A stretch of 64,000 bases of DNA, taken from the NCBI GenBank assembly GCA_965228855.1, contig CBDDIJ010000002.1, positions 832,001-896,000 on the forward strand, given 5' to 3'. The first letter of the stretch is position 1. Every line of letters starts with the position of its first letter. Below are positions 1 through 64,000 of the stretch, in pieces. Source of the stretch: Candidatus Obscuribacterales bacterium. GTDB taxonomy: Bacteria; Cyanobacteriota; Vampirovibrionia; Obscuribacterales; Obscuribacteraceae. The translations under genes were made by a program, and so were the position numbers. The notes under the pieces are model-generated. The model saw only the letters and a program-made list of their open reading frames with translations, made no database searches and was not told the DNA's origin.

Positions 1-729
1 GATATCGATGGGGACAAGTGTGGCGCCTCGATCGGACAGTGAGTCCCGCGCTCCGCCGTAGCCGGGATTCTCGACGATCACTCTATCTCCCGGGTCAATC
101 AGCACTTTCGCGATGTATGTGAGCGCTTGCTGCGATCCCTGAAATACGATCACCTGTTCCGGCTGACAGTTCAAACCCTTAGTACGAGCCAGATATGACG
201 CGATCTCGACTCGTAGTTTGTATTGACCGAGGGTCTCGGGCGCGGCGTCGAAGTGATGGGGAAGGAGCTGACGATACTGTTTCGTCAGAATCTCCTTCCA
301 CTGATTCATCGGGAGTTCATCGGACGGGGGAGCGCCGTAATTCAAGTCCTTGAGATTGCCGGCCAGACCGGTCGAAAGCGACATTTGCATGAGTTTTGCC
401 GCGTCGCTGGAAATTCTCGGTGGTGCCGATTGCGCTGCGCTGCGCTTCTGCACGATGTCCTTCTGGAAATTTCTTTCGAATTGACCGCGCTTACTCACGA
501 AAGTACTGCTGCCAGTTATCGATTCTAAGTAGCCCTGGGCGATCAGGTCTTCGTACGCTTTCACGACGGTACCACGGGCGATGCCGAGCGAATTGGCCAG
601 CTCGCGCGTGGCAGGTAGTGGCGCACCGGCTGGCAGGGTGCCGGCAATAATCCGCTCCTTCAAAGCTTTGGAAAGCTGTATGAAAAGGGGTTCTTGATTG
701 TCTTTATCGAGTGTGAGCGGGAATTCCAT
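1..729 (-). CDS. MocR/GabR-family transcriptional regulator (GntR wHTH + PLP aminotransferase-like domain), truncated at window edge
   Basis: Own translation from ATG 729: MEFPLTLDKDNQEPLFIQLSKALKERIIAGTLPAGAPLPATRELANSLGIARGTVVKAYEDLIAQGYL... then QVIVFQGSQQALTYIAKVLIDPGDRVIVENPGYGGA; frame open to base 1. Confidence 0.92.
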   Translation of the reverse strand, partial: MEFPLTLDKDNQEPLFIQLSKALKERIIAGTLPAGAPLPATRELANSLGIARGTVVKAYEDLIAQGYLESITGSSTFVSKRGQFERNFQKDIVQKRSAAQSAPPRISSDAAKLMQMSLSTGLAGNLKDLNYGAPPSDELPMNQWKEILTKQYRQLLPHHFDAAPETLGQYKLRVEIASYLARTKGLNCQPEQVIVFQGSQQALTYIAKVLIDPGDRVIVENPGYGGARDSLSDRGATLVPIDI

Positions 730-1043
730 GGACAAATTCTAAATCAGAACACGAGGACTTTTTGTCCTCAAAAGCATACCAATCAAACCAATTCTGCGCA
801 TACCAATTTAGTTGCGCACTCCTTGTTTCTTGCGATCGCTGCAAAAGGTTTCTCATCAAAGACAAAGCTGTGGTTTTAAACAGCAGCGCCTTTGTAGACT
901 TTGTTGTCAAACCTCTTGCTGCAATTTTTTAAACCCAAACGACTAACCATCGCTCTCGATCGTTGACGGCATTCGCTCGTGGAAGAAAAGATTCACCTTT
1001 TCAGACGAGTTGTACTCGACGGTCCTGACCATAGGAGAGTGTG

Positions 1044-1661
1044 ATGTACAAACGCATTTTATTTTCATTCTCTGCCCTGCTCTTCGCCGCCACCGCTGGC
1101 GGTGCTGCTCTCGCCGCTGAAGTTCCAGTCGCGTCTCCCGAGGCAAAACCGCTCACCGCACCCGTCTCCTTCGAGCTGAAGTCGGACCCCGCGTCTCTTT
1201 CCGAAGCGGTTTCGCCGGACTCGTTAGTGCTTCAATCCACGAACCAGCAGGATTCGTCGCCGGAAGAACTCGTTCGTCGAGCGCTTCGTGATTACGACCG
1301 TTCTGTCAAGGACGACCCGTTCGGCATCAAGCCGAAGCCGGTTTATGGTCCGTCGCAGAGCGTCAGTGGAAGTCCGAACCTGAGTCAGAAGCCGCTTCGT
1401 TTCGACCGAAAGGACAGCTATTCCTATTCGGATCCCGGCGACTTCAATCCGTACGATTCCGATCGGCTTTCCAATGATGCTCGGCGTCAAATCTCAACGC
1501 AGCGGCAGCGAACTGCTGACCGCATCGCCGACATGATCTCTCCGGGTTTCGGTCGCGCTGAGTTCCAACTTGGTGAGAATCACGTTCGTGTCGATTACAT
1601 CTACTCGCGGCGTTGCAAAACGCGGGGTGTGGGCGTCTGCTTTCAAATGACGTTCCGCTGA
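1044..1661 (+). CDS. secreted hypothetical protein
   Basis: AGGAG RBS 6 nt before ATG; signal peptide MYKRILFSFSALLFAATAGGAALA; no recognisable domain. Confidence 0.75.
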   Translation: MYKRILFSFSALLFAATAGGAALAAEVPVASPEAKPLTAPVSFELKSDPASLSEAVSPDSLVLQSTNQQDSSPEELVRRALRDYDRSVKDDPFGIKPKPVYGPSQSVSGSPNLSQKPLRFDRKDSYSYSDPGDFNPYDSDRLSNDARRQISTQRQRTADRIADMISPGFGRAEFQLGENHVRVDYIYSRRCKTRGVGVCFQMTFR

Positions 1662-1665
1662 AAAC

Positions 1666-1738
1666 AAGCTTGCGATGAGCGATTGCGACGACTATTCTGC
1701 ATTGCAGAGGTTTGTTGTCGTCGTCTCATCGCAAGCTT
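1666..1738. terminator. long stem-loop after the CDS (possible terminator or RNA-stabilising hairpin)
   Basis: Perfect 14-bp IR AAGCTTGCGATGAG/CTCATCGCAAGCTT with further inner pairing; no U-tract. Confidence 0.55.
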
Positions 1739-1755
1739 CGGTCTCAGCTGTATGC

Positions 1756-1907
1756 CTACTAGATGGATTGGTAGAAATTCAAGGGCGGGAAGGGAGTCGT
1801 AGTGATGCTTTTGGAGGAAGGCGTCCCTTAGTTCGGGCGTGAAAAAGCGAGTTTGGCTATCTGGCTATGACGGAATTCGAAAATTCCGGCGCTCTCTCGT
1901 AGCCAGA
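1756..1907. repeat. dispersed CTACTATA/palindrome element, partial copy (left terminus + palindrome)
   Basis: CTACTAGATG at 1756; palindrome TTTGGCTATCTGGCTATGACGGAATTCGAAAATTCCGGCGCTCTCTCGTAGCCAGA at 1852-1907; no right terminus found. Confidence 0.8.
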
Positions 1908-2291
1908 CGCCAGGCAGCTGAGTTGCGAAGTTATTTTTGAAACGGTTGTCGAGGCTTGGCTAGTCAAGTGTTGAGGCTCGTTCGGACTATGTCAGAGCTG
2001 TGCGAGGCTCTGCTGTTTTCTCAGTGACCCCAGACAGTCGGGATTAGCCGTCAAGCCAGCTGATGAGGCGTCTTATTTCTTTTAAAGAACGACAGTTTCG
2101 GAGAAGTAAAGAGAGAACCAAGATAAGAGCTCTTTGTAGCCTCATACAGACATACTTCTTCTTCCGTTTCGTAGATCTAGATCAACAGCCACAGTCAGAG
2201 CTCGCTCTCGTTTAACTCTCTACCACCAGGAGCCACTGGTGCGTCTCTCATCGCCCTGTCGCTGCGAGGCGCAGGTGAAAGGACGAGTACT

Positions 2292-2795
2292 ATGTCATCG
2301 GTACTAGTTTTGAACAGTTCTTCCGAGCCGTTGCACGTATGCGACTGGCGAAGAGCTGTCTCGCTGATTTGCAAAGGCAGAGCCCAGGTTGTAGAGCACA
2401 GCGACAGGCGCTTGCTGGCAGATGATTTCCCCTTACCGGTCGTCATCCGCCTGCATTCGCAGGTTTTTGTGCCTTACGCACCTCTCTCGGCCAGTCGCGG
2501 CAACATCCTCGCGCGCGACAAACACACCTGTCAGTATTGCGCCACCAAACGCGGCGAGATGACGCTCGACCACGTTGTTCCTCGCTCGCGTGGCGGTGGT
2601 TCAACCTGGGAGAATCTCGTTACCGCCTGCCAGAAGTGCAATGCACGCAAGGGAGACCGCAGCCTGAGCGAATCTGGCATGAAGTTGCTTTCCACGCCGG
2701 CGCGTCCTCGCGACCGGATGTCATTCCTGATCATGAAACACCGGTCGCAAAACCCGGCGTTCGAGAGCTGGTCGCGTTACCTCAAGGTTTCGTGA
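2292..2795 (+). CDS. HNH endonuclease (McrA-like)
   Basis: RDKHTCQYC...TLDHVVPRSRGGGSTWENLVTACQKCNARKG zinc-finger HNH motif. Confidence 0.93.
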   Translation: MSSVLVLNSSSEPLHVCDWRRAVSLICKGRAQVVEHSDRRLLADDFPLPVVIRLHSQVFVPYAPLSASRGNILARDKHTCQYCATKRGEMTLDHVVPRSRGGGSTWENLVTACQKCNARKGDRSLSESGMKLLSTPARPRDRMSFLIMKHRSQNPAFESWSRYLKVS

Positions 2796-2829
2796 TTCTC
2801 CTCGAAGAATAAACAGAAAGAGAAATCGC

Positions 2830-4437
2830 ATGAGCACAGAATCGAACCACGGAACGGCCAATCCGCTCCGCGAACTCTACGCCCCGCGTCAGCCGTTCAA
2901 CTCCGGCATGCTGCGCGTCTCCGAGCTCCACGAGATTTATTTCGAGGAAAGCGGCAATCCCAACGGAAAGCCGGTGGTCTTCGTCCATGGTGGTCCCGGT
3001 GGTGGCACTGACCCGAGTCAACGGGGCTTCTTCAACCCCGACATTTACCGCATCGTGCTATTCGACCAGCGCGGCTGCGGCAAGAGCCTGCCTTATGCGT
3101 CACTCGTCGACAACACGACCTGGGACCTGGTCGAGGATATGGAGAAGCTGCGCAAGCATCTCGGTATCGCTCGCTGGCAGGTCTTCGGCGGCTCGTGGGG
3201 CAGCACACTGGCGCTCGCGTATGCGGAAACGCATCCGGAGTTCGTCACCGAGCTCGTTCTGCGGGGCATCTTCCTGGTCCGCAAGCAGGAGATCGACTGG
3301 TTCTACCAGCGCGGCGCCAGCGCCATATACCCGGACGCCTGGGAGCATTATCTGAAGGCTATCCCGGCGTCGGAGCACGGCGACCTCGTCTCGGCTTATC
3401 ACAAGCGCCTGACGTCCGACGACCCGGCTGTGCGTCTCGCTGCTGCGAAGGCATGGAGCATCTGGGAAGGCAGCACCAGCAAGCTCTACACCGATCCGAA
3501 GTTCCTCTCACGCTACGCCGCCGACGATTTCGCCGTCGCGTTCGCCCGCATCGAATGCCACTACTTCGTCAACAAGGGCTTCATGCGCGAAGGTCAGCTG
3601 CTCGAAGACGTGCACAAGATCAGGCACATTCCGACCGTGATCGTCCAGGGACGCTATGACGTCGTCTGTCCGATCGAGTCGGCATGGGCGTTGCACCGCG
3701 CGTTCCCCGAAGCCCAGCTGGTGGTCGTCAACGACGCCGGTCACTCCGCCAAAGAGCCCGGCAATGCCTCGGCTTTGATCGAAGCGACCGACAGATTCGG
3801 TGCCAATTTCAATCCCGAGGCTGAAACCGTTGCCGCGGCGCCGGCAGTCGCCGGCACCGCTGGCGATACCACGCAGCGTTGTGTTTTCCTCGATCGCGAT
3901 GGCGTCATTAACGTCGGCATCAACGTCACGCAAGCGTCTGACTTCCAACTCATCCCAGGCTCAAAGGACGCGATTGCGAAACTGAAGCAAGCCGGCTTCA
4001 AAGTAGTGGTCGCGACCAACCAGGGCGGTCTTGGAGAAAACCTTGACGGGTCGATTCGCTGGAAGGCCCACCCACTTTCGCGCAAGGCGCTCGGCGAGAT
4101 TCACGCGCGCATGCTCGAGCTTCTCGGCGAGGAAGCCAAGCCGGATGCCATCAAGGTCTGTCCGCACTCCAAATCGGTGGACTGTCCGTGCCGCAAACCG
4201 GCTCCCGGTATGCTCACCGATGCCGCCGGAGAACTGAACATCGACCTGAAGCGTTCCTTCATGGTCGGCGACCGCGACACGGATGTGGCGACTGGTATCG
4301 CAGCTGGTGCGACCGGTATCCTGGTTCTCAGCGGACCCGACGGCGACAAGGCGAAGGACAAGGATCGGGTTCCCGACGGAACACCGGTCTTCCCGTCGCT
4401 CAAGGAAGCCGCCGACTGGATTCTGCTGCAGAACTAA
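2830..4437 (+). CDS. pip: prolyl aminopeptidase (S33) fused to a GmhB/HisB-type HAD phosphatase
   Basis: HGGPGGG, GGSWG nucleophile, GRYDVVCP, AGHS; after an Ala-rich linker FLDRDGVIN, ATNQ, CPH..CPCRKPAPGM, GDRDTD. Confidence 0.93.
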   Translation: MSTESNHGTANPLRELYAPRQPFNSGMLRVSELHEIYFEESGNPNGKPVVFVHGGPGGGTDPSQRGFFNPDIYRIVLFDQRGCGKSLPYASLVDNTTWDLVEDMEKLRKHLGIARWQVFGGSWGSTLALAYAETHPEFVTELVLRGIFLVRKQEIDWFYQRGASAIYPDAWEHYLKAIPASEHGDLVSAYHKRLTSDDPAVRLAAAKAWSIWEGSTSKLYTDPKFLSRYAADDFAVAFARIECHYFVNKGFMREGQLLEDVHKIRHIPTVIVQGRYDVVCPIESAWALHRAFPEAQLVVVNDAGHSAKEPGNASALIEATDRFGANFNPEAETVAAAPAVAGTAGDTTQRCVFLDRDGVINVGINVTQASDFQLIPGSKDAIAKLKQAGFKVVVATNQGGLGENLDGSIRWKAHPLSRKALGEIHARMLELLGEEAKPDAIKVCPHSKSVDCPCRKPAPGMLTDAAGELNIDLKRSFMVGDRDTDVATGIAAGATGILVLSGPDGDKAKDKDRVPDGTPVFPSLKEAADWILLQN

Positions 4438-4447
4438 GTTGGAAACG

Positions 4448-4484
4448 CTGGAGAAGTTGGCCCAAAGCCAACTTCTTCAGTTTT
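4448..4484 (+). terminator. intrinsic terminator
   Basis: CTGGAGAAGTTGGC-loop-GCCAACTTCTTCAG followed by TTTT, just after the pip stop. Confidence 0.7.
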
Positions 4485-4494
4485 CTGAAATTCG

Positions 4495-4717
4495 CTACTA
4501 TATAAGACAGGACAGGCAAAGCCTGCGATGGCCGACAACGTCAGGATCGCAGGCCCTGGAACGGCAAATCTCCTCTCGTTGTCTATCGCTCGATGACGAT
4601 TTTCAGTAAATCCGGCATCGAGCGATAGACAAAAGGGCCTGGCTCTGAACGGAAAACTTCAGACAGCGTCTCTGGTAGGCACTTTCGAGAATTTTCTTAT
4701 CTTATCCTGTATAGTAG
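4495..4717. repeat. dispersed CTACTATA/palindrome element, complete copy (223 bp)
   Basis: CTACTATA at 4495, TATAGTAG ending 4717 (imperfect 24-bp terminal IR); central palindrome 4579-4632 with perfect 17-bp stem TTGTCTATCGCTCGATG/CATCGAGCGATAGACAA. Confidence 0.88.
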
Positions 4718-4764
4718 TAAAATCGCTTGTCCTGTCGAGTCGATTAGCGAGGATCGGGGGCGGG

Positions 4765-5595
4765 TTAGCCGATTTCGATCAGTTCCGTTTCCGAATAAAA
4801 ATATTGTTTCGGGGAGATTGGATGCGGCGAGGATTTGAACATCTCTTGCACGAACGTTCTCATCTTAACGAGGTCTTCTTGCGAATCTTCGCCGCAAATT
4901 ACCAGGATGTCCCTTGCGGGCACCGAGATTATCGGGCTGCCCTTGACCATGTCGGTCATGTTTCTCATGAACTTTCGGTTCAGCAGTAGTCCCGATTCGA
5001 AATCGCGTCCTGAAGCCAGAACCCAGAGAGTCGGTCCGCCCTTTAGAGATATTTCGCCACCCAAAAGGTCTTTCAAGTTTTGAACGGCTTTCTCGCGCAA
5101 GTCGCTGTCATCGAGGGGAACGCTTGAGCGACCTTCCGGAGACAAATAGCCGACGGCGGCTCGCGAGTTTATACCATAAACCATTGAAAGGTCCGCACCA
5201 AGCGATTCTCGAACAAGTTTTTGCCCGATCTTCTCCTCTATCTGGTCAACTTCTTCAGTTCTTCGAATCAACGGGATCAAGTTGTTTTCTACGTCTTGCG
5301 AGGACAGGGAAGTTAGTTTGGTTGAATCGCGCATTGTTGTAATTTGCGGTTCGATGAACGCGAGTCGCTTGCCAGGCTGATCTTTGCAAGCTTTCCAAAC
5401 ATTTTCCAGGTTTAACTGCGCTGTAAGCGTTTCGCCGGACTGCGATGGGATTTGAGCCTCGATGCGGAGCGCGCTAACCACGTTCGCCAGTGCGCCCGCG
5501 ACTGATGACTGAATCAGGTTTGCGTAGATGTTCGTGAAAGTCTCATCGTCCAGATCGGACGATTCGAGCTTATCGAAATCAGGTTCCAGATTCAT
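4765..5595 (-). CDS. DUF1444/YtpQ-like protein
   Basis: C-terminal DFESGLLL...PIISVPARDILVICG...PHPISPK pattern resembles DUF1444. Confidence 0.65.
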   Translation of the reverse strand: MNLEPDFDKLESSDLDDETFTNIYANLIQSSVAGALANVVSALRIEAQIPSQSGETLTAQLNLENVWKACKDQPGKRLAFIEPQITTMRDSTKLTSLSSQDVENNLIPLIRRTEEVDQIEEKIGQKLVRESLGADLSMVYGINSRAAVGYLSPEGRSSVPLDDSDLREKAVQNLKDLLGGEISLKGGPTLWVLASGRDFESGLLLNRKFMRNMTDMVKGSPIISVPARDILVICGEDSQEDLVKMRTFVQEMFKSSPHPISPKQYFYSETELIEIG

Positions 5596-5614
5596 TTTCG
5601 TCCTCGATAGTGGC

Positions 5615-6949
5615 CTACGGTTGATAGAGTTGTTGATCTTCCGGAATATTCAACGCACGCCAGGTTCCGGTAATGACTGGAACTCCTGGTCCGTGAATGC
5701 GGTCGGCTTCTTGCGCTCTGCCTGTGCTTCTGAGCAAGTTTGCCAGACTGCGTCCTAAACCTTTTGTTTCCGGATGATCGGGTCCGAGCGTCTTTTGTCT
5801 GATGCTGAGCGCTTGTCTGTAAAGCGGTTCTGCATCTTTGAATCGAACCTGGATATGATATAGAGTTCCAAGGTTGTGCAGAGCAGTCGCATAATCCGGA
5901 TGCTCGGTCCCAAAGATTTTGGCGTAAATTTCCACGCATTTTTTTGTGAGCGGTTCTGCTTCATTGAAACGGTTGAGCTGGTAGTAGAGCCGAGCCAGAT
6001 TGTTCAGCGAACGAGCAACTACGATGTGTTGGGCGCCCAGGTGTTTGACTTTGATGTCGATAGCTCGCCTGTAAAATTGCTCCGCTGCGTCGTGACGCTC
6101 TTGCGCGCAAAGCGAATCTGCGAAGCTGTCCAATGCGTATGCCAGTCGCCTGGGATCTTCGTTGGCAAACGGTTCGAAATAGCGAACGGTCGCTGCCCAG
6201 ATCGCTTCGGCATCGGAGAGACGACGTTCATTGTCCGCTATCTCTGCCATTCTTCGTAGGTTTTCCCAGCGGGCAACGGCCAGCCCAAGCGGCTCACGAA
6301 CTGGTTTCACTGGTGGTGGCAGTGGAATTGGCGGCGAAACGTTCTCGCTCGTTCCGCGCTGTTCCCCGCGCCGTCCAGGAGGCGGTGGCGGTGGAGGAGG
6401 GGGAGGAGGAGGTGGTGGTGGCGGCGGAGGCGCAGGCTCCTCGGCTTTCGTCTTGGCCCAGTTCTTTGCGGTTATCAAAACTTCGCCGGATTTTAGTTTT
6501 TCAGCGTCTTCCACGCGCCCGCAAGCCCGAAGCAAATTTGAATAGTTGCCTAGCAGTTTCGCTATATCCGGATGATCCTTGCCGAGCCGGCGCGTTTTTA
6601 TGTCTAAAGCCTGCTGGTAGAACTCTTCGGCTTCCGGATATTTTTCTTGAACATGCAAAAGCATAGCCAGGTTGGTCGCTATCACTCCGACGTCGTACTG
6701 GTCTTCGCCGAAAATTTCGGAATAAATCGCATGAAGCTGCCGGCAACAGTTCGTCGCGTCTGCGAAGCGACCCAGGTGCCAGTAAACTTCGGAAAGTCCC
6801 TCGAGAGTGAGCGCCGTACGCCGGTCCGTGCGGTCAAAACGCTCAGCTTCTTTGAGTGCCTCCTTCCAGGCAAGCTCGGCGTCTTGCAGCCGTTTTTGTT
6901 GCTGTGCTTCTTCCGCCTTGGATCTTAATGCGTCCCAAATCTCAGACAC
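5615..6949 (-). CDS. TPR protein (kinesin-light-chain-type repeats) with central poly-proline linker
   Basis: Repeated SLNNLA..Y..Q..F.EAEPL...A..I....LG.DHP units in two blocks separated by a long poly-Pro run. Confidence 0.9.
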   Translation of the reverse strand: MSEIWDALRSKAEEAQQQKRLQDAELAWKEALKEAERFDRTDRRTALTLEGLSEVYWHLGRFADATNCCRQLHAIYSEIFGEDQYDVGVIATNLAMLLHVQEKYPEAEEFYQQALDIKTRRLGKDHPDIAKLLGNYSNLLRACGRVEDAEKLKSGEVLITAKNWAKTKAEEPAPPPPPPPPPPPPPPPPPPGRRGEQRGTSENVSPPIPLPPPVKPVREPLGLAVARWENLRRMAEIADNERRLSDAEAIWAATVRYFEPFANEDPRRLAYALDSFADSLCAQERHDAAEQFYRRAIDIKVKHLGAQHIVVARSLNNLARLYYQLNRFNEAEPLTKKCVEIYAKIFGTEHPDYATALHNLGTLYHIQVRFKDAEPLYRQALSIRQKTLGPDHPETKGLGRSLANLLRSTGRAQEADRIHGPGVPVITGTWRALNIPEDQQLYQP

Positions 6950-7092
6950 GTTTACGCCCCTTCAACTCTCTCAAGCACATTATGACAGGGGTTGCGTGTC
7001 GTTTGAAAAGGTTTCGCGTTTGAATTGGCGAAGTCAAGCGCCGTCGCCGCTCTGGGGTTGATATGATTCTGAAATCAATTGAGGTCTAGTAA

Positions 7093-7419
7093 ATGGCGAC
7101 AGAAACCGCAGTACCAGTCACAGCAGAAAACTTTCACAAGCTTCCGCGCGGCTCACAACTTCTCATTGCGTACGCATTGTTTAACGACATGTGGAACATC
7201 CAACTGTTGAGAACCGACCGCGACATACTCGCTCTGGTTAATTCCGGTTGGCTTGTGGCGAAGCCAAGTAGCGCGCACGGATTTGTCAACGGCCTCTTCG
7301 AAGACGCTACCTGGGCGGCCTTTGAAACGTTCGAAGATAAGATCCTTGGCAGCGTTACCGATGTTGAGATGGAGCGCTTTGTCGCTAGAAAAGGCAAAGA
7401 GTATCCCTGGCTTTGGTAA
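7093..7419 (+). CDS. hypothetical protein
   Basis: 108-aa ORF with GAGG RBS and plausible globular composition. Confidence 0.65.
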   Translation: MATETAVPVTAENFHKLPRGSQLLIAYALFNDMWNIQLLRTDRDILALVNSGWLVAKPSSAHGFVNGLFEDATWAAFETFEDKILGSVTDVEMERFVARKGKEYPWLW

Positions 7420-7835
7420 ACTTCTGGAGCGAAACCAATTGCGCTCACCGGTCTGTGGTATCGCTGGTGGTGCGCCATTGTCAGGTGGAAAGGCGATATT
7501 TGTTTTCACTTGAAACAGTTAATTTAAATTCGACTGCTTTTCCGATATATTGTTGAGATACACGACATTGATTTTGAAGTGGAGTTTGGTTCGAATGACG
7601 CCCATCAGTAGCGCCGACAAAGTATGGTTCCTCCTCGGACTCGTTTTCCTGGTCTGGGTTTTGGCTGCCAGCGCGCACCACTTCGCCCAATAGGCGATCT
7701 TTCAAGTTTAGATTTCCAAGCCGCTTGATTGGCGGCTTTTCGTTTGGATTGAAGATACTATATGATGTCACTGGTTTTGGTTGAAAACGAAATCACCCAG
7801 CCGGGGCGGGGTGATTCCGTCTCTCCTCAGACGGG

Positions 7836-8048
7836 CTACTGCTGTTTCGTAATTGGAATGGCCTGAGACGCGGCGATTAAGCCGGCCATGGGCACGTTCA
7901 ATATCAACAAAACCGGATAGAGTTCACGAACCGCAGTCCAGCCGATTGTCAGCGTTATGAAGAAACCGATTAGAAGTAACATCACGACGTAGGCGGGCAG
8001 GAAATAAAACGCGAACCAGTGAGTCAGTGCGCTCAGCGCTTTGAGCAT
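7836..8048 (-). CDS. small two-TM membrane protein
   Basis: AGGAGGAG RBS before ATG 8048; MLKALSALTHWFAFYFLPAYVVMLLLIGFF hydrophobic. Confidence 0.65.
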   Translation of the reverse strand: MLKALSALTHWFAFYFLPAYVVMLLLIGFFITLTIGWTAVRELYPVLLILNVPMAGLIAASQAIPITKQQ

Positions 8049-8174
8049 GGTCTCCTCCTGTTGAGACAGAAGCGGTGCCGACGCGCGCCGGCACCGCTCT
8101 GTGGTCAAAGTGGGCTTGTGGGGTGGATTAAACAGTCACGCCTTAAGAAGCAAAACCGTCCGGCGCTGCAGTGG

Positions 8175-8387
8175 TTAACCGGCGGGCAAGCTGGAAATCT
8201 TGAGCGGTTCCGGTTGCACCATGATTCCGCGCTTGAGCGGCGAATCGGTGTTCAGGCTGTCGCCATGCGAGTCCGTTGGAGCGGGCGTCGGCATGGTTGC
8301 CGTCTTGTGTTTCGGTTTGGCGGCATGGTAAGCGCCGATCACGGCGAAGGCGAACAGGGCGCAGGCGAGCCATCGCGACATACTCAT
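8175..8387 (-). CDS. small exported or membrane-anchored protein
   Basis: 70 aa, N-terminal hydrophobic segment, AAGGA RBS. Confidence 0.5.
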   Translation of the reverse strand: MSMSRWLACALFAFAVIGAYHAAKPKHKTATMPTPAPTDSHGDSLNTDSPLKRGIMVQPEPLKISSLPAG

Positions 8388-8949
8388 AGAAGTCCTTGGG
8401 TTGGGGTAGTTGTATCAGGTGTCACCGCACTTGATACCGTCGTTTTGTTTCCGCGCATTCTCGGAACAACGACCAGAGCCGCTTGATACTGCCGACGCTC
8501 GGTCGACAGTTTATCTTGTTGGTGAAGTTCAGTTGATGGTTCTAGCGGTTTGGTCCAGGCGTTGATTGACGAGAATGTGCCTAAAGTTATCGATTTAACT
8601 GAAGTCGATCAACGAATGTTGAACAAGTAAGAAGCGCAATCAGTTTCACTCAAAACTGCGTAGAATGGCTTGTAATGTAGAACTACAGGGACGTGCGGAA
8701 CTTCTGGTATGAAAACTTTGCCTTGCGTGCGCTTATGAATTGATATTGCAAGGTGGCGTTTGTCCGCGGACTTCAGAGGTATCGGTTGTGTCGGGACTGT
8801 CTCGTTTTGGTCCGAATGCACCAGGGTATACTATCTGATGTCGTGAATGAGAGTGTAAGTTGGAATGCGCAGAAGGTTTATCACCAACCGCGCATTCCGA
8901 ACCCCTCAACGAGCCGCTTGACACTCTTGCCTTGCGACCGTTTCAGTGA

Positions 8950-10329
8950 TCACTTGTCCTTGTCGTTCGCCTCCGATTCATCGCTCACGCCGCGCAGGAG
9001 CGGCAAGAGGAAGATGCATGCGGCGGTGAAAGCGGCCGACACAAAAATCAGCGGTGTCAGCGTGTTGGCGAAAACACTCACGTACAGCTTCGCGCCGACG
9101 ATTGCGCTAACCTGAGTGGACGCGTTGTACACCGACATGAGCGCTGCGAACGTGAAGCCTTCCGACTCCTCCGGGCAGGCCCGAGCGGCGACCGTAAGCA
9201 CCGTCAGAACAGCAATCATACCTGTCACGCCGAAGACCAGGTTGAGCGCGATAGCAATCGCCTGGGCGTGAGGCGTGGGCGCAATCAGCGACAGGTACGC
9301 GAGCGTACCGATCACGCCGGTGACGACACAGAAGATGAGCTGGAACTTGAAGGTCTTCTTTGCGAAGTACTTGCCATACACGAGCGAGCCGATGACGGAC
9401 CCGACCGCGCTAACCGCACCGAGTTGACCGATGAAGTCCTGCGAGAACTTCAGCGTGTCGACCATGTGGTAATAGAACGGGGTTCCGAAGCTCGGGCTGA
9501 ACTGGAACAGCGCGATGAACGCGGCGACCAGCCACAACGTCTTCGTGCGAAGCGCAAACAACGCAACGAGGAACGGCAGCGCCCAGATCGCGGTTTGTCC
9601 GAGGTAGACGAAACCGGCAATCATGCCTGCCGCGCCAAGCACCAGATACAGTGGCTTGACGCGCGACAGCGGCTTCACGAAAGTCTGTTTCAGACCCGCG
9701 AAATTCGCAGTCGCCTTTTCTTCTTTGATAATGAACCAGCTGGCCACCATGACTGACAGCGGCGCCAGGAAGGTAATCATCGCCGAGATTGAAAGCGCCT
9801 TTGTCGGCGTGAAGGTGCTGCAGAGGTAGCCGCCCATCAGCGATGTTGCGATGGCGGCCACGTAGAACCAGAACCACTGTACGCTCTGGAAGCGTCCGGT
9901 GGCGTTGAGAGCCTTGCCCTTTTCGACCATGAGCGCGTCGACGATGACGTCCGACGCGGCTGTGCCGAACGCCGTGAGCATCATCGCGGTAACGATCATG
10001 GCAGGTGCCGTCAGCCCGGAGAGCCAGAGGAAGCCGAGGGCGGCGAGACCATTCATAGCCATCAGCCAGGTCTTGCGGCGGTAGCCCAGCAGCGGGACGT
10101 AGTCGCTGAGCAAGCCGTAGAGCGGTTTGATGATCCAGGGGAAGGTAAGAATCGACAGATATTCAGTGACCTGTGCGGGGTCGAGACCAAGCGCTTCTTT
10201 GAAGAAGAACTGCATCGGCTGGCTAACCAGACCGCTTGCCTGTCCGAGCCCCTGCATGAAATACACAAGTCCAAAGTAAACAAGCATCAGGCCGATGCCG
10301 CGGCCTTTCTCATTGTTGGGCGAGCCCAT
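8950..10329 (-). CDS. MFS transporter, BT1/folate-biopterin transporter family
   Basis: PWIIKPLYGLLSDYVPLLGYRRK and DVIVDALMVE signatures; about 12 TM segments; ATG 10329 with GAAAGG RBS. Confidence 0.9.
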   Translation of the reverse strand: MGSPNNEKGRGIGLMLVYFGLVYFMQGLGQASGLVSQPMQFFFKEALGLDPAQVTEYLSILTFPWIIKPLYGLLSDYVPLLGYRRKTWLMAMNGLAALGFLWLSGLTAPAMIVTAMMLTAFGTAASDVIVDALMVEKGKALNATGRFQSVQWFWFYVAAIATSLMGGYLCSTFTPTKALSISAMITFLAPLSVMVASWFIIKEEKATANFAGLKQTFVKPLSRVKPLYLVLGAAGMIAGFVYLGQTAIWALPFLVALFALRTKTLWLVAAFIALFQFSPSFGTPFYYHMVDTLKFSQDFIGQLGAVSAVGSVIGSLVYGKYFAKKTFKFQLIFCVVTGVIGTLAYLSLIAPTPHAQAIAIALNLVFGVTGMIAVLTVLTVAARACPEESEGFTFAALMSVYNASTQVSAIVGAKLYVSVFANTLTPLIFVSAAFTAACIFLLPLLRGVSDESEANDKDK

Positions 10330-10668
10330 GGTTGATACCTTTCCGAACCGCGCAGCAGCGAAGGCTTCGTTCCTGCAGTGGGTCGGCTCTGCCGACAGCA
10401 AAACGCGAACTGACGATGCCGGAAAGGACGCTCGTCAGTTCATTGCAGGTACGAGAAGACTTCGCTTTGATGGGCGCGGGTTAACGTTGCGAATGTGACA
10501 CAAACGTCAGTGCCACTGTGATTGCGCGAACATCGCACAAAGACCTCCAGACGAAAGGAGGGCGCAGTGTGATACCACATCCGGTGACATCACGCTTCGC
10601 CTGATTGATGAGTCTGGGTCCGTTAGACTCACCGGCGGTTCTCCTGATGACGAGTTTCGGCGTCCTGC
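10330..10668 (-). other. densely structured intergenic leader (candidate cis-regulatory RNA)
   Basis: Chain of at least 8 stem-loops between osmC-like gene and transporter; no family assigned. Confidence 0.4.
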
Positions 10669-11073
10669 TTACTTCTTCGTCACGGTGGCTGCCAACGTCT
10701 TCGAGCCGAACATCAGCTTGTAGACGGGGCACTTCTCCGCTGTGCGCTTGATGGCATCGAGGTCCGCTTGCGACAGGTTGCCCTTCACCTCGATATCCTC
10801 GGTTACCACAGGGTCAGCTGCGGTGCCGTTCGGATAGGTGACGCCAACCTTGACGATAAGCTCCTGGATGTCCCAGTTGCGACGCGGAGCGACAATCAGA
10901 ATGGTTTGAACGGTGCAGGCTCCAAGTCCGGCGAGAAACAGATCCTTGGGATTCGGTCCACCATCGGCACCGCCTGCGGAGACGGGCTGATCGCTGATGA
11001 ACGTGTGAGTCCCGGAATTGCACTCGACTTGAAACTTCTGACCGGTAACCTGTTTTACGGTGACCTGCGCCAT
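10669..11073 (-). CDS. OsmC/YhfA-family protein
   Basis: GGADGGPNPKDLFLAGLGAC...AEKCPV two-Cys motif. Confidence 0.92.
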   Translation of the reverse strand: MAQVTVKQVTGQKFQVECNSGTHTFISDQPVSAGGADGGPNPKDLFLAGLGACTVQTILIVAPRRNWDIQELIVKVGVTYPNGTAADPVVTEDIEVKGNLSQADLDAIKRTAEKCPVYKLMFGSKTLAATVTKK

Positions 11074-11423
11074 GGTTTGATTCCCATGTTAGTTGTTTCG
11101 AACTGCGCTGGAAGAACATGCTCCCTCTACAACCGTGCCCGATCAGACCACTCCAGTGAGCGGACTGAATCAAGCTTCTTGCGGAGGCGCTTGATGTTTG
11201 GAGCTATTAAGTTTTCTCCGGGTCAATTGCGGTGGGGCATGGATTGGAATTCAATCCTAGCTAAGTAACATCCGTGAAAGCTCTTTGATTTCTGTTAATA
11301 GAACAGTTCTAAAAAGCAGTCATGAGTTCCGGATCTAGTTTGGATCGAGGTTTGCGACGGTTTAACCTTGAGCAGAAACAATTAGCGCAAGTTGCAATAG
11401 TGTCGCGATTGCCAACAGATCTC

Positions 11424-12521
11424 TTATCTTCTTCCGGACATTGCCTTCCGCTGACCACCAGTAGTGAGCTCGTCTTCAGAGCTTTCACCAGGTTTCGGCG
11501 GAGGCAGGAATTTGTTTTTGTGTCTCCAAATGAGAATCGCTGCGACCGGTGTTCCAATCGCGACCAGACCAGCTGCCACGAAGATCGAAGTCAGGACCAT
11601 GCTCAATAGGTCTCGAAGAGCGGCGATGTCTCCTGACAGCCCGGAGAGCTGCTTTTCCAAATTGGTGATTGGTTTTTCCATGTTCGATAGCGGCTTGCGT
11701 ATGCTGCTTATGTCGTCATGAACACCAGTCACTTGCGCGTCTAGGTCGTGAATCGGTTCTGCCATTGAGATCAACGGCTCTTTCAATTCCATGATCGGCT
11801 CTCGAATTCGGTCAATATCTGAGCGCACCCGTGATATGTCGGGTCGCATTCGCTTCAGCTCCGTGTAGGTCCCTTTGATTGACGACTGTACCGAGTTCAT
11901 TTGATCTGAAACAGTTGCAATGCGATTCTCCACACCTTTCATGTGCCCTACTGTTTCACCGAGTCGTTCTTCGACGCCCTTCATGTGACCGACGGTTTCG
12001 TCAAGGCGATTCGAAATTCCGCCCATCTCGCCTCGAACATCACGCATGTCGTGTTGAACGCCCTTGAGTTGCCCGCCCATTTTGTCGACGCGATTCTGGA
12101 GATTCAACATCGCCGGTTGCAGCGCTGCAATCGGCCCTGTAAGTTTCATCATCTGTTGCTGCAAGCGCACAGTTTGCTCTTGCAGTTTAATCACAGGTGA
12201 AAAAATCCAGCGGATTGGATTCAGTGAAAAACCTTTCTTCTTGGCGGGCTTCTCCTTGAGATCGGCGGTGGAAACTTCCACTCCTGGAACCGTGTTTAGA
12301 GCCTCAGCTTGTTCCTTCGCGAACTTGTTGGCGTCTTTCACCTGAATTTGGTCGAGCTTTGCTTCTGTTTCAGTCACCTTTTTGTCGTCCAGTTCGACTG
12401 CGGGGGCAGTGGTCGAAACGCTACCCTCGTGCGGCTCGGCGGCCATCGCCAGGCATGGCAAAGTCAACGCCGTAAACGACGCCGCGTAAGTGGCTACGAT
12501 GATTCTCTTGAAAGTCTGCAT
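11424..12521 (-). CDS. exported coiled-coil protein with C-terminal TM anchor
   Basis: Signal peptide from MQTFKRII; heptad and 14-aa repeats (RLDETVGHMKGVEE/RLGETVGHMKGVEN); C-terminal hydrophobic helix. Confidence 0.75.
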   Translation of the reverse strand: MQTFKRIIVATYAASFTALTLPCLAMAAEPHEGSVSTTAPAVELDDKKVTETEAKLDQIQVKDANKFAKEQAEALNTVPGVEVSTADLKEKPAKKKGFSLNPIRWIFSPVIKLQEQTVRLQQQMMKLTGPIAALQPAMLNLQNRVDKMGGQLKGVQHDMRDVRGEMGGISNRLDETVGHMKGVEERLGETVGHMKGVENRIATVSDQMNSVQSSIKGTYTELKRMRPDISRVRSDIDRIREPIMELKEPLISMAEPIHDLDAQVTGVHDDISSIRKPLSNMEKPITNLEKQLSGLSGDIAALRDLLSMVLTSIFVAAGLVAIGTPVAAILIWRHKNKFLPPPKPGESSEDELTTGGQRKAMSGRR

Positions 12522-12579
12522 AAAGTCACCCCCGGTAAGCATGTTTGCGGGACGGGCAACTTCGCCGATGGTTCCCTTG

Positions 12580-12870
12580 AGCAAAAAAACCACTACTAGA
12601 CCAGACAGCAAAAAAAAACTACTACTAGACTAGATAGTCTTTATTGAATGCCGTCAAATGAGACGCGGCAAGGCATTTCGGCTTTGCTTCACTAGCAGTT
12701 TCACAAAGACAACTCGTTTTGGCTATCCTGGTATGACGCATTTGGCTAAATCCGGCATTCCAGGATAGACAAAGAGACTTTTGTCTCGACTACAACGGGA
12801 CGTTAAGGACTGAAACGCCCTATCTCCACAGCGTTGCGCGGTTTTGACTGAGCATGACGGCATATAGTAG
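12580..12870. repeat. dispersed CTACTATA/palindrome element, complete copy (12622-12870) with tandemly duplicated left end
   Basis: CTACTAGA at 12622 (duplicated ~28-bp unit 12580-12635); palindrome 12718-12773; GGCATATAGTAG ending 12870. Confidence 0.85.
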
Positions 12871-12936
12871 AAAAACACGAAAGCGCACAATCCCGGGGGG
12901 TGAGTCCGGAATTGTGGCTTCCGCCTAGCGGCAGTA

Positions 12937-13791
12937 TCAGGCGGTTTTCTTCGCCAAACGGAGCCGCTGCTCGATTGCGTCGTTGATGATGCGCAGCACC
13001 GTCACGCGGCTGAAGCGCTTGCAGTTGCTGGGAATGACGTGCCACGGCGCCGTCTTGGTGCCGGTCAGGTGGAACATCTTGTTGGCGTACTTGGTGTACT
13101 CGTCCCAGTGCTTGCGAGCGGTTTCGTCGGCTTCGGTGTACTTCCAGCCCTTGCTCTCGCGCCGTTCCTTGAAGCGCTCTTCCTGCACTTCCGGCGTGAT
13201 TTCCAGCCAGATCTTCACCGGAATGGTCCCGCTTTGCGAGATCAGCCATTCCATCGTGTTGATGTGACCGTAAGCCGCCTGGACGTGCTCCTTGGAAGCG
13301 AGCCCCATGACCGGGACGACGAGGAGTTCTTCGTTCCAGCCGCGGTCGAAGATGCGGACCTGTCCGAATCCGGGCATGCGGTCACGCTCGAAGAAGCGGA
13401 GCAAGTACGGCTGGCTGCGCTCCTCGTCATTGGGCGGACCGACGGGAACGACGGCGAGCGTCTTCATGTCGAAGTCGACGCCGGTGATGATGCGCTTCGT
13501 GGCGCCAGACTTGCCGGCGGCGTCGCGACCCTGGAATGTGACGACGAGAGAAAGTTTGGGCTCCTGGAGCTGGCGAACCAGGTCGTTGAGCCGTTCTTCT
13601 TCCTTGGCCAGGGCCTTCTCGTAGGTTTTCTTGTCGAGCGCGCGACCGTGGTCGAGCAACGACAAGTAGTCCGGCACGTCGCCCGGCTTGGAGTAAGGCG
13701 CAGTCGGGTTCTTGTTCGCGTGAGCGACCTGAACGATACCGCGCTCGTTGAGCCTGGCGTTGACACCAGGCGGGAGTTTCGAACGTGACAT
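12937..13791 (-). CDS. ppk2: polyphosphate kinase 2 family protein
   Basis: FQGRDAAGKSG Walker A, IFDRGWN, KIWLEITPEVQEERFKER, TGTKTAPWHVIPSNCKR. Confidence 0.92.
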   Translation of the reverse strand: MSRSKLPPGVNARLNERGIVQVAHANKNPTAPYSKPGDVPDYLSLLDHGRALDKKTYEKALAKEEERLNDLVRQLQEPKLSLVVTFQGRDAAGKSGATKRIITGVDFDMKTLAVVPVGPPNDEERSQPYLLRFFERDRMPGFGQVRIFDRGWNEELLVVPVMGLASKEHVQAAYGHINTMEWLISQSGTIPVKIWLEITPEVQEERFKERRESKGWKYTEADETARKHWDEYTKYANKMFHLTGTKTAPWHVIPSNCKRFSRVTVLRIINDAIEQRLRLAKKTA

Positions 13792-13871
13792 GGGTTTCCC
13801 TTTTGGTCTTGAGTTACACAGCGATAGAGGGCTCTCGGTTGGAAACCGAGAACCCTCATCGCCGGCGGACC

Positions 13872-15779
13872 TTACGGCTGGCCGAACCAGTCGAAGGCGT
13901 AGAACCGGAGTCGCATGAAATCCGAAACAGCAGCCGTGCCGTCGACCTTGGTCTTGGCGACAGAGTTCCCCGCGGCGTCGAACTCCTCCACGGAAAGCGC
14001 GACTGGCGTGCCGACATCGTTTCGCACGATGACGACGACGTACAGCAGACGCTTCAGTCCCGTGTAGTGTTCGGCACGCACCACGCTGCCGGTCGAGCTG
14101 ACGCGGTAGATGGAGCGACCCGTGAAGATGTTGCCTCTGCCTTCAAAACGGTCAATCTGCACGGCGCCGTCGCGGTAGTAGCTCATGACCAGCTGGAAGG
14201 TCATGTACTGACTCGAATCATACTCCTGGTACACGACCAGGCGACGATCCGCGTCGTAGCCGGACACCTTGGCCCACTGGAAGCCGCTCCCATAGGTCAC
14301 TTCCCACCGCGCCACTTGAACGCGCACGGCGTTGTGGACGAAGCGGAACGCGAACCCCGGGACCTCGGTGAATTCCTGCTTCACGCCCGGCTCGACGGCT
14401 GGCGGTTCGGCAGGCGGATTGAACGGACCCGGATCGACCACCACCGGAGGCGGCGGGTCGACGGGCTTGGTCGGCGGCTCGACCGGTTGGCAGCCCGCGC
14501 AAGGCGGGATGTTGTTGATCACCGTCACCGACCCGCCGCCGTTGTTCGTGTTGTGATTGTGGTCGTGCCACATCCACAGCATGATGCAGGCGAACAGGAA
14601 GGCGAGGAACCCGAGGAAGCCGAACAGCATCCAGCGGTTGTTGTCCCGCTGTTTCTTGCTGGTGTCCCCATCCGCCGGCGGAGGCGGCGGAGATGGCGGG
14701 TTGGGCTCATCCGGTTTTCCCGGCTTGTTGCGAGCGCTCATCTTGACCTCCACGTCGAATTGGCGAGCGAGCTTTTCGCCGCCGGTGTCCGAGGAACGGT
14801 CCACCGTCAGCGACAGATGCGCACTCGCCTCCTGGTGTTGGGTGCCAGCCACATCACCGAGCTGCGCAAGAGCCTCTTCGGTGCCGACGCCCGCCGCATG
14901 CCGGAGGTACTCGCGGTACCGGGCATTGGCGTCGTCTTTGCCGGGCTCTGCGGGCTTGTCGTCTTCCGACTTGCCATCGCCGTCGCCCTCAGCCGGTTCG
15001 CCGGTCGTGTCACCGCTGGGCGGTTCCACGGGCTCGCCAGCAGGCGGAACGGTGGCACCATCGGCTTCGCTGCTCGCTTCGGCTTCGGTGGGTGCCGGAG
15101 CGCTGGCAGCGTGCTTCTCGGCTCGTTCGATGACGGGACCGTGAAGTTCCGCGACCTTGGCAGCGGTCGTCTCGATGTCGAAGGAGTTGTCGATGAGGAC
15201 GTCGGACAGCTTCGCCTTCTCCGTCTGCGACATTTGCAGTGAGATGAGGCGAGCCGCTTCGGTCTCGTCCACGTTGTCGCGCGCCTTGAGTCGCTCCATG
15301 CGGATGTTCTCGTTGGCGACGACGCACCAGACTTCGTCGAAGTACGCCTTCATCCCGGCTTCGTGGAGAAGTGGGACGAGCATGAAAACGATTTTCTTGC
15401 CTTCGCCGCTGTACTGGGCAACGTAGGCTTCGAGGCGCTCGTTGATGCGCGGAAACATGATGGCCTCGAGGCAGGCTTTGGCCTCGTCGGAATCGAACGC
15501 GCGAGCGCGGAGGCGGTCGCGGTTGATCGGGCCGTTTTCGGCGTCCACGAGGTCGGTGCCGAAGTGCGCGAGCACTTCGTGGTACGCCTCGCAGGGGCCG
15601 CTGAGCAGCTCATGCGTGATCAGATCGGTGTCGATCACGATCTCGCCATGGCGCTCTTGCAGAATTTCACCGACGACGGACTTGCCGGTAGCGCGCGAAC
15701 CCGTGATACCCACGAGATACGGACGCACGACATCGCCAGCCGACGGCAAGCTTCCGCTACCGCAGAAGGGCTTGCTCAT
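13872..15779 (-). CDS. coaE: dephospho-CoA kinase domain fused to acidic linker, TM helix and Pro-rich extracytoplasmic domain
   Basis: LVGITGSRATGKS, IDTDLITHELL, INRDRL, VPLLHEAG, RLKARD, LQMSQTEK, DVLIDN; TM WMLFGFLGFLAFLFACIMLWMW. Confidence 0.85.
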   Translation of the reverse strand: MSKPFCGSGSLPSAGDVVRPYLVGITGSRATGKSVVGEILQERHGEIVIDTDLITHELLSGPCEAYHEVLAHFGTDLVDAENGPINRDRLRARAFDSDEAKACLEAIMFPRINERLEAYVAQYSGEGKKIVFMLVPLLHEAGMKAYFDEVWCVVANENIRMERLKARDNVDETEAARLISLQMSQTEKAKLSDVLIDNSFDIETTAAKVAELHGPVIERAEKHAASAPAPTEAEASSEADGATVPPAGEPVEPPSGDTTGEPAEGDGDGKSEDDKPAEPGKDDANARYREYLRHAAGVGTEEALAQLGDVAGTQHQEASAHLSLTVDRSSDTGGEKLARQFDVEVKMSARNKPGKPDEPNPPSPPPPPADGDTSKKQRDNNRWMLFGFLGFLAFLFACIMLWMWHDHNHNTNNGGGSVTVINNIPPCAGCQPVEPPTKPVDPPPPVVVDPGPFNPPAEPPAVEPGVKQEFTEVPGFAFRFVHNAVRVQVARWEVTYGSGFQWAKVSGYDADRRLVVYQEYDSSQYMTFQLVMSYYRDGAVQIDRFEGRGNIFTGRSIYRVSSTGSVVRAEHYTGLKRLLYVVVIVRNDVGTPVALSVEEFDAAGNSVAKTKVDGTAAVSDFMRLRFYAFDWFGQP

Positions 15780-16328
15780 AGCTAGTTCTCCTTTTACCTG
15801 ATTAGATGTTGAGTAACAGAGAAGCAGCCCGCGAGAACTTGATGTTCTGCGAGTGCGAGAGACACTTGAAACTCTCCGCGAGACAGAGTCTCAGGGAAAG
15901 AGCGGTTAGGTCCGGGTACTGTTGGTGGTTTGTAGGACGAAGACCTTTGTTTCAAGAGAAAGAAGATTGTGCCTGACACCCTAGTGGCCAAGAGGACTCG
16001 AAGTCAACGAGTTCAGCCGCCTGTGGCAATATCGCTACAATGCTTAAAACCGCTTGCGCGCTCGACGCTGAACCGCTGTGAGCTCTCCCAGGTACGGCCG
16101 CTGGCTCGCGCAGAGATCTCTTACGCGAAGCCGCTTGAGGGTTTACAGTCGCGATGAGAGTTGAACGTCACGCGGTAGCTATAAGTTCATGAGCTTTAAA
16201 GATCCTGTGCTAGCTTCGCTATAGATCGTGATCTAATTATTTTAAGCAGTTCGCGCAACTCGCGCAGCGTGCTGGAAAAGTTCCGACGGAGCGCAAAAAG
16301 TGGTGGCGCCGGCGGTGTCAAACCTTCT

Positions 16329-16530
16329 CTACTGTATGATTCCGTTTCTTCCGGCGCTCTCTGTGTCAAAACCCCATCTACTATATGATCCCGTTTCTTC
16401 GGGCGCTCTCAAAGTTCGGTGCATTCGGGCTTCGTGGCATTTTAAGCGTTGTTCTCCACTCGAAAGATGGTTACTTGGCTACGCCAGAGCGACGCTTTTT
16501 GCCAAATGCGTCATGCCAGCGTAGACAAAA
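16329..16530. repeat. dispersed CTACTATA/palindrome element, partial copy with duplicated left end
   Basis: 49-bp-period direct repeat CTACTRTATGATYCCGTTTCTTC.GGCGCTCTC at 16329 and 16378; palindrome 16475-16530 ending GCGTAGACAAAA; right terminus not found. Confidence 0.82.
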
Positions 16531-16537
16531 ATTGATG

Positions 16538-16612
16538 AACAGTAACCGCAAGTGCTCAACAGTGACGGCAAGAGCTCAGCAGAAATCGTAAGAGCTCAGC
16601 AGTAACCGCAAG
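16538..16612. repeat. 20-bp tandem repeat, about 4 units
   Basis: AACAGTAACCGCAAGTGCTC / AACAGTGACGGCAAGAGCTC / AGCAGAAATCGTAAGAGCTC / AGCAGTAACCGCAAG. Confidence 0.9.
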
Positions 16613-16911
16613 CTGCCGAGACCTTCTCTGCAACCCTTGCATACGGTTATGGGTTAGTGGATGCAATCGTACGAGGCGAAGTCAAGCCAACGGCACGCGA
16701 AAAAGACTATAAGAACTATTGCGAAGCAGATTCCGAACCATTGCATGAAGGTCATTTCTTCTGGATCAAGCATCTACGCAGTTCCTCGGGGTTGTCGAAA
16801 GAGTCCTTTCAGTAGCTTGCGCGGCTGGCCCTCAATTTCAGGGCGAAAGTTCCTCTCATTACTAGTATAATCTCTCGTTCTGGCAAAACTTACACCCCAG
16901 CGGAGTTTACA

Positions 16912-17337
16912 ATGGCTGAGAAACCACGGTTAATTGGCATCATCTTGTGCGAGAGAGTTCTCCAAGATGTATTGCGTAGAGATGCAGTTTCCTGTGTCAA
17001 CATCTATAACGGCATCACAGCACAATCTTTCCCAGCGGTTGTTCCGTTGGTCTATGCATTCGCTCAGATCTCCGGTTCTTCGGAAGGATTCGAATATCAG
17101 TTCAAAATCGCTGACGGCGGTGGCAGAGTTATCGCAATGTCTCCTCCCGCCAAGGTAGAGCCTCTACCGAGTCAGTTCATGACCCACAAGATCATCAGCG
17201 CTTTCAGTGGCCTGGCTTTCGAACAAGAAGGCACCTACGAAATCATTCTCTACGTCGGTGGAGAAGCGTTGGGTTCGCTTCCGTTCCAAGTGCTCGTCAT
17301 GCAGCCGCAACCGCAGCCTGCAGAAGCTGGCGTTTAG
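16912..17337 (+). CDS. hypothetical beta-sandwich protein (DUF6941-like)
   Basis: IILCERVLQD N-terminus and FEQEGTYEIILYVGGE C-terminus; GGAG RBS. Confidence 0.7.
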   Translation: MAEKPRLIGIILCERVLQDVLRRDAVSCVNIYNGITAQSFPAVVPLVYAFAQISGSSEGFEYQFKIADGGGRVIAMSPPAKVEPLPSQFMTHKIISAFSGLAFEQEGTYEIILYVGGEALGSLPFQVLVMQPQPQPAEAGV

Positions 17338-17360
17338 TTCACGAAAGGCGAATAGCTTTT

Positions 17361-17391
17361 AAACTCCTCTGTACGCAGGGGAGTTTTTTTT
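17361..17391 (+). terminator. intrinsic terminator
   Basis: AAACTCCTCTG-TACG-CAGGGGAGTTT with T8 tract. Confidence 0.85.
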
Positions 17392-17407
17392 CGGGACGAA
17401 ACAGCTG

Positions 17408-19816
17408 CTAGTTCTCCAGTCGCTTAACCTGCTCGGACTCAGGATAGTACCGTCTCAGATGTTTTCCGATCACGAGCTTTTCGGCCGCATTGCCGGATTT
17501 CGCTGCCAGTTTGTACTTGGTCCACAGCGCCAGCCAGTTTGACGGATCGAGCATCAGTGATTGGTTCAGCATCATATCTGCCGGCGAATCTGCCTTGGTG
17601 GTGCTTTGCGAGGAACTTTCCATTGGTGAGTCTGTTGACGTTCTTTCGCCCGGCGCATCTTCCGAACCGGCGAGCAGTAGCCCGGCTGCTGCATAAACAG
17701 AGGGCTCGGTCTGGCAGGTCGCCAGCGCCTTGTTGATAAGCGGGCGTGCTTTACTGTGATTGGCATTGCCGGTTTGCAAATAGTATTGCGCCCAGAGAGA
17801 CAAGACTTTTGCCATCACAGGTTTCCTGTCGCTGCGTTTGGCGTAATCAAAGGCGGTCATGAATTTGTCGGTGATTATCTTGTTTGCTTTTGGCATCTCG
17901 TTTTTCTGAGCGGCGATACCGGTTTTTGACAAATAGAGAGCCTCGTTTGCCATTGCCAGGGAAGCGGTAGCCGTGCAGCCCTGGGACACGGCATCGGTTG
18001 CCAGATGCGCCAGTTGATTCGTCGCTGACCTGGCGTTGCCGTGGTTGTAGTAATCTGCAAGGATTCTATTTAGCCGGGCATCAAGCTCTGTCTCAGCTTT
18101 TGGGGTTGTATCCTCGAAATAAATTTTCTGATTGCGATAGTCGATCGTGACACGGTACTGACTGAGAAGGGGATTGCCGATGATTGCAAGCGCGCCACCG
18201 GATATGATACCGCGCGGCGTCTCTTCGTTTTCGTTTGAAGGTGCTACCGAAAAGATTGGATCTTTGATGGACAGCTTGCCGATGTCGAGCGATTTGAAGC
18301 GTATCGCGCCGGTTTTAACCGGCGTTCCGTCGAGACCTTTGATAATCCCTACCGGCAGAAGAGGTTCGGCCGCAACCGCTTTGATTAGAGACTCAGACAC
18401 GTGATTGAAGGCCGCACCGCTGTCAACGAGAAAGGACAACTTCAAGTTGTTGTCGATCACTCCTTCAACTGCAAGACCGGATACGCCCAGCGACGGTTTG
18501 GTCTCCACGGCAACCGCTCCCTCTGGAATCTTGACGCGGTCAGGGTCTTGAAGTAGCAGTTCCTGTTTGTCGTAATCGATGGTGATAAGAAACCGTTTCA
18601 AAATGTTGGCGCCGATAAGACCATGCGGTCTGGTGGCGAGGAATTGCGAAAACTTGGACAGGTCGGCAATTGCTACAGGCACGTTGTCGAGGACGATGTC
18701 TCCGATCTGAAATGTTTTTAGATTTGCAAAACCCATTTTCATTGCGCCAGAGCCGGTTGTGATTGCCACTTCCTCGCTGGGCTTGGCAATCATGTCTCGG
18801 AATGTAGCGGTGTCGACGATTGATTGAGTCGCGCCTGTGTCCAGGATAAATGGGCGGTTTGGTAAACCGTTGACACTGGCCATGACGAGAATTTCATTGG
18901 AAGTGTAATGGAACGGAACTCGAACCGGACCGCTGCGCAGTCTCGCGATCTTTGATTCCGTCGGCATTTTGAAGAAGTTATCAGTGACTTTGATATTGGT
19001 CTCCAGCTTTGTAATTTCTAAAACGCTGACCTTCTTCTTGTCTGAATATTCTATTGCTTTAAACGGTTGAAGGGTGTCGTCGACCGCCCTGTAATCCAAG
19101 TATTCATAAGCCTTCAGGCAATCGACGCCCTGTTCGATGTCGGCACCCTGGTACTCGGAGCGGACAACAAGATTTGTTCCAGGGTCCACGTAGAAAATGG
19201 TAGGTTTGTCGTCATCTGCCACCACGGATAGTGCTTCGCATTTGACGTCGTTGATCACTCTCGGCTCGGCAAGACTCAGTTTTCGACCTTTGTCCAGGAG
19301 CCTCTCGATCAGCAGGAGTCCATGATCCAAATCTTCTTTTACGCGCTTTGCGGTTATTAAATCCGTTGGCATGGCGTTGTTGCCCTGCATCGTCCAACAT
19401 TCTTTGCCATCGTATCCGGTGACTACCGGCTGACCCATGAAGGTGACGGATATCCATTGTTTGCGACCCTGAGAAACGATCTCGCAAGGCAAAGTATTGG
19501 AAGATCCGGACAGAGAAGAGATTTGCTCGACATTGCCTTTTGCTCTATAAGGAGTCGAGTTGAACTTCTTGATTTTCTCCAGACCTCCCAACTTCTCAAT
19601 GATCTTTTCTGCCAGTGCGAGCGCCTTTGACGCTGATGCAGATGAGTCTTCCGAGCTGAGGAGGGTTGTGTTGGCTGTCTGGAGTGATGGTGGTGTCGCA
19701 GGAGTATCAGCTGCGGTGACCGGCGAAACCACAAGTGGTGATATTGCCAGCCAGAACGACAAGGCGCAGAAGAGCGCTCTTTTTTGTGCAGCTTGACAAT
19801 GCGCTCTGCTTTCCAT
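17408..19816 (-). CDS. secreted protein with LolA-like N-terminal region, two retropepsin-like aspartyl protease domains and helical C-terminus
   Basis: Signal peptide; FILDTGATQSIVD, GLIGANIL, FLVDSGAAFNHV, AIIGNPLLSQYRVTIDY; start uncertain. Confidence 0.85.
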   Translation of the reverse strand: MESRAHCQAAQKRALFCALSFWLAISPLVVSPVTAADTPATPPSLQTANTTLLSSEDSSASASKALALAEKIIEKLGGLEKIKKFNSTPYRAKGNVEQISSLSGSSNTLPCEIVSQGRKQWISVTFMGQPVVTGYDGKECWTMQGNNAMPTDLITAKRVKEDLDHGLLLIERLLDKGRKLSLAEPRVINDVKCEALSVVADDDKPTIFYVDPGTNLVVRSEYQGADIEQGVDCLKAYEYLDYRAVDDTLQPFKAIEYSDKKKVSVLEITKLETNIKVTDNFFKMPTESKIARLRSGPVRVPFHYTSNEILVMASVNGLPNRPFILDTGATQSIVDTATFRDMIAKPSEEVAITTGSGAMKMGFANLKTFQIGDIVLDNVPVAIADLSKFSQFLATRPHGLIGANILKRFLITIDYDKQELLLQDPDRVKIPEGAVAVETKPSLGVSGLAVEGVIDNNLKLSFLVDSGAAFNHVSESLIKAVAAEPLLPVGIIKGLDGTPVKTGAIRFKSLDIGKLSIKDPIFSVAPSNENEETPRGIISGGALAIIGNPLLSQYRVTIDYRNQKIYFEDTTPKAETELDARLNRILADYYNHGNARSATNQLAHLATDAVSQGCTATASLAMANEALYLSKTGIAAQKNEMPKANKIITDKFMTAFDYAKRSDRKPVMAKVLSLWAQYYLQTGNANHSKARPLINKALATCQTEPSVYAAAGLLLAGSEDAPGERTSTDSPMESSSQSTTKADSPADMMLNQSLMLDPSNWLALWTKYKLAAKSGNAAEKLVIGKHLRRYYPESEQVKRLEN

Positions 19817-19934
19817 ACTTAGATTCCGGAGGAGAAACAAATACTCATTATGGCAAACTCCGGCGAAGCATCGGGTAAAATAGCGCAACTCGGCACACAT
19901 TTGCGTGGCGCCGTCTTTGAGTGAGAGCTTTCAG

Positions 19935-20831
19935 ATGTCTTACGCTCGTGTGGAGTCAGGTCCGTCAGTGCTTGAACTTGTACAGTCTATTGAGTCGCTG
20001 CGCCAGTGGAGAGCGAGGATGCTCAAATCCGGCGATGACTCCGGTCGTCTCAGGCTCGGGTTGGTTCCGACTATGGGCTATCTGCACGAGGGGCACCTCT
20101 CACTTGTTGAGCGAGCAAGAGAGTCTTGCGATCTGGTAGTGGTTTCAATCTTCGTCAATCCGCTCCAATTTGGGCCAAATGAGGACTTCGAGCGTTATCC
20201 TCGTGATCTGGAACGGGATCTATCATTGCTTCGCGGTGCGAAAGTCGATTGCGTTTTTAATCCGACAGCCGAAGATGTTTATGGAAACGGTCATCGTCCC
20301 GGCACACATGTGGTGCCTCCGCAATGGCTGATCGAGCGTCTCTGCGGAGAGTTTCGTCCTGGTCACTTTGAGGGCGTGGCCACAGTGGTCGCAAAGCTGT
20401 TCAACATTGTCCAACCCGATATCGCCTACTTTGGAGAAAAGGACTATCAGCAGTTGCTGGTGATCAAGCACATGGTCAAGGACTTGAACATGAACTTGAA
20501 TGTACAGGGTGTTCCAATTGTGCGTGAGTCCGACGGGCTGGCGATGAGCTCTCGCAATGTTTATTTGTCTGAGAGCGGCAGAAAAAAGGCACCGATCATT
20601 CACGAAGTTTTGAGCGAGGTCAAATCGGCCGTACAGCGAAAAGCGTCTGTTCAAGAGGCAATCGCGAAGGGCAAACAAAAATTGATCGACAATGGTTTCG
20701 AAGTTCAGTATTTGGAACTTTGTCGAGCCGACACGCTGGAGCCGGCAAATGATAGCGAGAAGCCGGTGGTCATCCTGGTCGCGGCGAAGCTAGATAAAGT
20801 TCGCTTGATCGATAATATGATCGTTTCGTAA
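19935..20831 (+). CDS. panC: pantoate-beta-alanine ligase
   Basis: VPTMGYLHEGH, SIFVNPLQF, RPGHFEGVATVV, FGEKDYQQ, GLAMSSRN, RLIDN; start uncertain. Confidence 0.97.
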   Translation: MSYARVESGPSVLELVQSIESLRQWRARMLKSGDDSGRLRLGLVPTMGYLHEGHLSLVERARESCDLVVVSIFVNPLQFGPNEDFERYPRDLERDLSLLRGAKVDCVFNPTAEDVYGNGHRPGTHVVPPQWLIERLCGEFRPGHFEGVATVVAKLFNIVQPDIAYFGEKDYQQLLVIKHMVKDLNMNLNVQGVPIVRESDGLAMSSRNVYLSESGRKKAPIIHEVLSEVKSAVQRKASVQEAIAKGKQKLIDNGFEVQYLELCRADTLEPANDSEKPVVILVAAKLDKVRLIDNMIVS

Positions 20832-20838
20832 ACGCGAT

Positions 20839-21819
20839 CTAGAACTTCAGGGTTTTTTCAAGCAGCGATCCGGTCTTCGCGAGCCTGGATCGTTTTTCAG
20901 TAACCAGCAGCTCATCTATAGCTTGCTTACGCAATTCGGGTGTTAAAAAACCGCGAGCAAAATCACCGCTTTCAATTCTTTGTAGAATTCGTTTCAATTT
21001 ATTTCGTGTTCGATTATCGACGATTTCGTCGCCGGTCAAGGCAGAGCCGTACTTCGCGGTAGTTGAGATGGCCTCGCGCATTCCGTCAATGCCGCGTTCG
21101 AACAAAAGGTCCGCGATTAATTTGACTTCTTTGAGGCAAGAAATGTAGGCAAGTTCCGGTTGGTATCCGGACTCGACCAGGGTGTCGAAACTGGCTTTTA
21201 TTAAGGCAGGAACGCCACCACACAATACGGATTGTTCACAAAACAAATCTGTAACAGTTTCTTCTTCGAATGTTGTTTCGATTGCTCCTGCTCTTGTGCA
21301 GCCGATGCCGCGAGCAAAGGCGAGACACTTCTCAAAAGCGCGCCCGCTGCCGTTTTGCGCGACTGCAATTAACGCGGGTAAACCGCTGTTTTCTTCATAC
21401 AAACTTCGCAATTTTCTTCCAGGTCCAGTCGGCGCAACCAGAATAATGTCCGAATCGCTTGGTAGATGGACGATCTTGTTGTGTATTGCAAAACCGTGTG
21501 CAAAAACAAACGTTCTGTGAGATGTCAAGTATGGTTCGATAGAGTGTCGGTAAACATTCTCGATAACCTCGTCTGGGAGCAGGATTGCAAGAACATCACA
21601 ATTTGCTGCAATCTCTTCTATTGTTTGCGGTGCGAATTTGTCTTTCAGGGCTGCCGCTTCTGACGGGCTTCCGGGTCTGGCGGCGACGCGGACCGAAAGC
21701 CCGCTATCACGCAGGTTTAAGGCTTGTGCTCTGCCCTGATTTCCGTACCCGATTATTCCAATTACTGAATCTTGAAGTTCGCCGATTGTTGTATCGCGAT
21801 CGTAATATATTTTTGCCAT
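20839..21819 (-). CDS. ilvC: ketol-acid reductoisomerase
   Basis: IIGYGNQGRAQALNLRDSG, FAHGF, TTFEEETVTDLFCEQSVLCGG, ISTTAKYG. Confidence 0.96.
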   Translation of the reverse strand: MAKIYYDRDTTIGELQDSVIGIIGYGNQGRAQALNLRDSGLSVRVAARPGSPSEAAALKDKFAPQTIEEIAANCDVLAILLPDEVIENVYRHSIEPYLTSHRTFVFAHGFAIHNKIVHLPSDSDIILVAPTGPGRKLRSLYEENSGLPALIAVAQNGSGRAFEKCLAFARGIGCTRAGAIETTFEEETVTDLFCEQSVLCGGVPALIKASFDTLVESGYQPELAYISCLKEVKLIADLLFERGIDGMREAISTTAKYGSALTGDEIVDNRTRNKLKRILQRIESGDFARGFLTPELRKQAIDELLVTEKRSRLAKTGSLLEKTLKF

Positions 21820-22086
21820 ATATGGTGAGAACCCGCTTGAGACGCCGCCCCGAAGATTTTATCTTTGCGCGATTATACAAAAGTACTACTGGTATCACGC
21901 GACATGTAACAGCATCTTATATAGTATTGGTGCCATTTTTCAGTTGCTGGTTACAGGAAAGGTTAAACCTTCGGGAGAGGTCTTGTCTTCCGATATTAAC
22001 CTGTCTATTCTGTTCATGTGCGGTCGGCCACCTTAGTAAAAAACCGGAGTTTGATGGGTTTACATTAATCACTCCGCGGTCGGCGA

Positions 22087-23286
22087 TTGCGCATTTACGG
22101 GAGGCGTTTCGTGTTTTTCTCGGGACAAGTTACACCGAACTCGGTAGCCGGCGGGCTGGGCCAGTTGCAAGCTTCGGGCACTCAGGTCGCAGAGGTGTGC
22201 ATCATCGGCGATGGCGCAGCAGAGAGACTGGCTCTTGCAAATTTAGTGGGTGCGCACAAAGTTTTGATATTCGCAGACGGCATTATTAGCCCGTATCCGA
22301 ATCTTGAACAATTGCAAGTTCGTGAGTATGAAGTTAGAGAACGAGGCGCTGCCGTTTGCTCCCAGCGTGGTGCTACCAGGATTGATGTTAAAAACGTAGA
22401 CAGAGTGGATGATTTGCGTAACGCTGACGGAATCGTCATCGATGCGCCTACCACCAGATACGGTGCCATCGTCGAAAAACTCGCAGCATCGTTCCGCGAT
22501 CATCAAACTATCGTTTTGATAAATGCCTCTCTCGGAGCGGGTCTTGAGTTCCGAGCGCTACTGGGCAAGCATAAGGTCAAACACCAGGTCAATATTATTG
22601 AAACAGGAAGACTTTTCGATTCGGCTCGAGTTGAATCAGGTGTTCTTCTGATCTCCGGTTTGCGGCATAAAGTGGGCGTCTGCGGTTTGGAGCGCAATGA
22701 AACTCGGCGCGGTTTACCTGTGGCTAGCGCCGTGGTGAAGGAGATTGTTCCGTTCTCGAGCGTTCTGGAACGGGGTCTTACCGACGCCGAGCGCGTAGTG
22801 AGACCGGCAATTCTGTTGTCGGCTCTGATCGCTGATGACATGGAGCTGGCGGTCAATGCATCAGTCGTCAAAATTTTGCAAGCGTTAGATCGCGAAGTGC
22901 AAGGTCTGGCAAAATCTTTTCAATGTGTCGTTCCTGGATTCACGCGTAATCTGCAGGACTTTGCCTCGTTTGAGCCGGGCATGAACCGCTCCAAGTCGGC
23001 GACTCTAGAGGGCACCTTGTCGGCACTGGGAGTAGGTCTGTTCGGTGGAACAGAGGCGACCAGAGAGACCTATATCGAGATGTTAATCGAAGATGTATGC
23101 GAATCGCTTACTCTTTTGGCGGACATGGGAGTTCTTAGCCATTCCCCAGTAGGCGTTATCTCAAGCATCGTGGAAATGGCATCAGTTGTAGTTGGAGAGG
23201 ACCTCAACAAGCGCGGAAGAAAACTTTCGTCGCTAGGCTTGATCGGTTTTGATACTGAAGAAATCATCGAGATCGTTAACGCTTGA
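22087..23286 (+). CDS. opine (octopine/nopaline) dehydrogenase-like protein, degenerate
   Basis: Rossmann-like start VCIIGDGAAE, GAGLEF, SVLERGL, LDREVQGLAK, LIEDVCESL..LADMG, GRKLSSLGL; start uncertain. Confidence 0.65.
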   Translation: MRIYGRRFVFFSGQVTPNSVAGGLGQLQASGTQVAEVCIIGDGAAERLALANLVGAHKVLIFADGIISPYPNLEQLQVREYEVRERGAAVCSQRGATRIDVKNVDRVDDLRNADGIVIDAPTTRYGAIVEKLAASFRDHQTIVLINASLGAGLEFRALLGKHKVKHQVNIIETGRLFDSARVESGVLLISGLRHKVGVCGLERNETRRGLPVASAVVKEIVPFSSVLERGLTDAERVVRPAILLSALIADDMELAVNASVVKILQALDREVQGLAKSFQCVVPGFTRNLQDFASFEPGMNRSKSATLEGTLSALGVGLFGGTEATRETYIEMLIEDVCESLTLLADMGVLSHSPVGVISSIVEMASVVVGEDLNKRGRKLSSLGLIGFDTEEIIEIVNA

Positions 23287-23989
23287 GCGTTGTCTGGTTG
23301 AACGGTTGATCGATTTACATCTTTCAGATTCTCGCGGCTGAGGCAGGCGAGAATGGTTTTTCTGTAAACGAGAACGATTTCGTGCGAGGAAACGATTGCG
23401 GAGGGTATTCCGGATGACTGATTGCCGTGATGTCAGGTGCTTGCGCAGGTTGTCGCAATTGATCCTGTTGGCATGTGGGTTTGTCTGTTGACAAGCTTGT
23501 GAGGCTTGATTTGATTTCGGTTTCAACGCCTTTCGTTTTGCTTAATATATTGCGCGCTTTGCGTCACACTTTTGTTGTCAGTAGCAAGTGGTGGCACATT
23601 TGGTGCCCCATAAGCGGCTTGAAAATGATTTGAGCTCGTCCATAATTCGCTCAAGAAGATGGTTTTCAAGAACTTGAACCGACCTTTGCTATATCAATAC
23701 TTTTAAATACTCATTACTTTTTCCTGCCAACATTTTCGGCTTATCTCACCAAAGACAAGCACAAAGCCTCCTAACCACTCGTTTTAACTGTCACTGAGTG
23801 ACTGGTAGGGAAGCTGTCTTTTTCTTTCACGTGGAATTCTGCTCGAAGCGGATTCTACTCCGGAGGTCGCGTTAACGATTTCCGACTCTTCGCAAGGGAC
23901 ACGGCTGGTGCGTACAAGACAAGTGCGTTCCTCGCCTGGTCGTGAACATATACTCGGCTGCAAAGCCGCGAACGAGAAGGGCTAAATAG

Positions 23990-25123
23990 ATGCTCAAATT
24001 TACCGTGGCAAACTATCCTGAGTTACTCGGGTACACGAAAGTTTGTCAGGTGTCTGATGAGGACATCTGGCAGCACCTCGTGTCACCGATGACGAAGGGG
24101 CTTTTGGGAGGCATCGTCGAGATTCGACCTCCTCGAGTGATTGAGTCGCTCGAAGGTCTTTTCCCTGGCGACCACGCTGCCAACCTCAACGACCACCGCA
24201 TGTTCGGTGGGCAGCGAGGTTTCGTGCGTTTTCCCTATGTGACCAACTTCTGCAAAACCGAGAATGGTGCGTTCATCGTCAAGCGAGATGGCGTCAAGTT
24301 CGAGGTGTTCTGCTGGTTTGGTGACGTTGAGAAAGGCAAGGGCGAGATGATTCTCAAAGCGGGTCTTCGCGACCGTCGCTTTGACGGCACTGTGCGTGCC
24401 AATGATTCAGCTCTGCTCGATTATCCTTACGACGACCCGATTCTGCACCGTCCGCTCAGTCCGGACTTCAGCTCTCTCGAGTTGTCGATTTACGCTTTCC
24501 TGCCCGGCTCTCGCATCACGGACGTGATCAGCGATGCCGAGTACGAGCGCTTCGTGACGCAGCCCTACACCTTCTGCAACAAGCCCGAGGAATTCATCAA
24601 GTTCTTCAATATGGCTTGGGCGTCGAAGCGTGCTCCTGGTCAGCAGGCTGCTCCGATTCCGGACGTCGCTCCCTTCGTCCTGCGCGGTTTCCAGCGAATC
24701 GCTGAGGACCTGGGCTACGACTTCCTGGAGATGGCTCCGAGCCACTATCACGTTGCTCGCTGGGGACTCGGCGGAGACTACCTCTTCCGCGACCCGGTTC
24801 AGGAGGCTACGTTCAATGCGTTCAGCGAGGGACTGGAGCGCATTCGCGCATCCGGTATGCCGCTGACTCGCTCGCAGCAGTCGTGGGTCTGCGTTGTTCA
24901 GAGCTTGCAGCCGTCCAGCCGTATACCGGTTGCGCTGCGGCTCTCCGGTCCCCAGTGGCCGCAGGACAACATCGGACCCAAGGTGCTCTGGCTCTATAAG
25001 CCGCTATCCGAGCGCGCGAAGGGTTTCAAGCCCGCGCCGCTCCACGTGGCCGAGCCTGCTGTTTCTGTCGCTGGAGGTAGCTCGTCTGCCTCCGGTTTCG
25101 CTGTTGTTGCTCCCAAAGAGTGA
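23990..25123 (+). CDS. hypothetical protein, paralogue 1 of tandem pair
   Basis: 377 aa; shares NDHR, RFPY, LRDRRFDGT, PGSRI, PGQ, APSHYHVA.W, WPQDNIGP with the next gene. Confidence 0.88.
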   Translation: MLKFTVANYPELLGYTKVCQVSDEDIWQHLVSPMTKGLLGGIVEIRPPRVIESLEGLFPGDHAANLNDHRMFGGQRGFVRFPYVTNFCKTENGAFIVKRDGVKFEVFCWFGDVEKGKGEMILKAGLRDRRFDGTVRANDSALLDYPYDDPILHRPLSPDFSSLELSIYAFLPGSRITDVISDAEYERFVTQPYTFCNKPEEFIKFFNMAWASKRAPGQQAAPIPDVAPFVLRGFQRIAEDLGYDFLEMAPSHYHVARWGLGGDYLFRDPVQEATFNAFSEGLERIRASGMPLTRSQQSWVCVVQSLQPSSRIPVALRLSGPQWPQDNIGPKVLWLYKPLSERAKGFKPAPLHVAEPAVSVAGGSSSASGFAVVAPKE

Positions 25124-25127
25124 GCGC

Positions 25128-25165
25128 ACGGGAGTGTGGCAGTCGCCGCACTCCCGTTGATTTTT
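25128..25165 (+). terminator. intrinsic terminator
   Basis: ACGGGAGTGTGGC-AGTC-GCCGCACTCCCGT followed by TGATTTTT. Confidence 0.75.
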
Positions 25166-25241
25166 ATCAGCGTCCTCTTACTTCAAGTGCAATGGTTTCC
25201 CCGAACCATGCGGATAGCTTATAACACGGGAGACCCCTAAT

Positions 25242-26336
25242 ATGGCTAACCACAAATTCTCTAGCCCGAACATCACTGAAATGCTCGGGGTTACTCCTAT
25301 TGCTCTTGTCACGGACGAAGAAATCTGGACGCGGTTGGTCACGCCCCAGGTCAAAGCTTTGCTCGGTGACATTGTTTCCAGCAAGGTTGAACTCCGTGAA
25401 ACCGTCGATGGAACCTTCAATGGCGATGAAGTGACCAACTTCAACGACCACCGTCTCTACGGCGGCAAGGAGGGTTTCAAGTACATTCGTTTCCCCTACA
25501 TCCACTCGCACTACAAGACCACTTACGGCTCGCTCGTCATCAAGCGCGACGGCGCGAAGTTCAAGGTCCTCGGATACGTCGGCAATGTCGAGAAGGGTCC
25601 GTTCGACCTGATCTTCAAGGTCGCTCTGCGTGACCGCCGCTTCGACGGAACGGCTCGCGCCAACGACTGCTCGCTGGTGGACTTCATCGGTTACGAAGAT
25701 CCCACGCTCAACCACACCCTGCAGATTGCGGGGCTGGTCGAGAACGCGACAGCAGTCGAGCTGTCCACCTACGGCTTCATGCCCGGCAGTCGCATTGTCG
25801 ACGCCACTGGTGACGAGCAGCTCGATGAGTTTGTTCGCAATCCGTACCTGTTCGTCGGCAAGCCGAAAACCTGGCTGCGCCTGTTCAAGAAGGCGTGGAA
25901 GTCGAAGCGTTCGCCCGGTCAGAACGGCAACCCCGTTCCGGACATCGCTCGCCTGGTGCCCAACATCGTCGAAGCCATGGCTTTCGAGCGTGGTTACGAC
26001 TACATGGAAAACGCACCCAGCCACTATCATGTGGCTAAGTGGGCGGAGAGCTGCAAGTACTGGTATTCCGACCCGGAACAGGCTGCAGCCCTCAAGGCTC
26101 TGGGTGCCGGTATTGCAAGCGTCAAGGCAGCCGGCGAGACGTTGACTCGTCCGCAAGAGTCCTGGCTTGTCGCGATGCAGAGCCTGCCGAAGGAATTCAT
26201 TCCCGAGAAGTTTTACTTCGGCGGCGCCAAGTGGCCTCAGGACAACATCGGTCCCGAGAACCTCTGGATGTACAAGCCTTTGTCCGACCGCGCCAAAGCA
26301 TCAGCAGCTGCTGTTGCCGCGGCGAGTTCGAAATAG
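25242..26336 (+). CDS. hypothetical protein, paralogue 2 of tandem pair
   Basis: 364 aa; GGGAG RBS; same motifs as 23990-25123. Confidence 0.88.
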   Translation: MANHKFSSPNITEMLGVTPIALVTDEEIWTRLVTPQVKALLGDIVSSKVELRETVDGTFNGDEVTNFNDHRLYGGKEGFKYIRFPYIHSHYKTTYGSLVIKRDGAKFKVLGYVGNVEKGPFDLIFKVALRDRRFDGTARANDCSLVDFIGYEDPTLNHTLQIAGLVENATAVELSTYGFMPGSRIVDATGDEQLDEFVRNPYLFVGKPKTWLRLFKKAWKSKRSPGQNGNPVPDIARLVPNIVEAMAFERGYDYMENAPSHYHVAKWAESCKYWYSDPEQAAALKALGAGIASVKAAGETLTRPQESWLVAMQSLPKEFIPEKFYFGGAKWPQDNIGPENLWMYKPLSDRAKASAAAVAAASSK

Positions 26337-26344
26337 CGTTTCGT

Positions 26345-26392
26345 GGCGGCGGATTTTCAGGCTCACCCCTGAACTTCCGCCGCCCTTTTTTT
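26345..26392 (+). terminator. intrinsic terminator
   Basis: GGCGGCGGA...TCCGCCGCC followed by T7. Confidence 0.85.
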
Positions 26393-26399
26393 CGATCCA

Positions 26400-26556
26400 C
26401 TACTATATGCCGGCGTTGAACATTGTTGGAGGCGGTGTCTCGAAAGGCATGCTGTTACTGCGTCATGCCGATGCGGGTGAGACAGGCGGCAGATTTGCAG
26501 TGTCTTTTGGCAACGAGAGAGCGACGGATTTCGCGAATTCCGTCATAGTGGCGTAG
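26400..26556. repeat. left part of a CTACTATA/palindrome element interrupted by IS110
   Basis: CTACTATATG at 26400; palindrome 26507-26556 cut after ...GGCGTAG; continues as ACAAA at 27813. Confidence 0.9.
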
Positions 26557-26569
26557 ATAGTGTGTTAGG

Positions 26570-26575
26570 TGTCAA
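26570..26575 (-). promoter_or_regulatory. -35 box of the IS circle-junction promoter
   Basis: TTGACA overlapping the transposase stop; 17 bp from TACGTT (27808-27803) once the ends join through the CT core. Confidence 0.8.
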
Positions 26576-27534
26576 GCCAGAGTGCTGTTAAACCTGGAAT
26601 CGAATGGTTGTTTCGAGCGATATACAGCGACCATCATACGGAGAAGTTTGCGTGAGGCGGCACAAACAATTACTTTTCTGTTTTTTCCCTTTGCTGCCAG
26701 TCGTTTAGCGAATTCAGCCACTGGCGGATTAAACCGAGTGGCGGTAAGGGCGGCCATGTACAACATGCTGCGGATCACTGGATTTCCCATCTTCGAAATT
26801 CTGGAACGTCCTCGGACTGAAGAACCGGACTCACGGATCATGGGATTCAGACCACAGAATGCTTCGATCTGGCGCAAGCTCGTAAACGAGTCCATCATCG
26901 ACAGTTCTGAGAGAAACGTGAATGCTGTTCTCCAGCCGACGCCCTTAATCGTCTGGAGTAATTTAGCGTTGCTTTTCAAAGCAGGATTCTCGGAGACCAG
27001 CGTCTTCGCCAGCTTTTCCAGTGTTTGAATTTCGTTGGTAATGAACTTCAACATACGCATCTGAGAGTCTAAAGCGCGCTGGTCCAGGCGTCCCGATTTC
27101 ATTCGATTTGTGACTTGGGTTTTGGTTTTCTTTAGCGCAGCGAGCTCTCTACAAATGTCTCTCAGGGAGCGAATGTCAGGATCCATCGGAGACCAAGGAA
27201 GGGGCTCCATTTTAAAACAAAAGTCGGCGATGATTTCCGCATCGATTGCGTCGGTTTTTGAACGTCTAAATTGGCTCTTGCCGAAGGCGTGTATCAGCGC
27301 TGGATTTACCACGCTGACTCGATAGCCAAGTTTGTGTAGAAACTCCGCAAGGGGCTCCCAGAGCTTCCCCGTAGCTTCCATGCAAAAGTGAACATCCTTA
27401 CCGGATGCTTGAATCCATTTGACTATTCTCTTGAACCCAGCTGGGTTATTGCTGACGTGCAGCTTCGAATTCTTCCTGTCCTGGCGATGGCAGTCTAACG
27501 TCTCCTTCGATACGTCGATTCCAACAAAGATCAT
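26572..27534 (-). CDS. IS110 DEDD recombinase/transposase
   Basis: GIDVSK, CMEATG, KTDAIDA (DEDD) and GLNPMIRESGSSVRGRSRISKMGN (catalytic Ser loop); AGGAG RBS. Confidence 0.97.
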   Translation of the reverse strand: MIFVGIDVSKETLDCHRQDRKNSKLHVSNNPAGFKRIVKWIQASGKDVHFCMEATGKLWEPLAEFLHKLGYRVSVVNPALIHAFGKSQFRRSKTDAIDAEIIADFCFKMEPLPWSPMDPDIRSLRDICRELAALKKTKTQVTNRMKSGRLDQRALDSQMRMLKFITNEIQTLEKLAKTLVSENPALKSNAKLLQTIKGVGWRTAFTFLSELSMMDSFTSLRQIEAFCGLNPMIRESGSSVRGRSRISKMGNPVIRSMLYMAALTATRFNPPVAEFAKRLAAKGKNRKVIVCAASRKLLRMMVAVYRSKQPFDSRFNSTLA

Positions 27535-27577
27535 TGCTCCTACCTCCTGTTGCTGGTTCGCTTGGACGCGGATAGAA

Positions 27578-27796
27578 TCTTGTCAGGGCGAGCCTTGTTT
27601 ACACGTGCTAAATCGGTCAGGATTTGCTGTAGATAGTGTTCAGCCTTAGAGGACAAGACAGGAGCGGAAGTCCGAAATCTACGCCTCTGACTTTCTAGCC
27701 GGAGACAAAATACTGGTTTCTTCCGCTCCTCTATCCTCGCGTCCTCGGATAGCCTTGCCGACTGCACGCTCCTGGTCAACAGCAACGTACCAGTCA
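27578..27796 (-). ncRNA. IS110 bridge RNA (ends approximate)
   Basis: 5' hairpin 27731-27752; target loop closed by 11-bp stem 27660-27670/27720-27730 with guides ATTTTGTCT and GGCGTAGA; donor loop closed by TCTTGTC/GACAAGA with guides ACACTATCT and ACAAG. Confidence 0.9.
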
Positions 27797-27802
27797 ACAT
27801 CT

Positions 27803-27808
27803 AACGTA
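27803..27808 (-). promoter_or_regulatory. -10 box of the IS circle-junction promoter
   Basis: TACGTT two bases inside the left end. Confidence 0.7.
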
Positions 27809-27812
27809 CAAG

Positions 27813-27900
27813 ACAAATATGAGGACCGTTTCGCGGTCGAAGTGCAAATCCCCGAGCCATGTGGCTTTGGGCATCTCGAAGGTGTGGAGTTTTATAGTAG
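27813..27900. repeat. right part of the interrupted CTACTATA/palindrome element
   Basis: Begins ACAAA and ends TATAGTAG at 27900; reconstituted length 245 bp, matching other copies. Confidence 0.88.
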
Positions 27901-27936
27901 GATTGGCCGGCAGGTTCAAAATCCCGGGACTGCCGC

Positions 27937-28746
27937 TTACTTCGCTGATTCGGCGACTTCTTTGTCGGAACCTTGACCGCCCGAATTAGTTCCACCCTCA
28001 GCGGCGGCATAGCGCACTACAATCATGGTGACGTTGTCCGGGGCGCCGCCATCGAGTGTTGCCTTGAGAAGCTTTTCGCAGGCGTCCTTTGGTGTTTCAC
28101 AGGTGGCTACGATTTCGCCGATGTTTTCGTCCAGAACAACTGTGGATAGACCGTCACTCGACAGAATGAGCCAATCTCCGGGCTTCATCTCTGCTGGAGT
28201 TCTATCAATCTCGACTTTAGCTTTGTGACCGACGCATCGAGTGAGATAGTGGCGGAACGGGCTGTTGCGAAGCTGTTCTTCGCTCATTCGTCCTTGCAAC
28301 ACCATCTCCATGACCACCGAATGATCCTGAGTAAGCACGACGGTTTTGCCCTCGCGAATCAGGTAAGCACGCGAGTCTCCGACGTGCGCGATTTGCAGAC
28401 TTCCATCGGGACAATGGATTGCCGCGACAATTGTTGTACCCATGTCCTTCACTGCAGGGTCGGCTGCTGCTGCATCAAACACATCCTGGTTGGCGTTCGA
28501 AACCGCCTCCACGAGCCATGCTTGAATGGTATTGGCGTCGACCGAATTCGGTTGACGCTCGTTCCATAACTTTTCAACTGCGAGAATCGCAAGCTTGCTG
28601 GCTTTACTTCCGCCTTTCATGCCGCCCATCCCGTCAGCGACTACGAGGAGTCGATTGTCGGAACTCACAAACATATTGTCCTGATTTTCGGTTCTCTTGA
28701 TTCCAGGATCAGTGACGGAGGCAACCTGCCACGAAACTTTAGTCAT
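27937..28746 (-). CDS. PP2C-family Ser/Thr phosphatase (Stp1/PrpC-like)
   Basis: RTENQD, VADGMGG, MGTT, AHVGDSRAY, TQDHS, SSDGL, GGAPDNVT. Confidence 0.96.
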   Translation of the reverse strand: MTKVSWQVASVTDPGIKRTENQDNMFVSSDNRLLVVADGMGGMKGGSKASKLAILAVEKLWNERQPNSVDANTIQAWLVEAVSNANQDVFDAAAADPAVKDMGTTIVAAIHCPDGSLQIAHVGDSRAYLIREGKTVVLTQDHSVVMEMVLQGRMSEEQLRNSPFRHYLTRCVGHKAKVEIDRTPAEMKPGDWLILSSDGLSTVVLDENIGEIVATCETPKDACEKLLKATLDGGAPDNVTMIVVRYAAAEGGTNSGGQGSDKEVAESAK

Positions 28747-29104
28747 CGTTTCCCCTGCAAACGAGTGTGTACTTCGGTACTGAGTTTATACCCCAGTGCA
28801 TATAGCCACTATCCCAAATTTCATAGAAAAAGAAACTCCTGTCATGGGTGATTGCCAAGGTGTTAAGAGGGTGGCGTTGTTCGCGCAGCGCCGCCATAAG
28901 GTATAGATTCATTGCGAGGAGTAGGTAGTGAGCTGTAACAAAAGTTTCTTGAGTCCAGGATCTGATCTCTTCTAAAAATAGTCGTTACTCAACCCAACCC
29001 CGACACCCTTTTGCTCCTGGTCCGATAAACCGAGAATCACAATCAATGCTGATAAACCGACCGAGACGGTTGGTGGGTGTCGCATTTGCTGAACGGAGTT
29101 TGGC

Positions 29105-30358
29105 ATGAATAAAACCTACTTGGCCCTTGGAGCTGTTGCAGTCATCATTGCAGCAGTCGTTGGGCTGACCACGTTTTGGTCGCCTCGTCCCGAGCCCGTG
29201 AGGGTGCCTTCTTATCTTGAGAAGGCCTCTGGCGAGACGATTCTTCCACCAGCCAGTCGTGAGGAGATTCAGCGTCGCGTGCAGTTTGCGCCCGACGGTT
29301 TCACTCGAGAGCGGCTTGTTGTCTTCTTCACCAACGGCGACGTCGGCGTGACTGTGTTCAATCCCGACCGCAGCGCCATTGTGTTCCGCTTCTATCCGCC
29401 GGGTGATGGATTCGACTGGAAAGCGTCTGCGTTTTCCGAGAAGGGCATGAAAAGCCGAGTCGAACGCGCTGCCGATGGAAAAACAATCATGGCGGAACGG
29501 CACTGGTACGAGGACGGAACGCTGAAGCGCCTCGGGCAGCGGCTTCCCGCCGGTGGCTATCAGGTTACCGCTTTCTTCGGCGACGGCGTCACCATGTCGG
29601 AGAGCACCTTGTTCTCCAACACCGGCGTGCTCGAAATCCAGTCGATGTACTACCAGACCGGAATCCTCAAAAGCGTTCTGAAAAGCAAGTACAACGGCTT
29701 GTACAAGGACTGGGTCAGTTATTTCCCCGACGGCAAGAAATCTGCTTTCCACATCGTCGAGGGTAACACCGAGCGTGGTGAGTTCTATTACGATGACGGT
29801 GTGACGGTTCGCATCAAGTTCATGAAAGAGCTCATCTCGCGAAACTTCATGGGCGTTTCGGTGGTGACGGCGGTGTACAACAACGCCGATGGAACGCTCA
29901 ATCACACGCGCGTGTGGGATACGAACAGCATGAAGGTCAGCTATCCCGCGGTAAACGGGAAGCCGGCGTTCACGCAGATCTGGAGATACGTCGACGCGAA
30001 GAAGGCGCAAAACCGTCTCGCTATCGATAACTTTCAGCTCCAGTCGGTAAGCGTTGCCAGGCTTGACGGTATCGACAATGTCGATATTTCGCTGGGCAAA
30101 GATCAGATTCCGGTCGAGATTCGTTTCGTTCGCAAGAACGACAAGGGCGTCGAGGAGCGCATCACGCGCAAGCTTCGAGCCGACGGTACTGTCGAATCCG
30201 AATCTGTGGCCAGCTACTCCGGCGGACGCGTCGAGCGCAAATTCACTGGTGAAGAGGGCGGGCGTGTAATCATTCCTGTCGACTTCTTCGCCGCGGGCTC
30301 GTATGAGGCACCACCTTCGGTGCCATCCGAATTCTCGTATTACCCGGGTGGTTACTGA
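29105..30358 (+). CDS. membrane-anchored protein with YwqK/MORN-like beta repeats
   Basis: N-terminal TM helix; repeated W/Y/F-x-x-DG-T/K units (WYEDGTLK, YFPDGKK, YYDDGVT, YNNADGTL). Confidence 0.75.
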   Translation: MNKTYLALGAVAVIIAAVVGLTTFWSPRPEPVRVPSYLEKASGETILPPASREEIQRRVQFAPDGFTRERLVVFFTNGDVGVTVFNPDRSAIVFRFYPPGDGFDWKASAFSEKGMKSRVERAADGKTIMAERHWYEDGTLKRLGQRLPAGGYQVTAFFGDGVTMSESTLFSNTGVLEIQSMYYQTGILKSVLKSKYNGLYKDWVSYFPDGKKSAFHIVEGNTERGEFYYDDGVTVRIKFMKELISRNFMGVSVVTAVYNNADGTLNHTRVWDTNSMKVSYPAVNGKPAFTQIWRYVDAKKAQNRLAIDNFQLQSVSVARLDGIDNVDISLGKDQIPVEIRFVRKNDKGVEERITRKLRADGTVESESVASYSGGRVERKFTGEEGGRVIIPVDFFAAGSYEAPPSVPSEFSYYPGGY

Positions 30359-30451
30359 TAAGGAGCCACTTCCCATTGCTTCAGACGGGCTTGGCAAGCC
30401 GAGCCTTGCAGCTGAGAGTTTAATGCTGCCGTAAACATCTGGAGTGATTCA

Positions 30452-30652
30452 ATGTCCATCGCATTGACCCTTCTCGCGCTGGTTGTAGCCACCGCGATTC
30501 TCGTGCGGGTCAAGAAGAAGCAGGCTGAGCGCCGTGACGCTGCTCAGGTCTTCTACGTTTGCAGGCAATGCGAACATCCGTACGTGATGCCGAACGTCCC
30601 TCTCCGTTGCCGTCGTTGTGACGGTCCGGTCGAGAAGACCTTCGAGAACTGA
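30452..30652 (+). CDS. small membrane-anchored zinc-ribbon protein
   Basis: TM helix, then CRQC...CRRC; GGAG RBS. Confidence 0.75.
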   Translation: MSIALTLLALVVATAILVRVKKKQAERRDAAQVFYVCRQCEHPYVMPNVPLRCRRCDGPVEKTFEN

Positions 30653-30656
30653 GTCC

Positions 30657-30695
30657 AACCAGGGCATGGCGCCTACCCTGCCATGCCCTGGTTTT
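30657..30695 (+). terminator. intrinsic terminator
   Basis: AACCAGGGCATGGC/GCCATGCCCTGGTT followed by TT. Confidence 0.8.
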
Positions 30696-30707
30696 CCTCA
30701 ACCTTGG

Positions 30708-30934
30708 CTACTATATGAAGTAGGTCTCTCTCTTCGTTCGAATGTCCCGACCTGGAATGGTTTAGGGCAAAACCTTTGCGAGCGACTATCTCGACTGCCT
30801 ATCCAGGAACGACGGAATCTCGGAAAACCGTCACTCCTGGATAGACACGATGCTCCTCATTCTGAAATTAAATCCCGGAAGTCACGCGCAGGCGGGTACT
30901 GCAGAAGTTTGGTAAATCCTGTCGAATATAGTAG
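30708..30934. repeat. dispersed CTACTATA/palindrome element, complete copy (227 bp)
   Basis: CTACTATATG at 30708; palindrome 30796-30847; ATATAGTAG ending 30934. Confidence 0.88.
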
Positions 30935-30951
30935 GACAGGTTTTTGTGGAA

Positions 30952-30989
30952 AAGGATGCGGAACATCCGGGGGGAAGTTCCGCATCCTT
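30952..30989 (-). terminator. intrinsic terminator for the minus-strand genes
   Basis: AAGGATGCGGAAC/GTTCCGCATCCTT perfect 13-bp stem. Confidence 0.7.
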
Positions 30990-31025
30990 GAAGTAATCAA
31001 CGTTCAGTTCAGAGCCAGTGGCGTG

Positions 31026-31328
31026 TTACTGAGCGTCGCGGTCGCGTTTGCGCGCTTCCTGCTCTTCGCGTTCGCGTTTCTCGCGAGCTTCGGCTTCTTC
31101 GCGGCCGCGCTTGTTGAACTCCTCGAGCGTTCGCTGCCATTCGTGCATCAGGAAGCTGAAGACGAAGGTCAGAACAAACCACACCGCAATGGCGTCGCCG
31201 AGCGGATTGCCGGCGGCAGGCTGCGTCCCGATCAAGGTCGGAACAACGCTCATCAGAATGTAGATCGAGGTGATGAAAGTCGAGAAGATGCCGCCAATCA
31301 GAATTGACAGCCCGAGATTGGGTTTCAT
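31026..31328 (-). CDS. two-TM membrane protein with charged C-terminal helix
   Basis: Two hydrophobic helices then an E/R-rich tail; AGGA RBS. Confidence 0.7.
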   Translation of the reverse strand: MKPNLGLSILIGGIFSTFITSIYILMSVVPTLIGTQPAAGNPLGDAIAVWFVLTFVFSFLMHEWQRTLEEFNKRGREEAEAREKREREEQEARKRDRDAQ

Positions 31329-31428
31329 GATCCTACCCTATGTTCAAAGAGCGTCGGCTTCGCAAGCCGCGCGCTCCTCCAGGCGCACCTGGATGGTTAA
31401 CTTGCGACGATCCAGGCACGCTGGATTG

Positions 31429-32136
31429 CTACGTCGCTTGCCGGCTCTTCAACAGGAGAGCTGCGATGCTCCCGACTGCGAAAGCGGCATGGATACCTGG
31501 AAACAAAGTGAAAAGGCCGACCCACGTGAAACAAGCGAGAGTCAGCGCTGAAGCGACCGCGAACATCACCAGCAGTGGTGCCAGTCCCGATCCGAGCTTG
31601 ATGCCGGCAATGCGAACCGACATGTCGCTGATTTTGTCCTTGCGAGGCTGCAGCAGCGTCAAGCTGAAGCCGGACAGCGCGAAGAAGAGAGCGGACGCAT
31701 AGAAGGCGAGCGCAGCGACTTCGGGAAGCTGAACAGCGGCGACGATCGCTCCAAACGCGGCCATGAAATACGTCACGCCCAGATACATACCGGCGCCGCC
31801 AGGGGTGGCAACCTTGTCGCGTACCTGGTCTCCCTGGAATTGGACGCTCTCCACCTGAGGCTTGCCCAGGTACCTCACGATCGTCACGTTGGCGGGCTCG
31901 GTCTGAAAGCGTATCTTGTCGTACACTGCCGGAGTGAGTTCAGCCAGGTGCATCTCATCTGCGACTTTGAACCAGCAGTATCGGGTGTTGGTGCGTTGCC
32001 CGAGGTCCTCCAGTCCCATGGTGATGGGCACAGCAGGACCGGTGTAGACGACTGTTCGCGTCGACCTGTGCATGCGCGCCAGAAGAAGCGGCAAGGACGC
32101 GATTGCGAACACTGCGGTGAGAAGTGCAAGCGTCAT
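31429..32136 (-). CDS. multi-pass membrane protein, unknown function
   Basis: N-terminal TM, soluble beta domain, about 4 C-terminal TM helices. Confidence 0.75.
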   Translation of the reverse strand: MTLALLTAVFAIASLPLLLARMHRSTRTVVYTGPAVPITMGLEDLGQRTNTRYCWFKVADEMHLAELTPAVYDKIRFQTEPANVTIVRYLGKPQVESVQFQGDQVRDKVATPGGAGMYLGVTYFMAAFGAIVAAVQLPEVAALAFYASALFFALSGFSLTLLQPRKDKISDMSVRIAGIKLGSGLAPLLVMFAVASALTLACFTWVGLFTLFPGIHAAFAVGSIAALLLKSRQAT

Positions 32137-32432
32137 GGTTTTGTGCCTTTCAGGCTGAACCCGACCGATTCCCAGATCTGACCGACACCGCTAGTTTTGC
32201 GGGTGTATAGGTCGTGAAACAGTTGCTATCGGGTTAGGCGGTTGGGTTCAGACGTTGGAGAAGGAAGAAAGTAAAGCAGCAGAATCGTATCTAAAGCATG
32301 ATATTAGATCAATGCGCGCGGCCTGATCTGTACATCGGTTTCGGGCTTCCCAAGAGGAAATCTTCGCCACCGGCGCCCTGTTTTTGGCTTTAGTTATCAA
32401 ACATAGCGAGCCGCCGCTAGCGAACCCGTTGT

Positions 32433-32689
32433 CTACTATACTTCCAGATCCTATCTACTATACGCCCAAGTATTATCTGACTCTCTCCAACGTTCTCGCG
32501 ATGGGGGGTTCCGAGGTTTGGCAGTAGAAAGTTGCTGTTAAAACTGCTTGATGGCTACGAGAGAGCGACGGAATTCGCGAGATCCGTCAACGAGCCGTAG
32601 ACAAACGCGGTGAGCGAGAGCGTTTGTGGAGCGTAAGTGCAGGGCGGATGCCTGTTTCGAGGCGTGTCGGGTGCGGATCTTTATAGTAG
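32433..32689. repeat. dispersed CTACTATA/palindrome element, complete copy (32455-32689) with duplicated left terminus
   Basis: CTACTATAC at 32433 and 32455; palindrome 32552-32605; TATAGTAG ending 32689. Confidence 0.86.
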
Positions 32690-33044
32690 TGTGGCTGGCC
32701 AGGATCATACCGAAGTCGGAACTTCAGCGCGCTGCCCGTGGTGGTGCATGTGGTGGCGGACCAGAGTCACAATGTCTTTGAAAGAATACGGCTAAACAAA
32801 TGAAAGCAGAGAGACAGTCCAGTGATCGGCTTCATGTCAAGTAGCCTGATAAAATATATTCGAATTTCTCGAACCGGTGCAAATTTTTGGTTCCTGCGAA
32901 GCTGCAAAGGCACCATATACGCCATCTTAGTGGCGCGGGCGGTGTCACGGCTTATGCGGCGATCTGCGAAAAAATTACGCGCGAATTCAAACCTATGCTA
33001 TTCTTCCCGAGTACAAAAATCGCCGCATCTAGAAGGAGCTTTGC

Positions 33045-33758
33045 ATGAAAAGAACACCACTAATACTTGCCCTGGCAGGTGTTCTATTGTTGGGTCCACT
33101 TGGTCCGACAATGGCTCAGACGTACAACGGGCAACCCCTACAGGGTCGTGTTTCTTACGTTCCAACGGGCACCATTGTCGATGCGACATTGACGAGTCCG
33201 ATCGACAGCGCCGTATCGAAAGCCGGCGATATTTTCAATGCTAATCTTTATTCGCCCATGTATCTGGGTAATGACCTGGTTCTCCCTGCCAATACTAAAC
33301 TCGAAGGTCAAGTTGTTGGTGTGGACAAAGGTGCGCTTGCAGGAAAAAATGGCGTTATCAGCTTGCGGCTCACCGGTGCTGTGACACCTGACGGTGTGCG
33401 TTACCCGCTCTCCGCGGTGGTGACCGCCGATCAAACAGAGAAGTCTGTTCATGAGAAGCAAGGCGAACTCAAAGGTCGCACAACCAGTTCAAGCGTTAAG
33501 AGCGGCGTCGTGAGGACGGCTGCCTGGACCGCTGGTGGAACTTTGCTGGGCATCTGCTTCGCTCCGATTGTCGGCGGTGCTGTCGGCGCCGGTGCGATTG
33601 CTGGTGTCGCCACTGGTGGCGCAGTCGGTTTGGGAAGCAACCTCTGGCGCAAGGGTAAGGACGTGAAAATCCCCAGTGGAACTCGCCTTCGCTTTGCTCT
33701 CGACCAACCGATGGCTATGTCGAGTGAGATTGCCGGAACTCCGCAAACTGTTCACTAA
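33045..33758 (+). CDS. secreted TrbI/VirB10-like beta-domain protein with glycine zipper
   Basis: Signal peptide; VPTGTIVDATLTSPIDS, LPANTKLEGQV, GGAVGAGAIAGVATGGAVG, KGKDVKIPSGT. Confidence 0.75.
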   Translation: MKRTPLILALAGVLLLGPLGPTMAQTYNGQPLQGRVSYVPTGTIVDATLTSPIDSAVSKAGDIFNANLYSPMYLGNDLVLPANTKLEGQVVGVDKGALAGKNGVISLRLTGAVTPDGVRYPLSAVVTADQTEKSVHEKQGELKGRTTSSSVKSGVVRTAAWTAGGTLLGICFAPIVGGAVGAGAIAGVATGGAVGLGSNLWRKGKDVKIPSGTRLRFALDQPMAMSSEIAGTPQTVH

Positions 33759-33786
33759 AACGCAAGTTTGGAAACACTGGAATCCC

Positions 33787-33823
33787 GAGAAGTGCCGGTC
33801 ACAAGCCGGCACTTCTCATTTTT
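33787..33823 (+). terminator. intrinsic terminator
   Basis: GAGAAGTGCCGG/CCGGCACTTCTC followed by ATTTTT. Confidence 0.85.
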
Positions 33824-34037
33824 AGCAGGTTGTTTCAAACGTGCTCTGCGACGAACTGTGGATTTGCACACTAGTGATATTTTGAGTTTTTCAATTTATT
33901 GAAACCCTGAAACGCCGACGCCTAAAGACTTCTGGGCATCGATGGTGAAAACACCATCGACCTTTTCGCTCGTGAAACATAATGATGAATCAGTCACAAT
34001 CCTCGGTGTTGCCCGGTAATTGATGGAGGTCCTCGCA

Positions 34038-35165
34038 GTGGATCGACCATATGATGGACAGGTCGAACAGTCGCAAATGCGTGACATTCGAGCCGACAAG
34101 GCGGCTGGGCAGTCGCTTGCCGTAGAAGCTTCTGGACTTCTATCCGGATCTTTGGCTGCCAAAGTCGCGAATTGCGAGGCTGCCGGTCTGAGCTTCACGC
34201 ACTTAACCGACCGCCCCGAATCCCAGTCAGGGCGAAGCGCTATGGACTTCCTCGTTATGGGCGGCATGCTTGATGCTAGCCGGCATCGCGGAGGTTTCTC
34301 GGCAGCGTTTGTTAACAGCATGCTGGATACTGGTGGCAATAAGGTCAGTTTGGATGCCGCGACTGGAAAGTTGTTGACCACTGATGGTGGCGGTCGCACC
34401 ATCGACTATGATGCAAAACTTGCGACGGAGCAGGCCTCGCAGAGAAATGCGACTGTAATTCCAGCTTTGTTTCTCGGCTCGCCATTCGCGTTGATTGGTA
34501 TGGGTGCGGCATCTTCAATGACTGATCACGTTCAATCCGAGCAGCATCGCGGCGAGTCCGGCAGGCTTCGCTCGCAGCTGGGCGGTGCTGCAGAGGTCGC
34601 AAACAGTGGAGCGAAACAAGTCTCGAGCGCCGAACGTTTAGCAATGACTCCCGAGCAAGCGCAATCAGCTACCCGTCACGATGCCGCTACGTTGGCTCCG
34701 AGGCTGGAGCCCGGCAAGCTCGCCACCGGTAGTCTGAACTTCGCTCCCCCGAAGGGGTACAACAGTGATGTCTCGAAAATGAATTCAATTATTTCCGAGG
34801 AAAAGAAACTTGCCTCTTCGACTCGTGACATGTATGCCTTGCCAGGATTGGCTCCGGAGCTGTTTCCCAATCAACATTTGATTGAGAAAAACAGTCGCGC
34901 GCGTGAGAAGGAAAAGAAAACGGCAAAGAGAATTGAAGCCGATAAATCTGCGGTGATGAATCGAAAACGCTCTCAGATGAGGGTAAAGCTGATGTCAGAT
35001 CGCAGTAGTCTGACCGTTGCTAATCTGTCCAAACGAAAAGAACAGTTAGAGAATGAAATTGAACTTGCGCGAGGAGTGGCTAGCCTGGCTGAGGTATCAC
35101 GGATGCATTCGGAGCTCGAAGTGCTCGACAAAGCTATCACTCGACTTACTCGACTGGGAATGTAG
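34038..35165 (+). CDS. hypothetical protein with C-terminal coiled coil
   Basis: Long ORF; GGAGG RBS before GTG 34038. Confidence 0.7.
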   Translation: MDRPYDGQVEQSQMRDIRADKAAGQSLAVEASGLLSGSLAAKVANCEAAGLSFTHLTDRPESQSGRSAMDFLVMGGMLDASRHRGGFSAAFVNSMLDTGGNKVSLDAATGKLLTTDGGGRTIDYDAKLATEQASQRNATVIPALFLGSPFALIGMGAASSMTDHVQSEQHRGESGRLRSQLGGAAEVANSGAKQVSSAERLAMTPEQAQSATRHDAATLAPRLEPGKLATGSLNFAPPKGYNSDVSKMNSIISEEKKLASSTRDMYALPGLAPELFPNQHLIEKNSRAREKEKKTAKRIEADKSAVMNRKRSQMRVKLMSDRSSLTVANLSKRKEQLENEIELARGVASLAEVSRMHSELEVLDKAITRLTRLGM

Positions 35166-35194
35166 ACTGAAACGGACGTCCAACCTGTGTTCAT

Positions 35195-36520
35195 TCACGG
35201 CGTGGCTGGTCGGGTGCCGAATGCACCGCCGGTGATTCTGTGAAAGCGGTAAAGCACAGGTGGTGTGCCGAAGTTCTGCTGGAGAACCGCTTGAAACGGG
35301 CGTTTGTACACTACCGTTGTGGATAGGGGCGCGAGGGAAGCGTCGTCAGCCAGAAGATTGGCGACGAGCGGCCAGGCTAATCTGTGACCAGCATCTTTCG
35401 ACACCAACTCAGATACGTCAATCCATGTCGACTTCTTGCCGAGTTCTCCGACTATGTTCGGCTGTTTCGCGATCCAGGATGCGGCTTCGGGTGGATTGTT
35501 CAGTCCGCCCTCCAGTGCGATGTCGGCGAACTGATTGAAAAGCTGCTCCCAGGCACCTTTCGCCATGTAGTCTTCGATTTTCGTCGCGGCCTTCGGAGCG
35601 TCGAAGGGACGACCGAGCCTCGGTGAGCCGTGCAAATAGTGAGACGTAATCAGCGGTCCGTCGCGGTCGGAGGAGAACACAAAGATCTTCTCTTTCACAA
35701 GCGCTTCCAGTTTCTTGAGACGCTGTATAGCCTGGAAGTAGTCGTAGTCGGAGGCTGAGAGGATGAGTTTGTCGATCGGGGAATTTGCAACAAGCGCGTC
35801 GTCATTGAGCAAGGCAAAAGCCAGTCGAGTCCCCAGGCTATGTGCGACGACGTAAATGCGAGCCGATTCATTTTTTTCTCGGCTCAAACGGTTTATAAAA
35901 TCTATGAAACATTGAGCGCTCCAATCGGCGCTGGCTTCGTCCTCGGCATAAGCGGACAGTTTGTTCGCAGACGGCCAGGAAAACAGAATTGGCATGGTCG
36001 GATTTTCCCAGGCGCCGCGTCGATCGAATTCATAGGAAACCGCGGCTGTATCTCGGATTGAGCTTTCGAAAGATTCGTCGTAGCCATGTATGAAAACGCA
36101 GATCGTCCCTGTCCAGTCTTTGACTTGCGAAAACATTTCTTCGTCGTCCATTGGGCGGAGATCGCCAAGGTTAGTGGTTTTCCATTTGCCGTCGTTTTCC
36201 TTGAACGAGTTTAAATAGCTAAACCAATCAGGTGCTTTTTCCTGTGCGATCAGTTTGGCTGGACGTGTAACGCGTGCGCTGCCGTACATGACGGAGCCTG
36301 CTCCAACGTCCAGGTGTCGTTTTGGTCCGAATATTGGATCTGTGCTTCGCCCTTCATTCCAACGAGTGGTGGCATAGAGTATCGTTCTTGTCGCAGGGTC
36401 TTTATCGTGCCGATCCAGTCGGAACTTGCTTTTGCAGTCCGCCGCTGAACCAATGATAAGAAGTGCGGCAGCTATTAGCGCCGATGCTAATGGTCTTAAC
36501 TGGTAGCGCCTGTGGTGCAT
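35195..36520 (-). CDS. secreted alpha/beta hydrolase (DUF900-like esterase)
   Basis: ILYATTR, VFIHGY, FSWPS, VVAHSLG nucleophile elbow; signal peptide. Confidence 0.85.
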   Translation of the reverse strand: MHHRRYQLRPLASALIAAALLIIGSAADCKSKFRLDRHDKDPATRTILYATTRWNEGRSTDPIFGPKRHLDVGAGSVMYGSARVTRPAKLIAQEKAPDWFSYLNSFKENDGKWKTTNLGDLRPMDDEEMFSQVKDWTGTICVFIHGYDESFESSIRDTAAVSYEFDRRGAWENPTMPILFSWPSANKLSAYAEDEASADWSAQCFIDFINRLSREKNESARIYVVAHSLGTRLAFALLNDDALVANSPIDKLILSASDYDYFQAIQRLKKLEALVKEKIFVFSSDRDGPLITSHYLHGSPRLGRPFDAPKAATKIEDYMAKGAWEQLFNQFADIALEGGLNNPPEAASWIAKQPNIVGELGKKSTWIDVSELVSKDAGHRLAWPLVANLLADDASLAPLSTTVVYKRPFQAVLQQNFGTPPVLYRFHRITGGAFGTRPATP

Positions 36521-36521
36521 G

Positions 36522-37196
36522 CTAAGGTGCCTTTTTGAGGTTGTTCTTGCCTGCGTTCCAATTATTCATTTGCACATTCGGTGTACCAAGATCTCCGATT
36601 GTGCTTGCCCTCGTTACTTTGAAGGTCATTTTCTTGTTGGCACGAAGCACTCCCAGAGTGACTACTGTGTTTTTAGGACCGCGAATTTTACTGAGCAACG
36701 CGTGATAGTCGCTGGGTGCTGGTGCGCCGTCGACTTCTACGACGACGTCTCCAGGCTTGACTCCCGCACGATCCGCCGATGAGCCGACCAAAACATCCTT
36801 GATGGTTCCGGTCTCGCTCAAACCTAAACCCGTGTATCCGAGAGGTTTTGCTTTGGTTGAATTGCCGATGCTTTTCTTCATCAACGGCATCGCGCGTAAC
36901 ATGCGATTGGCTTCTGCCGCGAGCGTCGCATCTTTAGCCTTCGTGCAGCGATGCAACTGTTCCGTTGCGTCATCAAAACGGCCGGCTTCGACCAGGCATC
37001 GTGCGTAAAGGAAAGCGACCTTGGGCTCCTGCAGTTGGGCGGGGGCGAGCAATTCCAGATGATTCAAGGCGAGAGCAAATTTTTTGTTTTTGACCTCTTG
37101 TTCAATCTCGCTTAGTGAAACCGCTTGAGCCGGCTGCGAGCAGAAACCGATTGCAATGGCGGCTATGAGTATAGGCCTTTGAAAGTTTGTGAACAT
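36522..37196 (-). CDS. secreted TPR + PDZ domain protein
   Basis: Signal peptide from MFTNFQ; TPR-like helices; GYTGLGL...GSSADRAGVKPGDVVVEVDG...IRGPKNTVVTLGVLR. Confidence 0.85.
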   Translation of the reverse strand: MFTNFQRPILIAAIAIGFCSQPAQAVSLSEIEQEVKNKKFALALNHLELLAPAQLQEPKVAFLYARCLVEAGRFDDATEQLHRCTKAKDATLAAEANRMLRAMPLMKKSIGNSTKAKPLGYTGLGLSETGTIKDVLVGSSADRAGVKPGDVVVEVDGAPAPSDYHALLSKIRGPKNTVVTLGVLRANKKMTFKVTRASTIGDLGTPNVQMNNWNAGKNNLKKAP

Positions 37197-37381
37197 GCGC
37201 GTGGAGTCGTTAAATCCGGAGGGGCTTCCGAATAGTTTAGTGGACCTAAAACCCGACACCAACCCTTGGCAATAGAACAAGGTCGGCTCCGAGACCGTCG
37301 CAGTTCGAACTCCAGCCACTGGCGAAACGTGGTCCTTCGGTATCTATCCACCAGTTCTCGCGGCTATCCAACCAGTGCGCG

Positions 37382-37529
37382 TGTCTATCCAGGAATGACG
37401 GATTTGCGAAATTTCGGCGCTGTGGGATAGACAAATGAGCCTGGGAAGACCATGTTTCTCATTTTAAGCTATGAAGAACCAGTCCGGTAGGGAGTCTTCG
37501 TCCTCAACAGAGACTAACGGATATAGTAG
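37382..37529. repeat. dispersed CTACTATA/palindrome element, partial copy (palindrome + right terminus)
   Basis: Palindrome 37382-37435, preceded by two extra CTATCCA-containing ~20-bp units; ATATAGTAG ending 37529. Confidence 0.82.
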
Positions 37530-37672
37530 ACGGTTCGAGGCGGTTCGAGGCGGTTTAAGATTAGATTTTCGGTTTTCTCTACGTAGACTCACCATGGGAG
37601 ATCTCCCCATCAGGGTGGAGTTTTGTTATTGTCGGAGGATAACGTTTCTCTGCACTTATACAGGCTGCTACT

Positions 37673-40600
37673 GTGGGATCAGATTCAGGAGCGGAACACC
37701 GCCCAGAACTCAGCGACTATCACAAGTCGACACTCAACTCGCTAACGGACGTTTTCAGCGACCGTTTGGAGCAGACCCTCGGCGGTGCGACCATTGGCGT
37801 GGCGCGCGACCTGGTCAGTGAAGCGCCGACCCAGATGGAAGCGCTTCAGCGTGCGAAAGAGAATGACACCGCGAACTTGATCGTGGCTGACACCGTCGCA
37901 ATTATCCCCAAGTTCAATTCACTGACCGCCGGCGTGACTCGTGCCACGTTGCTCGTAAATCCGCACGCCAGCGTAGCTGATAACGCCGGCTCGTTCACCC
38001 TGAACATGGCGGAAGGCGCCGCCCTTAACAAAGTCGGCAAGATGATGCTTCCGGGAAGCAGCGTGCAAGCGGCTTTGGCGCGAAATGTGGCGAACCCGCT
38101 GGCGCGCGAAATTGCCACTCATTTGACGGTTGGTGGCGGTTTCGGCGCTGTGAAAACGGGCTTCAATCCAAGCAATTGGGTGGATGAAAGCGGCAAATTC
38201 GCGCCTGGTTCTCTTGCCACCAAAATGGTGACCGGCACGACAGCCGGCGCTTTGTTGAACGTTCCTGCCGGTATGGTCGGCATGCGAGTCATGCACGGCT
38301 CGATGAGTTTGCTGGCAGAGCGTCAAATTTCTCAACGGGTAGCAACCACGCTCGCTGGCGCCGGCAGCGGTTACACCAGCGGCGCTCTCATGGGTGGCAT
38401 CGATGCCGTGAGCCACGGCAAGTCGTTTTCCGAAACACTCGACGAAATGCATTTCGCCGGCAAGGTCGGAATGTTGACTGGTGGCGTGCTCGGCGCCTCG
38501 GATAATGGAAAACTGACTTCGCAGTATCGCCAGATCGTCGAAGGCGTGAAGAGGGCGAACACGGTTTCGCTTCAAGAGAAAACTGTTTCAACTGTAAATG
38601 AACAGCTGGAGCCGGCCCGACCAATTCGGCGGCAGACTCAAGAAGAGATTATTTTGGAAGAGCGAGCCGCTGTCCAGGAGCGTCAAGGACGCACATCTCT
38701 GGACAAAATGGACTTCGTGCCACGTGATTATCGGATTGCTGATATCACGGGCAGGTTGAAGAATCCCCAGGTTCAAACAGAGGCGCTTCGCGTGCTGAAG
38801 CCCGGTTCGACCAAAGTTGTCTTCGACTCGTTTGGCGAGTTTTTGAAACATACAGATCCGGTCGAAGTGAAAATGCGTGTGTATGAGGTGGAAGGTCACA
38901 GCGCGAGACTGGCTATTGAAGAGAGTCTGGCGTTGAAAATGGATCAGACGAGAAACGATCGAATCGCTCTCGAATACATGGCGAAACGCGAAGTGCCATA
39001 CGACAAGCTCTCTGCCGGCGACCGACGAATGATCAGTTTGGAATGGTCACAGACGAAAGATCACGAGGGCTTGCTGGCACGTTATATGTCGCCTGAGGAC
39101 GCGAAAGCCTCTTTGACGGCGGTTAAAGCGCGCATGCATCTGGTTCAAAACGGCGGCAAAAATGGACCGGTAGCTGAAGATTTTGTTGCTCTTATGGATG
39201 AGTCGCCAAACCGCTCGAAGATTTCGCGCGTCGACATTTTGCACAGAAAAAATCCAGAAGATCCCTGGACTGCGCAACAGTTCAACGATCCGACCTTTGC
39301 CTCCGCGGCGTCTGCAAGCAGGGACGGACGAATAACCTTCTACATGCCGGAAGGCACCCGGCATTCTATCGGCACTTTGCGCACCTTCATGAATCACGAA
39401 TTCGGTCACGTTGCCGCGAATAATACGCCTGAGGAATCCGCCATTTACGGACTTGCAGCGCATGTTGATAAAGACATTCCAAACCCGAATTATCGACCCG
39501 AGACAGTCACTACCGGTGGTGCCGATTCAAAGCTCCCCGTCAATACGATTTCAGGGGAGAACCTTTCAACGCCGCTGAAGGGCGGTAAGGATCAAGCAAC
39601 GACAAAATATTACGCACGCGAGTACGCAAAGAAAAATCTTGATGAAGATGGTGCGGTGCACATGGGCGAAGAGATGCTCCATCAGTCGTCGACCAATCTT
39701 CGTATCCTCGGCGAACAGGCGCCGGTGCGCACAGTAGTACTTTCGAAGTCACTCATGAAAGTTATGCTTCAGGCACAAGGACGCGATCAAAGTGTGAATG
39801 CCGATAAGATTTGGAATCGTATTCGCTTCGTCGAAAAGGAAGTCTATCCGGAAGCCATTAAGCTGCTGGAGAAGCGCTTGAAGACGGGAGACCCTACGGA
39901 GCAGGCGGCTTCGGCGGAACTGCTAGGTTACCTGGGTGATCGCGAACGGCATGTACCGATACTTCGCAGAATCGCATCTGATAGAGAGATGCTCGGAACT
40001 GTTCCTGAGGGGCTGGGACTTGCCGGGAAAGGTTACGTCGGTGCTGCCATCAAGAGCACCACCCCTGGTGTCCAGCGCGCCGCTAGCTTTGACTTCAGCG
40101 GCAAGGATCGAACGGTTGCCGATGTGGCTTTCGATGCGATGTTGAGGCTTAATGAGGGAACCGCCGGCGACCAGTTGAAGTTTCTCGCGAATGAAGGTCT
40201 GTCTAGTTCGCCTACTCGGGATCTTGCTCTCCAGCGGCTCGGGCGCGTCCGCGAAACAGTCGGCAAGGACTTCTCGCAAGTTGCTAATGCGTCAGGAAAT
40301 CGTGAGAAATTGCCGCAGTTGCTGGATTTGATGGCACACTCTCGTGATGAAAACGTAAGATCGATGGCCTTCGACGAAGCCATGGTTCTCGGTGCCGATA
40401 GTCCTGAGTTTACGAAAAGTGTCGTCGCCAAGGCGCTGGAAGTGCCGGGATTGGCAAGAAAGGCGCTGCGTTATGTCAAGCCGGAAACCGCCATCGACTT
40501 CGAGCCTCAGCTTCGCAGATTAGCCAGGAGGCGCTGGGACGGCGAATCTCAGGAGATCGCGGAGGGGCTTCTTCGTACGATGGTATTTGAATCTAATCAA

Positions 40601-40879
40601 AGCCGTGCGATTGAGTTGCTGAAAAGTGACAATCCAAGAGGTGTCGCGCAAGGAGTTGAGATGATTGTTCGTTCTCAAACCGCGGATAAGCGAGTGATTG
40701 AACCGTTGCTGGAAGCGGCAAGCAGAAGCGATGAGGCTACGAGTCGGGCTGCACGACAGGCGCTGCTGCGTTTCAACACACAACTGGTCAAGTTCTACGC
40801 GCACGCTCTCAAGTCGCGTGGTGTCGTAATCCCGCCGCAGGTCGCTGCTGTTTATACCAAGCAGCAGCCGCTCCGTTAA
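37673..40879 (+). CDS. large protein: Gly/Ala-rich hydrophobic N-terminus, HEXXH zincin-like domain, HEAT-like C-terminus
   Basis: 1068-aa ORF; TFMNHEFGHV, then YAREYAKKNLDEDGA; helical repeats such as AAELLGYLGD and VIEPLLEAA. Confidence 0.7.
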   Translation: MGSDSGAEHRPELSDYHKSTLNSLTDVFSDRLEQTLGGATIGVARDLVSEAPTQMEALQRAKENDTANLIVADTVAIIPKFNSLTAGVTRATLLVNPHASVADNAGSFTLNMAEGAALNKVGKMMLPGSSVQAALARNVANPLAREIATHLTVGGGFGAVKTGFNPSNWVDESGKFAPGSLATKMVTGTTAGALLNVPAGMVGMRVMHGSMSLLAERQISQRVATTLAGAGSGYTSGALMGGIDAVSHGKSFSETLDEMHFAGKVGMLTGGVLGASDNGKLTSQYRQIVEGVKRANTVSLQEKTVSTVNEQLEPARPIRRQTQEEIILEERAAVQERQGRTSLDKMDFVPRDYRIADITGRLKNPQVQTEALRVLKPGSTKVVFDSFGEFLKHTDPVEVKMRVYEVEGHSARLAIEESLALKMDQTRNDRIALEYMAKREVPYDKLSAGDRRMISLEWSQTKDHEGLLARYMSPEDAKASLTAVKARMHLVQNGGKNGPVAEDFVALMDESPNRSKISRVDILHRKNPEDPWTAQQFNDPTFASAASASRDGRITFYMPEGTRHSIGTLRTFMNHEFGHVAANNTPEESAIYGLAAHVDKDIPNPNYRPETVTTGGADSKLPVNTISGENLSTPLKGGKDQATTKYYAREYAKKNLDEDGAVHMGEEMLHQSSTNLRILGEQAPVRTVVLSKSLMKVMLQAQGRDQSVNADKIWNRIRFVEKEVYPEAIKLLEKRLKTGDPTEQAASAELLGYLGDRERHVPILRRIASDREMLGTVPEGLGLAGKGYVGAAIKSTTPGVQRAASFDFSGKDRTVADVAFDAMLRLNEGTAGDQLKFLANEGLSSSPTRDLALQRLGRVRETVGKDFSQVANASGNREKLPQLLDLMAHSRDENVRSMAFDEAMVLGADSPEFTKSVVAKALEVPGLARKALRYVKPETAIDFEPQLRRLARRRWDGESQEIAEGLLRTMVFESNQSRAIELLKSDNPRGVAQGVEMIVRSQTADKRVIEPLLEAASRSDEATSRAARQALLRFNTQLVKFYAHALKSRGVVIPPQVAAVYTKQQPLR

Positions 40880-40985
40880 CTTATAAACCGTCGCGCGGCG
40901 ATGGAGAATCAGTTTCTGGAATTCAAAAGGGAACGGTTTCGCAGAGGGAAACTGTTTCCGTGATTATGATATTTGCAGCACCTGC

Positions 40986-43049
40986 TCAGGCCGGGTGGAA
41001 CATCTCAAACAATCTGTCCATCGGAAACTTCAATCGAACCGGCCGTCCGTGCGGGCAAGTATCGTTTCTCGGCGTCTTCAACCATGCGGAAACGAGTTTG
41101 ATAATATCGTTGTTCGATAACGTCATCCCGTTCTTAATCGCTGACTGACAGGCGATTGACTTGGTGGCCTCCAGCTCTATATTTGCCGCTTCGACGTCGG
41201 TCAAGTCCTCGATCATCTTTTGAATGATAGTTGGGTAATTCTGGTGCGCCATCTCCAGAGGTACTTGCAAGCAGGATACAGAGCCGTCTTCAGCGAAATC
41301 GAATTCAAAACCCAACTTTTCGATTGCAGTTTGTCCCGCTTTCAAAACATCTACTTGCTGCGTAGTCAGGTTAAGAGGTGCAGATATGCAGAGGCGTTGG
41401 ACGTGTTCAGTTATCCGTCCTGGAATGGCTTGTCCAGCCAAAATTCGCTCGTACAGCATGCGCTCGTGAGCGATGTGTTGTTCGATAATTTCCATCCCTT
41501 CGGGCGTTTCGAACAAGAAATAAGTGTTGTGCAAATATCCGGCCAAACGCCAACCGGCGGGCAGGGAAACGTCAGTGTCGAACGGCATCGCGATTGTGTC
41601 GTCTTCCGTTTGCTGCTGATTTGGCACATAATCCAGCTCTTCTCGGAAGTGGAGTTGCTGAACCGATTTGGGTGAATAGTTTGTGTTGTATGGCTCCGCA
41701 TGCTCGTTCAGCAGGGAAGATGAATCGCCGTTTTGAACGGGTGCGAAATTTGTTTGATCACGGTGACCGTAAGGTTCGAGAGGAGCGATATCTGAATCAT
41801 CCCCCCTGCTGTACATCTTCAGAGATTGAATGACGGCCTCAGCCATCTGCCTGCTGCTGCCGGGTGGAATCTGGATGGCACCATGTTCTTCGACCGTGAA
41901 GTTGCGCGCGGTAGCGGCGGGGGACTGTTTCAACTCAAATGCAGGACGCATCGAGCGGCTCGAGTCTTCGGCGAAGAACGTTGAACTGGTCGCCGGTTCT
42001 TCCCGTTGCGATTCGTCTTGCTGATCGGGTCTGTGGAGCAACGACTCCATCATCTCTCTTCTGGGCTGCCGGAGCGCATCTCCGATGGCTCGATGCAACG
42101 CCATATAGATCGCGTTGCTGTCGGTATATTTGATCTCTTTTTTTGTCGGATGGATGTTGACGTCGATGTGCTCCGGATTTATCTCGATGTTGATCACCGC
42201 GAACGGATTTCTGCCTCTCGGAATTAAATCTGAATACGCGTATTCGAGAGCTTTATAGGTAAGTGGGCAGCGCACAGGGCGCTGATTTACGACGCTCAGA
42301 ATTCCTTTTTTGTCGCCGCGAAAATGATTTGGTCTTGCAACAATTCCAGTGATTGTTAAACCGAATCGTTCATCCGAGCCTGTTACGCTGCAAACGCCTT
42401 CTTGTCCGGAAAACAGTTTCGCCTCTCTGGCAGCCGTGGCGGTATCGCCCGTGCCACTAGTCTTAAAGGCAACCGTATCGCCGCGGCGCATCTCAAAAAC
42501 AATGTGCGGGTGCGCTACAGCCAGGCTTTGAACGATCTCCTGCGAGTGACCGAATTCGGTTGCGGCCTTCTTCAAGAACTTCAACCGAGCAGGCACGTTA
42601 TAGAAAAGTTCTTTGATCTCCATTACCGTGCCCTGTGCACAGCCGGTTTCCGTCGCTATGACCTCACCTTCTTTGACTTCGACCCGTGTACCCGTAGCCG
42701 CTTCCTTCGTGCGTGTATAGCAGGTGAATTTTGAAATCGACGCGATGCTTGGGAGCGCTTCACCGCGAAACCCCAGGGTTGCGAGCGTTGTAAGGTCGTC
42801 TGCTGAGCGTAGCTTTGATGTGGCGTGTCGCTGAAAAGCCAGGACGGCGTCTTCCGGATCCATGCCGAAGCCGTTGTCGGCGACACGGATATCGCGCATG
42901 TCGTGACTGACAGAAACTGAGATGTGTGTGGCGCCTGCGTCGATCGAGTTCTCGACGAGCTCCTTAATTACTGACGAAGGACGCTCTACAACTTCTCCCG
43001 CTGCGATTTGACTGGCGATATGATCTGGCAATACGGCTACTTTCGGCAT
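40986..43049 (-). CDS. mutL: DNA mismatch repair protein MutL
   Basis: QIAAGEVVERPSSVIKELVENSIDAGA, GFRGEALPSI, DVNIHPTK, EQHIAHER endonuclease motif, CPHGRP. Confidence 0.98.
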   Translation of the reverse strand: MPKVAVLPDHIASQIAAGEVVERPSSVIKELVENSIDAGATHISVSVSHDMRDIRVADNGFGMDPEDAVLAFQRHATSKLRSADDLTTLATLGFRGEALPSIASISKFTCYTRTKEAATGTRVEVKEGEVIATETGCAQGTVMEIKELFYNVPARLKFLKKAATEFGHSQEIVQSLAVAHPHIVFEMRRGDTVAFKTSGTGDTATAAREAKLFSGQEGVCSVTGSDERFGLTITGIVARPNHFRGDKKGILSVVNQRPVRCPLTYKALEYAYSDLIPRGRNPFAVINIEINPEHIDVNIHPTKKEIKYTDSNAIYMALHRAIGDALRQPRREMMESLLHRPDQQDESQREEPATSSTFFAEDSSRSMRPAFELKQSPAATARNFTVEEHGAIQIPPGSSRQMAEAVIQSLKMYSRGDDSDIAPLEPYGHRDQTNFAPVQNGDSSSLLNEHAEPYNTNYSPKSVQQLHFREELDYVPNQQQTEDDTIAMPFDTDVSLPAGWRLAGYLHNTYFLFETPEGMEIIEQHIAHERMLYERILAGQAIPGRITEHVQRLCISAPLNLTTQQVDVLKAGQTAIEKLGFEFDFAEDGSVSCLQVPLEMAHQNYPTIIQKMIEDLTDVEAANIELEATKSIACQSAIKNGMTLSNNDIIKLVSAWLKTPRNDTCPHGRPVRLKFPMDRLFEMFHPA

Positions 43050-43224
43050 GGCATTATGTCCCGCTTAACGAGTGATGTCCGGTCAATTCAGAGGTTGCGC
43101 GCGGCGCACCATAAATTGATTCTATGAAGAAAGCAATCGTATCATTACTCTTTATATGTGATCCTGAGAGCAGTCCTACTGAGATCCGCTCAATGCGCCA
43201 AGATATGATTAAGTGAGAAACATA

Positions 43225-43986
43225 TCAAATCCGATTGGATATACTCGCAATCTGATTGAATAAACCGTTGATATCGTCGGCGATACCATCGACAAGTGCT
43301 CTAACGATCGCCTCGCCTTTCTCGCGAGTCGCCAGAGTGGGGTCTCCCCATGCTCCTGTCGGTGAATGAACTGCATCCGGACGGGATTCACGCGAGAGCG
43401 GACCGGGTCCGTCCCCGGTGAAATCGCGGGAAGCTTTCGCCATCCGTACAACTTCCGGCGCGATGAACAGCATCATGGACGTCTCAATTTCATCGGCATG
43501 AGTGCCGCCTGTCTGTTCTTCCAGATCGCTGCGAATTGTTTTCAATGCGATCCGCAGATCGGTGTATGCGACATTTACATTATCCGAATGAAGCGCATCA
43601 GCTGCCAGTTGCAGCGGTTCGATAGTAGATATGCCGGTATTCAAAAAATAGAAGTAACGTGGTCCGAACCTCGCGAATGATCGCACAATCTCAGTAAACA
43701 TGCGGCTTGCCGTTTCGCAAGAAAGTGAAACCGTTCCTGGATATTCGGCCATCGCCGGATAGTAACTGTAGTTGATCGTCGGCGCAACGACTACTGGCAG
43801 CCGTTTCACGATTGCGTTTCTTAAATAGTCCGCTATCAAAAAGTCGTTGTTTAGCGGCAAGTGGTGCCCGTGCTGCTTCGCCTGAGCGCCGATGGGAATT
43901 ACGATCACTGACCTTTCCGTCAGGACTGTTTCCGCGTCTTTCCAACTTAGATGTTCAAGAAAGTAACCTTGTGCTGTGTCTGCCAT
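43225..43986 (-). CDS. creatininase family protein
   Basis: IPIGAQAKQHGHHLPLNND, YPGTVSL, HADEIETSMML, GAWGDPTLATREKG. Confidence 0.92.
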   Translation of the reverse strand: MADTAQGYFLEHLSWKDAETVLTERSVIVIPIGAQAKQHGHHLPLNNDFLIADYLRNAIVKRLPVVVAPTINYSYYPAMAEYPGTVSLSCETASRMFTEIVRSFARFGPRYFYFLNTGISTIEPLQLAADALHSDNVNVAYTDLRIALKTIRSDLEEQTGGTHADEIETSMMLFIAPEVVRMAKASRDFTGDGPGPLSRESRPDAVHSPTGAWGDPTLATREKGEAIVRALVDGIADDINGLFNQIASISNRI

Positions 43987-44398
43987 ATCAAAAGTGCTAA
44001 TCGCGTCCAGATTTAGTGGGTTCGGGAATCCAAAAGGGGCGTCCGTTTTAGTCGCATCCAGTGCTGCTTTATAGCATGTCGACCTCGCGCTAAGCTTACG
44101 CCAGTTTAAACGGAAAATAACTACGCTTTGTTTCCGGGCTTCCAGCCAGGCTAGGTTCGGCGGCAGCGCGCTGTTTAAGCTCAGGCGTTCTTATCGCAAC
44201 CACCTCCGAGTTCAGCCAACCAGCCAACAATAGATTCAGGGCTAAACACATCCACGATTAAACGGCGTCAAATGGCGTCGGTGGGTCGGTCGGTTGGTTG
44301 CGGGTGTTTAAGAACGGGCAGGAGTGCTTGCCTCCAAAACGCACTCCCGGGCATCATCTGCTCCGGACCAAACTAAGGAACGACAGGAACACACACGA

Positions 44399-45868
44399 AT
44401 GAAATACTTCGGACTGAAGGGCCTCGGACTTTCCATCGCTGCCTTCGCCGCGCTCGTCGGCGTCACGACCACGTCTGCTCCGGCGCTGGCGGATGAACAA
44501 TTCGCCGTCACCCAGGCCGCCAGCTCGGTCGATGTAACCGTCTACGGCGAGGGCTTCGGACAGGTCGAAGAGCAGCGCCAGGTCCGGCTCTCTGCCGGCA
44601 AGAATCGCATTCAGCTCAACGGCATCGCAGCCCAGTACCGGCAGGACAGCCTGAGCATTATCAGCACTGCTGGTCCGGGCGAGTTCAGGTTCAAGTCTGC
44701 CACCTATCAACCGGCGAACCTCACTGCCGAACGAGTCCTCGAACTCTCGGTCGGCAGGCAGGTGACCGCCACGGTCGGGACCGGCGCTTCCGCGCGTCAG
44801 GTGACCGGCACGCTCGCGAGTGTGCGCGGTGGTCAGGTGATTATCACCGCAGGTGATACCACGCATATCGCTTCGACCGGAGACATTCAGGTCGGCAAGC
44901 TCGCCGAAGGGCTCTCCAACAGTGCCTCTCTGGTCATTGAAGCGGAGGTCACCAGCGCCGGCACCTACACGCTCAACTATTTGTATGAGACGGACGGACT
45001 TGGTTGGAACGCCAAGCACACGCTTGTCTACAACGAGGAGAAGCAGGCGCTCGAGAGCTTCCGTACAACCGTGAACGTGGTCAATGCCTCCGGCACTTCG
45101 TTCGAGAACGCCAATCTCTGGTTGTTGTCAGGCTCCGTGCGACCGGCGCCTGGTGGTGTGCGCCTGCGGGCCGCTGCCGCCGAATACGCCGCCGCGCCCA
45201 AGTTTGCTGATATCGCGTCAGTCGAGTCTGTCGGAGAGCGCAAGGTCTTCCGCATCCCTGGGAAGGTCACGATCGGTGATGGGCAGAGCCGTCAGCTGCC
45301 GCTCTTCAGCGGTGCCAACGTCACGGTCGAGCACGAGTACTATGTGCCTGCTCCGCAGTATTACGGCGTACCCAGCAATGGATTCAGCCCTGTTAGCGCG
45401 CGCTTGAAGCTCAAGAACTGCTCCGAGCATAACCTTGGCACTCCGCTGCCCGGCGGCTCCGTGAAGGTTCTGCAGCGTAACTCCGAGGGCAAGCTCCAGC
45501 TCACGGCGAATGCGACTATTCGCGAAGTGGCCAAGGACGAACAGTTCGATATCAGCATCGGCACAAGCAGCGATGTGAAGTTCGAGCGTGTTCTGACGAG
45601 GGCTAACGCGGTGGCTGCGAACCCCAACCTCCGCATCCGCCCCAATCAGCAGGTGCCGGAGTATCAGGATCAGGAATTCGAGGTCAAGGTGCACAACTTC
45701 AAGGATAAGAAGGCTGTCGACGTTCTCGTCGAGGTGACCGTGCCTGCCGAGCAGAACAACCTCGCGCCCTTGACGCGGCGGAATGCGACCACCGCGACCG
45801 GAACGGTCCACGTCGAGCCCGGTCAGGATGCCACTCTCAACTACACGCTGCGCATTCGCACGAACTAA
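44399..45868 (+). CDS. secreted DUF4139-domain protein
   Basis: Signal peptide; VTVYGEGFGQVEEQR, NASGTSFENANLWLLSG, LGTPLPGGSVKV. Confidence 0.85.
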   Translation: MKYFGLKGLGLSIAAFAALVGVTTTSAPALADEQFAVTQAASSVDVTVYGEGFGQVEEQRQVRLSAGKNRIQLNGIAAQYRQDSLSIISTAGPGEFRFKSATYQPANLTAERVLELSVGRQVTATVGTGASARQVTGTLASVRGGQVIITAGDTTHIASTGDIQVGKLAEGLSNSASLVIEAEVTSAGTYTLNYLYETDGLGWNAKHTLVYNEEKQALESFRTTVNVVNASGTSFENANLWLLSGSVRPAPGGVRLRAAAAEYAAAPKFADIASVESVGERKVFRIPGKVTIGDGQSRQLPLFSGANVTVEHEYYVPAPQYYGVPSNGFSPVSARLKLKNCSEHNLGTPLPGGSVKVLQRNSEGKLQLTANATIREVAKDEQFDISIGTSSDVKFERVLTRANAVAANPNLRIRPNQQVPEYQDQEFEVKVHNFKDKKAVDVLVEVTVPAEQNNLAPLTRRNATTATGTVHVEPGQDATLNYTLRIRTN

Positions 45869-46282
45869 GGTTTCGTTCTCGCACGCGGCAGTGGTGTAGC
45901 CGCAACGTTCAAAAGGAGACTCTTCTCGAGAACCTGCGCAATAACAGTTCGCTGTAAACGAACGCGATCGCTCGGCTAGTGCGGGAGTAGGAAGAGAAGT
46001 CGATCGTGTTTCGAGAGCGACCGTCGGGAAGGGCTGTAGCTTTTCCCGGCGGTTTTCTCCTTTCAGCTTCTTCGTCTAGTTTCTCCTTCTTCTTCTCTTT
46101 CGCTCATGAAACGCATCTACTATAAGATAGCGGAGAGATGCTCAAAGGCGAAAGCACGACTGATGTGTCGTGCTTTCTGACCTCAGGTCAAGACAATCTC
46201 GCGACTGCGGAACGTTCCACTAGTCACCGGATACGGTGGCAGTAATCGGTGGACTCGCGGACGCGTTCGAGCGTGGCGCGCT

Positions 46283-46588
46283 TCACTGTTTCGGTGAAGC
46301 GGCGGCGGGTTTGCGAATCGGGTTCGGTAGCTGCCAGTCGGTGAAGAACTCGCACGGCTCCTCGAGCGGAGCTTCGTCAGTGAACGCGTCGGGTGGAGTG
46401 GTATCAGTGAAAGCGGTGAGCGGCGCGGTGTCAGTGAATGCACCCAGCGGAGCGACTTCCGTGAAAGCGTCGAGCACGGGAACGGGTTTGCCTGCGGCGG
46501 AGACGTTTTCCGCGGACGAGTTGCCGGTGCCGTCGCGGTGAGCGAGAAGCTTGTTAGCGGGCTTGAGGTCTTTGGTCGGATTTTGCAT
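46283..46588 (-). CDS. 101-aa peptide with tandem AFT[DE] nonapeptide repeats
   Basis: AGGAGA RBS before ATG 46588; DAFTEVAPL GAFTDTAPL TAFTDTTPP DAFTDEAPL. Confidence 0.6.
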   Translation of the reverse strand: MQNPTKDLKPANKLLAHRDGTGNSSAENVSAAGKPVPVLDAFTEVAPLGAFTDTAPLTAFTDTTPPDAFTDEAPLEEPCEFFTDWQLPNPIRKPAAASPKQ

Positions 46589-47326
46589 TCGTTCTCCTGT
46601 TGAGGCAGGGCTGTGCCAGCCCCGCTGAAATTTCGGGTTCTTGTGGACAACGGCGACTTCCACGTCTCTTCGATGGTGGTGCCGCTCGTACTACATTCTC
46701 CTGCGAAACCACTGCGCCATTCGCAACATGTAAGTGCCTGAACTCTGGAGAGCCCATGCGCGCGACTGAGATTTACTGCTGCTGAGTGGTTTGAGGTGGT
46801 TCGGTTTCCAGAGAAGAGATGTGGGAAAGCATGACAACAATAGATGAATCGACCGCTGTTGTTTCAACGACCAGGTTTCGAATCGCTCGATTTTGTTTGA
46901 TTTTGAAACAGACTGCTGTTCTATTGAAATTGAAAAATATCGAAAGAAGCACTTGTGCTAGGCGGTTAGATTGAAAATGAATCTACGAAGCGGTGCCTTG
47001 TATCGCTGGCCAGGAGCGGCGTTGCTTTTGTCTAGCCGCTCAGCGCCGCCAGTTTTTATTGCCAATATATCATCTTTAGCTTTTGAGTTTTGTTGAAGGT
47101 ATAACTCTCATTCCCGTAAGTTGAATTGATTTTGCGAACACGAAAACCAGGTTCCAAGCGAGTCGACGCCGTAGCCAGAACTCACCTTCCTAGCTCTTTG
47201 GATAAAACCAAGATGAACACCCTGTGTTCAAAGGGAAGGCTGTCGGCTGGCAAACCGATTCGTTTTCGCATTCTCATTCACTCAAAAGCATTGAAAACAT
47301 GCCCTTTTAACGAGAGGAAGTCTCCA

Positions 47327-48580
47327 ATGAGACCCACTAGTCTGGTTTTGATGGTATCGCTGCTGGTGCTCGCCGGGTGCGGCGAGAAGTCCAGGGACAT
47401 TTCGCAGGCTGATTACCCCGTCTACCACAAGACGAAGGTGGAGCTTGCCAATGACAGGGACGGCGGCGGCGGTCGCGTTCGTTTTCTTATCTACAGTGAA
47501 GATCAGAGCAAGTTGATCGGCGCGGAGAACCAATACGGCGACGGTGTCACCGAGTATGAGCAATACAGGGATGACGGAACCCTGCGCGAGATCAACGGTT
47601 TCTACCCACTCGCCGAAAAGGCGAAGGTGCGCAAGCCGAAGCGCACTGTGCTTTTCGACAAGAATGGAAAGACCGTTCTATTCGAGCGAAGCATGCGTCC
47701 GGACGGCACGACGGAGATGACTAAGCACAGCCGCGCCGATGGCGGTTTTGAAACCGAAACATTCTATGCCGACGGCAAGACGACCAGGGTGCGCAAGATC
47801 GTGACCGGAAGAGGCGAGGTAAGTCTCGAGGAGACCTTCCGTCAGAACGGTAGGGTCGAGACGCAGACTCGCAAGGTCGGATACAACGATACTGAAGTCA
47901 CCGAGTATCGGGACAACGGTACTCGTCTGTCCGTCACCACTAGCGGTGGCAATCGCTGGTCGCCTGTAGAGAAAGTCGTGTTTGATTCGAGCGGTTTGAT
48001 GGTCGAACAGAAGGTGCGTTACACCTCATACTCGGTAGAGGTCGAGTATCGTCGCCCGGACGGTACGCTTGCCGAAAAGCGGAGCTACTCGAGCTACAAC
48101 GGCGTGACTGTCACCACTTATGGTGATGACGGTAAGCCGCGCTACCGTCAGGAATGGCGTGGAAACCGCTCCGGCAATGACTGGACGGATATGTCCAACC
48201 TGAAGATCACGGAGATTGAGGAGTTGAAACCGGATGGAACGGTTTCTCGCGAGATCAATCTCCATGATGACGGCAAGACGGTGAAGCGGACATGGGAGCG
48301 GGATGGGGCGAATTATTCCTCTGGCAAGTATCGCTACTTTCGCCCGGATGGCACTCTGGAGCGCGAGGAGGTGAAGGAGGATTCGGACAAGATCAAAGAG
48401 AGTAAGGAATTCAAACCGGAAGACGATGTCCGGGAGGCGCTGCCGGAGGAGTATTTGAAGCTATCTCCGAGGTCGCATCCGAAGATGCTTTCCGTGATGC
48501 CCGAAGAGGAGCCGTACAACCCGTATGGTGAAGGGTATCCTTACGGAGAGGAGTATCCGTTCGGGCCTAACCATCCTTGA
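47327..48580 (+). CDS. lipoprotein with YwqK/MORN-like beta repeats
   Basis: GAGG RBS; lipobox LAGC; repeats YRDDGTL, YADGKT, YRRPDGTL, YFRPDGTL. Confidence 0.8.
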   Translation: MRPTSLVLMVSLLVLAGCGEKSRDISQADYPVYHKTKVELANDRDGGGGRVRFLIYSEDQSKLIGAENQYGDGVTEYEQYRDDGTLREINGFYPLAEKAKVRKPKRTVLFDKNGKTVLFERSMRPDGTTEMTKHSRADGGFETETFYADGKTTRVRKIVTGRGEVSLEETFRQNGRVETQTRKVGYNDTEVTEYRDNGTRLSVTTSGGNRWSPVEKVVFDSSGLMVEQKVRYTSYSVEVEYRRPDGTLAEKRSYSSYNGVTVTTYGDDGKPRYRQEWRGNRSGNDWTDMSNLKITEIEELKPDGTVSREINLHDDGKTVKRTWERDGANYSSGKYRYFRPDGTLEREEVKEDSDKIKESKEFKPEDDVREALPEEYLKLSPRSHPKMLSVMPEEEPYNPYGEGYPYGEEYPFGPNHP

Positions 48581-49024
48581 AGTGAGGCGTAAGCGGTTTC
48601 ACCGACTGTAAATTCGGTCTTGGAACCGGTCGCCGTGGCGCGCATGAGGCGGGTGGAATTGCGTCCACCTGCCTCGTGCTAGCTACGGTTCGCTTCTCAT
48701 CCGTGTAGAGCGATTTACGGTGTTGTGTTCTGTATGCGAGTCACTGCTTTCGGAGACGTTTTCCGTAGAAACTATGGAGACATTTCTTTTGTTGAACGGG
48801 GTACTACGCAGTGTCGTAACGTCATCGAAATGATTACTGTTGAGAAAAACAGCTCGGATATAACCACTGGAAAACGGCTGCGGCCAATGGGCGACGAAAG
48901 GACATTGCGGACGAGATGGGAGTGGAGACCGCTTTGATTCGGTCCACCACTCCCTCTCGTATCAACGTTTTGTCGCTGTTAGACGACTAGTGGTGCGGGT
49001 TGAACAACGCCGGCGCGTGGCCGA

Positions 49025-49471
49025 TTAACCGTTGTCCGCGTCGCTGGCGGGTGGAAGGTCGGTCGCAGGCGGCAGCGCCTTGACGTCGGGTTCCGGCGTC
49101 TTGTGCTGTTCCGCTTCCCGGCGCGCGGCTTCCTCTTTCGCCTTCTTCTCGGCGAGTTCGATCAGTTCCTTGAGGACGTCGTCGGCGGCTTTGCTGACAC
49201 CGTCGATGTCGCCCTTGTCGAGCGCAGCCTTCGCTGCGGTGTGAGCGGCTTCGACGCGAGCGATAAGCGCGGCAAGTTCAGTATCCGGGTTTTCCGGATC
49301 TTGCTTCGCCTGCTTGGCGCGCAGCTCCGTGAGACCCTGTTCGAGACCCTTGACCTTGACCCAGGCGACGCCGCGACGGAGCTTGGGCTTGAGCCACAGG
49401 CGCCAGGCAAGGTACGGGGTGATGACGAAGACTGCAAACAGGACGATGAGGACTGTGACTACGGTAGGCAT
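49025..49471 (-). CDS. membrane-anchored helical protein
   Basis: N-terminal TM then coiled-coil helices. Confidence 0.7.
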   Translation of the reverse strand: MPTVVTVLIVLFAVFVITPYLAWRLWLKPKLRRGVAWVKVKGLEQGLTELRAKQAKQDPENPDTELAALIARVEAAHTAAKAALDKGDIDGVSKAADDVLKELIELAEKKAKEEAARREAEQHKTPEPDVKALPPATDLPPASDADNG

Positions 49472-49575
49472 AATTTTTCAAATCTCTCTTACAGTTTATG
49501 ACGCTCGTGTGCCAGTGGCAAGCGAGCAGCGATACGGTTCAAGCCGGTCGAGGGAAGCCGGCTTGACCTGTGAAG

Positions 49576-50007
49576 CTATGGTGCAAAGCGCGAAGGTGAT
49601 TCGTTGATGCGGTCTGAGGCGAGGCTGTGCACCGCCGGAACCGGCCTGAACCACGGAACTGTTCCGGGCGACTGGATGGTGCTGCGACCTTCTTCTTCGG
49701 TACGCTCAGCGATTTGCCGAGCGCGTTCAGCAGCATCTCTGGCGGTCCGGACGTCTGAGTGGGCTCTCTCGACAGAGTCGGTGAGAGCGTTGAGGGTGGC
49801 CGGATCGACCTCCAGGTCCTCTGCGATCGCTCGCTGAAGCTCGAGACCTTCGGCTCGCTCTTCGGCAATTGCAGTGAGGTTGTCGGTGCTGCGTTCATCG
49901 TTGAGGCTGACGTCTTTGAAAACAGACTTCGCCAGCCAGATCGCACCCAGCGTTAGCAGACCCAGTGCGGGAATGGCGGTGTAGGCTAGGTTCGACAGGT
50001 TGTCCAT
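49576..50007 (-). CDS. membrane-anchored coiled-coil protein
   Basis: GAGG RBS; N-terminal TM then acidic coiled coil. Confidence 0.65.
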   Translation of the reverse strand: MDNLSNLAYTAIPALGLLTLGAIWLAKSVFKDVSLNDERSTDNLTAIAEERAEGLELQRAIAEDLEVDPATLNALTDSVERAHSDVRTARDAAERARQIAERTEEEGRSTIQSPGTVPWFRPVPAVHSLASDRINESPSRFAP

Positions 50008-50498
50008 GTTTTTTTCCTCGGACTAAGGTGTGTGTGGCCCTGTTCGCCTGGAGTCTCAGTGAGGCTCTAAAGCAGGCGTCGCTTGTGGGGAAAAGGGTTA
50101 GGTGTTGTTGAGTTTCAGGGCGTTGATGACAAGCGAGTGATGCAGGAAGTCTAGGTGTCTGGCTGCGGTATTTGCTGGATTCTCAAAGTCCTTGTAACGG
50201 GCGGAGCCTGAAATTGATTCTCATGTTGACATCAAAGAGTGGCGCGGCTGCGCCATAGTCCGGAAGTGTTGCCGTCGACTTGTGGACGTCAAGGGGTGGC
50301 GCGAAGGTTGCTTGAACACGTGCGTGGTTCAACAGCCGCTGTTTAGGATGTTTGAGAGGGCGAAACTGTTTCGTATTGCCAAGTGCTCGCGCTAGCCTTC
50401 GTGGGGCTTCGCTTGAATTCACCAAACATGCACAAATCGAAACTAATCTGCAGGAACACTTAATGCGCTGCCCTCCCGCTCCAAAGGCACTAATTACT

Positions 50499-52898
50499 AT
50501 GAACATCCTTAATCCATTCGAGTCTAGCGACCGCTCATCGAACAATTCGCACGGTTTTCTGCAAAGCCCGATCGACTGGATCGGCGAGATGAAAGCCGAC
50601 TCCACAGCAAAGCAGTCGGGTGGCATGAAGCTACCGCTGATAGGCGAGCTTTCGGTGCCGCCTTTGCCAGGTTTTGGCTCAGAGTTTCCGGGGCTGTTTG
50701 GTTCATCGGTATCTGAGAAAACTGGCTCTGACAGCGGAATTCCAGGTAGCGGTAAGCTGCCGTTGCCGGGTTTAGACACGGAACTGCCGCAGTTGCCTAT
50801 TCCGGGGCAGCCGAGGCTGCCAGTCCCCGAACTGCCGAAGCTGCCTGTGCCTGAACTGCCGCGGCTGCCCGTTCCCGGCGTGAATATGGAACTGCCGCAG
50901 CCGCCTGTACCCGGTATGAAAAACGATTCTATGGGGCTTCCCTTTCCGGATCTGGCTGGACTGGGTGACCGTGCGATGATGCCCGGAGTGGATCTTGGTT
51001 TGCCGAATTTAAATAGCCTTATAAATGATACCGCTGGCAGTGGTATTCCGGATCTGCCGGGGCTGCAGCTGTTCGATGGGATGTCGACCGCAGGTGGCTT
51101 GCGAAGCGGCTTCGGCAGAAGCGTTTCTACTGGTGATAACCTGCGATCGAACTACAGCGAAAATGATATTTGGTCGCCTCAGGGAAATAGCTGGTCAGTG
51201 GGTGACGACACCCGCTGGTCTGACTACAACGAAGGTGATGTTTGGGCTCCGACTGAGGCTCCGTGGTCACTTGGCGATCAGAATGTCTGGTCTGACTACG
51301 AGCCGTTTTCAGGGCGGACTAACTTGGGAGGCAATGATAGCGCCGGTCGGTTTCCCAAACCTGATTCAGGGCTGAGAACTGTTGGCGATGCGGGTCTTAA
51401 TAGGTCCGCCATGACCGGTGATTCGACTCGAGGTATGGCGGCGGATGCAGTTGGTTCGATCGGTGACGCTGATCTTCGCCAGGTTTTGAAGGCGATTGAG
51501 CCGTTGCTCAGATCGCTTGAGCAGATGTTTGCAATGATCGCGCAACAGTTTGCGGCGCTGAACAATGGTGCTGCAGGTGGTGGCGCAGGCGAAGGTTCAA
51601 ATTCCGGCAGAAGTAGTCGCGGAAGCGCAAGGGGCAACAATTCCGACCGATGGACGGGCGGAAACACCTGGGGCGACTCTGCAGGCGCAGGTAGCGACAA
51701 CCGTGACGGATGGCAGTATAACGCTCCGGCAAGAGAGCATCATTGTGATAACACGAGCCGCCACCGTAATTCGGACGGAAGTGCCGTTCAGCCCGGTAAA
51801 GATGGTTCCAATGATCAAACAAATTCAGCAAGCAAAGATAACGAGCCTCGGGAGACGTCCAAAGATGACATTGAACAACGACGTAGAGACTTTGAAACAG
51901 AATACAATGACAGGAAATCAGGCACCACATCTGGTGGCGGAGCGGGTGATGGAGGAACGGCTAAACCCGGAAGTGACAAACCGAAATCTCCAGAGCCGGA
52001 CAATGATTCGAAAGACTCTAGCGGCATTAAGGACAGCGGCAAGGATGCGAATAGCCCTAACAAGCGCTATGCCGACACCGGAATCGAAAGAGGGCGTACT
52101 CTCTTCAGAGACGACTTCAACGGAAAGTTAGGAGAGGAGCCGAATCGCGAGGTATTCGATACAGAGCACATCGGTGCCGATGGAAAGACGCGGCAGCGAG
52201 GAGACAGTATTCGGGAGAAGGGGATCATCAGTGAGAATAATACTGTTATGGATGGAAACGGACATTTGCAGCTGTTTGCAAAGAAAGAACAGACCTGGGA
52301 TCCGGTAGCGAAGGAGTACGTGCCGTACACGAAGGGCAGCTATCATACGTCAGACGGAATGAACTTCAAGTTGGATGACCATCCGGACGGCGTCGTGATT
52401 GAAGTGAGAGCGAAGCATCCGACGGCTCCTGGCGCTAAGTTCAATGCGCTGTGGATCATGACCAGAGATTGGACTGCCAAGCAGGGCGAGAAGCCCGGTT
52501 CGACCGTCGAATACGATGCCGCCGAGGGTGGTGGCGCCGACATTGCCATTCACTGGCCGTACAAAGACGCGAATGGTGAGACCAAGGTCAAGCACCCGGG
52601 CGGTTTTCACCCGAAGGATGTGGATTTCGAGGACGGTCAGTTCCACACGTACACAGTCGCGATAACCAAGAATCCTGAGACGGGGCGCGGAGATGTGACC
52701 GAATACATCGACGGCAAGAAGGAGTATTCGGCGAAGAGCATTTTCCCGAGTGACAAAGCGCTTCATATCAAGGCGAGCATGGAAGTGTCGCCAAAGTGGA
52801 CCGGTAAGACGCTCACCAGTGAGGGCGGCATGAACTCCGACGCTGCCGGAATTATCGACTATGTGGATGTGTCCGAGCTGAAGAAGAAGGGCGCTTGA
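50499..52898 (+). CDS. low-complexity protein with C-terminal GH16-like glycoside hydrolase domain
   Basis: LPVPELP repeats; LFRDDFNG, ALWIM, VEYDAAEG (ExDxxE), FHTYTV, EYIDG; start uncertain. Confidence 0.75.
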   Translation: MNILNPFESSDRSSNNSHGFLQSPIDWIGEMKADSTAKQSGGMKLPLIGELSVPPLPGFGSEFPGLFGSSVSEKTGSDSGIPGSGKLPLPGLDTELPQLPIPGQPRLPVPELPKLPVPELPRLPVPGVNMELPQPPVPGMKNDSMGLPFPDLAGLGDRAMMPGVDLGLPNLNSLINDTAGSGIPDLPGLQLFDGMSTAGGLRSGFGRSVSTGDNLRSNYSENDIWSPQGNSWSVGDDTRWSDYNEGDVWAPTEAPWSLGDQNVWSDYEPFSGRTNLGGNDSAGRFPKPDSGLRTVGDAGLNRSAMTGDSTRGMAADAVGSIGDADLRQVLKAIEPLLRSLEQMFAMIAQQFAALNNGAAGGGAGEGSNSGRSSRGSARGNNSDRWTGGNTWGDSAGAGSDNRDGWQYNAPAREHHCDNTSRHRNSDGSAVQPGKDGSNDQTNSASKDNEPRETSKDDIEQRRRDFETEYNDRKSGTTSGGGAGDGGTAKPGSDKPKSPEPDNDSKDSSGIKDSGKDANSPNKRYADTGIERGRTLFRDDFNGKLGEEPNREVFDTEHIGADGKTRQRGDSIREKGIISENNTVMDGNGHLQLFAKKEQTWDPVAKEYVPYTKGSYHTSDGMNFKLDDHPDGVVIEVRAKHPTAPGAKFNALWIMTRDWTAKQGEKPGSTVEYDAAEGGGADIAIHWPYKDANGETKVKHPGGFHPKDVDFEDGQFHTYTVAITKNPETGRGDVTEYIDGKKEYSAKSIFPSDKALHIKASMEVSPKWTGKTLTSEGGMNSDAAGIIDYVDVSELKKKGA

Positions 52899-52912
52899 TA
52901 GCGATTCTGATG

Positions 52913-53051
52913 TTGTCTATCAGTGAATGCCGGATTTCGTGGATTTCGTCATTCGCTGGTAGACAAGTCCTTTGGTTTGGAGGAGGTGTGAGCTGAGAGG
53001 GCTTGTTGGGCGGTCGATGCCGGATTTTGTTAATACTGAATGAAATAGTAG
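52913..53051. repeat. dispersed CTACTATA/palindrome element, partial copy (palindrome + right terminus)
   Basis: Palindrome TTGTCTATCAGTGAATG...CATTCGCTGGTAGACAA at 52913-52966; AATAGTAG ending 53051. Confidence 0.82.
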
Positions 53052-53158
53052 GCAGGGTCTGGAAATGACAGGAGGAAGGGCACGTTTGTTACGCGCGCCC
53101 TTCCTCTGCCACAAGCGGTTTGGTTGTCGAATGCCGCTCACATTGCGGACGAACAGCC

Positions 53159-53896
53159 TTAGTTGTCCTCGTCGGACTGTTCGTTGTCGCACGGCGGGCA
53201 GTCCGTCGGGATGTAGCACACGTCGGAAACCGGCTGAATCAGCCGCGCGATACCGCCGAGCACGACACCACCGATGAAGCCACCGATGTGCGCCCAGTAA
53301 GCCACGCCCGCGCCGGTGAGGTCACCGCCGGACTGGATGATGGGCAGGAACTGCATGATGAACCAGGCGAGCAGGAACCAGTAGGCCCGGATGCGCACGA
53401 CGAACATCGGGAGCACGAAGCCCGTGATGTCCGCCTTCGGCCACATCAGCAGATAGCCGCCGAGGACGCCCGCGATGGCACCGGAGGCGCCAAGCATCGG
53501 GACGGAAGTGGTCGGGTCCGAGGCGATCTGCGCAGCTGCGGCAGCGAGTCCGCCGAGCAGGTAGAAGCCGAGGAACTTCAGGCGACCGAGGCGCGCCTCG
53601 ACAGCCTTACCGAACGTGAACAGGAAGATCATGTTGCCGGCAAGGTGCATGAGGCCGCCGTGCAGGAACATGTGGCTGAAGATCGCGACCACAGCCCACT
53701 TGATCTGGTAGGGATCGCCGGAGCCGAAGGCGTTGAGGATCGTGGACGGAACGAGCATCCACTTCAGCATGGAATCGCCGGCACCGCCGCTCAGCTGGAT
53801 GGTCTCCCAGATGAAAGCCGCGCAGTTCGCCGCGATGAGAAGCACCGTCACCAGGGGGAAGGTGAGGCAACGCAGGTTGTCTTTGAGGGGAAACAT
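53159..53896 (-). CDS. rhomboid-family intramembrane serine protease
   Basis: HMFLHGGLMHLAGNM, GASGAIAGV, AYWAHIGGF. Confidence 0.95.
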   Translation of the reverse strand: MFPLKDNLRCLTFPLVTVLLIAANCAAFIWETIQLSGGAGDSMLKWMLVPSTILNAFGSGDPYQIKWAVVAIFSHMFLHGGLMHLAGNMIFLFTFGKAVEARLGRLKFLGFYLLGGLAAAAAQIASDPTTSVPMLGASGAIAGVLGGYLLMWPKADITGFVLPMFVVRIRAYWFLLAWFIMQFLPIIQSGGDLTGAGVAYWAHIGGFIGGVVLGGIARLIQPVSDVCYIPTDCPPCDNEQSDEDN

Positions 53897-54693
53897 TTGT
53901 TTCTACTCCAATTTTGTCCGCGACTCTTTCTGAGTGCGGTTTTGGTGGCACACAGGGATGCTGTGTGTGAAAGAAAGCAGCAGTCAGTCAGTTCGTCCGC
54001 TGCTTGGTTGCGTTTCAGGGCAACCGAAGTTTGGATGTCCGACCAAACCCAGCTCTGTCTACCTGTGAGCGATAAAACTCATTCCGGTTTGAACCAGAGG
54101 GTGGAGAGAGAGGAGTGGAGGAGACTTCTGACGGGTTTCGGAATTTAAGTCTTTGGAGAAAAGAGAATTGGACATTTAACACTACGGAGTAGCGGGTGAA
54201 GAAAACAATCAGATTCTTTCGAGGATATATTCAGAGCATCTCTGGTAGAGAGCGCGGAACGTCTGATTTAGAGCCCCTTTCAAGCGAGGGGTTTAGACCG
54301 AGAGGCTTGAACTGTGCGTGGATGTCAAGTTGACTTGAGATATTGCACAGTTGTGTTATGTTGACAAGCCACCCCTGTGGGGCTTTTGGGTGTTGAAGTC
54401 AAGCGGTTTGTAAGCTTCGCTATTGCCGAACATCCGATGTGCTCGTATTAACTTGACTAGAGGTTCTCAGGAATTGAGATATCGCTAGCTCGACTGTTAG
54501 GTTTTGGAGTCGTTAACTTCCAAACTTTATCCAGTATCTCCAACCCCTAACTCCGTCCAACTGCTCTTGCCTATCAGCTTTTCTTTTACGCCTGCTTCCA
54601 AGGCGTAAGTCAATCGCGTCTGGCCGCTTTCACGAAAGTCGTGACCAGGCGCGCTAGCTGTCTCGTTTCAAACGAAACGACGGAGAAACGTAA

Positions 54694-56382
54694 ATGAATA
54701 AACGCATGCAGAAAGAGCTTGCACGCACGGGTAAGCCGGTGTACAGGCTGCATTTCCTTGGTTCCGCCGGTGGTGTCACCGGGTCCCTCATGCTCGTGGA
54801 GATGTTCTCCCGGGAAGGAGCGAAGCGTTTCTTGCTCGATGTCGGTTTGCACGTGGACCAGCAGAGTCTCGATTTCCAAAACCGCTTGCCCAAGGGCATG
54901 ACCGGCAAGGACATCGACTTTGTGGTCATCAGTCACGCGCACCTCGACCACTCTGGCTACCTCCCGAAACTCATCAAGGAAGGCTTCACCGGTCCTGCGT
55001 ACTGCACGCCGGCGACTTTCGACCTGATGGAAATCTTGCTGCCCGACTCCGGCTTCTTGCAGGAGGAGGCGGTCAAACGGTTTAACAACCGGCTCACCCG
55101 TCGCGCCGAAGCCGGCAACCAGTCTGCTTCACAGAACACTGCTGCCGGCAAGGGCGGTAAGGTTCACGGTGGCGCCGATGGTGGCAAGCAGAAGGGCAAG
55201 CGTGGTGTGAAGGCCGTCGCCGTGAACGCGAATGCCTCCGCTGTCGCTGACGCCCCTCGGCTCCGCCAGCCCCTCTATACCGAAGAGGAAGCCCGCGCTA
55301 GTCTGAAGTGCGTCAAGACGATCGACTACAACGTCCGCACGAAGCTCGCCGAAGACATCTTCGTCACCTTCACGGATGCCGGTCACATCCTCGGCTCCGC
55401 CGTTGTCACCATGGACCTGGGTAGCGGCGCCAACAAGCGTTCGCTCTGTTTCACAGGCAACATCGGACGCGACAACCCGCCCGTGCTGCAGACCTTGGCG
55501 CAGATCAAGGGCGCCGATTACGTGATCACGGAGTCGACGTACGGTAATCGCGTGCACAAGGTGCGCGACCGCCACGCTCGCCTCGCCGAGATCATCAACA
55601 AGGGCTACGAGCGCGCCAAGCAGGGCAAGAGGGACGGCGCCGGCGTCATCCTGATTCCCGCCTTTGCCGTCGGGCGTGCGCAGATCGTTCTCGACGACCT
55701 GCGTCAGCTCATGGACAAGAAGATGATTCCGAACCTCAAGACTTATCTTGATGGGCGGATGAGCATCAAGGCGACCGACGTGCACCGCAAGCACGCCAAC
55801 CTGCTCAACGCTGAAACTCAGGCAGTGATCAACGCCGGCGGCGACCCGTTCGCTACCCCGCGCTTCGAGCTCTGCCGCGAGTGGACCGACTCTGCGCGCC
55901 TGCAGGAGCCGCAGTCCGAGCCGATTATCGTGGTCGGTTCGAGCGGCATGGCCAATGGCGGTCGTATCGTCAGCCATCTGTCCAAGCGTCTCTCTGGTCC
56001 GGAAAACACTGTCGTGTTTGTCGGCTATCAGGGCACGGGAACGCTCGGCAATGCGCTCGTGCGTTTCGCAGACGGCAATCCGTTCACCGAGCGCAACACG
56101 ACCGCTCACCTGGCTAACGCCAACGCTGCGCCGAAGACTGCGAATGTCGCCGGCAAGTCCATCAAGGTTCGCGCCACGGTGGAATTCATGTCGGACTATT
56201 CCGGTCACGCGGACGGTGTCGACATCTGCAGGTGGCTCGGCAAGTTCAAGCAGAAGCCGAAGAACACCTTTGTCGTCCACGGTGATGATGATGCTCTCGC
56301 CGGCATGCGCGATCAGATCGTGTCGCGCCTGCACTGGGACGTCACCATTCCCAAGGCTCGTGAGGTGTTCGAGCTGAGCTAG
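54694..56382 (+). CDS. MBL-fold beta-CASP ribonuclease
   Basis: SHAHLDHSG, AGHILGSA, ESTYG, PAFAVGR, SGMANGGR, YSGHAD, VHGD. Confidence 0.95.
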   Translation: MNKRMQKELARTGKPVYRLHFLGSAGGVTGSLMLVEMFSREGAKRFLLDVGLHVDQQSLDFQNRLPKGMTGKDIDFVVISHAHLDHSGYLPKLIKEGFTGPAYCTPATFDLMEILLPDSGFLQEEAVKRFNNRLTRRAEAGNQSASQNTAAGKGGKVHGGADGGKQKGKRGVKAVAVNANASAVADAPRLRQPLYTEEEARASLKCVKTIDYNVRTKLAEDIFVTFTDAGHILGSAVVTMDLGSGANKRSLCFTGNIGRDNPPVLQTLAQIKGADYVITESTYGNRVHKVRDRHARLAEIINKGYERAKQGKRDGAGVILIPAFAVGRAQIVLDDLRQLMDKKMIPNLKTYLDGRMSIKATDVHRKHANLLNAETQAVINAGGDPFATPRFELCREWTDSARLQEPQSEPIIVVGSSGMANGGRIVSHLSKRLSGPENTVVFVGYQGTGTLGNALVRFADGNPFTERNTTAHLANANAAPKTANVAGKSIKVRATVEFMSDYSGHADGVDICRWLGKFKQKPKNTFVVHGDDDALAGMRDQIVSRLHWDVTIPKAREVFELS

Positions 56383-56491
56383 GCTCGACGCTGAAACCAA
56401 GTCGGGGTTCGAGTCGCAAGCTCGAATCCCGACGATGGTCTTTCCTCAAGATCGGACTTGGGGTTCGATAACTAATAGACCGGAGGAGGTT

Positions 56492-57037
56492 ATGGTTTGG
56501 ACATTCGCTCAGCCGCAGCGCTTCATAGATGAGCGCAAGGTTGTGCACACAATAAAGAGCGTCGCTCAGAAGCGGCTCGCGGAGCTTGATTCGGCGAAGC
56601 GTTTCATCGAGCCGGTTGAAACCGTTCTCGACGAACTCGCGCAACTTGCTCCAGCGGCTGATCTTGTGAAGGTCGATTGCAATCACGCTGCGGCGGATGT
56701 GCGCGCGGCTGTTTTTCAAGACTCGGCCATTGAGCTGCTTCAGGCGAAGTGCCGGAACCGTTACTGGCTCTGGTATCTTCTGTCGCGACTTGAAACTGCA
56801 ACGTTTCCTGTCGACGCGCTGGCTGTCGCCCGGGCGCACGCTCGTGCCAAGCAGTCACTGTACGACAATCGATTCGGCTTTGGCTTTGTCGCTCCTATCA
56901 GTCTCATCTGGGAGCTGAAAGGGATGCCGCCCGGCTTCGTCCTTGAACTGTGGGAATCGGGACGCATACTCGCGAACCCGAGGCACGATTCGAACGGCTA
57001 CCCGCTCATTCTGAACCCGCTACTGATCGACGATTAA
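56492..57037 (+). CDS. hypothetical protein
   Basis: GGAGGAGG RBS before ATG 56492. Confidence 0.7.
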   Translation: MVWTFAQPQRFIDERKVVHTIKSVAQKRLAELDSAKRFIEPVETVLDELAQLAPAADLVKVDCNHAAADVRAAVFQDSAIELLQAKCRNRYWLWYLLSRLETATFPVDALAVARAHARAKQSLYDNRFGFGFVAPISLIWELKGMPPGFVLELWESGRILANPRHDSNGYPLILNPLLIDD

Positions 57038-57044
57038 CCTGTCC

Positions 57045-57087
57045 GAAGCTGGCTGCTCACCCCGCGTGACAGCCAGCTTCTTTTCTT
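57045..57087 (+). terminator. intrinsic terminator
   Basis: GAAGCTGGCTG...CAGCCAGCTTC followed by TTTTCTT. Confidence 0.85.
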
Positions 57088-57640
57088 GATTTTGACTACT
57101 ATATGCGGGCGTATCCGCTGAAAACTGCGGGCATTGTGCAGGCGGGGTATTGGGGTCTTGGGGTCAGTTCAGTGTGCCTCAAATTTAGCTCGTTGGCGGC
57201 GCTTGATTTTGACTACTATATGCGGACGTATCCGCTAAAACCTGCGAGCATTGTGCAGGCGGGGCATTGGGGTCTTTGTATCAATTCAGTGTGCCTCAAA
57301 TTTAGCTCGTTGGCGGCGTGGTGTAGACGGAATTTCGAAATTCCGGCGCTCTGTGATAGACAAAGCCACTTTTCTTGGGGGTGCCAATTCGGACGAAAGT
57401 CTCTAAAGGTCCGCCTCGTACTGCTCTCGCGTTTTGACTGAGCACGTCGGCATATAGTAGTAGTTTTGGCGGCGTGGCGTAGACGGATTTTCGAAATTCC
57501 GGCGCTCTGTGATAGACAAGGACACTCTTTTCGAGGGCTCTAATTCGGGCGAAAGTCTAGAAAGCTCCGTCTCGTCGTGCTCTCGCGTTTTGATTGAGCA
57601 CGTCGGCATATAGTAGGAAGGAGGCGTCGGCATATAGTAG
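57085..57640. repeat. expanded CTACTATA/palindrome locus: core copy 57213-57460 with duplicated left arm, duplicated palindrome+right arm and extra terminus
   Basis: 117-bp direct repeat (57085/57202), 156-bp direct repeat (57310/57466), CGTCGGCATATAGTAG ending at 57460, 57616 and 57640. Confidence 0.92.
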
Positions 57641-57790
57641 GAAGTTTGGGGCGGGGGGAATTTCCCCATTGTGGGCGCAATATCCGAAGAATATAGTGGG
57701 GACACCGCTGAGATGCCGCTGAATTCGCTGCAGCATCTGGAAACCAAATCTCCACTTACCTAGCGTAATCGCAAGTTTCTTTTAACCACT

Positions 57791-59668
57791 ATGGAAGATG
57801 CCGTCCGCAACAAAATTGCCGCGATGACCGACTTGAAAGTCGCGACGCCAGCAGCGCCTAAAGAAGATACGGTCTGGGACCGGGTCTCGCGTGAGGCTTA
57901 CGTCATCGGCGGCGGACTGAGTGATGGATTCACTTCTCATTTAAATTCGAAAAGCCTCGTCGAGAAAAGTCCTGAACTTCTCGTTTCCTTCGGTCTTGGT
58001 GCTGGTTTAGCCGCGGCTCAAGGCAAAGGTGGCATGGTCAAGCTTGGAGCCCAGGCGATCGGTCTGGCTTTTGGTGTGGGAATGGTCAAAGATCTCTCCA
58101 GTCCGGAGCGTATCAACGGTTTGACCACAGCAGTCTCGAACACCTGGAATTCTCCAACCCAACTCGATAACAACCGCGCGCTAGTCAAACAGCATGCGGG
58201 CGATTTCGCTTTCGATACCGTGCTCATGTCTGCCGGTGGTATTGCCGGTGCTGGCAGTGTCAAAATCGGTCGCTCGGAAGCCGCACAGAATCTTCGCAGT
58301 TTGATGTCCGACGGCGTCAGCAATCTCAAGACCTCGACGCGTGCGCTTTTCACAAATTCGGAATTACGCGCAGCGACCGCTAAATCTGATATTCACGGTT
58401 TCTCCACTGGTATGGTTGAAAAACCGATTACCGCCCTCGGTGCGGTTACAGAATCGACGACGCCAAGTTTGTTAAAACCCGCATCGCGCCCGTTCGGCAG
58501 CATGTCTGAATCGACGGGAGTTTCATTCGAGCGCTCGACCGGTTCTCTGAGCAAAGATCTCGCGAAAGCAGGTACTAATCAGTCGGCTAAGTTGAGGCAA
58601 GAGGGATCGGCGTCTCTTCAAAAGCCGCATATGGAGCCGGACGGCAGACATCTTCCCGCGTTCGATGTCTATCCGGAAGGACCATTGACCGCAAACAAAT
58701 TCTCTTCGCGGGTAGAGACAGACGGTCAAGGCAAGCCAACAATCGACGTTAAGAAAACAGATGTGGTCGATTGGGAAATTCAACCCGGCAAGACCTGGCA
58801 GTGGCATCCCAACGAACAAGGCACGGAAGTCCGTCTTCAAGCACAGAGTTTCGTCGACAAATTTATGAAGGGCGACTACGCGGGTGCGCTGAATGTGGCT
58901 GTTGAAGCGCCTGTCATGGAGCGCATCAATTTGAACCCGGCGAGCAGAGTGCATGAGGTCAGAATCAACGCGGCGGATCTCGCGAAGCCGGAAATCGTCG
59001 AAATTAAGATGAATGAGCTCAGCAAATATGCTGAATTCAAATGGAGTCAGGTCGTCGCCGATGGCGTTCCAGGCGATTCTCGACTTGAGGTCGTAATTCC
59101 AAAAACGATCGTAGAACTGAAAAGCGGTGCGGATGTGCGGTTGGTGGACATCGTTCCCACTCAATCTTCAGGTTATCGTCAGTCATACAAAATGGAATTT
59201 CCGACGCACGATATCAAAGGGAAGCCGCTTAGCGCTGAGCAAACAAAAGAGATACAGTCCTTGCGCGAGAGCCCCGGCGGGCAGAGAGTCCTGGCGGAAA
59301 CGGCTATATTCGGTTTTGAAGAAACCATCGTTCATGCCAACCAGCACATAACACAAGGTGGCGGAATTTCCTCGCCGGCGTTTGCCGAATTCGCGCGCAA
59401 TATCGCAGCCAGCAACGAGAATCTCAGAGGGCATCGGCTCTCGCTTCTGGGCTCCCTCACCGCGAAGCACGCCGAGCGGCCGAAGATCATGGAACAGGAA
59501 GTTCCGGCGCTCGCATACGACGCTGGTATGCCACTAAGTATGGTGCGCCACCACTTTTTCTTCGGCAGCCGCCACGTCGAGCAACGCACGCCGGTCATGA
59601 ACTTCTTGAAGTTCCGCGAAATGTTCGGACCAAAGCCGGAGCATTCTTTCGTGCCTAAAGACGACTAG
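57791..59668 (+). CDS. hypothetical protein with Gly/Ala-rich hydrophobic N-terminus
   Basis: 625-aa ORF; LLVSFGLGAGLAAA, AIGLAFGVGMV, LMSAGGIAGAG; C-terminal EETIVHANQH. Confidence 0.75.
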   Translation: MEDAVRNKIAAMTDLKVATPAAPKEDTVWDRVSREAYVIGGGLSDGFTSHLNSKSLVEKSPELLVSFGLGAGLAAAQGKGGMVKLGAQAIGLAFGVGMVKDLSSPERINGLTTAVSNTWNSPTQLDNNRALVKQHAGDFAFDTVLMSAGGIAGAGSVKIGRSEAAQNLRSLMSDGVSNLKTSTRALFTNSELRAATAKSDIHGFSTGMVEKPITALGAVTESTTPSLLKPASRPFGSMSESTGVSFERSTGSLSKDLAKAGTNQSAKLRQEGSASLQKPHMEPDGRHLPAFDVYPEGPLTANKFSSRVETDGQGKPTIDVKKTDVVDWEIQPGKTWQWHPNEQGTEVRLQAQSFVDKFMKGDYAGALNVAVEAPVMERINLNPASRVHEVRINAADLAKPEIVEIKMNELSKYAEFKWSQVVADGVPGDSRLEVVIPKTIVELKSGADVRLVDIVPTQSSGYRQSYKMEFPTHDIKGKPLSAEQTKEIQSLRESPGGQRVLAETAIFGFEETIVHANQHITQGGGISSPAFAEFARNIAASNENLRGHRLSLLGSLTAKHAERPKIMEQEVPALAYDAGMPLSMVRHHFFFGSRHVEQRTPVMNFLKFREMFGPKPEHSFVPKDD

Positions 59669-59757
59669 GTTTAAGACCTCGTGGAGGCGTCCTGTTTAAA
59701 ATCCCAGCGGTTCGGGTTTCATAAGGTTAAACCAGATCTGTTTTTGTTTATCTTTAG

Positions 59758-61245
59758 ATGGGAAACGAGCCGACTAAGTCTGAATTACAGAAGCTTCTTA
59801 TGGAGAAGCTCTCCGACCGCGGCGTTCATGACGCTGAAAACCTCAGCCGTCCGGTCTTCATCACTTATCGGGAGGGCTGGGGGCATGGACTTCGAAGCAA
59901 ACTCCCGGCTCCGCCGCAAGCCAGACTCGCTGTCGCTGTTGGCGTTGCGGCAGCTTATTCGTTCGTGGGTTCGTTATTGTTTCAACATGGCGTAACTCTC
60001 GTCGCTGTGCCGTATCTTTTGGTTGGGTCGATGTTGTTGTTTATCGCCGCGCTGCTGATTCAGGACGATCGCATGTACATGGATCGGCTTTCGTTCATTA
60101 TTCCAAGCCGCAATCCATTGCTATTTAACTCCAAAGTTCTATGGTCGAGAATCGAAGAATTATCGATCGTGGATTTGAAGAAAAATACATCAGGCAGTAG
60201 ATTTGCCATTCGACTTCACGAGGCATCCGGTGAGAACCACGATATTTTGCTGTCCGCGCTTCAACGTGAAGATCTCGATGATTTGCGGGAAACGATTGAA
60301 GCATACGCTCCTCACATCAAGGGACTGGTTTTGCTGCGCGACCTCGAAAGATTTTTTGATTTTGAACATAAACGATTGGAGGGCGTTTCTTACACTCAAC
60401 TCTGGGAAAGTGGTGCGGCCCTGTCGTTCGGACTGACATCGTTTACCCCGCTTACACCTGACACATTGTTGCAAGAACAGTTCAGAGTGGAAAAACAGAT
60501 TGCCGCCGGCGGATTTTCGGCTGTTTACGTTGTTAAAGGGGACGATGGAGAGCGGTTTGTAGTTAAGGAATCCGTTGTTCCTTTCAATCTGGATCCCGAA
60601 TTGAAGGATAAAGCGCAAGAACAATTCGAACGCGAAGCGAGATTGCTGACAAAGCTGAACCATCCGAGAATAGCCAACGTTTACGATCATTTTGTTGAAA
60701 ACGGCCGTAGCTATCTGCGTATGCAGTATATAGAGGGCGATAATCTTCGCGCCCATATTCGCGCTTGCAGTGCGGCTTCTGAGGCTGTCGTCATCGCTTG
60801 GCTCGCTGAGCTCGCAGAGATTTTGACTTATCTGCACGAGCTGGCACCGCCCATGGTGCACCGTGACCTCTCGCCGGATAACATTCTGGTCGGCAAGGAT
60901 GGTCGTTTGGTTTTGATCGATTTTGGCGCAGCCAATGAGTTTGTCGGTAATGCGACGGGAACGCTGGTCGGTAAGCATGCGTACATGGCTCCAGAGCAGA
61001 TTCGCGCTGCGGCCGAACCGCGAAGCGACCTTTATTCGCTGGGTGCATGCGCTTATTTTTGCCTGACCGGGCGGGATCCGGAACCGATTCGACGATCTTC
61101 TCCGCGGGCTCATGGTGCCAACATCTCAGATTGGTGCGAAGATCTGGTAAAGCGGCTGACTAATCTGGACCGTGATGAACGTTTCGCGAGCAGTCGAGAG
61201 TGTCTTGAGTTTCTGCGAAAGCCGGGGCGCGCACAGGAGAATTAG
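59758..61245 (+). CDS. membrane-anchored Hanks-type Ser/Thr protein kinase
   Basis: Two TM helices; IAAGGFSAVY, VVKE, HRDLSPDN, IDFG, YMAPEQ, SDLYSLG. Confidence 0.95.
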   Translation: MGNEPTKSELQKLLMEKLSDRGVHDAENLSRPVFITYREGWGHGLRSKLPAPPQARLAVAVGVAAAYSFVGSLLFQHGVTLVAVPYLLVGSMLLFIAALLIQDDRMYMDRLSFIIPSRNPLLFNSKVLWSRIEELSIVDLKKNTSGSRFAIRLHEASGENHDILLSALQREDLDDLRETIEAYAPHIKGLVLLRDLERFFDFEHKRLEGVSYTQLWESGAALSFGLTSFTPLTPDTLLQEQFRVEKQIAAGGFSAVYVVKGDDGERFVVKESVVPFNLDPELKDKAQEQFEREARLLTKLNHPRIANVYDHFVENGRSYLRMQYIEGDNLRAHIRACSAASEAVVIAWLAELAEILTYLHELAPPMVHRDLSPDNILVGKDGRLVLIDFGAANEFVGNATGTLVGKHAYMAPEQIRAAAEPRSDLYSLGACAYFCLTGRDPEPIRRSSPRAHGANISDWCEDLVKRLTNLDRDERFASSRECLEFLRKPGRAQEN

Positions 61246-61246
61246 A

Positions 61247-62776
61247 GTGGAGCGTCGTCCAATCAGTCAGCGCGAATTGCTCATCCGCTACGGCAGAATC
61301 GCTCCGAATGCGCGAGATCGCGTTCTTGATCAGTTTTATCTCTTGATTCCGGACTGCGCCTCTCTGCGCCAGTATGCCTTGATTCAAGGGGCCACCTTTA
61401 CGAGCGTTTTTGCAAGCTTCGGCGTAGCGATTTGGGCTTTGAATGTTTGGATCACGTTGCACTTCAACCTCGATCAGGTGCATGGACAGTCACTTGTTCA
61501 TAGTTTCATTCTTCTTTTCGAGAGTTCTGTCATCTTCTACGTGATGCGGCGTAGATTAAAGTATCGCAAGCGGCACCATGAAAAGTTCCTTCAGCCAACC
61601 GAGATCGGGTTAACTCCAGAGCGCATTAACATTCATCATCGCATCATTCACGGTGGCACAGTTCTTAAATCCATACGCTGGGATGAGCTGACTAAGGTCG
61701 AGCTGGTTGAGGATTTGACGAGCAGCAGCGGTCCGGTTCTGCAAATGCACGACCATGAGAATCGACACATCGCGTTGCAGTTGGATTACATTCAGACGAT
61801 AGAGGAACGGCAGATGCTGCGCGACTTCGTTCTTCACTACGTAAGACACATCGATGTGAAACCGGTAATCAGCAACCTGCTTCGTGTCGGCCGGCGAGAT
61901 GATGTTCCGTTTACCAAGCTCTGGTGTCAGGCGCTTCAGGACTCACGTCCGCGCGTCAATACCGCGCCTTTGACAGCGGGAACGCATTTGCAAGACAGCC
62001 GTTTCGTCATCACCGATTGCATTGGTGGCGGCGGTCAGGGAACGGTATACAGCGCCGAAATGCGGGAATTGGACGGTGTTCATAACATTGTTCTCAAAGA
62101 GTACGTTCTTCCGGACTTCGATCACACATCCGAGCATAAAGCGGCTTGCGAGCAGTTCGAAAAAGAAATTCGGCTGCTCGGTCTGGTAGATCATGATGGC
62201 GTAATCAAGCTTATCGATGCATTTGTTGAAGATCACCGCGCCTATCTCGTTCTCCATCATGTTAATGGAGAGTCTCTGAGAAGGCGTGTTGAGCGTATGG
62301 GACCGCTCGGCTCGCAGACCGTCATTGCTCTTGCAACACAAATGTGTGACATTCTCCACTACCTGCATTCGATGAAACCGGGAATCATGCACCTCGATTT
62401 CTCTCCGGAGAACCTTTTGCTTACGGATGATGATCGAATCATTCTTATCGACTTCAATATCTCCGTTGAAGAAAATTCGATGCGTACCCGCACGGTTATG
62501 GGAAAGCAGCGGTACATGGCTCCTGAACAGTATCGAGGAACACCTTCGCCGCGCAGCGATATTTACTCACTGGGTGCGACTCTCTTTTATCTTCTGACCG
62601 CGCGAGAGCCAGAGCCTATTGCCGTGGCGCGTCCGTCGAGGTTGGCTGAAACAGTCGATTTGCGGCTCGACAGAATCGTATCCAAATGTACTGAACTGGA
62701 AGAGAGCGATCGGTTTCAAACAATTGCAGATGTACGAGACGAGCTTGGAAAGCTGCTAGGAGGCGGTGATGGATAA
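61247..62776 (+). CDS. membrane-anchored Ser/Thr protein kinase (HLD/DFN variant)
   Basis: AGGAG RBS before GTG 61247; IGGGGQGTVY, VLKE, HLDFSPEN, IDFN, YMAPEQ. Confidence 0.92.
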   Translation: MERRPISQRELLIRYGRIAPNARDRVLDQFYLLIPDCASLRQYALIQGATFTSVFASFGVAIWALNVWITLHFNLDQVHGQSLVHSFILLFESSVIFYVMRRRLKYRKRHHEKFLQPTEIGLTPERINIHHRIIHGGTVLKSIRWDELTKVELVEDLTSSSGPVLQMHDHENRHIALQLDYIQTIEERQMLRDFVLHYVRHIDVKPVISNLLRVGRRDDVPFTKLWCQALQDSRPRVNTAPLTAGTHLQDSRFVITDCIGGGGQGTVYSAEMRELDGVHNIVLKEYVLPDFDHTSEHKAACEQFEKEIRLLGLVDHDGVIKLIDAFVEDHRAYLVLHHVNGESLRRRVERMGPLGSQTVIALATQMCDILHYLHSMKPGIMHLDFSPENLLLTDDDRIILIDFNISVEENSMRTRTVMGKQRYMAPEQYRGTPSPRSDIYSLGATLFYLLTAREPEPIAVARPSRLAETVDLRLDRIVSKCTELEESDRFQTIADVRDELGKLLGGGDG

Positions 62777-63617
62777 CATCGCTAAACCTGATATCGATCG
62801 ACCTTTGGAAATCGCTGAGGTATATCAACGCTATCGCTGTCCCGCCGAGATATTGATTCCGTACCGGATTCGAAAAGTTCCTAAGACGATGATTGGAACC
62901 TGGTGGGAAGCGACGTATTTGAAACCGCGTTCGGTGACTTTGTGGAACATGGACTTCCCCTGGATTTTGGTCATAGGTACAGCGCTTGCGGGAACCGTGT
63001 CTTCGGCGCTGTGCATGGCGCTCGGTCGCTGGTTGATGCATTTGAACGGTTCGCTCGGAATCTTCTTCGGTATCCTGGGTTTCTTTCCTATTGTTTTTTT
63101 AGGATTTGCTTTTCTTCTTTACCCTATGTTTGTCACGCTCAATATGCGCCTGGGGTGGGGGAAGAACTGGCACCATACACTTCTTGGACCGACGCATATT
63201 GGAATTACCGATTCCGGTTTTAAACTCTACGTGCGTGGTTGGTTTTTTTACAACTATCCGAATCTGGCTTTGTGGCAGGAAATCTTCAAGGCCGATCTGG
63301 TCAGTGATAAGAAAAAGAACGCGATGGTGTTGCGATTCACGTATCAAACCGGCTTCGGTAGAGCCCCAATTGATCTGCCTTTAGACGCGTTTGAAACGGT
63401 TGACGACCTCAAGTTTGTTTTAAAAACATTTTCCGATAGCGTCAAGCCGGAATTCCAGGGACCGCTTCTGAAGGCAATGGCGGAAGTTGATTTCTTGCCG
63501 GTTATAGAAAGCTATGAACAGGGGCAGACGTACGCAATCGGTTTAGATCTCATGCGCGAAATTGAAGAGGCGCGCGCGATCGAGATTCAGCATGGTTCGG
63601 AAGCCGAAAGCCTTTAG
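62769..63617 (+). CDS. two-TM membrane protein resembling the N-terminal module of the upstream kinases
   Basis: Overlaps the kinase stop; LGPTHIGITDSG resembles LQPTEIGLTPER of the preceding kinase. Confidence 0.75.
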   Translation: MDNIAKPDIDRPLEIAEVYQRYRCPAEILIPYRIRKVPKTMIGTWWEATYLKPRSVTLWNMDFPWILVIGTALAGTVSSALCMALGRWLMHLNGSLGIFFGILGFFPIVFLGFAFLLYPMFVTLNMRLGWGKNWHHTLLGPTHIGITDSGFKLYVRGWFFYNYPNLALWQEIFKADLVSDKKKNAMVLRFTYQTGFGRAPIDLPLDAFETVDDLKFVLKTFSDSVKPEFQGPLLKAMAEVDFLPVIESYEQGQTYAIGLDLMREIEEARAIEIQHGSEAESL

Positions 63618-63737
63618 TGTTGAAGGTTTCGAGAATGGGCGAGATGGGCTGATCACCATAAGTCATGGTGAAAGTACGGTTTGGAAATTCAATATCCAAA
63701 CGTAGAATGAAGACTCAGGTTGTGTTCGCAGTGAAAA

Positions 63738-64000
63738 ATGAAAGAAATAAATTCAGCCGCAACTGGCGGTTCAAATAGTCGGCCGTTTTCGCCCGAGAAC
63801 GCGCAAGACCATATTCATATCGTTCCGGATTTCATGGATGAGACCGATCGCGCCTTGTTCCTCGAAGCGGCTCAGCAGAAGGCGAAACCCTCGCATAAGA
63901 CGCCGTCAGAAAAACGCTCGCCTCAGCATTTGCCCGCTCCAGATATCCCGAAGGAGAAGTTGTTGCCCGGACCGAAAGGAAAAGGAGCGCCCGCACCCAT
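63738..64000 (+). CDS. hypothetical protein, truncated at window edge
   Basis: ATG 63738 with frame open to the end (MKEINSAATGG...HIHIVPDFMDETDRALFLEAAQ). Confidence 0.5.
   Translation, partial: MKEINSAATGGSNSRPFSPENAQDHIHIVPDFMDETDRALFLEAAQQKAKPSHKTPSEKRSPQHLPAPDIPKEKLLPGPKGKGAPAP

Follow-up and report, generated by a model that had tools for sequence, protein, structure and literature searches.

Repeat elements in the window

The window is a 64,000-nucleotide stretch of the genome under study (G000) and holds eleven copies of a 52-bp palindromic core made up of two 17-bp dyads. The original prediction placed eleven palindromes here, all intergenic; all eleven are present, and none lies within a called gene. 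The repeating unit is a core joined through an arm to an 18-bp box, TACK-N6-TATAGTAG. Distances below run from core centre to box.

Four units have a single arm. The unit at 1756..1905 consists of a left box (an octamer variant starting at 1756), an arm, and a core at 1854-1905, with a distance of 124 bp; it is paralogous to two further copies in the genome. The unit at 16378..16527 also has its box on the left (from 16378; core 16476-16527; 124 bp). The box is on the right at 37382..37529 (core 37382-37433, box ending at 37529; 122 bp) and at 52914..53051 (core 52914-52965, octamer-variant box ending at 53051; 112 bp).

Two-armed elements are found at 4495..4717 (box from 4495, core 4580-4631, box to 4717; 111 and 112 bp), 12622..12870 (box from 12622, core 12720-12771, box to 12870; 124 and 125 bp), 30708..30934 (core 30796-30847; 114 and 113 bp), and 32433..32689 (core 32552-32603; 123 and 112 bp; left box doubled, at 32433 and 32455). 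The counterpart of the second of these in genome G007 has two tandem cores. The right unit of 32433..32689 has paralogues in a four-copy tandem array at another locus. A minicircle intermediate was rejected because a paralogous tandem array at another genomic site explains a joint between 32689 and 32552 in runs X2 and X4.

The tandem array at 57096..57640, with a unit of 156 bp, begins with a partial left duplicate (box 57096), followed by a box at 57213, a core at 57311-57362, and a box ending at 57460. A second core (57467-57518), a box ending at 57616, and a duplicated box ending at 57640 complete it; G007 has three cores here. The predicted likeness between 12837-12870 and 57428-57460 is genuine, with two differences within the last 30 bp.

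The remaining element, at 26400..27900, has a left box starting at 26400 and a right box ending at 27900; its core (26508-26559) is broken at the right end by an IS110 element on the minus strand (26555..27810; transposase gene 26572-27534), which has entered the outer quarter of the palindrome and splits the element. The intact form occurs in G007 and in run X6 (probably DNA), where 1256 bp are skipped; Hi-C run X21 gave no coverage of the elements. All seven IS110 copies of the genome are located in cores; the copy at 26555..27810 is a parasite of the repeat and lies outside the unit proper. Of the six copies thought to be flanked by octamers on both sides, five have two boxes as they stand and the sixth does once IS110 is removed.

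Distribution of the core in the genome

A weight matrix scan found 211 cores in G000 (189 of type A and 22 of subtype B) and none in the reversed genome, with an empty score interval between 9.5 and 23. About 1.06 Mb surrounding dnaA holds 175 of the 211, in a domain that is asymmetric relative to dnaA (about -725/+330 kb). The predicted density of about one copy per 6 kb is therefore right within this origin domain only; the other ~7 Mb contain thirty-six cores. Only one core in the genome overlaps a called gene, a weak ORF. Convergent gaps account for 66/158 core loci (vs 72/395), and cores are depleted between divergent gene pairs (14/158 vs 116/395). The core was absent from the viral contigs searched.

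We rejected a recombination hotspot on the grounds that synonymous divergence is no higher in the neighborhood of cores. Cores were also rejected as the cause of the high-GC3 domain, since core-free congeners show identical values.

Architecture of the unit

The symmetric element of 225-250 bp with octamer termini that was first proposed does not describe these repeats. Only one arm is present in 115 of the 189 type-A cores, and forty-five of sixty-four two-armed elements combine arms from different length classes, so the midpoints of element and palindrome do not coincide as a rule. Homology between paralogues begins at the core edge distal to the arm and stops where one box ends; each tandem unit runs from the core edge to a point 5-8 bp beyond the box, dispersed paralogues (70-87% identical) terminate at the box, and relatives carry boxes without cores.

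Enrichment of octamers around the palindrome holds genome-wide, with 187 of 292 exact octamers ending 95-140 bp outward from a core. The distances are not the continuous 83-107 bp range first described: measured from the core centre they fall into discrete steps of 101, 112, 124, and 135 bp, with a period of 11.5 bp. This phasing argues for recognition of double-stranded DNA. The arms themselves are mostly unrelated (206 families among 241), which suggests that copying is old or rare. They fold no better than shuffled sequences (z = -0.24; thirty elements), and with no Rfam matches in the window we rejected a protein-coding or RNA identity for the unit.

Conservation and evidence for copying

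Relative to a 94%-identical genome, cores have changed at 1.6% and octamers at 1.9% of positions, compared with 12.4% at four-fold sites. At two spots that flank the box, change outpaces the neutral rate (40/106 and 31/104 vs 13.6%). Orthologous loci in G000, G007, and a metagenome lineage differ by swaps, tandem changes, and replacements; a search for filled and empty sites, as the original prediction had proposed, yielded no clean pair with a target duplication among these three. Exchange of half-sites at the central dinucleotide is suggestive, and is inseparable from chance sharing and palindrome correction; half-site sharing by distant copies may be chance within a small sequence space.

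The box across the family

Congeners carry lone boxes without cores, and in three other genera boxes cluster around dnaA: 13/13 in G065 (within 1 Mb, on a 6.7-Mb contig), 21/22 in G012, and 12/12 in G016. Judging from this distribution, the box predates the core. Boxes are scattered in G067, which has ParB matches. Seventeen of twenty-one mappable congener boxes fall inside the G000 domain, which contains 13.5% of genes. A stricter box pattern exceeded its control in G001 (12 vs 2) and G002 (13 vs 4) and showed no excess in most other genera; a looser pattern gave no overall excess in five congeners (21-40 vs 27-35 in controls).

ParB_N was found in only 6 of 104 family genomes, and its G000 match is on a contaminant-looking contig (C4). 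ScpB is present in all eight congeners. A scan with the parS motif gave one match, with two mismatches, and we did not assign the box to the parS/ParB system.

The core-arm-box layout recurs in two other genera, whose cores differ in sequence. In G083 the core has twenty-three copies, and G083 is the sole genome among the 104 with more than one match. The same box as in G000 accompanies 20/22 cores examined, at distances of 94-96, 105-107, and 118-119 bp (period 11.45). G041 has a third core type in five copies; one adjoins a PLD-HTH gene (see below), and the other four have a box at 87, 90, 97, and 99 bp. The arm shared by these four ends 13-25 bp before the box, which is what a target role of the box would predict.

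A candidate partner gene

None of the enzymes first proposed as mobilizers was found as a partner. G000 (95% complete) has no match to PF01797 (Y1), and the genome has none to PF04986 (Y2) or to the serine recombinase families PF00239 and PF07508, so there is no basis for IS91 or rolling-circle elements, serine integrase att sites, or resolvase res sites. Retron-type reverse transcriptases and a pair of Xer-like proteins occur in core-free congeners and were rejected as partners; the Xer-like pair does not track the core, as dif or attC sites would require.

The candidate is instead a gene for a protein of ~260 aa with PLD(HKD), CxxC, and XRE-HTH segments. In both G000 and G007, the gene at C2:103074-103847 has a type-A core, an outward arm, and a box on each side. 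In G007, subtype-B arrays lie on either side of a paralogue of 54% identity; the twenty-two subtype-B cores persist in G000 with no paired paralogue found there. Three further G000 paralogues each adjoin a different core type, with fifteen, eight (weak), and forty-three dispersed copies and none in controls. Thus, G000 and its closest relative have five PLD-HTH paralogues between them, each with its own core type, although the phased box is mostly absent from types B, C, D, and E. A core adjoins a PLD-HTH gene in each of three lineages, including one G083 core 111 bp from the gene. Cores often lie 3' of the PLD-HTH stop codon, unlike autoregulatory operators. A sequence-independent double-dyad test was positive at 8/34 PLD-HTH loci and 2/47 controls (p = 0.015), so many PLD-HTH genes of the family have no core detectable by this test, among them the copies of congeners and the second copy of G083. 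Next to the G000 copies we saw neither a partner methyltransferase nor a helicase, and no PLD-HTH relative was confirmed in viral contigs or plasmids.

HxK(x4)D is kept in 147/150 homologues and GSxN in 135/150, while the recognition-helix region differs in all 103 homologues matching the XRE pattern. The Pfam PLD match (E = 2e-5) is below the cut-off. The closest solved folds to the predicted structure (pLDDT 84.5) include NucT, Zucchini, and Nuc; it also resembles TrmBL2, a non-nuclease chromatin protein. Motifs and modelled fold together place the putative partner in the PLD nuclease superfamily.

Comparison with known systems

In REP/REPIN-RAYT (TnpA-REP) 'REPtrons', extragenic palindromes number in the hundreds, repeats and enzymes form sequence-specific pairs, and the gene is flanked by its own repeat type (PMC8266576; bioRxiv 10.1101/2021.07.10.451892). 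Our repeat shares all of these features, as well as a bias toward convergent gaps, tandem arrays, targeting by IS110, slow copying, and a likely host benefit. It differs in that the candidate enzyme has a PLD fold and an XRE HTH rather than the HUH/Y1 domain of RAYT, in having several paralogues per genome rather than one, and in being restricted to the origin domain via a host box. The core is also a double dyad in helical phase with a second site, a feature indicative of recognition as duplex DNA. No GTAG or CGTC tag sits at the foot of a paired stem: GTAG is the end of the box with no stem following, and complementarity after CGTC is at chance level. On our best reading, the repeat would work like REPIN-RAYT; it is not a member, no Y1 transposase having been found. 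Nor do terminal inverted repeats bound the unit, as in a MITE.

CGTC-tagged REP dimers, for which the paper reports no dedicated transposase (PMC3733652), are similar in that type-A half-cores often begin with CGTC-AT and end in a CCA/ACA tail. Compared with that account, our repeat has no 8-9-bp stem pairing copy by copy, the tag is missing from G083 and G041 cores, and the phased box has no equivalent in what is described. The candidate shares HxK(x4)D, GSxN, and fold with PLD nucleases (BfiI, Nuc, NucT, Zucchini, and the PLD domain of Mokosh), and differs in its fusion to CxxC and XRE-HTH and in being flanked by its own repeat. E. coli BIMEs and the origin and terminus sites parS, matS, and ram are composite intergenic sites or confined to one chromosome domain; our system differs from them in the absence of ParB and in its two-layer design of an old box and a replaceable core.

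Proposed mechanism and alternatives

Our best explanation, to which we give a probability of roughly 55 per cent, is that the PLD-HTH protein binds the core and copies cores at whole helical turns from a host box, and that the host retains the copies. The palindromic core is likely a double binding site for this small protein. Two HTH dimers would occupy the two dyads, the PLD domains would pair to form a single active site, and bending of the A/T-phased arm would bring that site to the box. Nicking beside the box could leave the enzyme covalently joined to DNA in an intermediate like that of BfiI, which is a dimer sharing one active site and whose intermediate can be resolved by transesterification (PMC2853115, PMC2475615). 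Such nicking might give rise to tandem duplications and rare dispersed copies. The copied cores are likely placed whole turns from a box that marks the origin domain, and the host subsequently appears to keep them.

An alternative that we consider doubtful is that PLD-HTH is a regulator or chromatin protein, with the core as an operator pair, the box as a promoter (-10-like TATAGT) or host-factor site reached through a phased loop, and spread by duplication and gene conversion. Strong conservation in place and the resemblance to TrmBL2 are consistent with this, as are mild enrichment of TATAGT among -10-like hexamers upstream of genes (43 vs 30.6), boxes facing gene ends on 152/210 armed sides, and terminator-like hairpins beside the box in 48/229 cases, 10-19 bp away in 32 of the 48. 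Yet a regulator accounts poorly for near-universal HKD alongside a recognition helix unique to each homologue, for cores on either side of the gene, and for different cores independently coupled to one box in three genera. Moreover, no -35 element was seen at 17 bp, and cores are depleted between divergent genes.

Less probable is chromosome organization, in which the box substitutes for parS in marking the origin domain for SMC loading or segregation, the core and arm are a DNA-wrapping extension evolved by the host, and the nuclease gene is incidental. The rarity of ParB with ScpB retained, the dnaA-centred boxes of three genera against the scatter in ParB-bearing G067, and the congener boxes within the G000 domain all favor it; patchy cores that differ between lineages misfit an essential centromere, the domain is lopsided, and every core type adjoins its own PLD-HTH gene. 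For the box, this reading can be combined with our best explanation. It is very improbable that the unit is moved by some other enzyme, be it the IS110 recombinases present in the genome, the pair of Xer-like proteins encoded in the origin domain, or a serine integrase, since lost, that used the 52-bp core as its site. In favor of this, 129/211 cores have a self-complementary central dinucleotide, central-pair matching is 0.60 (expected 0.40), IS110 copies lie exclusively in cores, and the Xer-like pair keeps its tyrosine. However, IS110 disrupts cores, Xer-like genes occur in 7/7 congeners, six of which have no core in their own contigs, no serine recombinase was matched, and the tracking of core types with PLD-HTH paralogues is left unexplained.

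A broader proposal, which we hold to be rather less likely than not, is that PLD-fold phosphodiesterase-HTH proteins drive site-specific mobile DNA of a new class. Each enzyme variant would have its own double-operator core and would home by a phased DNA loop onto a host box serving as the ParB-free, centromere-like mark of the Obscuribacterales origin domain, with ~190 insertions in this lineage domesticated as chromosome-organizing sites. The two original suggestions, an undescribed non-autonomous element and a chromosome-organizing site, are both supported, and appear to be layers of one system: a core particular to the lineage, together with its candidate partner gene, joined to an older, family-wide origin-domain box.

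The literature searched gave no description of a PLD-family enzyme as a repeat mobilizer, and a pairing of repeat and enzyme such as this would be of a kind not yet described, in a family mostly without ParB. If PLD-HTH is such a mobilizer, it offers new DNA-rearrangement chemistry in at least 270 natural variants, with the flanking cores naming the target of each variant as a ready-made protein-DNA code. Copy numbers of 5, 23+, and about 190 represent three stages of the repeat family, making the origin and host maintenance of REP-like repeats directly testable. Regardless of mobility, the box is a candidate origin mark for a family with SMC and almost no ParB.

Element architecture and copy number

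The original prediction described eleven dispersed palindromes with flanking octamers, and all eleven were found in the window where it had placed them. Scanning G000, the genome that holds the window, with a weight matrix, refined until it converged, returned 211 cores, and none were found in the reversed genome. Decayed copies are nearly absent from the tail of these matches. Four more cores, additional to the 211, are split by IS110.

Each 52-bp core consists of two 17-bp dyads (GKC-N11-GMC) spaced 34 bp from centre to centre, with an AT-rich middle. The octamer forms the last part of an outward-reading 18-bp box, TACK-N6-TATAGTAG, that is itself a 17-bp dyad. The distance from core centre to box end is 101, 112, 124, or 135 bp, a period of 11.5 bp (R 0.81, 241 arms). 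Although the arms in between split into 206 sequence families, their lengths are kept, as are weak A/T tracts in phase. Among the 189 cores of the main type (type A), sixty-four are two-armed, 115 one-armed, and ten armless; almost all of the twenty-two subtype-B cores lack arms and are arranged in 73-bp arrays. One box-like site in the window (46117–46134) stands alone, with no core in its nearest surroundings. The element is real, well beyond chance. It is also apparently undescribed, as the prediction had proposed; a literature search for the element or the enzyme pairing, in a library covering few subscription papers, returned nothing relevant.

Conservation and duplication

We compared 39 orthologous cores (360 kb of sequence) between G000 and its closest relative, G007. 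Changes were found at 10/624 near-invariant core positions, 68/1404 variable core positions, and 8/424 octamer positions, while the arms had changed at 13.6 per cent (gaps 0.4 per cent) and four-fold sites at 12.4 per cent. Core and octamer change is far below that of four-fold sites, and therefore every copy is constrained at its own location. Two spots placed symmetrically about the box evolve faster than neutral (40/106 at −21/−20 and 31/104 at +1/+2). In a third lineage, represented by two metagenome assemblies, core loci are mostly shared with G000 and length classes are equal; several of its arms are exchanged or strongly diverged.

Tandem units start at the outer core edge and end a few bases beyond the box, and homology between distant paralogues (70–87 per cent identity) usually spans the same interval, from core edge to box end. 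Most G000/G007 indel breakpoints, read by eye, fall at elements. No clean empty allele was found in the orthologous comparisons. All seven IS110 copies in G000, including one in a window core (26555–27810), occupy GAC quarter-sites within cores, with one IS110 group at outer sites (three copies) and another at inner sites (four copies).

Genomic position and host range

A domain of about 1.06 Mb on contig C2, which includes dnaA and the GC-skew minimum, holds 175 of the 211 cores. By the calls of a purpose-made gene caller, convergent gaps are preferred (66/158 loci vs 72/395). GC3 in this domain (about 67–1130 kb) is 0.62–0.77 vs 0.55 elsewhere, synonymous divergence is lower, and there are only three tRNA genes; the raised GC3 is also present in congeners that lack cores. 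An array of twenty-one tRNA genes lies at C3 724–728 kb. By-eye judgement of GC3 and gene content marks C1, C4, C6, and the first ~63 kb of C2 as contaminant- or chimera-like. The DUF1444 gene adjoining the element at 4495 in the window (4765–5595) is absent from the orthologous gap of congeners G005 and G006.

Exact-pattern matches in a named collection carry Obscuribacterales record titles with one exception, titled Acidobacteria. That record is partly 93.6 per cent identical to and collinear with G000, and is probably mis-binned.

ParB_N matches occur in six of 104 family genomes and ScpB in all eight congeners, a family-wide picture of SMC without its usual loader. The origin domain also encodes two Xer-like paralogues (L008:7776–8714, C2:369775; L009:8283–9056, C2:923282), with matches in 47/104 family genomes. 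In this pair, and in every homologue whose alignment covers these motifs (60–92 per cent identity), the first catalytic Arg is Lys, HxxR is QxxR, and Tyr is kept. Of two retron-type reverse transcriptases, one (C2:944459–945628) is cut short in G007, and the other (C3:2800508–2801395) has a match of the same kind in 8/8 genus genomes.

A candidate partner gene and other core types

Position identifies a protein of ~260 aa with PLD, CxxC, and XRE-HTH parts (PLD-HTH) as the element's candidate partner. G000 has five copies, all in the domain. One, at C2:103074, has a type-A core, arm, and box on each side, and a 54 per cent paralogue in G007 is flanked on each side by subtype-B arrays. Three G000 paralogues each adjoin their own further double-dyad core type (C2 66.6–67.1 kb, 1002 kb, and 1043–1044 kb, plus dispersed copies); these types number fifteen, eight (weak), and forty-three copies, the last in 102-bp arrays, and lack a phased box. 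Matches to PLD-HTH occur in 56/104 family genomes, part of them through the PLD domain only. The family comprises 270 clusters at E<=1e-30, and HxK(x4)D is retained in 147 of the best 150 homologues. No full-length sequence match was found in Pfam, NCBIfam, PADLOC, or PDB. A loose palindrome test, run without a matched control, was positive at 24/36 PLD-HTH loci; a stricter double-dyad test was positive at 8/34 vs 2/47 controls and missed several cores visible to the loose one. No core is evident at many PLD-HTH loci.

In G083 and G041, which belong to other genera, PLD-HTH copies adjoin their own genome's core. The G083 core (49 bp, double dyad, twenty-three copies) is unrelated in sequence to type A and has single chance-level matches in ten other genomes of 104 searched. 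In a survey of 272 kb picked by core or box matches, the box shared with G000 accompanies 20/22 G083 cores, and 21/22 of the distances are 94–96, 105–107, or 118–119 bp. G041 has a third type, with five copies inside 0.55 Mb; four have a box at 87–99 bp, and their common arm ends 13–25 bp short of it. Because the arm of this young family stops before the box, these sequences suggest that the box starts as a target and becomes part of the carried unit later.

Proposed mechanism

From the observed layout, phasing, conservation, and core/gene co-location, we infer that HTH dimers would occupy both core dyads and that the phased arm would loop the PLD active site onto the box. Two BfiI papers describe a single active site shared by PLD domains and a covalent intermediate with strand-transfer capacity (PMC2853115, PMC2475615). 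By analogy, the PLD domains here would pair into one common active site, and the covalent enzyme–DNA intermediate would be capable of strand transfer. Nicks made next to the box would explain its two rapidly changing flanking spots, the tandem units, and the occasional new copy. The element functions similarly to the REPIN–RAYT system (bioRxiv 10.1101/2021.07.10.451892; PMC8266576; PMC3733652) but falls outside that family by both its enzyme test and its hairpin-tag test.

The box without the core

The box predates the core. Type-A cores occur in three of forty-one genomes, the third only through one short contig that is probably foreign. In other congeners, lone boxes adjoin terminator-like hairpins. 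Forty congener box loci were chosen by motif regardless of position (G002 ~20/34, G001 15/40, G004 4/21, G005 1/31); twenty-one mapped to G000, seventeen of them within the domain and ten adjoining a present core. At five loci in G001 and G004 (L190, L201, L202, L203, L205), lone boxes are followed, 15–20 bp downstream, by a different repeated end, a hint that the box may also be a target of other mobile elements.

Among other genera, boxes lie within 1 Mb of dnaA in G065 (13/13), at −460/+700 kb in G012 (21/22), and at +110/+360 kb in G016 (12/12); those of G067 are dispersed, with no dnaA clustering. Raw box counts are above controls in some genomes only. For the host, the likeliest gain would be that the box serves in organising the origin or in termination.

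Follow-up and report, generated by a model that had tools for sequence, protein, structure and literature searches.

The region between positions 26400 and 27900 of the window (the whole 64,000-nucleotide stretch of genome G000 analyzed here) raises the question of whether an IS110 element guided by its own bridge RNA has inserted into a dispersed repeat of its host, as an initial annotation of the sequence proposed, and what directs it there. The element, here called A, is very probably an intact, recently mobile bridge-recombinase element of the IS621 type; RNA expression, circle formation and catalysis would follow by analogy with IS621. It is an ordinary further member of that family, real and well supported: a well-bounded IS621 orthologue (about 40% identity) from a little-sampled phylum, added to a family that genome-editing work has already exploited. 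It gains its value from the set that it forms with a sister element, B, and other relatives, while the remaining novelty is carried by a clade with mixed cores and by a phased, origin-proximal host repeat.

Boundaries, copies and empty sites

Element A occupies 26557-27812 on the minus strand (1,256 bp, with the CT core counted once). The initial annotation had it inserted in one copy of the repeat; the genome contains three copies of 1,256 bp, 100% identical to one another, in three copies of the repeat. The flanks of the other genomic copies, which had been suggested as a check, show identical ends in all three. TTTGT stands ahead of the left core and ACG behind the right core of every copy, and CT is present at both junctions (3/3). 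In the sister species genome, G007, all three orthologous places are uninterrupted, and the ends of A are placed at 26557 and 27812 because of these uninterrupted sites. Excision of 26557-27812, with one core copy included, joins ...GGCGTAG to ACAAA and leaves 245 bp between 26400 and 27900; G007 carries exactly this uninterrupted form of the window site. The minus-strand target (TATTTGT-CT-ACGCC) and donor (ACACTAT-CT-TGTAC) first proposed for A are both correct. The left non-coding end measures 278 bp and the right end 15 bp, and the two have no inverted-repeat relation.

Neither G007 nor any other genome searched yielded A, and a nucleotide search of plasmids gave no match. No RNA run was listed as containing this DNA. 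Four sequencing runs, of which X1 and X3 may come from the source sample, contained neither a joint of A's two ends nor a sequence skipping A. These runs do not bear on the existence of a circle: three are contig sets, in which rare forms are dropped, X6 was represented in 3 of 30 bins, and 0 reads could be placed from the run of raw reads. At the window site, A is flanked by two genes that converge on it (25242-26336 and 28746-27937). Just left of A, 23990-25123 and 25242-26336 are tandem paralogous ORFs of 377 and 364 amino acids, without a Pfam match. An ORF of 417 amino acids at 29105-30358, also without a Pfam match, has a hydrophobic segment at its N-terminus and repeats of short beta-like motifs.

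Recombinase, predicted bridge RNA and circle junction

The recombinase gene (26572-27534, minus strand) encodes 320 amino acids and matches the Pfam domains PF01548 (E 3e-28) and PF02371 (E 7e-24). Its best PDB matches are IS621 (8wt6, E 7e-63) and ISCro4 (9t56, E 2e-59), and it is 40.6% identical to annotated IS621 transposases. The DEDD residues D7, E53, D95 and D98 and the catalytic serine S236 align with D11, E60, D102, D105 and S241 of IS621. Pfam domains, PDB matches and motif alignment all place the protein in the IS110 group (IS621 type). With an open frame, all catalytic residues, a predicted bridge RNA in the left end and a CT core, A looks like the intact RNA-guided recombinase orthologue that it was first taken to be.

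The left non-coding end (27535-27812, minus strand) holds the right donor, a -10 box, the predicted bridge RNA and the ribosome-binding site. It folds more stably than any of 200 shuffles (z-score -3.78), and its scaffold is kept in relatives; Rfam gave no match up to E 1 over 26300-28000. All features of this RNA are on the minus strand. A 5' stem-loop is predicted at 27760-27795. The target-binding loop (27661-27729) contains the left target guide (27711-27703), the right target guide (27685-27679) and an AU handshake guide (27678-27677); its basal stem carries compensatory changes in an alignment of 10 sequences, and double changes occur in 11 of the 39 pairs that RNAalifold predicts for the target-loop stems. 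The donor-binding loop (27578-27658, ends approximate) contains the left donor guide (27639-27631), which matches the donor at 9/9, the right donor guide (27602-27594), of which seven bases pair with the donor and two, both A, are bulged, and a GC handshake guide (27593-27592). This loop was not recovered by RNAalifold from the same 10 sequences; it appears only when the guides are held open (9 of 10 constrained folds), and opening the guides costs 14 kcal/mol in A against 4.5-12.3 kcal/mol in nine relatives.

The guide matches reported in the initial annotation were all found where it had located them (27711-27703, 7/9; 27685-27678, 8/8; 27639-27631, 9/9; ACAAG at 27598-27594, 5/5). In 20,000 mononucleotide shuffles covering the final 218 nt of A's left end, these single matches were reached in 11.9%, 0.43%, 0.08% and 26.8%, respectively, and all four jointly in none (0/20,000). 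Thus the set of matches is not due to chance, even though two of them are weak singly.

The right end (26557-26575, minus strand) holds a -35 box, TTGACA (26575-26570), which overlaps the stop codon, and the left donor ACACTAT (26563-26557). At the opposite end (27803-27812, minus strand) the CT core (27812-27811) is followed by the right donor TGTAC (27810-27806) and the -10-like TACGTT (27808-27803). Across the predicted circle junction, TTGAC(A/G/T), a 17-bp spacer and TA(C/T)G(T/C)T recur in all 14 copies that have both ends. This geometry suggests a sigma-70-like promoter that in A would form, and presumably be active, only in the circle. The -10 box of A agrees with the consensus at 3 of 6 positions, where the threshold of the consensus scan is 4, and the scan called no promoter in the linear locus.

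We propose the following mechanism, which takes from the sequence A's boundaries, empty sites, identical copies, guide matches, covariation and promoter geometry, and from analogy its expression, circle and catalysis. A would leave as a circle, as IS621 does, whether by copy-out or by cut-out, a choice on which published work has not settled; in this circle the -35 of the right end and the -10 of the left end would be joined across the CT core at a spacing of 17 bp. The junction promoter would then drive a bridge RNA of roughly 230 nt from the left end. Its donor loop would pair with the circle junction and its target loop with TTTGT-CT-ACG in the outer arm of the palindrome, and a recombinase tetramer would exchange the top strands after CT. 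The handshake pairs may help this exchange: read by hand, they go from one Watson-Crick pair before it to three after it in both A and B.

Sister element B and other relatives

A second IS110 element in G000, B, is present in four copies (about 99% identical to one another; 52% identity to A), and it pairs with A as its sister in a protein tree of 12 rows (support 100/99). The B loci are C2:197-198 kb, C2:988-989 kb, C5:861-862 kb and C5:1461-1463 kb in G000 and C5:650-652 kb in G007 (L002, L027-L030). The RNA scaffold of B is 81% identical to that of A, the donor is the same and the donor loops are near-identical, while the target guides differ. All four B copies and the one in G007 use another site within the palindrome, which is on the opposite strand and some 11-13 bp away from the cut of A. 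A's guides match their own flanks at 7-8/9 (left) and 3-5/5 (right) and the B flanks at 2-5/9 and 0/5; B's guides, in turn, fit B's own flanks and match the A flanks at 2-3/9 (left) and 0/5 (right). A single-base drift in the left guide of B that tracks the flank in two copies (C2:198188 and G007) is suggestive. The B copy at G000:C5:862.2 kb (L063) has the left donor ACACTAC, altered at a handshake position, which would pair better with B's GU handshake guide.

In a nucleotide search, the scaffold was found in 12 of the 104 family genomes sampled from GTDB. We tabulated 17 element copies from 11 genomes, 14 of them with both ends, excluding fragmentary hits and L038 and L039, which are without the scaffold. 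A scan of genome contigs found two distant loci (37-40%) without the scaffold. Guides match their own flanks far better than permuted ones: across nine representative elements, 58 of 72 left-guide positions agree with the element's own left flank (permuted, 32.2; 0/100,000), and in the eight elements with a right end, right guides agree with their own right flank at 33 of 40 (permuted, 18.1; p = 0.0003), although these p-values are too strong because the relatives are kin and thus non-independent. When two near-redundant guides are removed, the counts are 44/56 (vs. 22.4) on the left and 31/35 (vs. 16.4) on the right. The fit is uneven: the left guide of G069 matches its own flank at only 5/9, and the right guide of G014 at 2/7 beyond the core. 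The donor loop shows one compensating donor/guide change (G106) and guide-only changes in G103 and G069. Together with A and B, these relatives make up a series in which the guides have been naturally reprogrammed while scaffold and donor stay the same; A and B themselves are a ready natural swap pair.

The host palindromic repeat

At the window site, A interrupts a 52-bp palindrome, of which the larger part (49 of the 52 bp), with the target core (26556-26555) and the right target, lies at 26508-26556, and the rest, with the left target (TATTTGT on the minus strand), at 27813-27819; the palindrome is intact in G007. Outer octamers stand on the plus strand to the left (CTACTATA, 26400-26408) and to the right (TATAGTAG, 27893-27900). 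An iterated profile recovered 222 palindromes in 164 clusters from G000 and none from the reversed genome. The unit is an imperfect inverted repeat of 52 bp with a 14-bp center; there are 116 strict matches with this center and none with a center of 13 or 15-17 bp. The distance from the palindrome end to the outward-facing TATAGTAG is mostly 77-81 or 87-93 bp, less often 67-69 or 101-104 bp, i.e., it varies in steps of about 11 bp.

Most palindromes (181/222, 82%) are in C2:0-1.2 Mb, at 151 per Mb compared to 5.8 elsewhere, and they cluster around dnaA (C2:793 kb) and the GC-skew switch. Outside ORFs are 198 of the 222, by a crude set of ORFs of 120 amino acids. The repeat occupies 33 of 78 convergent, 63 of 202 co-directional and 17 of 111 divergent gaps, the divergent gaps being depleted (p = 0.0002). 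It is therefore, as REP elements are, a multi-copy imperfect palindrome that is extragenic and scarce between divergent genes. The same pattern occurs in 3 of 61 relatives (G000, 116; G007, 80; G006, 2). It is also carried by 98 metagenome stretches, those listed coming from two assemblies, of which 96 align to G000 (median 92%); no IS110 pieces were found in them. Rfam and a literature search by lineage name gave no description of the repeat.

REP/BIME sequences and REPINs are intergenic imperfect palindromes with GTAG/CTAC that form tandem arrays, are rare between divergent genes and serve as IS110 targets, and the host repeat does likewise. Unlike REP/BIME and RAYT-associated REPINs, it is 52 bp long with fixed spacing, has an outward octamer at 11-bp steps and lies near the origin. 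No Y1/RAYT transposase (PF01797) was found in the three carriers, G000 (95% complete), G007 (91%) and G006 (92%), a difference from REP/RAYT systems for which we rejected RAYT as the source of the repeat; PF01797 is found in three of the eight genomes of the genus in which the repeat pattern was not seen. The repeat is lineage-restricted and behaves like REP/BIME, but differs in that no RAYT was found with it. The chances are about evenly balanced that it is a now-immobile REP-like element that acts as a phased protein-binding site on double-stranded DNA.

Two further accounts were set aside. Tandem growth of the repeat driven by IS110 insertion was rejected, as arrays show no enrichment of arms that match the guides (p = 0.13, 0.37). 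Readings of the octamer as a -10 box and of the palindrome as an attC or res site seem not to fit the spacing and the conserved intergenic positions. Several other features of the genome were observed. A tandem array of repeat units with spacings of 117 and 156 bp lies at 57085-57650 of the window. GC content is raised over G000:C2:1-1,200,000 (0.52-0.63 per 100 kb vs. about 0.50 elsewhere), with a peak in the first 100 kb. dnaA gave a single match (G000:C2:793.3-793.8 kb), within an open frame of 633 amino acids, which is long for DnaA. The 182-kb contig C4 has a GC content of 0.455 over its first 100 kb, rising to 0.644 in the remainder, and may be chimeric or foreign.

Target choice and alternative explanations

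All three A copies lie at one position of the 52-bp palindrome. Genome sites that match the 16-nt guide of A at 15/16 are in palindromes in four of four cases and those at ≥13/16 in 40 of 88, while palindromes make up 0.19% of the genome. The occupied sites match at only 12-13 positions and the four sites at 15/16 are unoccupied; with weaker sites occupied and better ones empty, pairing at the distal end of the guide may be of minor weight, or drift may have changed the guide. The initial annotation called this a new natural target, which applies to the left side only; the right guide and handshake equal those of an IS621 copy over 10 nt, and both elements cut inside CTAC. Its view of the repeat as a multi-copy target is supported, whereas the role of a safe harbor that it gave to the repeat is conjectural. 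The repeat offers many intergenic targets, and B, judging by guides and flanks, exploits another of the palindrome's positions by means of the same scaffold and a different set of guides.

Such a concentration in palindromes could mean that target choice needs the palindrome structure, or a host protein bound to it, in addition to guide pairing. A palindrome surrounds each of the seven insertions of A or B in G000, as it does B in G007, although only 92 of 419 genome sites for A and 45 of 394 for B, at ≥12/16, are in palindromes, and better-matching sites stand unoccupied; there is also a precedent in the target stem-loop described for ISPpu10 (10.64898/2026.03.19.712850). However, 45 of the 67 genome copies of the 10-mer common to the A sites are in palindromes, as are 15 of 15 copies of the B-site pattern, so that the preference can be accounted for by sequence, with no need for a structural gate. 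The bias would be strengthened by selection against insertions in genes, and some relatives with the shared scaffold sit in genomes where the repeat pattern was not found. We consider a structural requirement rather unlikely, and it would supplement RNA guidance, not replace it. It is improbable that A is complete in sequence but inactive, or is moved in trans by the recombinase of B. The common donor and near-identical donor loops would permit such mobilization, and the absence of A from G007 and the other genomes searched is in line with it; yet A has three 100% identical copies and an open 320-aa frame with all catalytic residues, and its sites, empty in the sister species, fit the guide of A and not that of B.

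A different account makes the 245-bp unit a still-moving MITE with terminal inverted repeats, on which the IS110 element merely rides. The initial annotation had described a 245-bp repeat element with both termini; this length is right for the window locus but does not extend to a family. Octamers face outward on both sides of 37 of the 222 palindromes, in copies of 216-268 bp, and on one side of 120, with 65 having neither; the same two-armed layout occurs at an orthologous place in G006. Both observations suit a MITE. The arms, on the other hand, are complementary over only 8-9 nt, and their interiors are as alike within a copy as between copies (16.9 vs. 16.9 of 52 nt). No target-site duplication rose above shuffles at the motif edge in 24 combinations of offset and length, a single excess (3-mers at offset 3, 5 vs. 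0.8) being taken as chance. All 35 mappable clusters are at the same place in G000 and G007 (8 of 43 were unmappable), without gain or loss, and 17 of the 35 differ in tandem copy number. The 22 repeated regions of ≥500 bp in G000 contain no multi-copy transposase other than the two IS110s, and the three carriers gave no Y1/RAYT match. A mobile MITE is accordingly improbable, and we retain an RNA-guided insertion of A into a REP-like repeat.

Comparison with known systems

A resembles IS621 (PMC11208160, PMC11208158) in its RuvC-like DEDD and serine domains, its long left end with a predicted 5' stem-loop, target loop and donor loop, its CT core, its predicted circle-junction promoter, a 9-nt right donor guide with two bulged bases and insertion inside CTAC of an extragenic palindrome. 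The handshake pattern of one pair to three is likewise given for IS621 (PMC13626964; PMC11208158). The donors of A and IS621 (10.64898/2026.08.31.748434) are identical at 12 of 14 positions, and the identity of right guide and handshake over 10 nt refers to the one IS621 copy compared. BLAST aligns the scaffold of A with that of IS621 only over words of 8-14 nt, and a sequence model gave no match between them. A's RNA, at about 230 nt against 177 nt, is also longer and includes an additional segment predicted to pair around both loops; its right end is only 15 bp; its left target is TTTTGT rather than TCAGGC; right-target pairing extends 5 nt beyond the core; and host phylum, repeat and, at 40.6% identity, protein differ. 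ISCro4/IS622 (10.1101/2025.05.14.653916; PDB 9t56) shares family and guide layout with A (E 2e-59), but is enterobacterial and 88% identical to IS621, and identical cores were chosen in that work, in contrast to the GT with CT of B.

Targeting of REP-like repeats by IS110 elements has long been described (PMC1525189). ISPpu9 and ISPpu10 of Pseudomonas putida (PMC1525189; 10.64898/2026.03.19.712850) are like A and B in that two distinct IS110s in one genome use one REP family only. As reported there, both enter the REP at one and the same position and duplicate 2 bp, whereas the insertion points of A and B, on opposite strands, are separated by about one helical turn, and only a T is duplicated by B. 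In ISEc21 and ISMch6 (PMC11187229), guide changes of related elements also track a changed target; three guide bases are altered in that case, whereas between A and B both guides are wholly replaced.

Mixed target and donor cores

The 14 two-ended copies differ in their cores. Four have CT at both junctions (the three A copies and G032), five have GT on the left and CT on the right (B), and five have AT on the left and CT on the right (G014, G103, G098, G106 and G069; L045, L048-L051); AT also stands at the left junction of three further copies that have only a left end. In all 17 copies the left target guide ends in the left-junction dinucleotide, i.e., it copies the target core, while the AG of the right target guide, which reads the CT of the donor, is invariant in the 10-row alignment. 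Empty sites show that the target core of B is GT at two of the five B sites. Mixed cores thus concern B and relatives, not A.

These combinations fit the IS621 structures, in which, as described, the top strands are cut behind the core and positions 6-9 form the heteroduplex (PMC11208158). The same report gives the first core base as less conserved, while cores are called invariant elsewhere (PMC13626964), and target/donor pairs with identical cores were chosen for ISCro4/IS622 (10.1101/2025.05.14.653916). In the literature, both cores were changed together, CT was prioritized or selected, or identity was required; the main texts searched held no account of unlike target and donor cores. We put forward, as a tentative reading that is possible rather than probable, that the clade around A naturally breaks the same-core rule and that the host repeat may be an undescribed, origin-proximal and helically phased protein-binding element, not a plain REP. 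GT and AT target cores joined to a CT donor make it directly testable whether the two cores must match. If a match of the first core base to the left guide suffices, whether or not the donor agrees, sites with unlike cores could be joined by bridge recombinases, which would widen the design rules, and mixed-core elements would be missed by pipelines that seek a repeated CT core. In one of the AT-core relatives (G098:C2:519.1-520.1 kb, L049), the recombinase is read in two frames and is apparently frameshifted, with RNA and ends intact.
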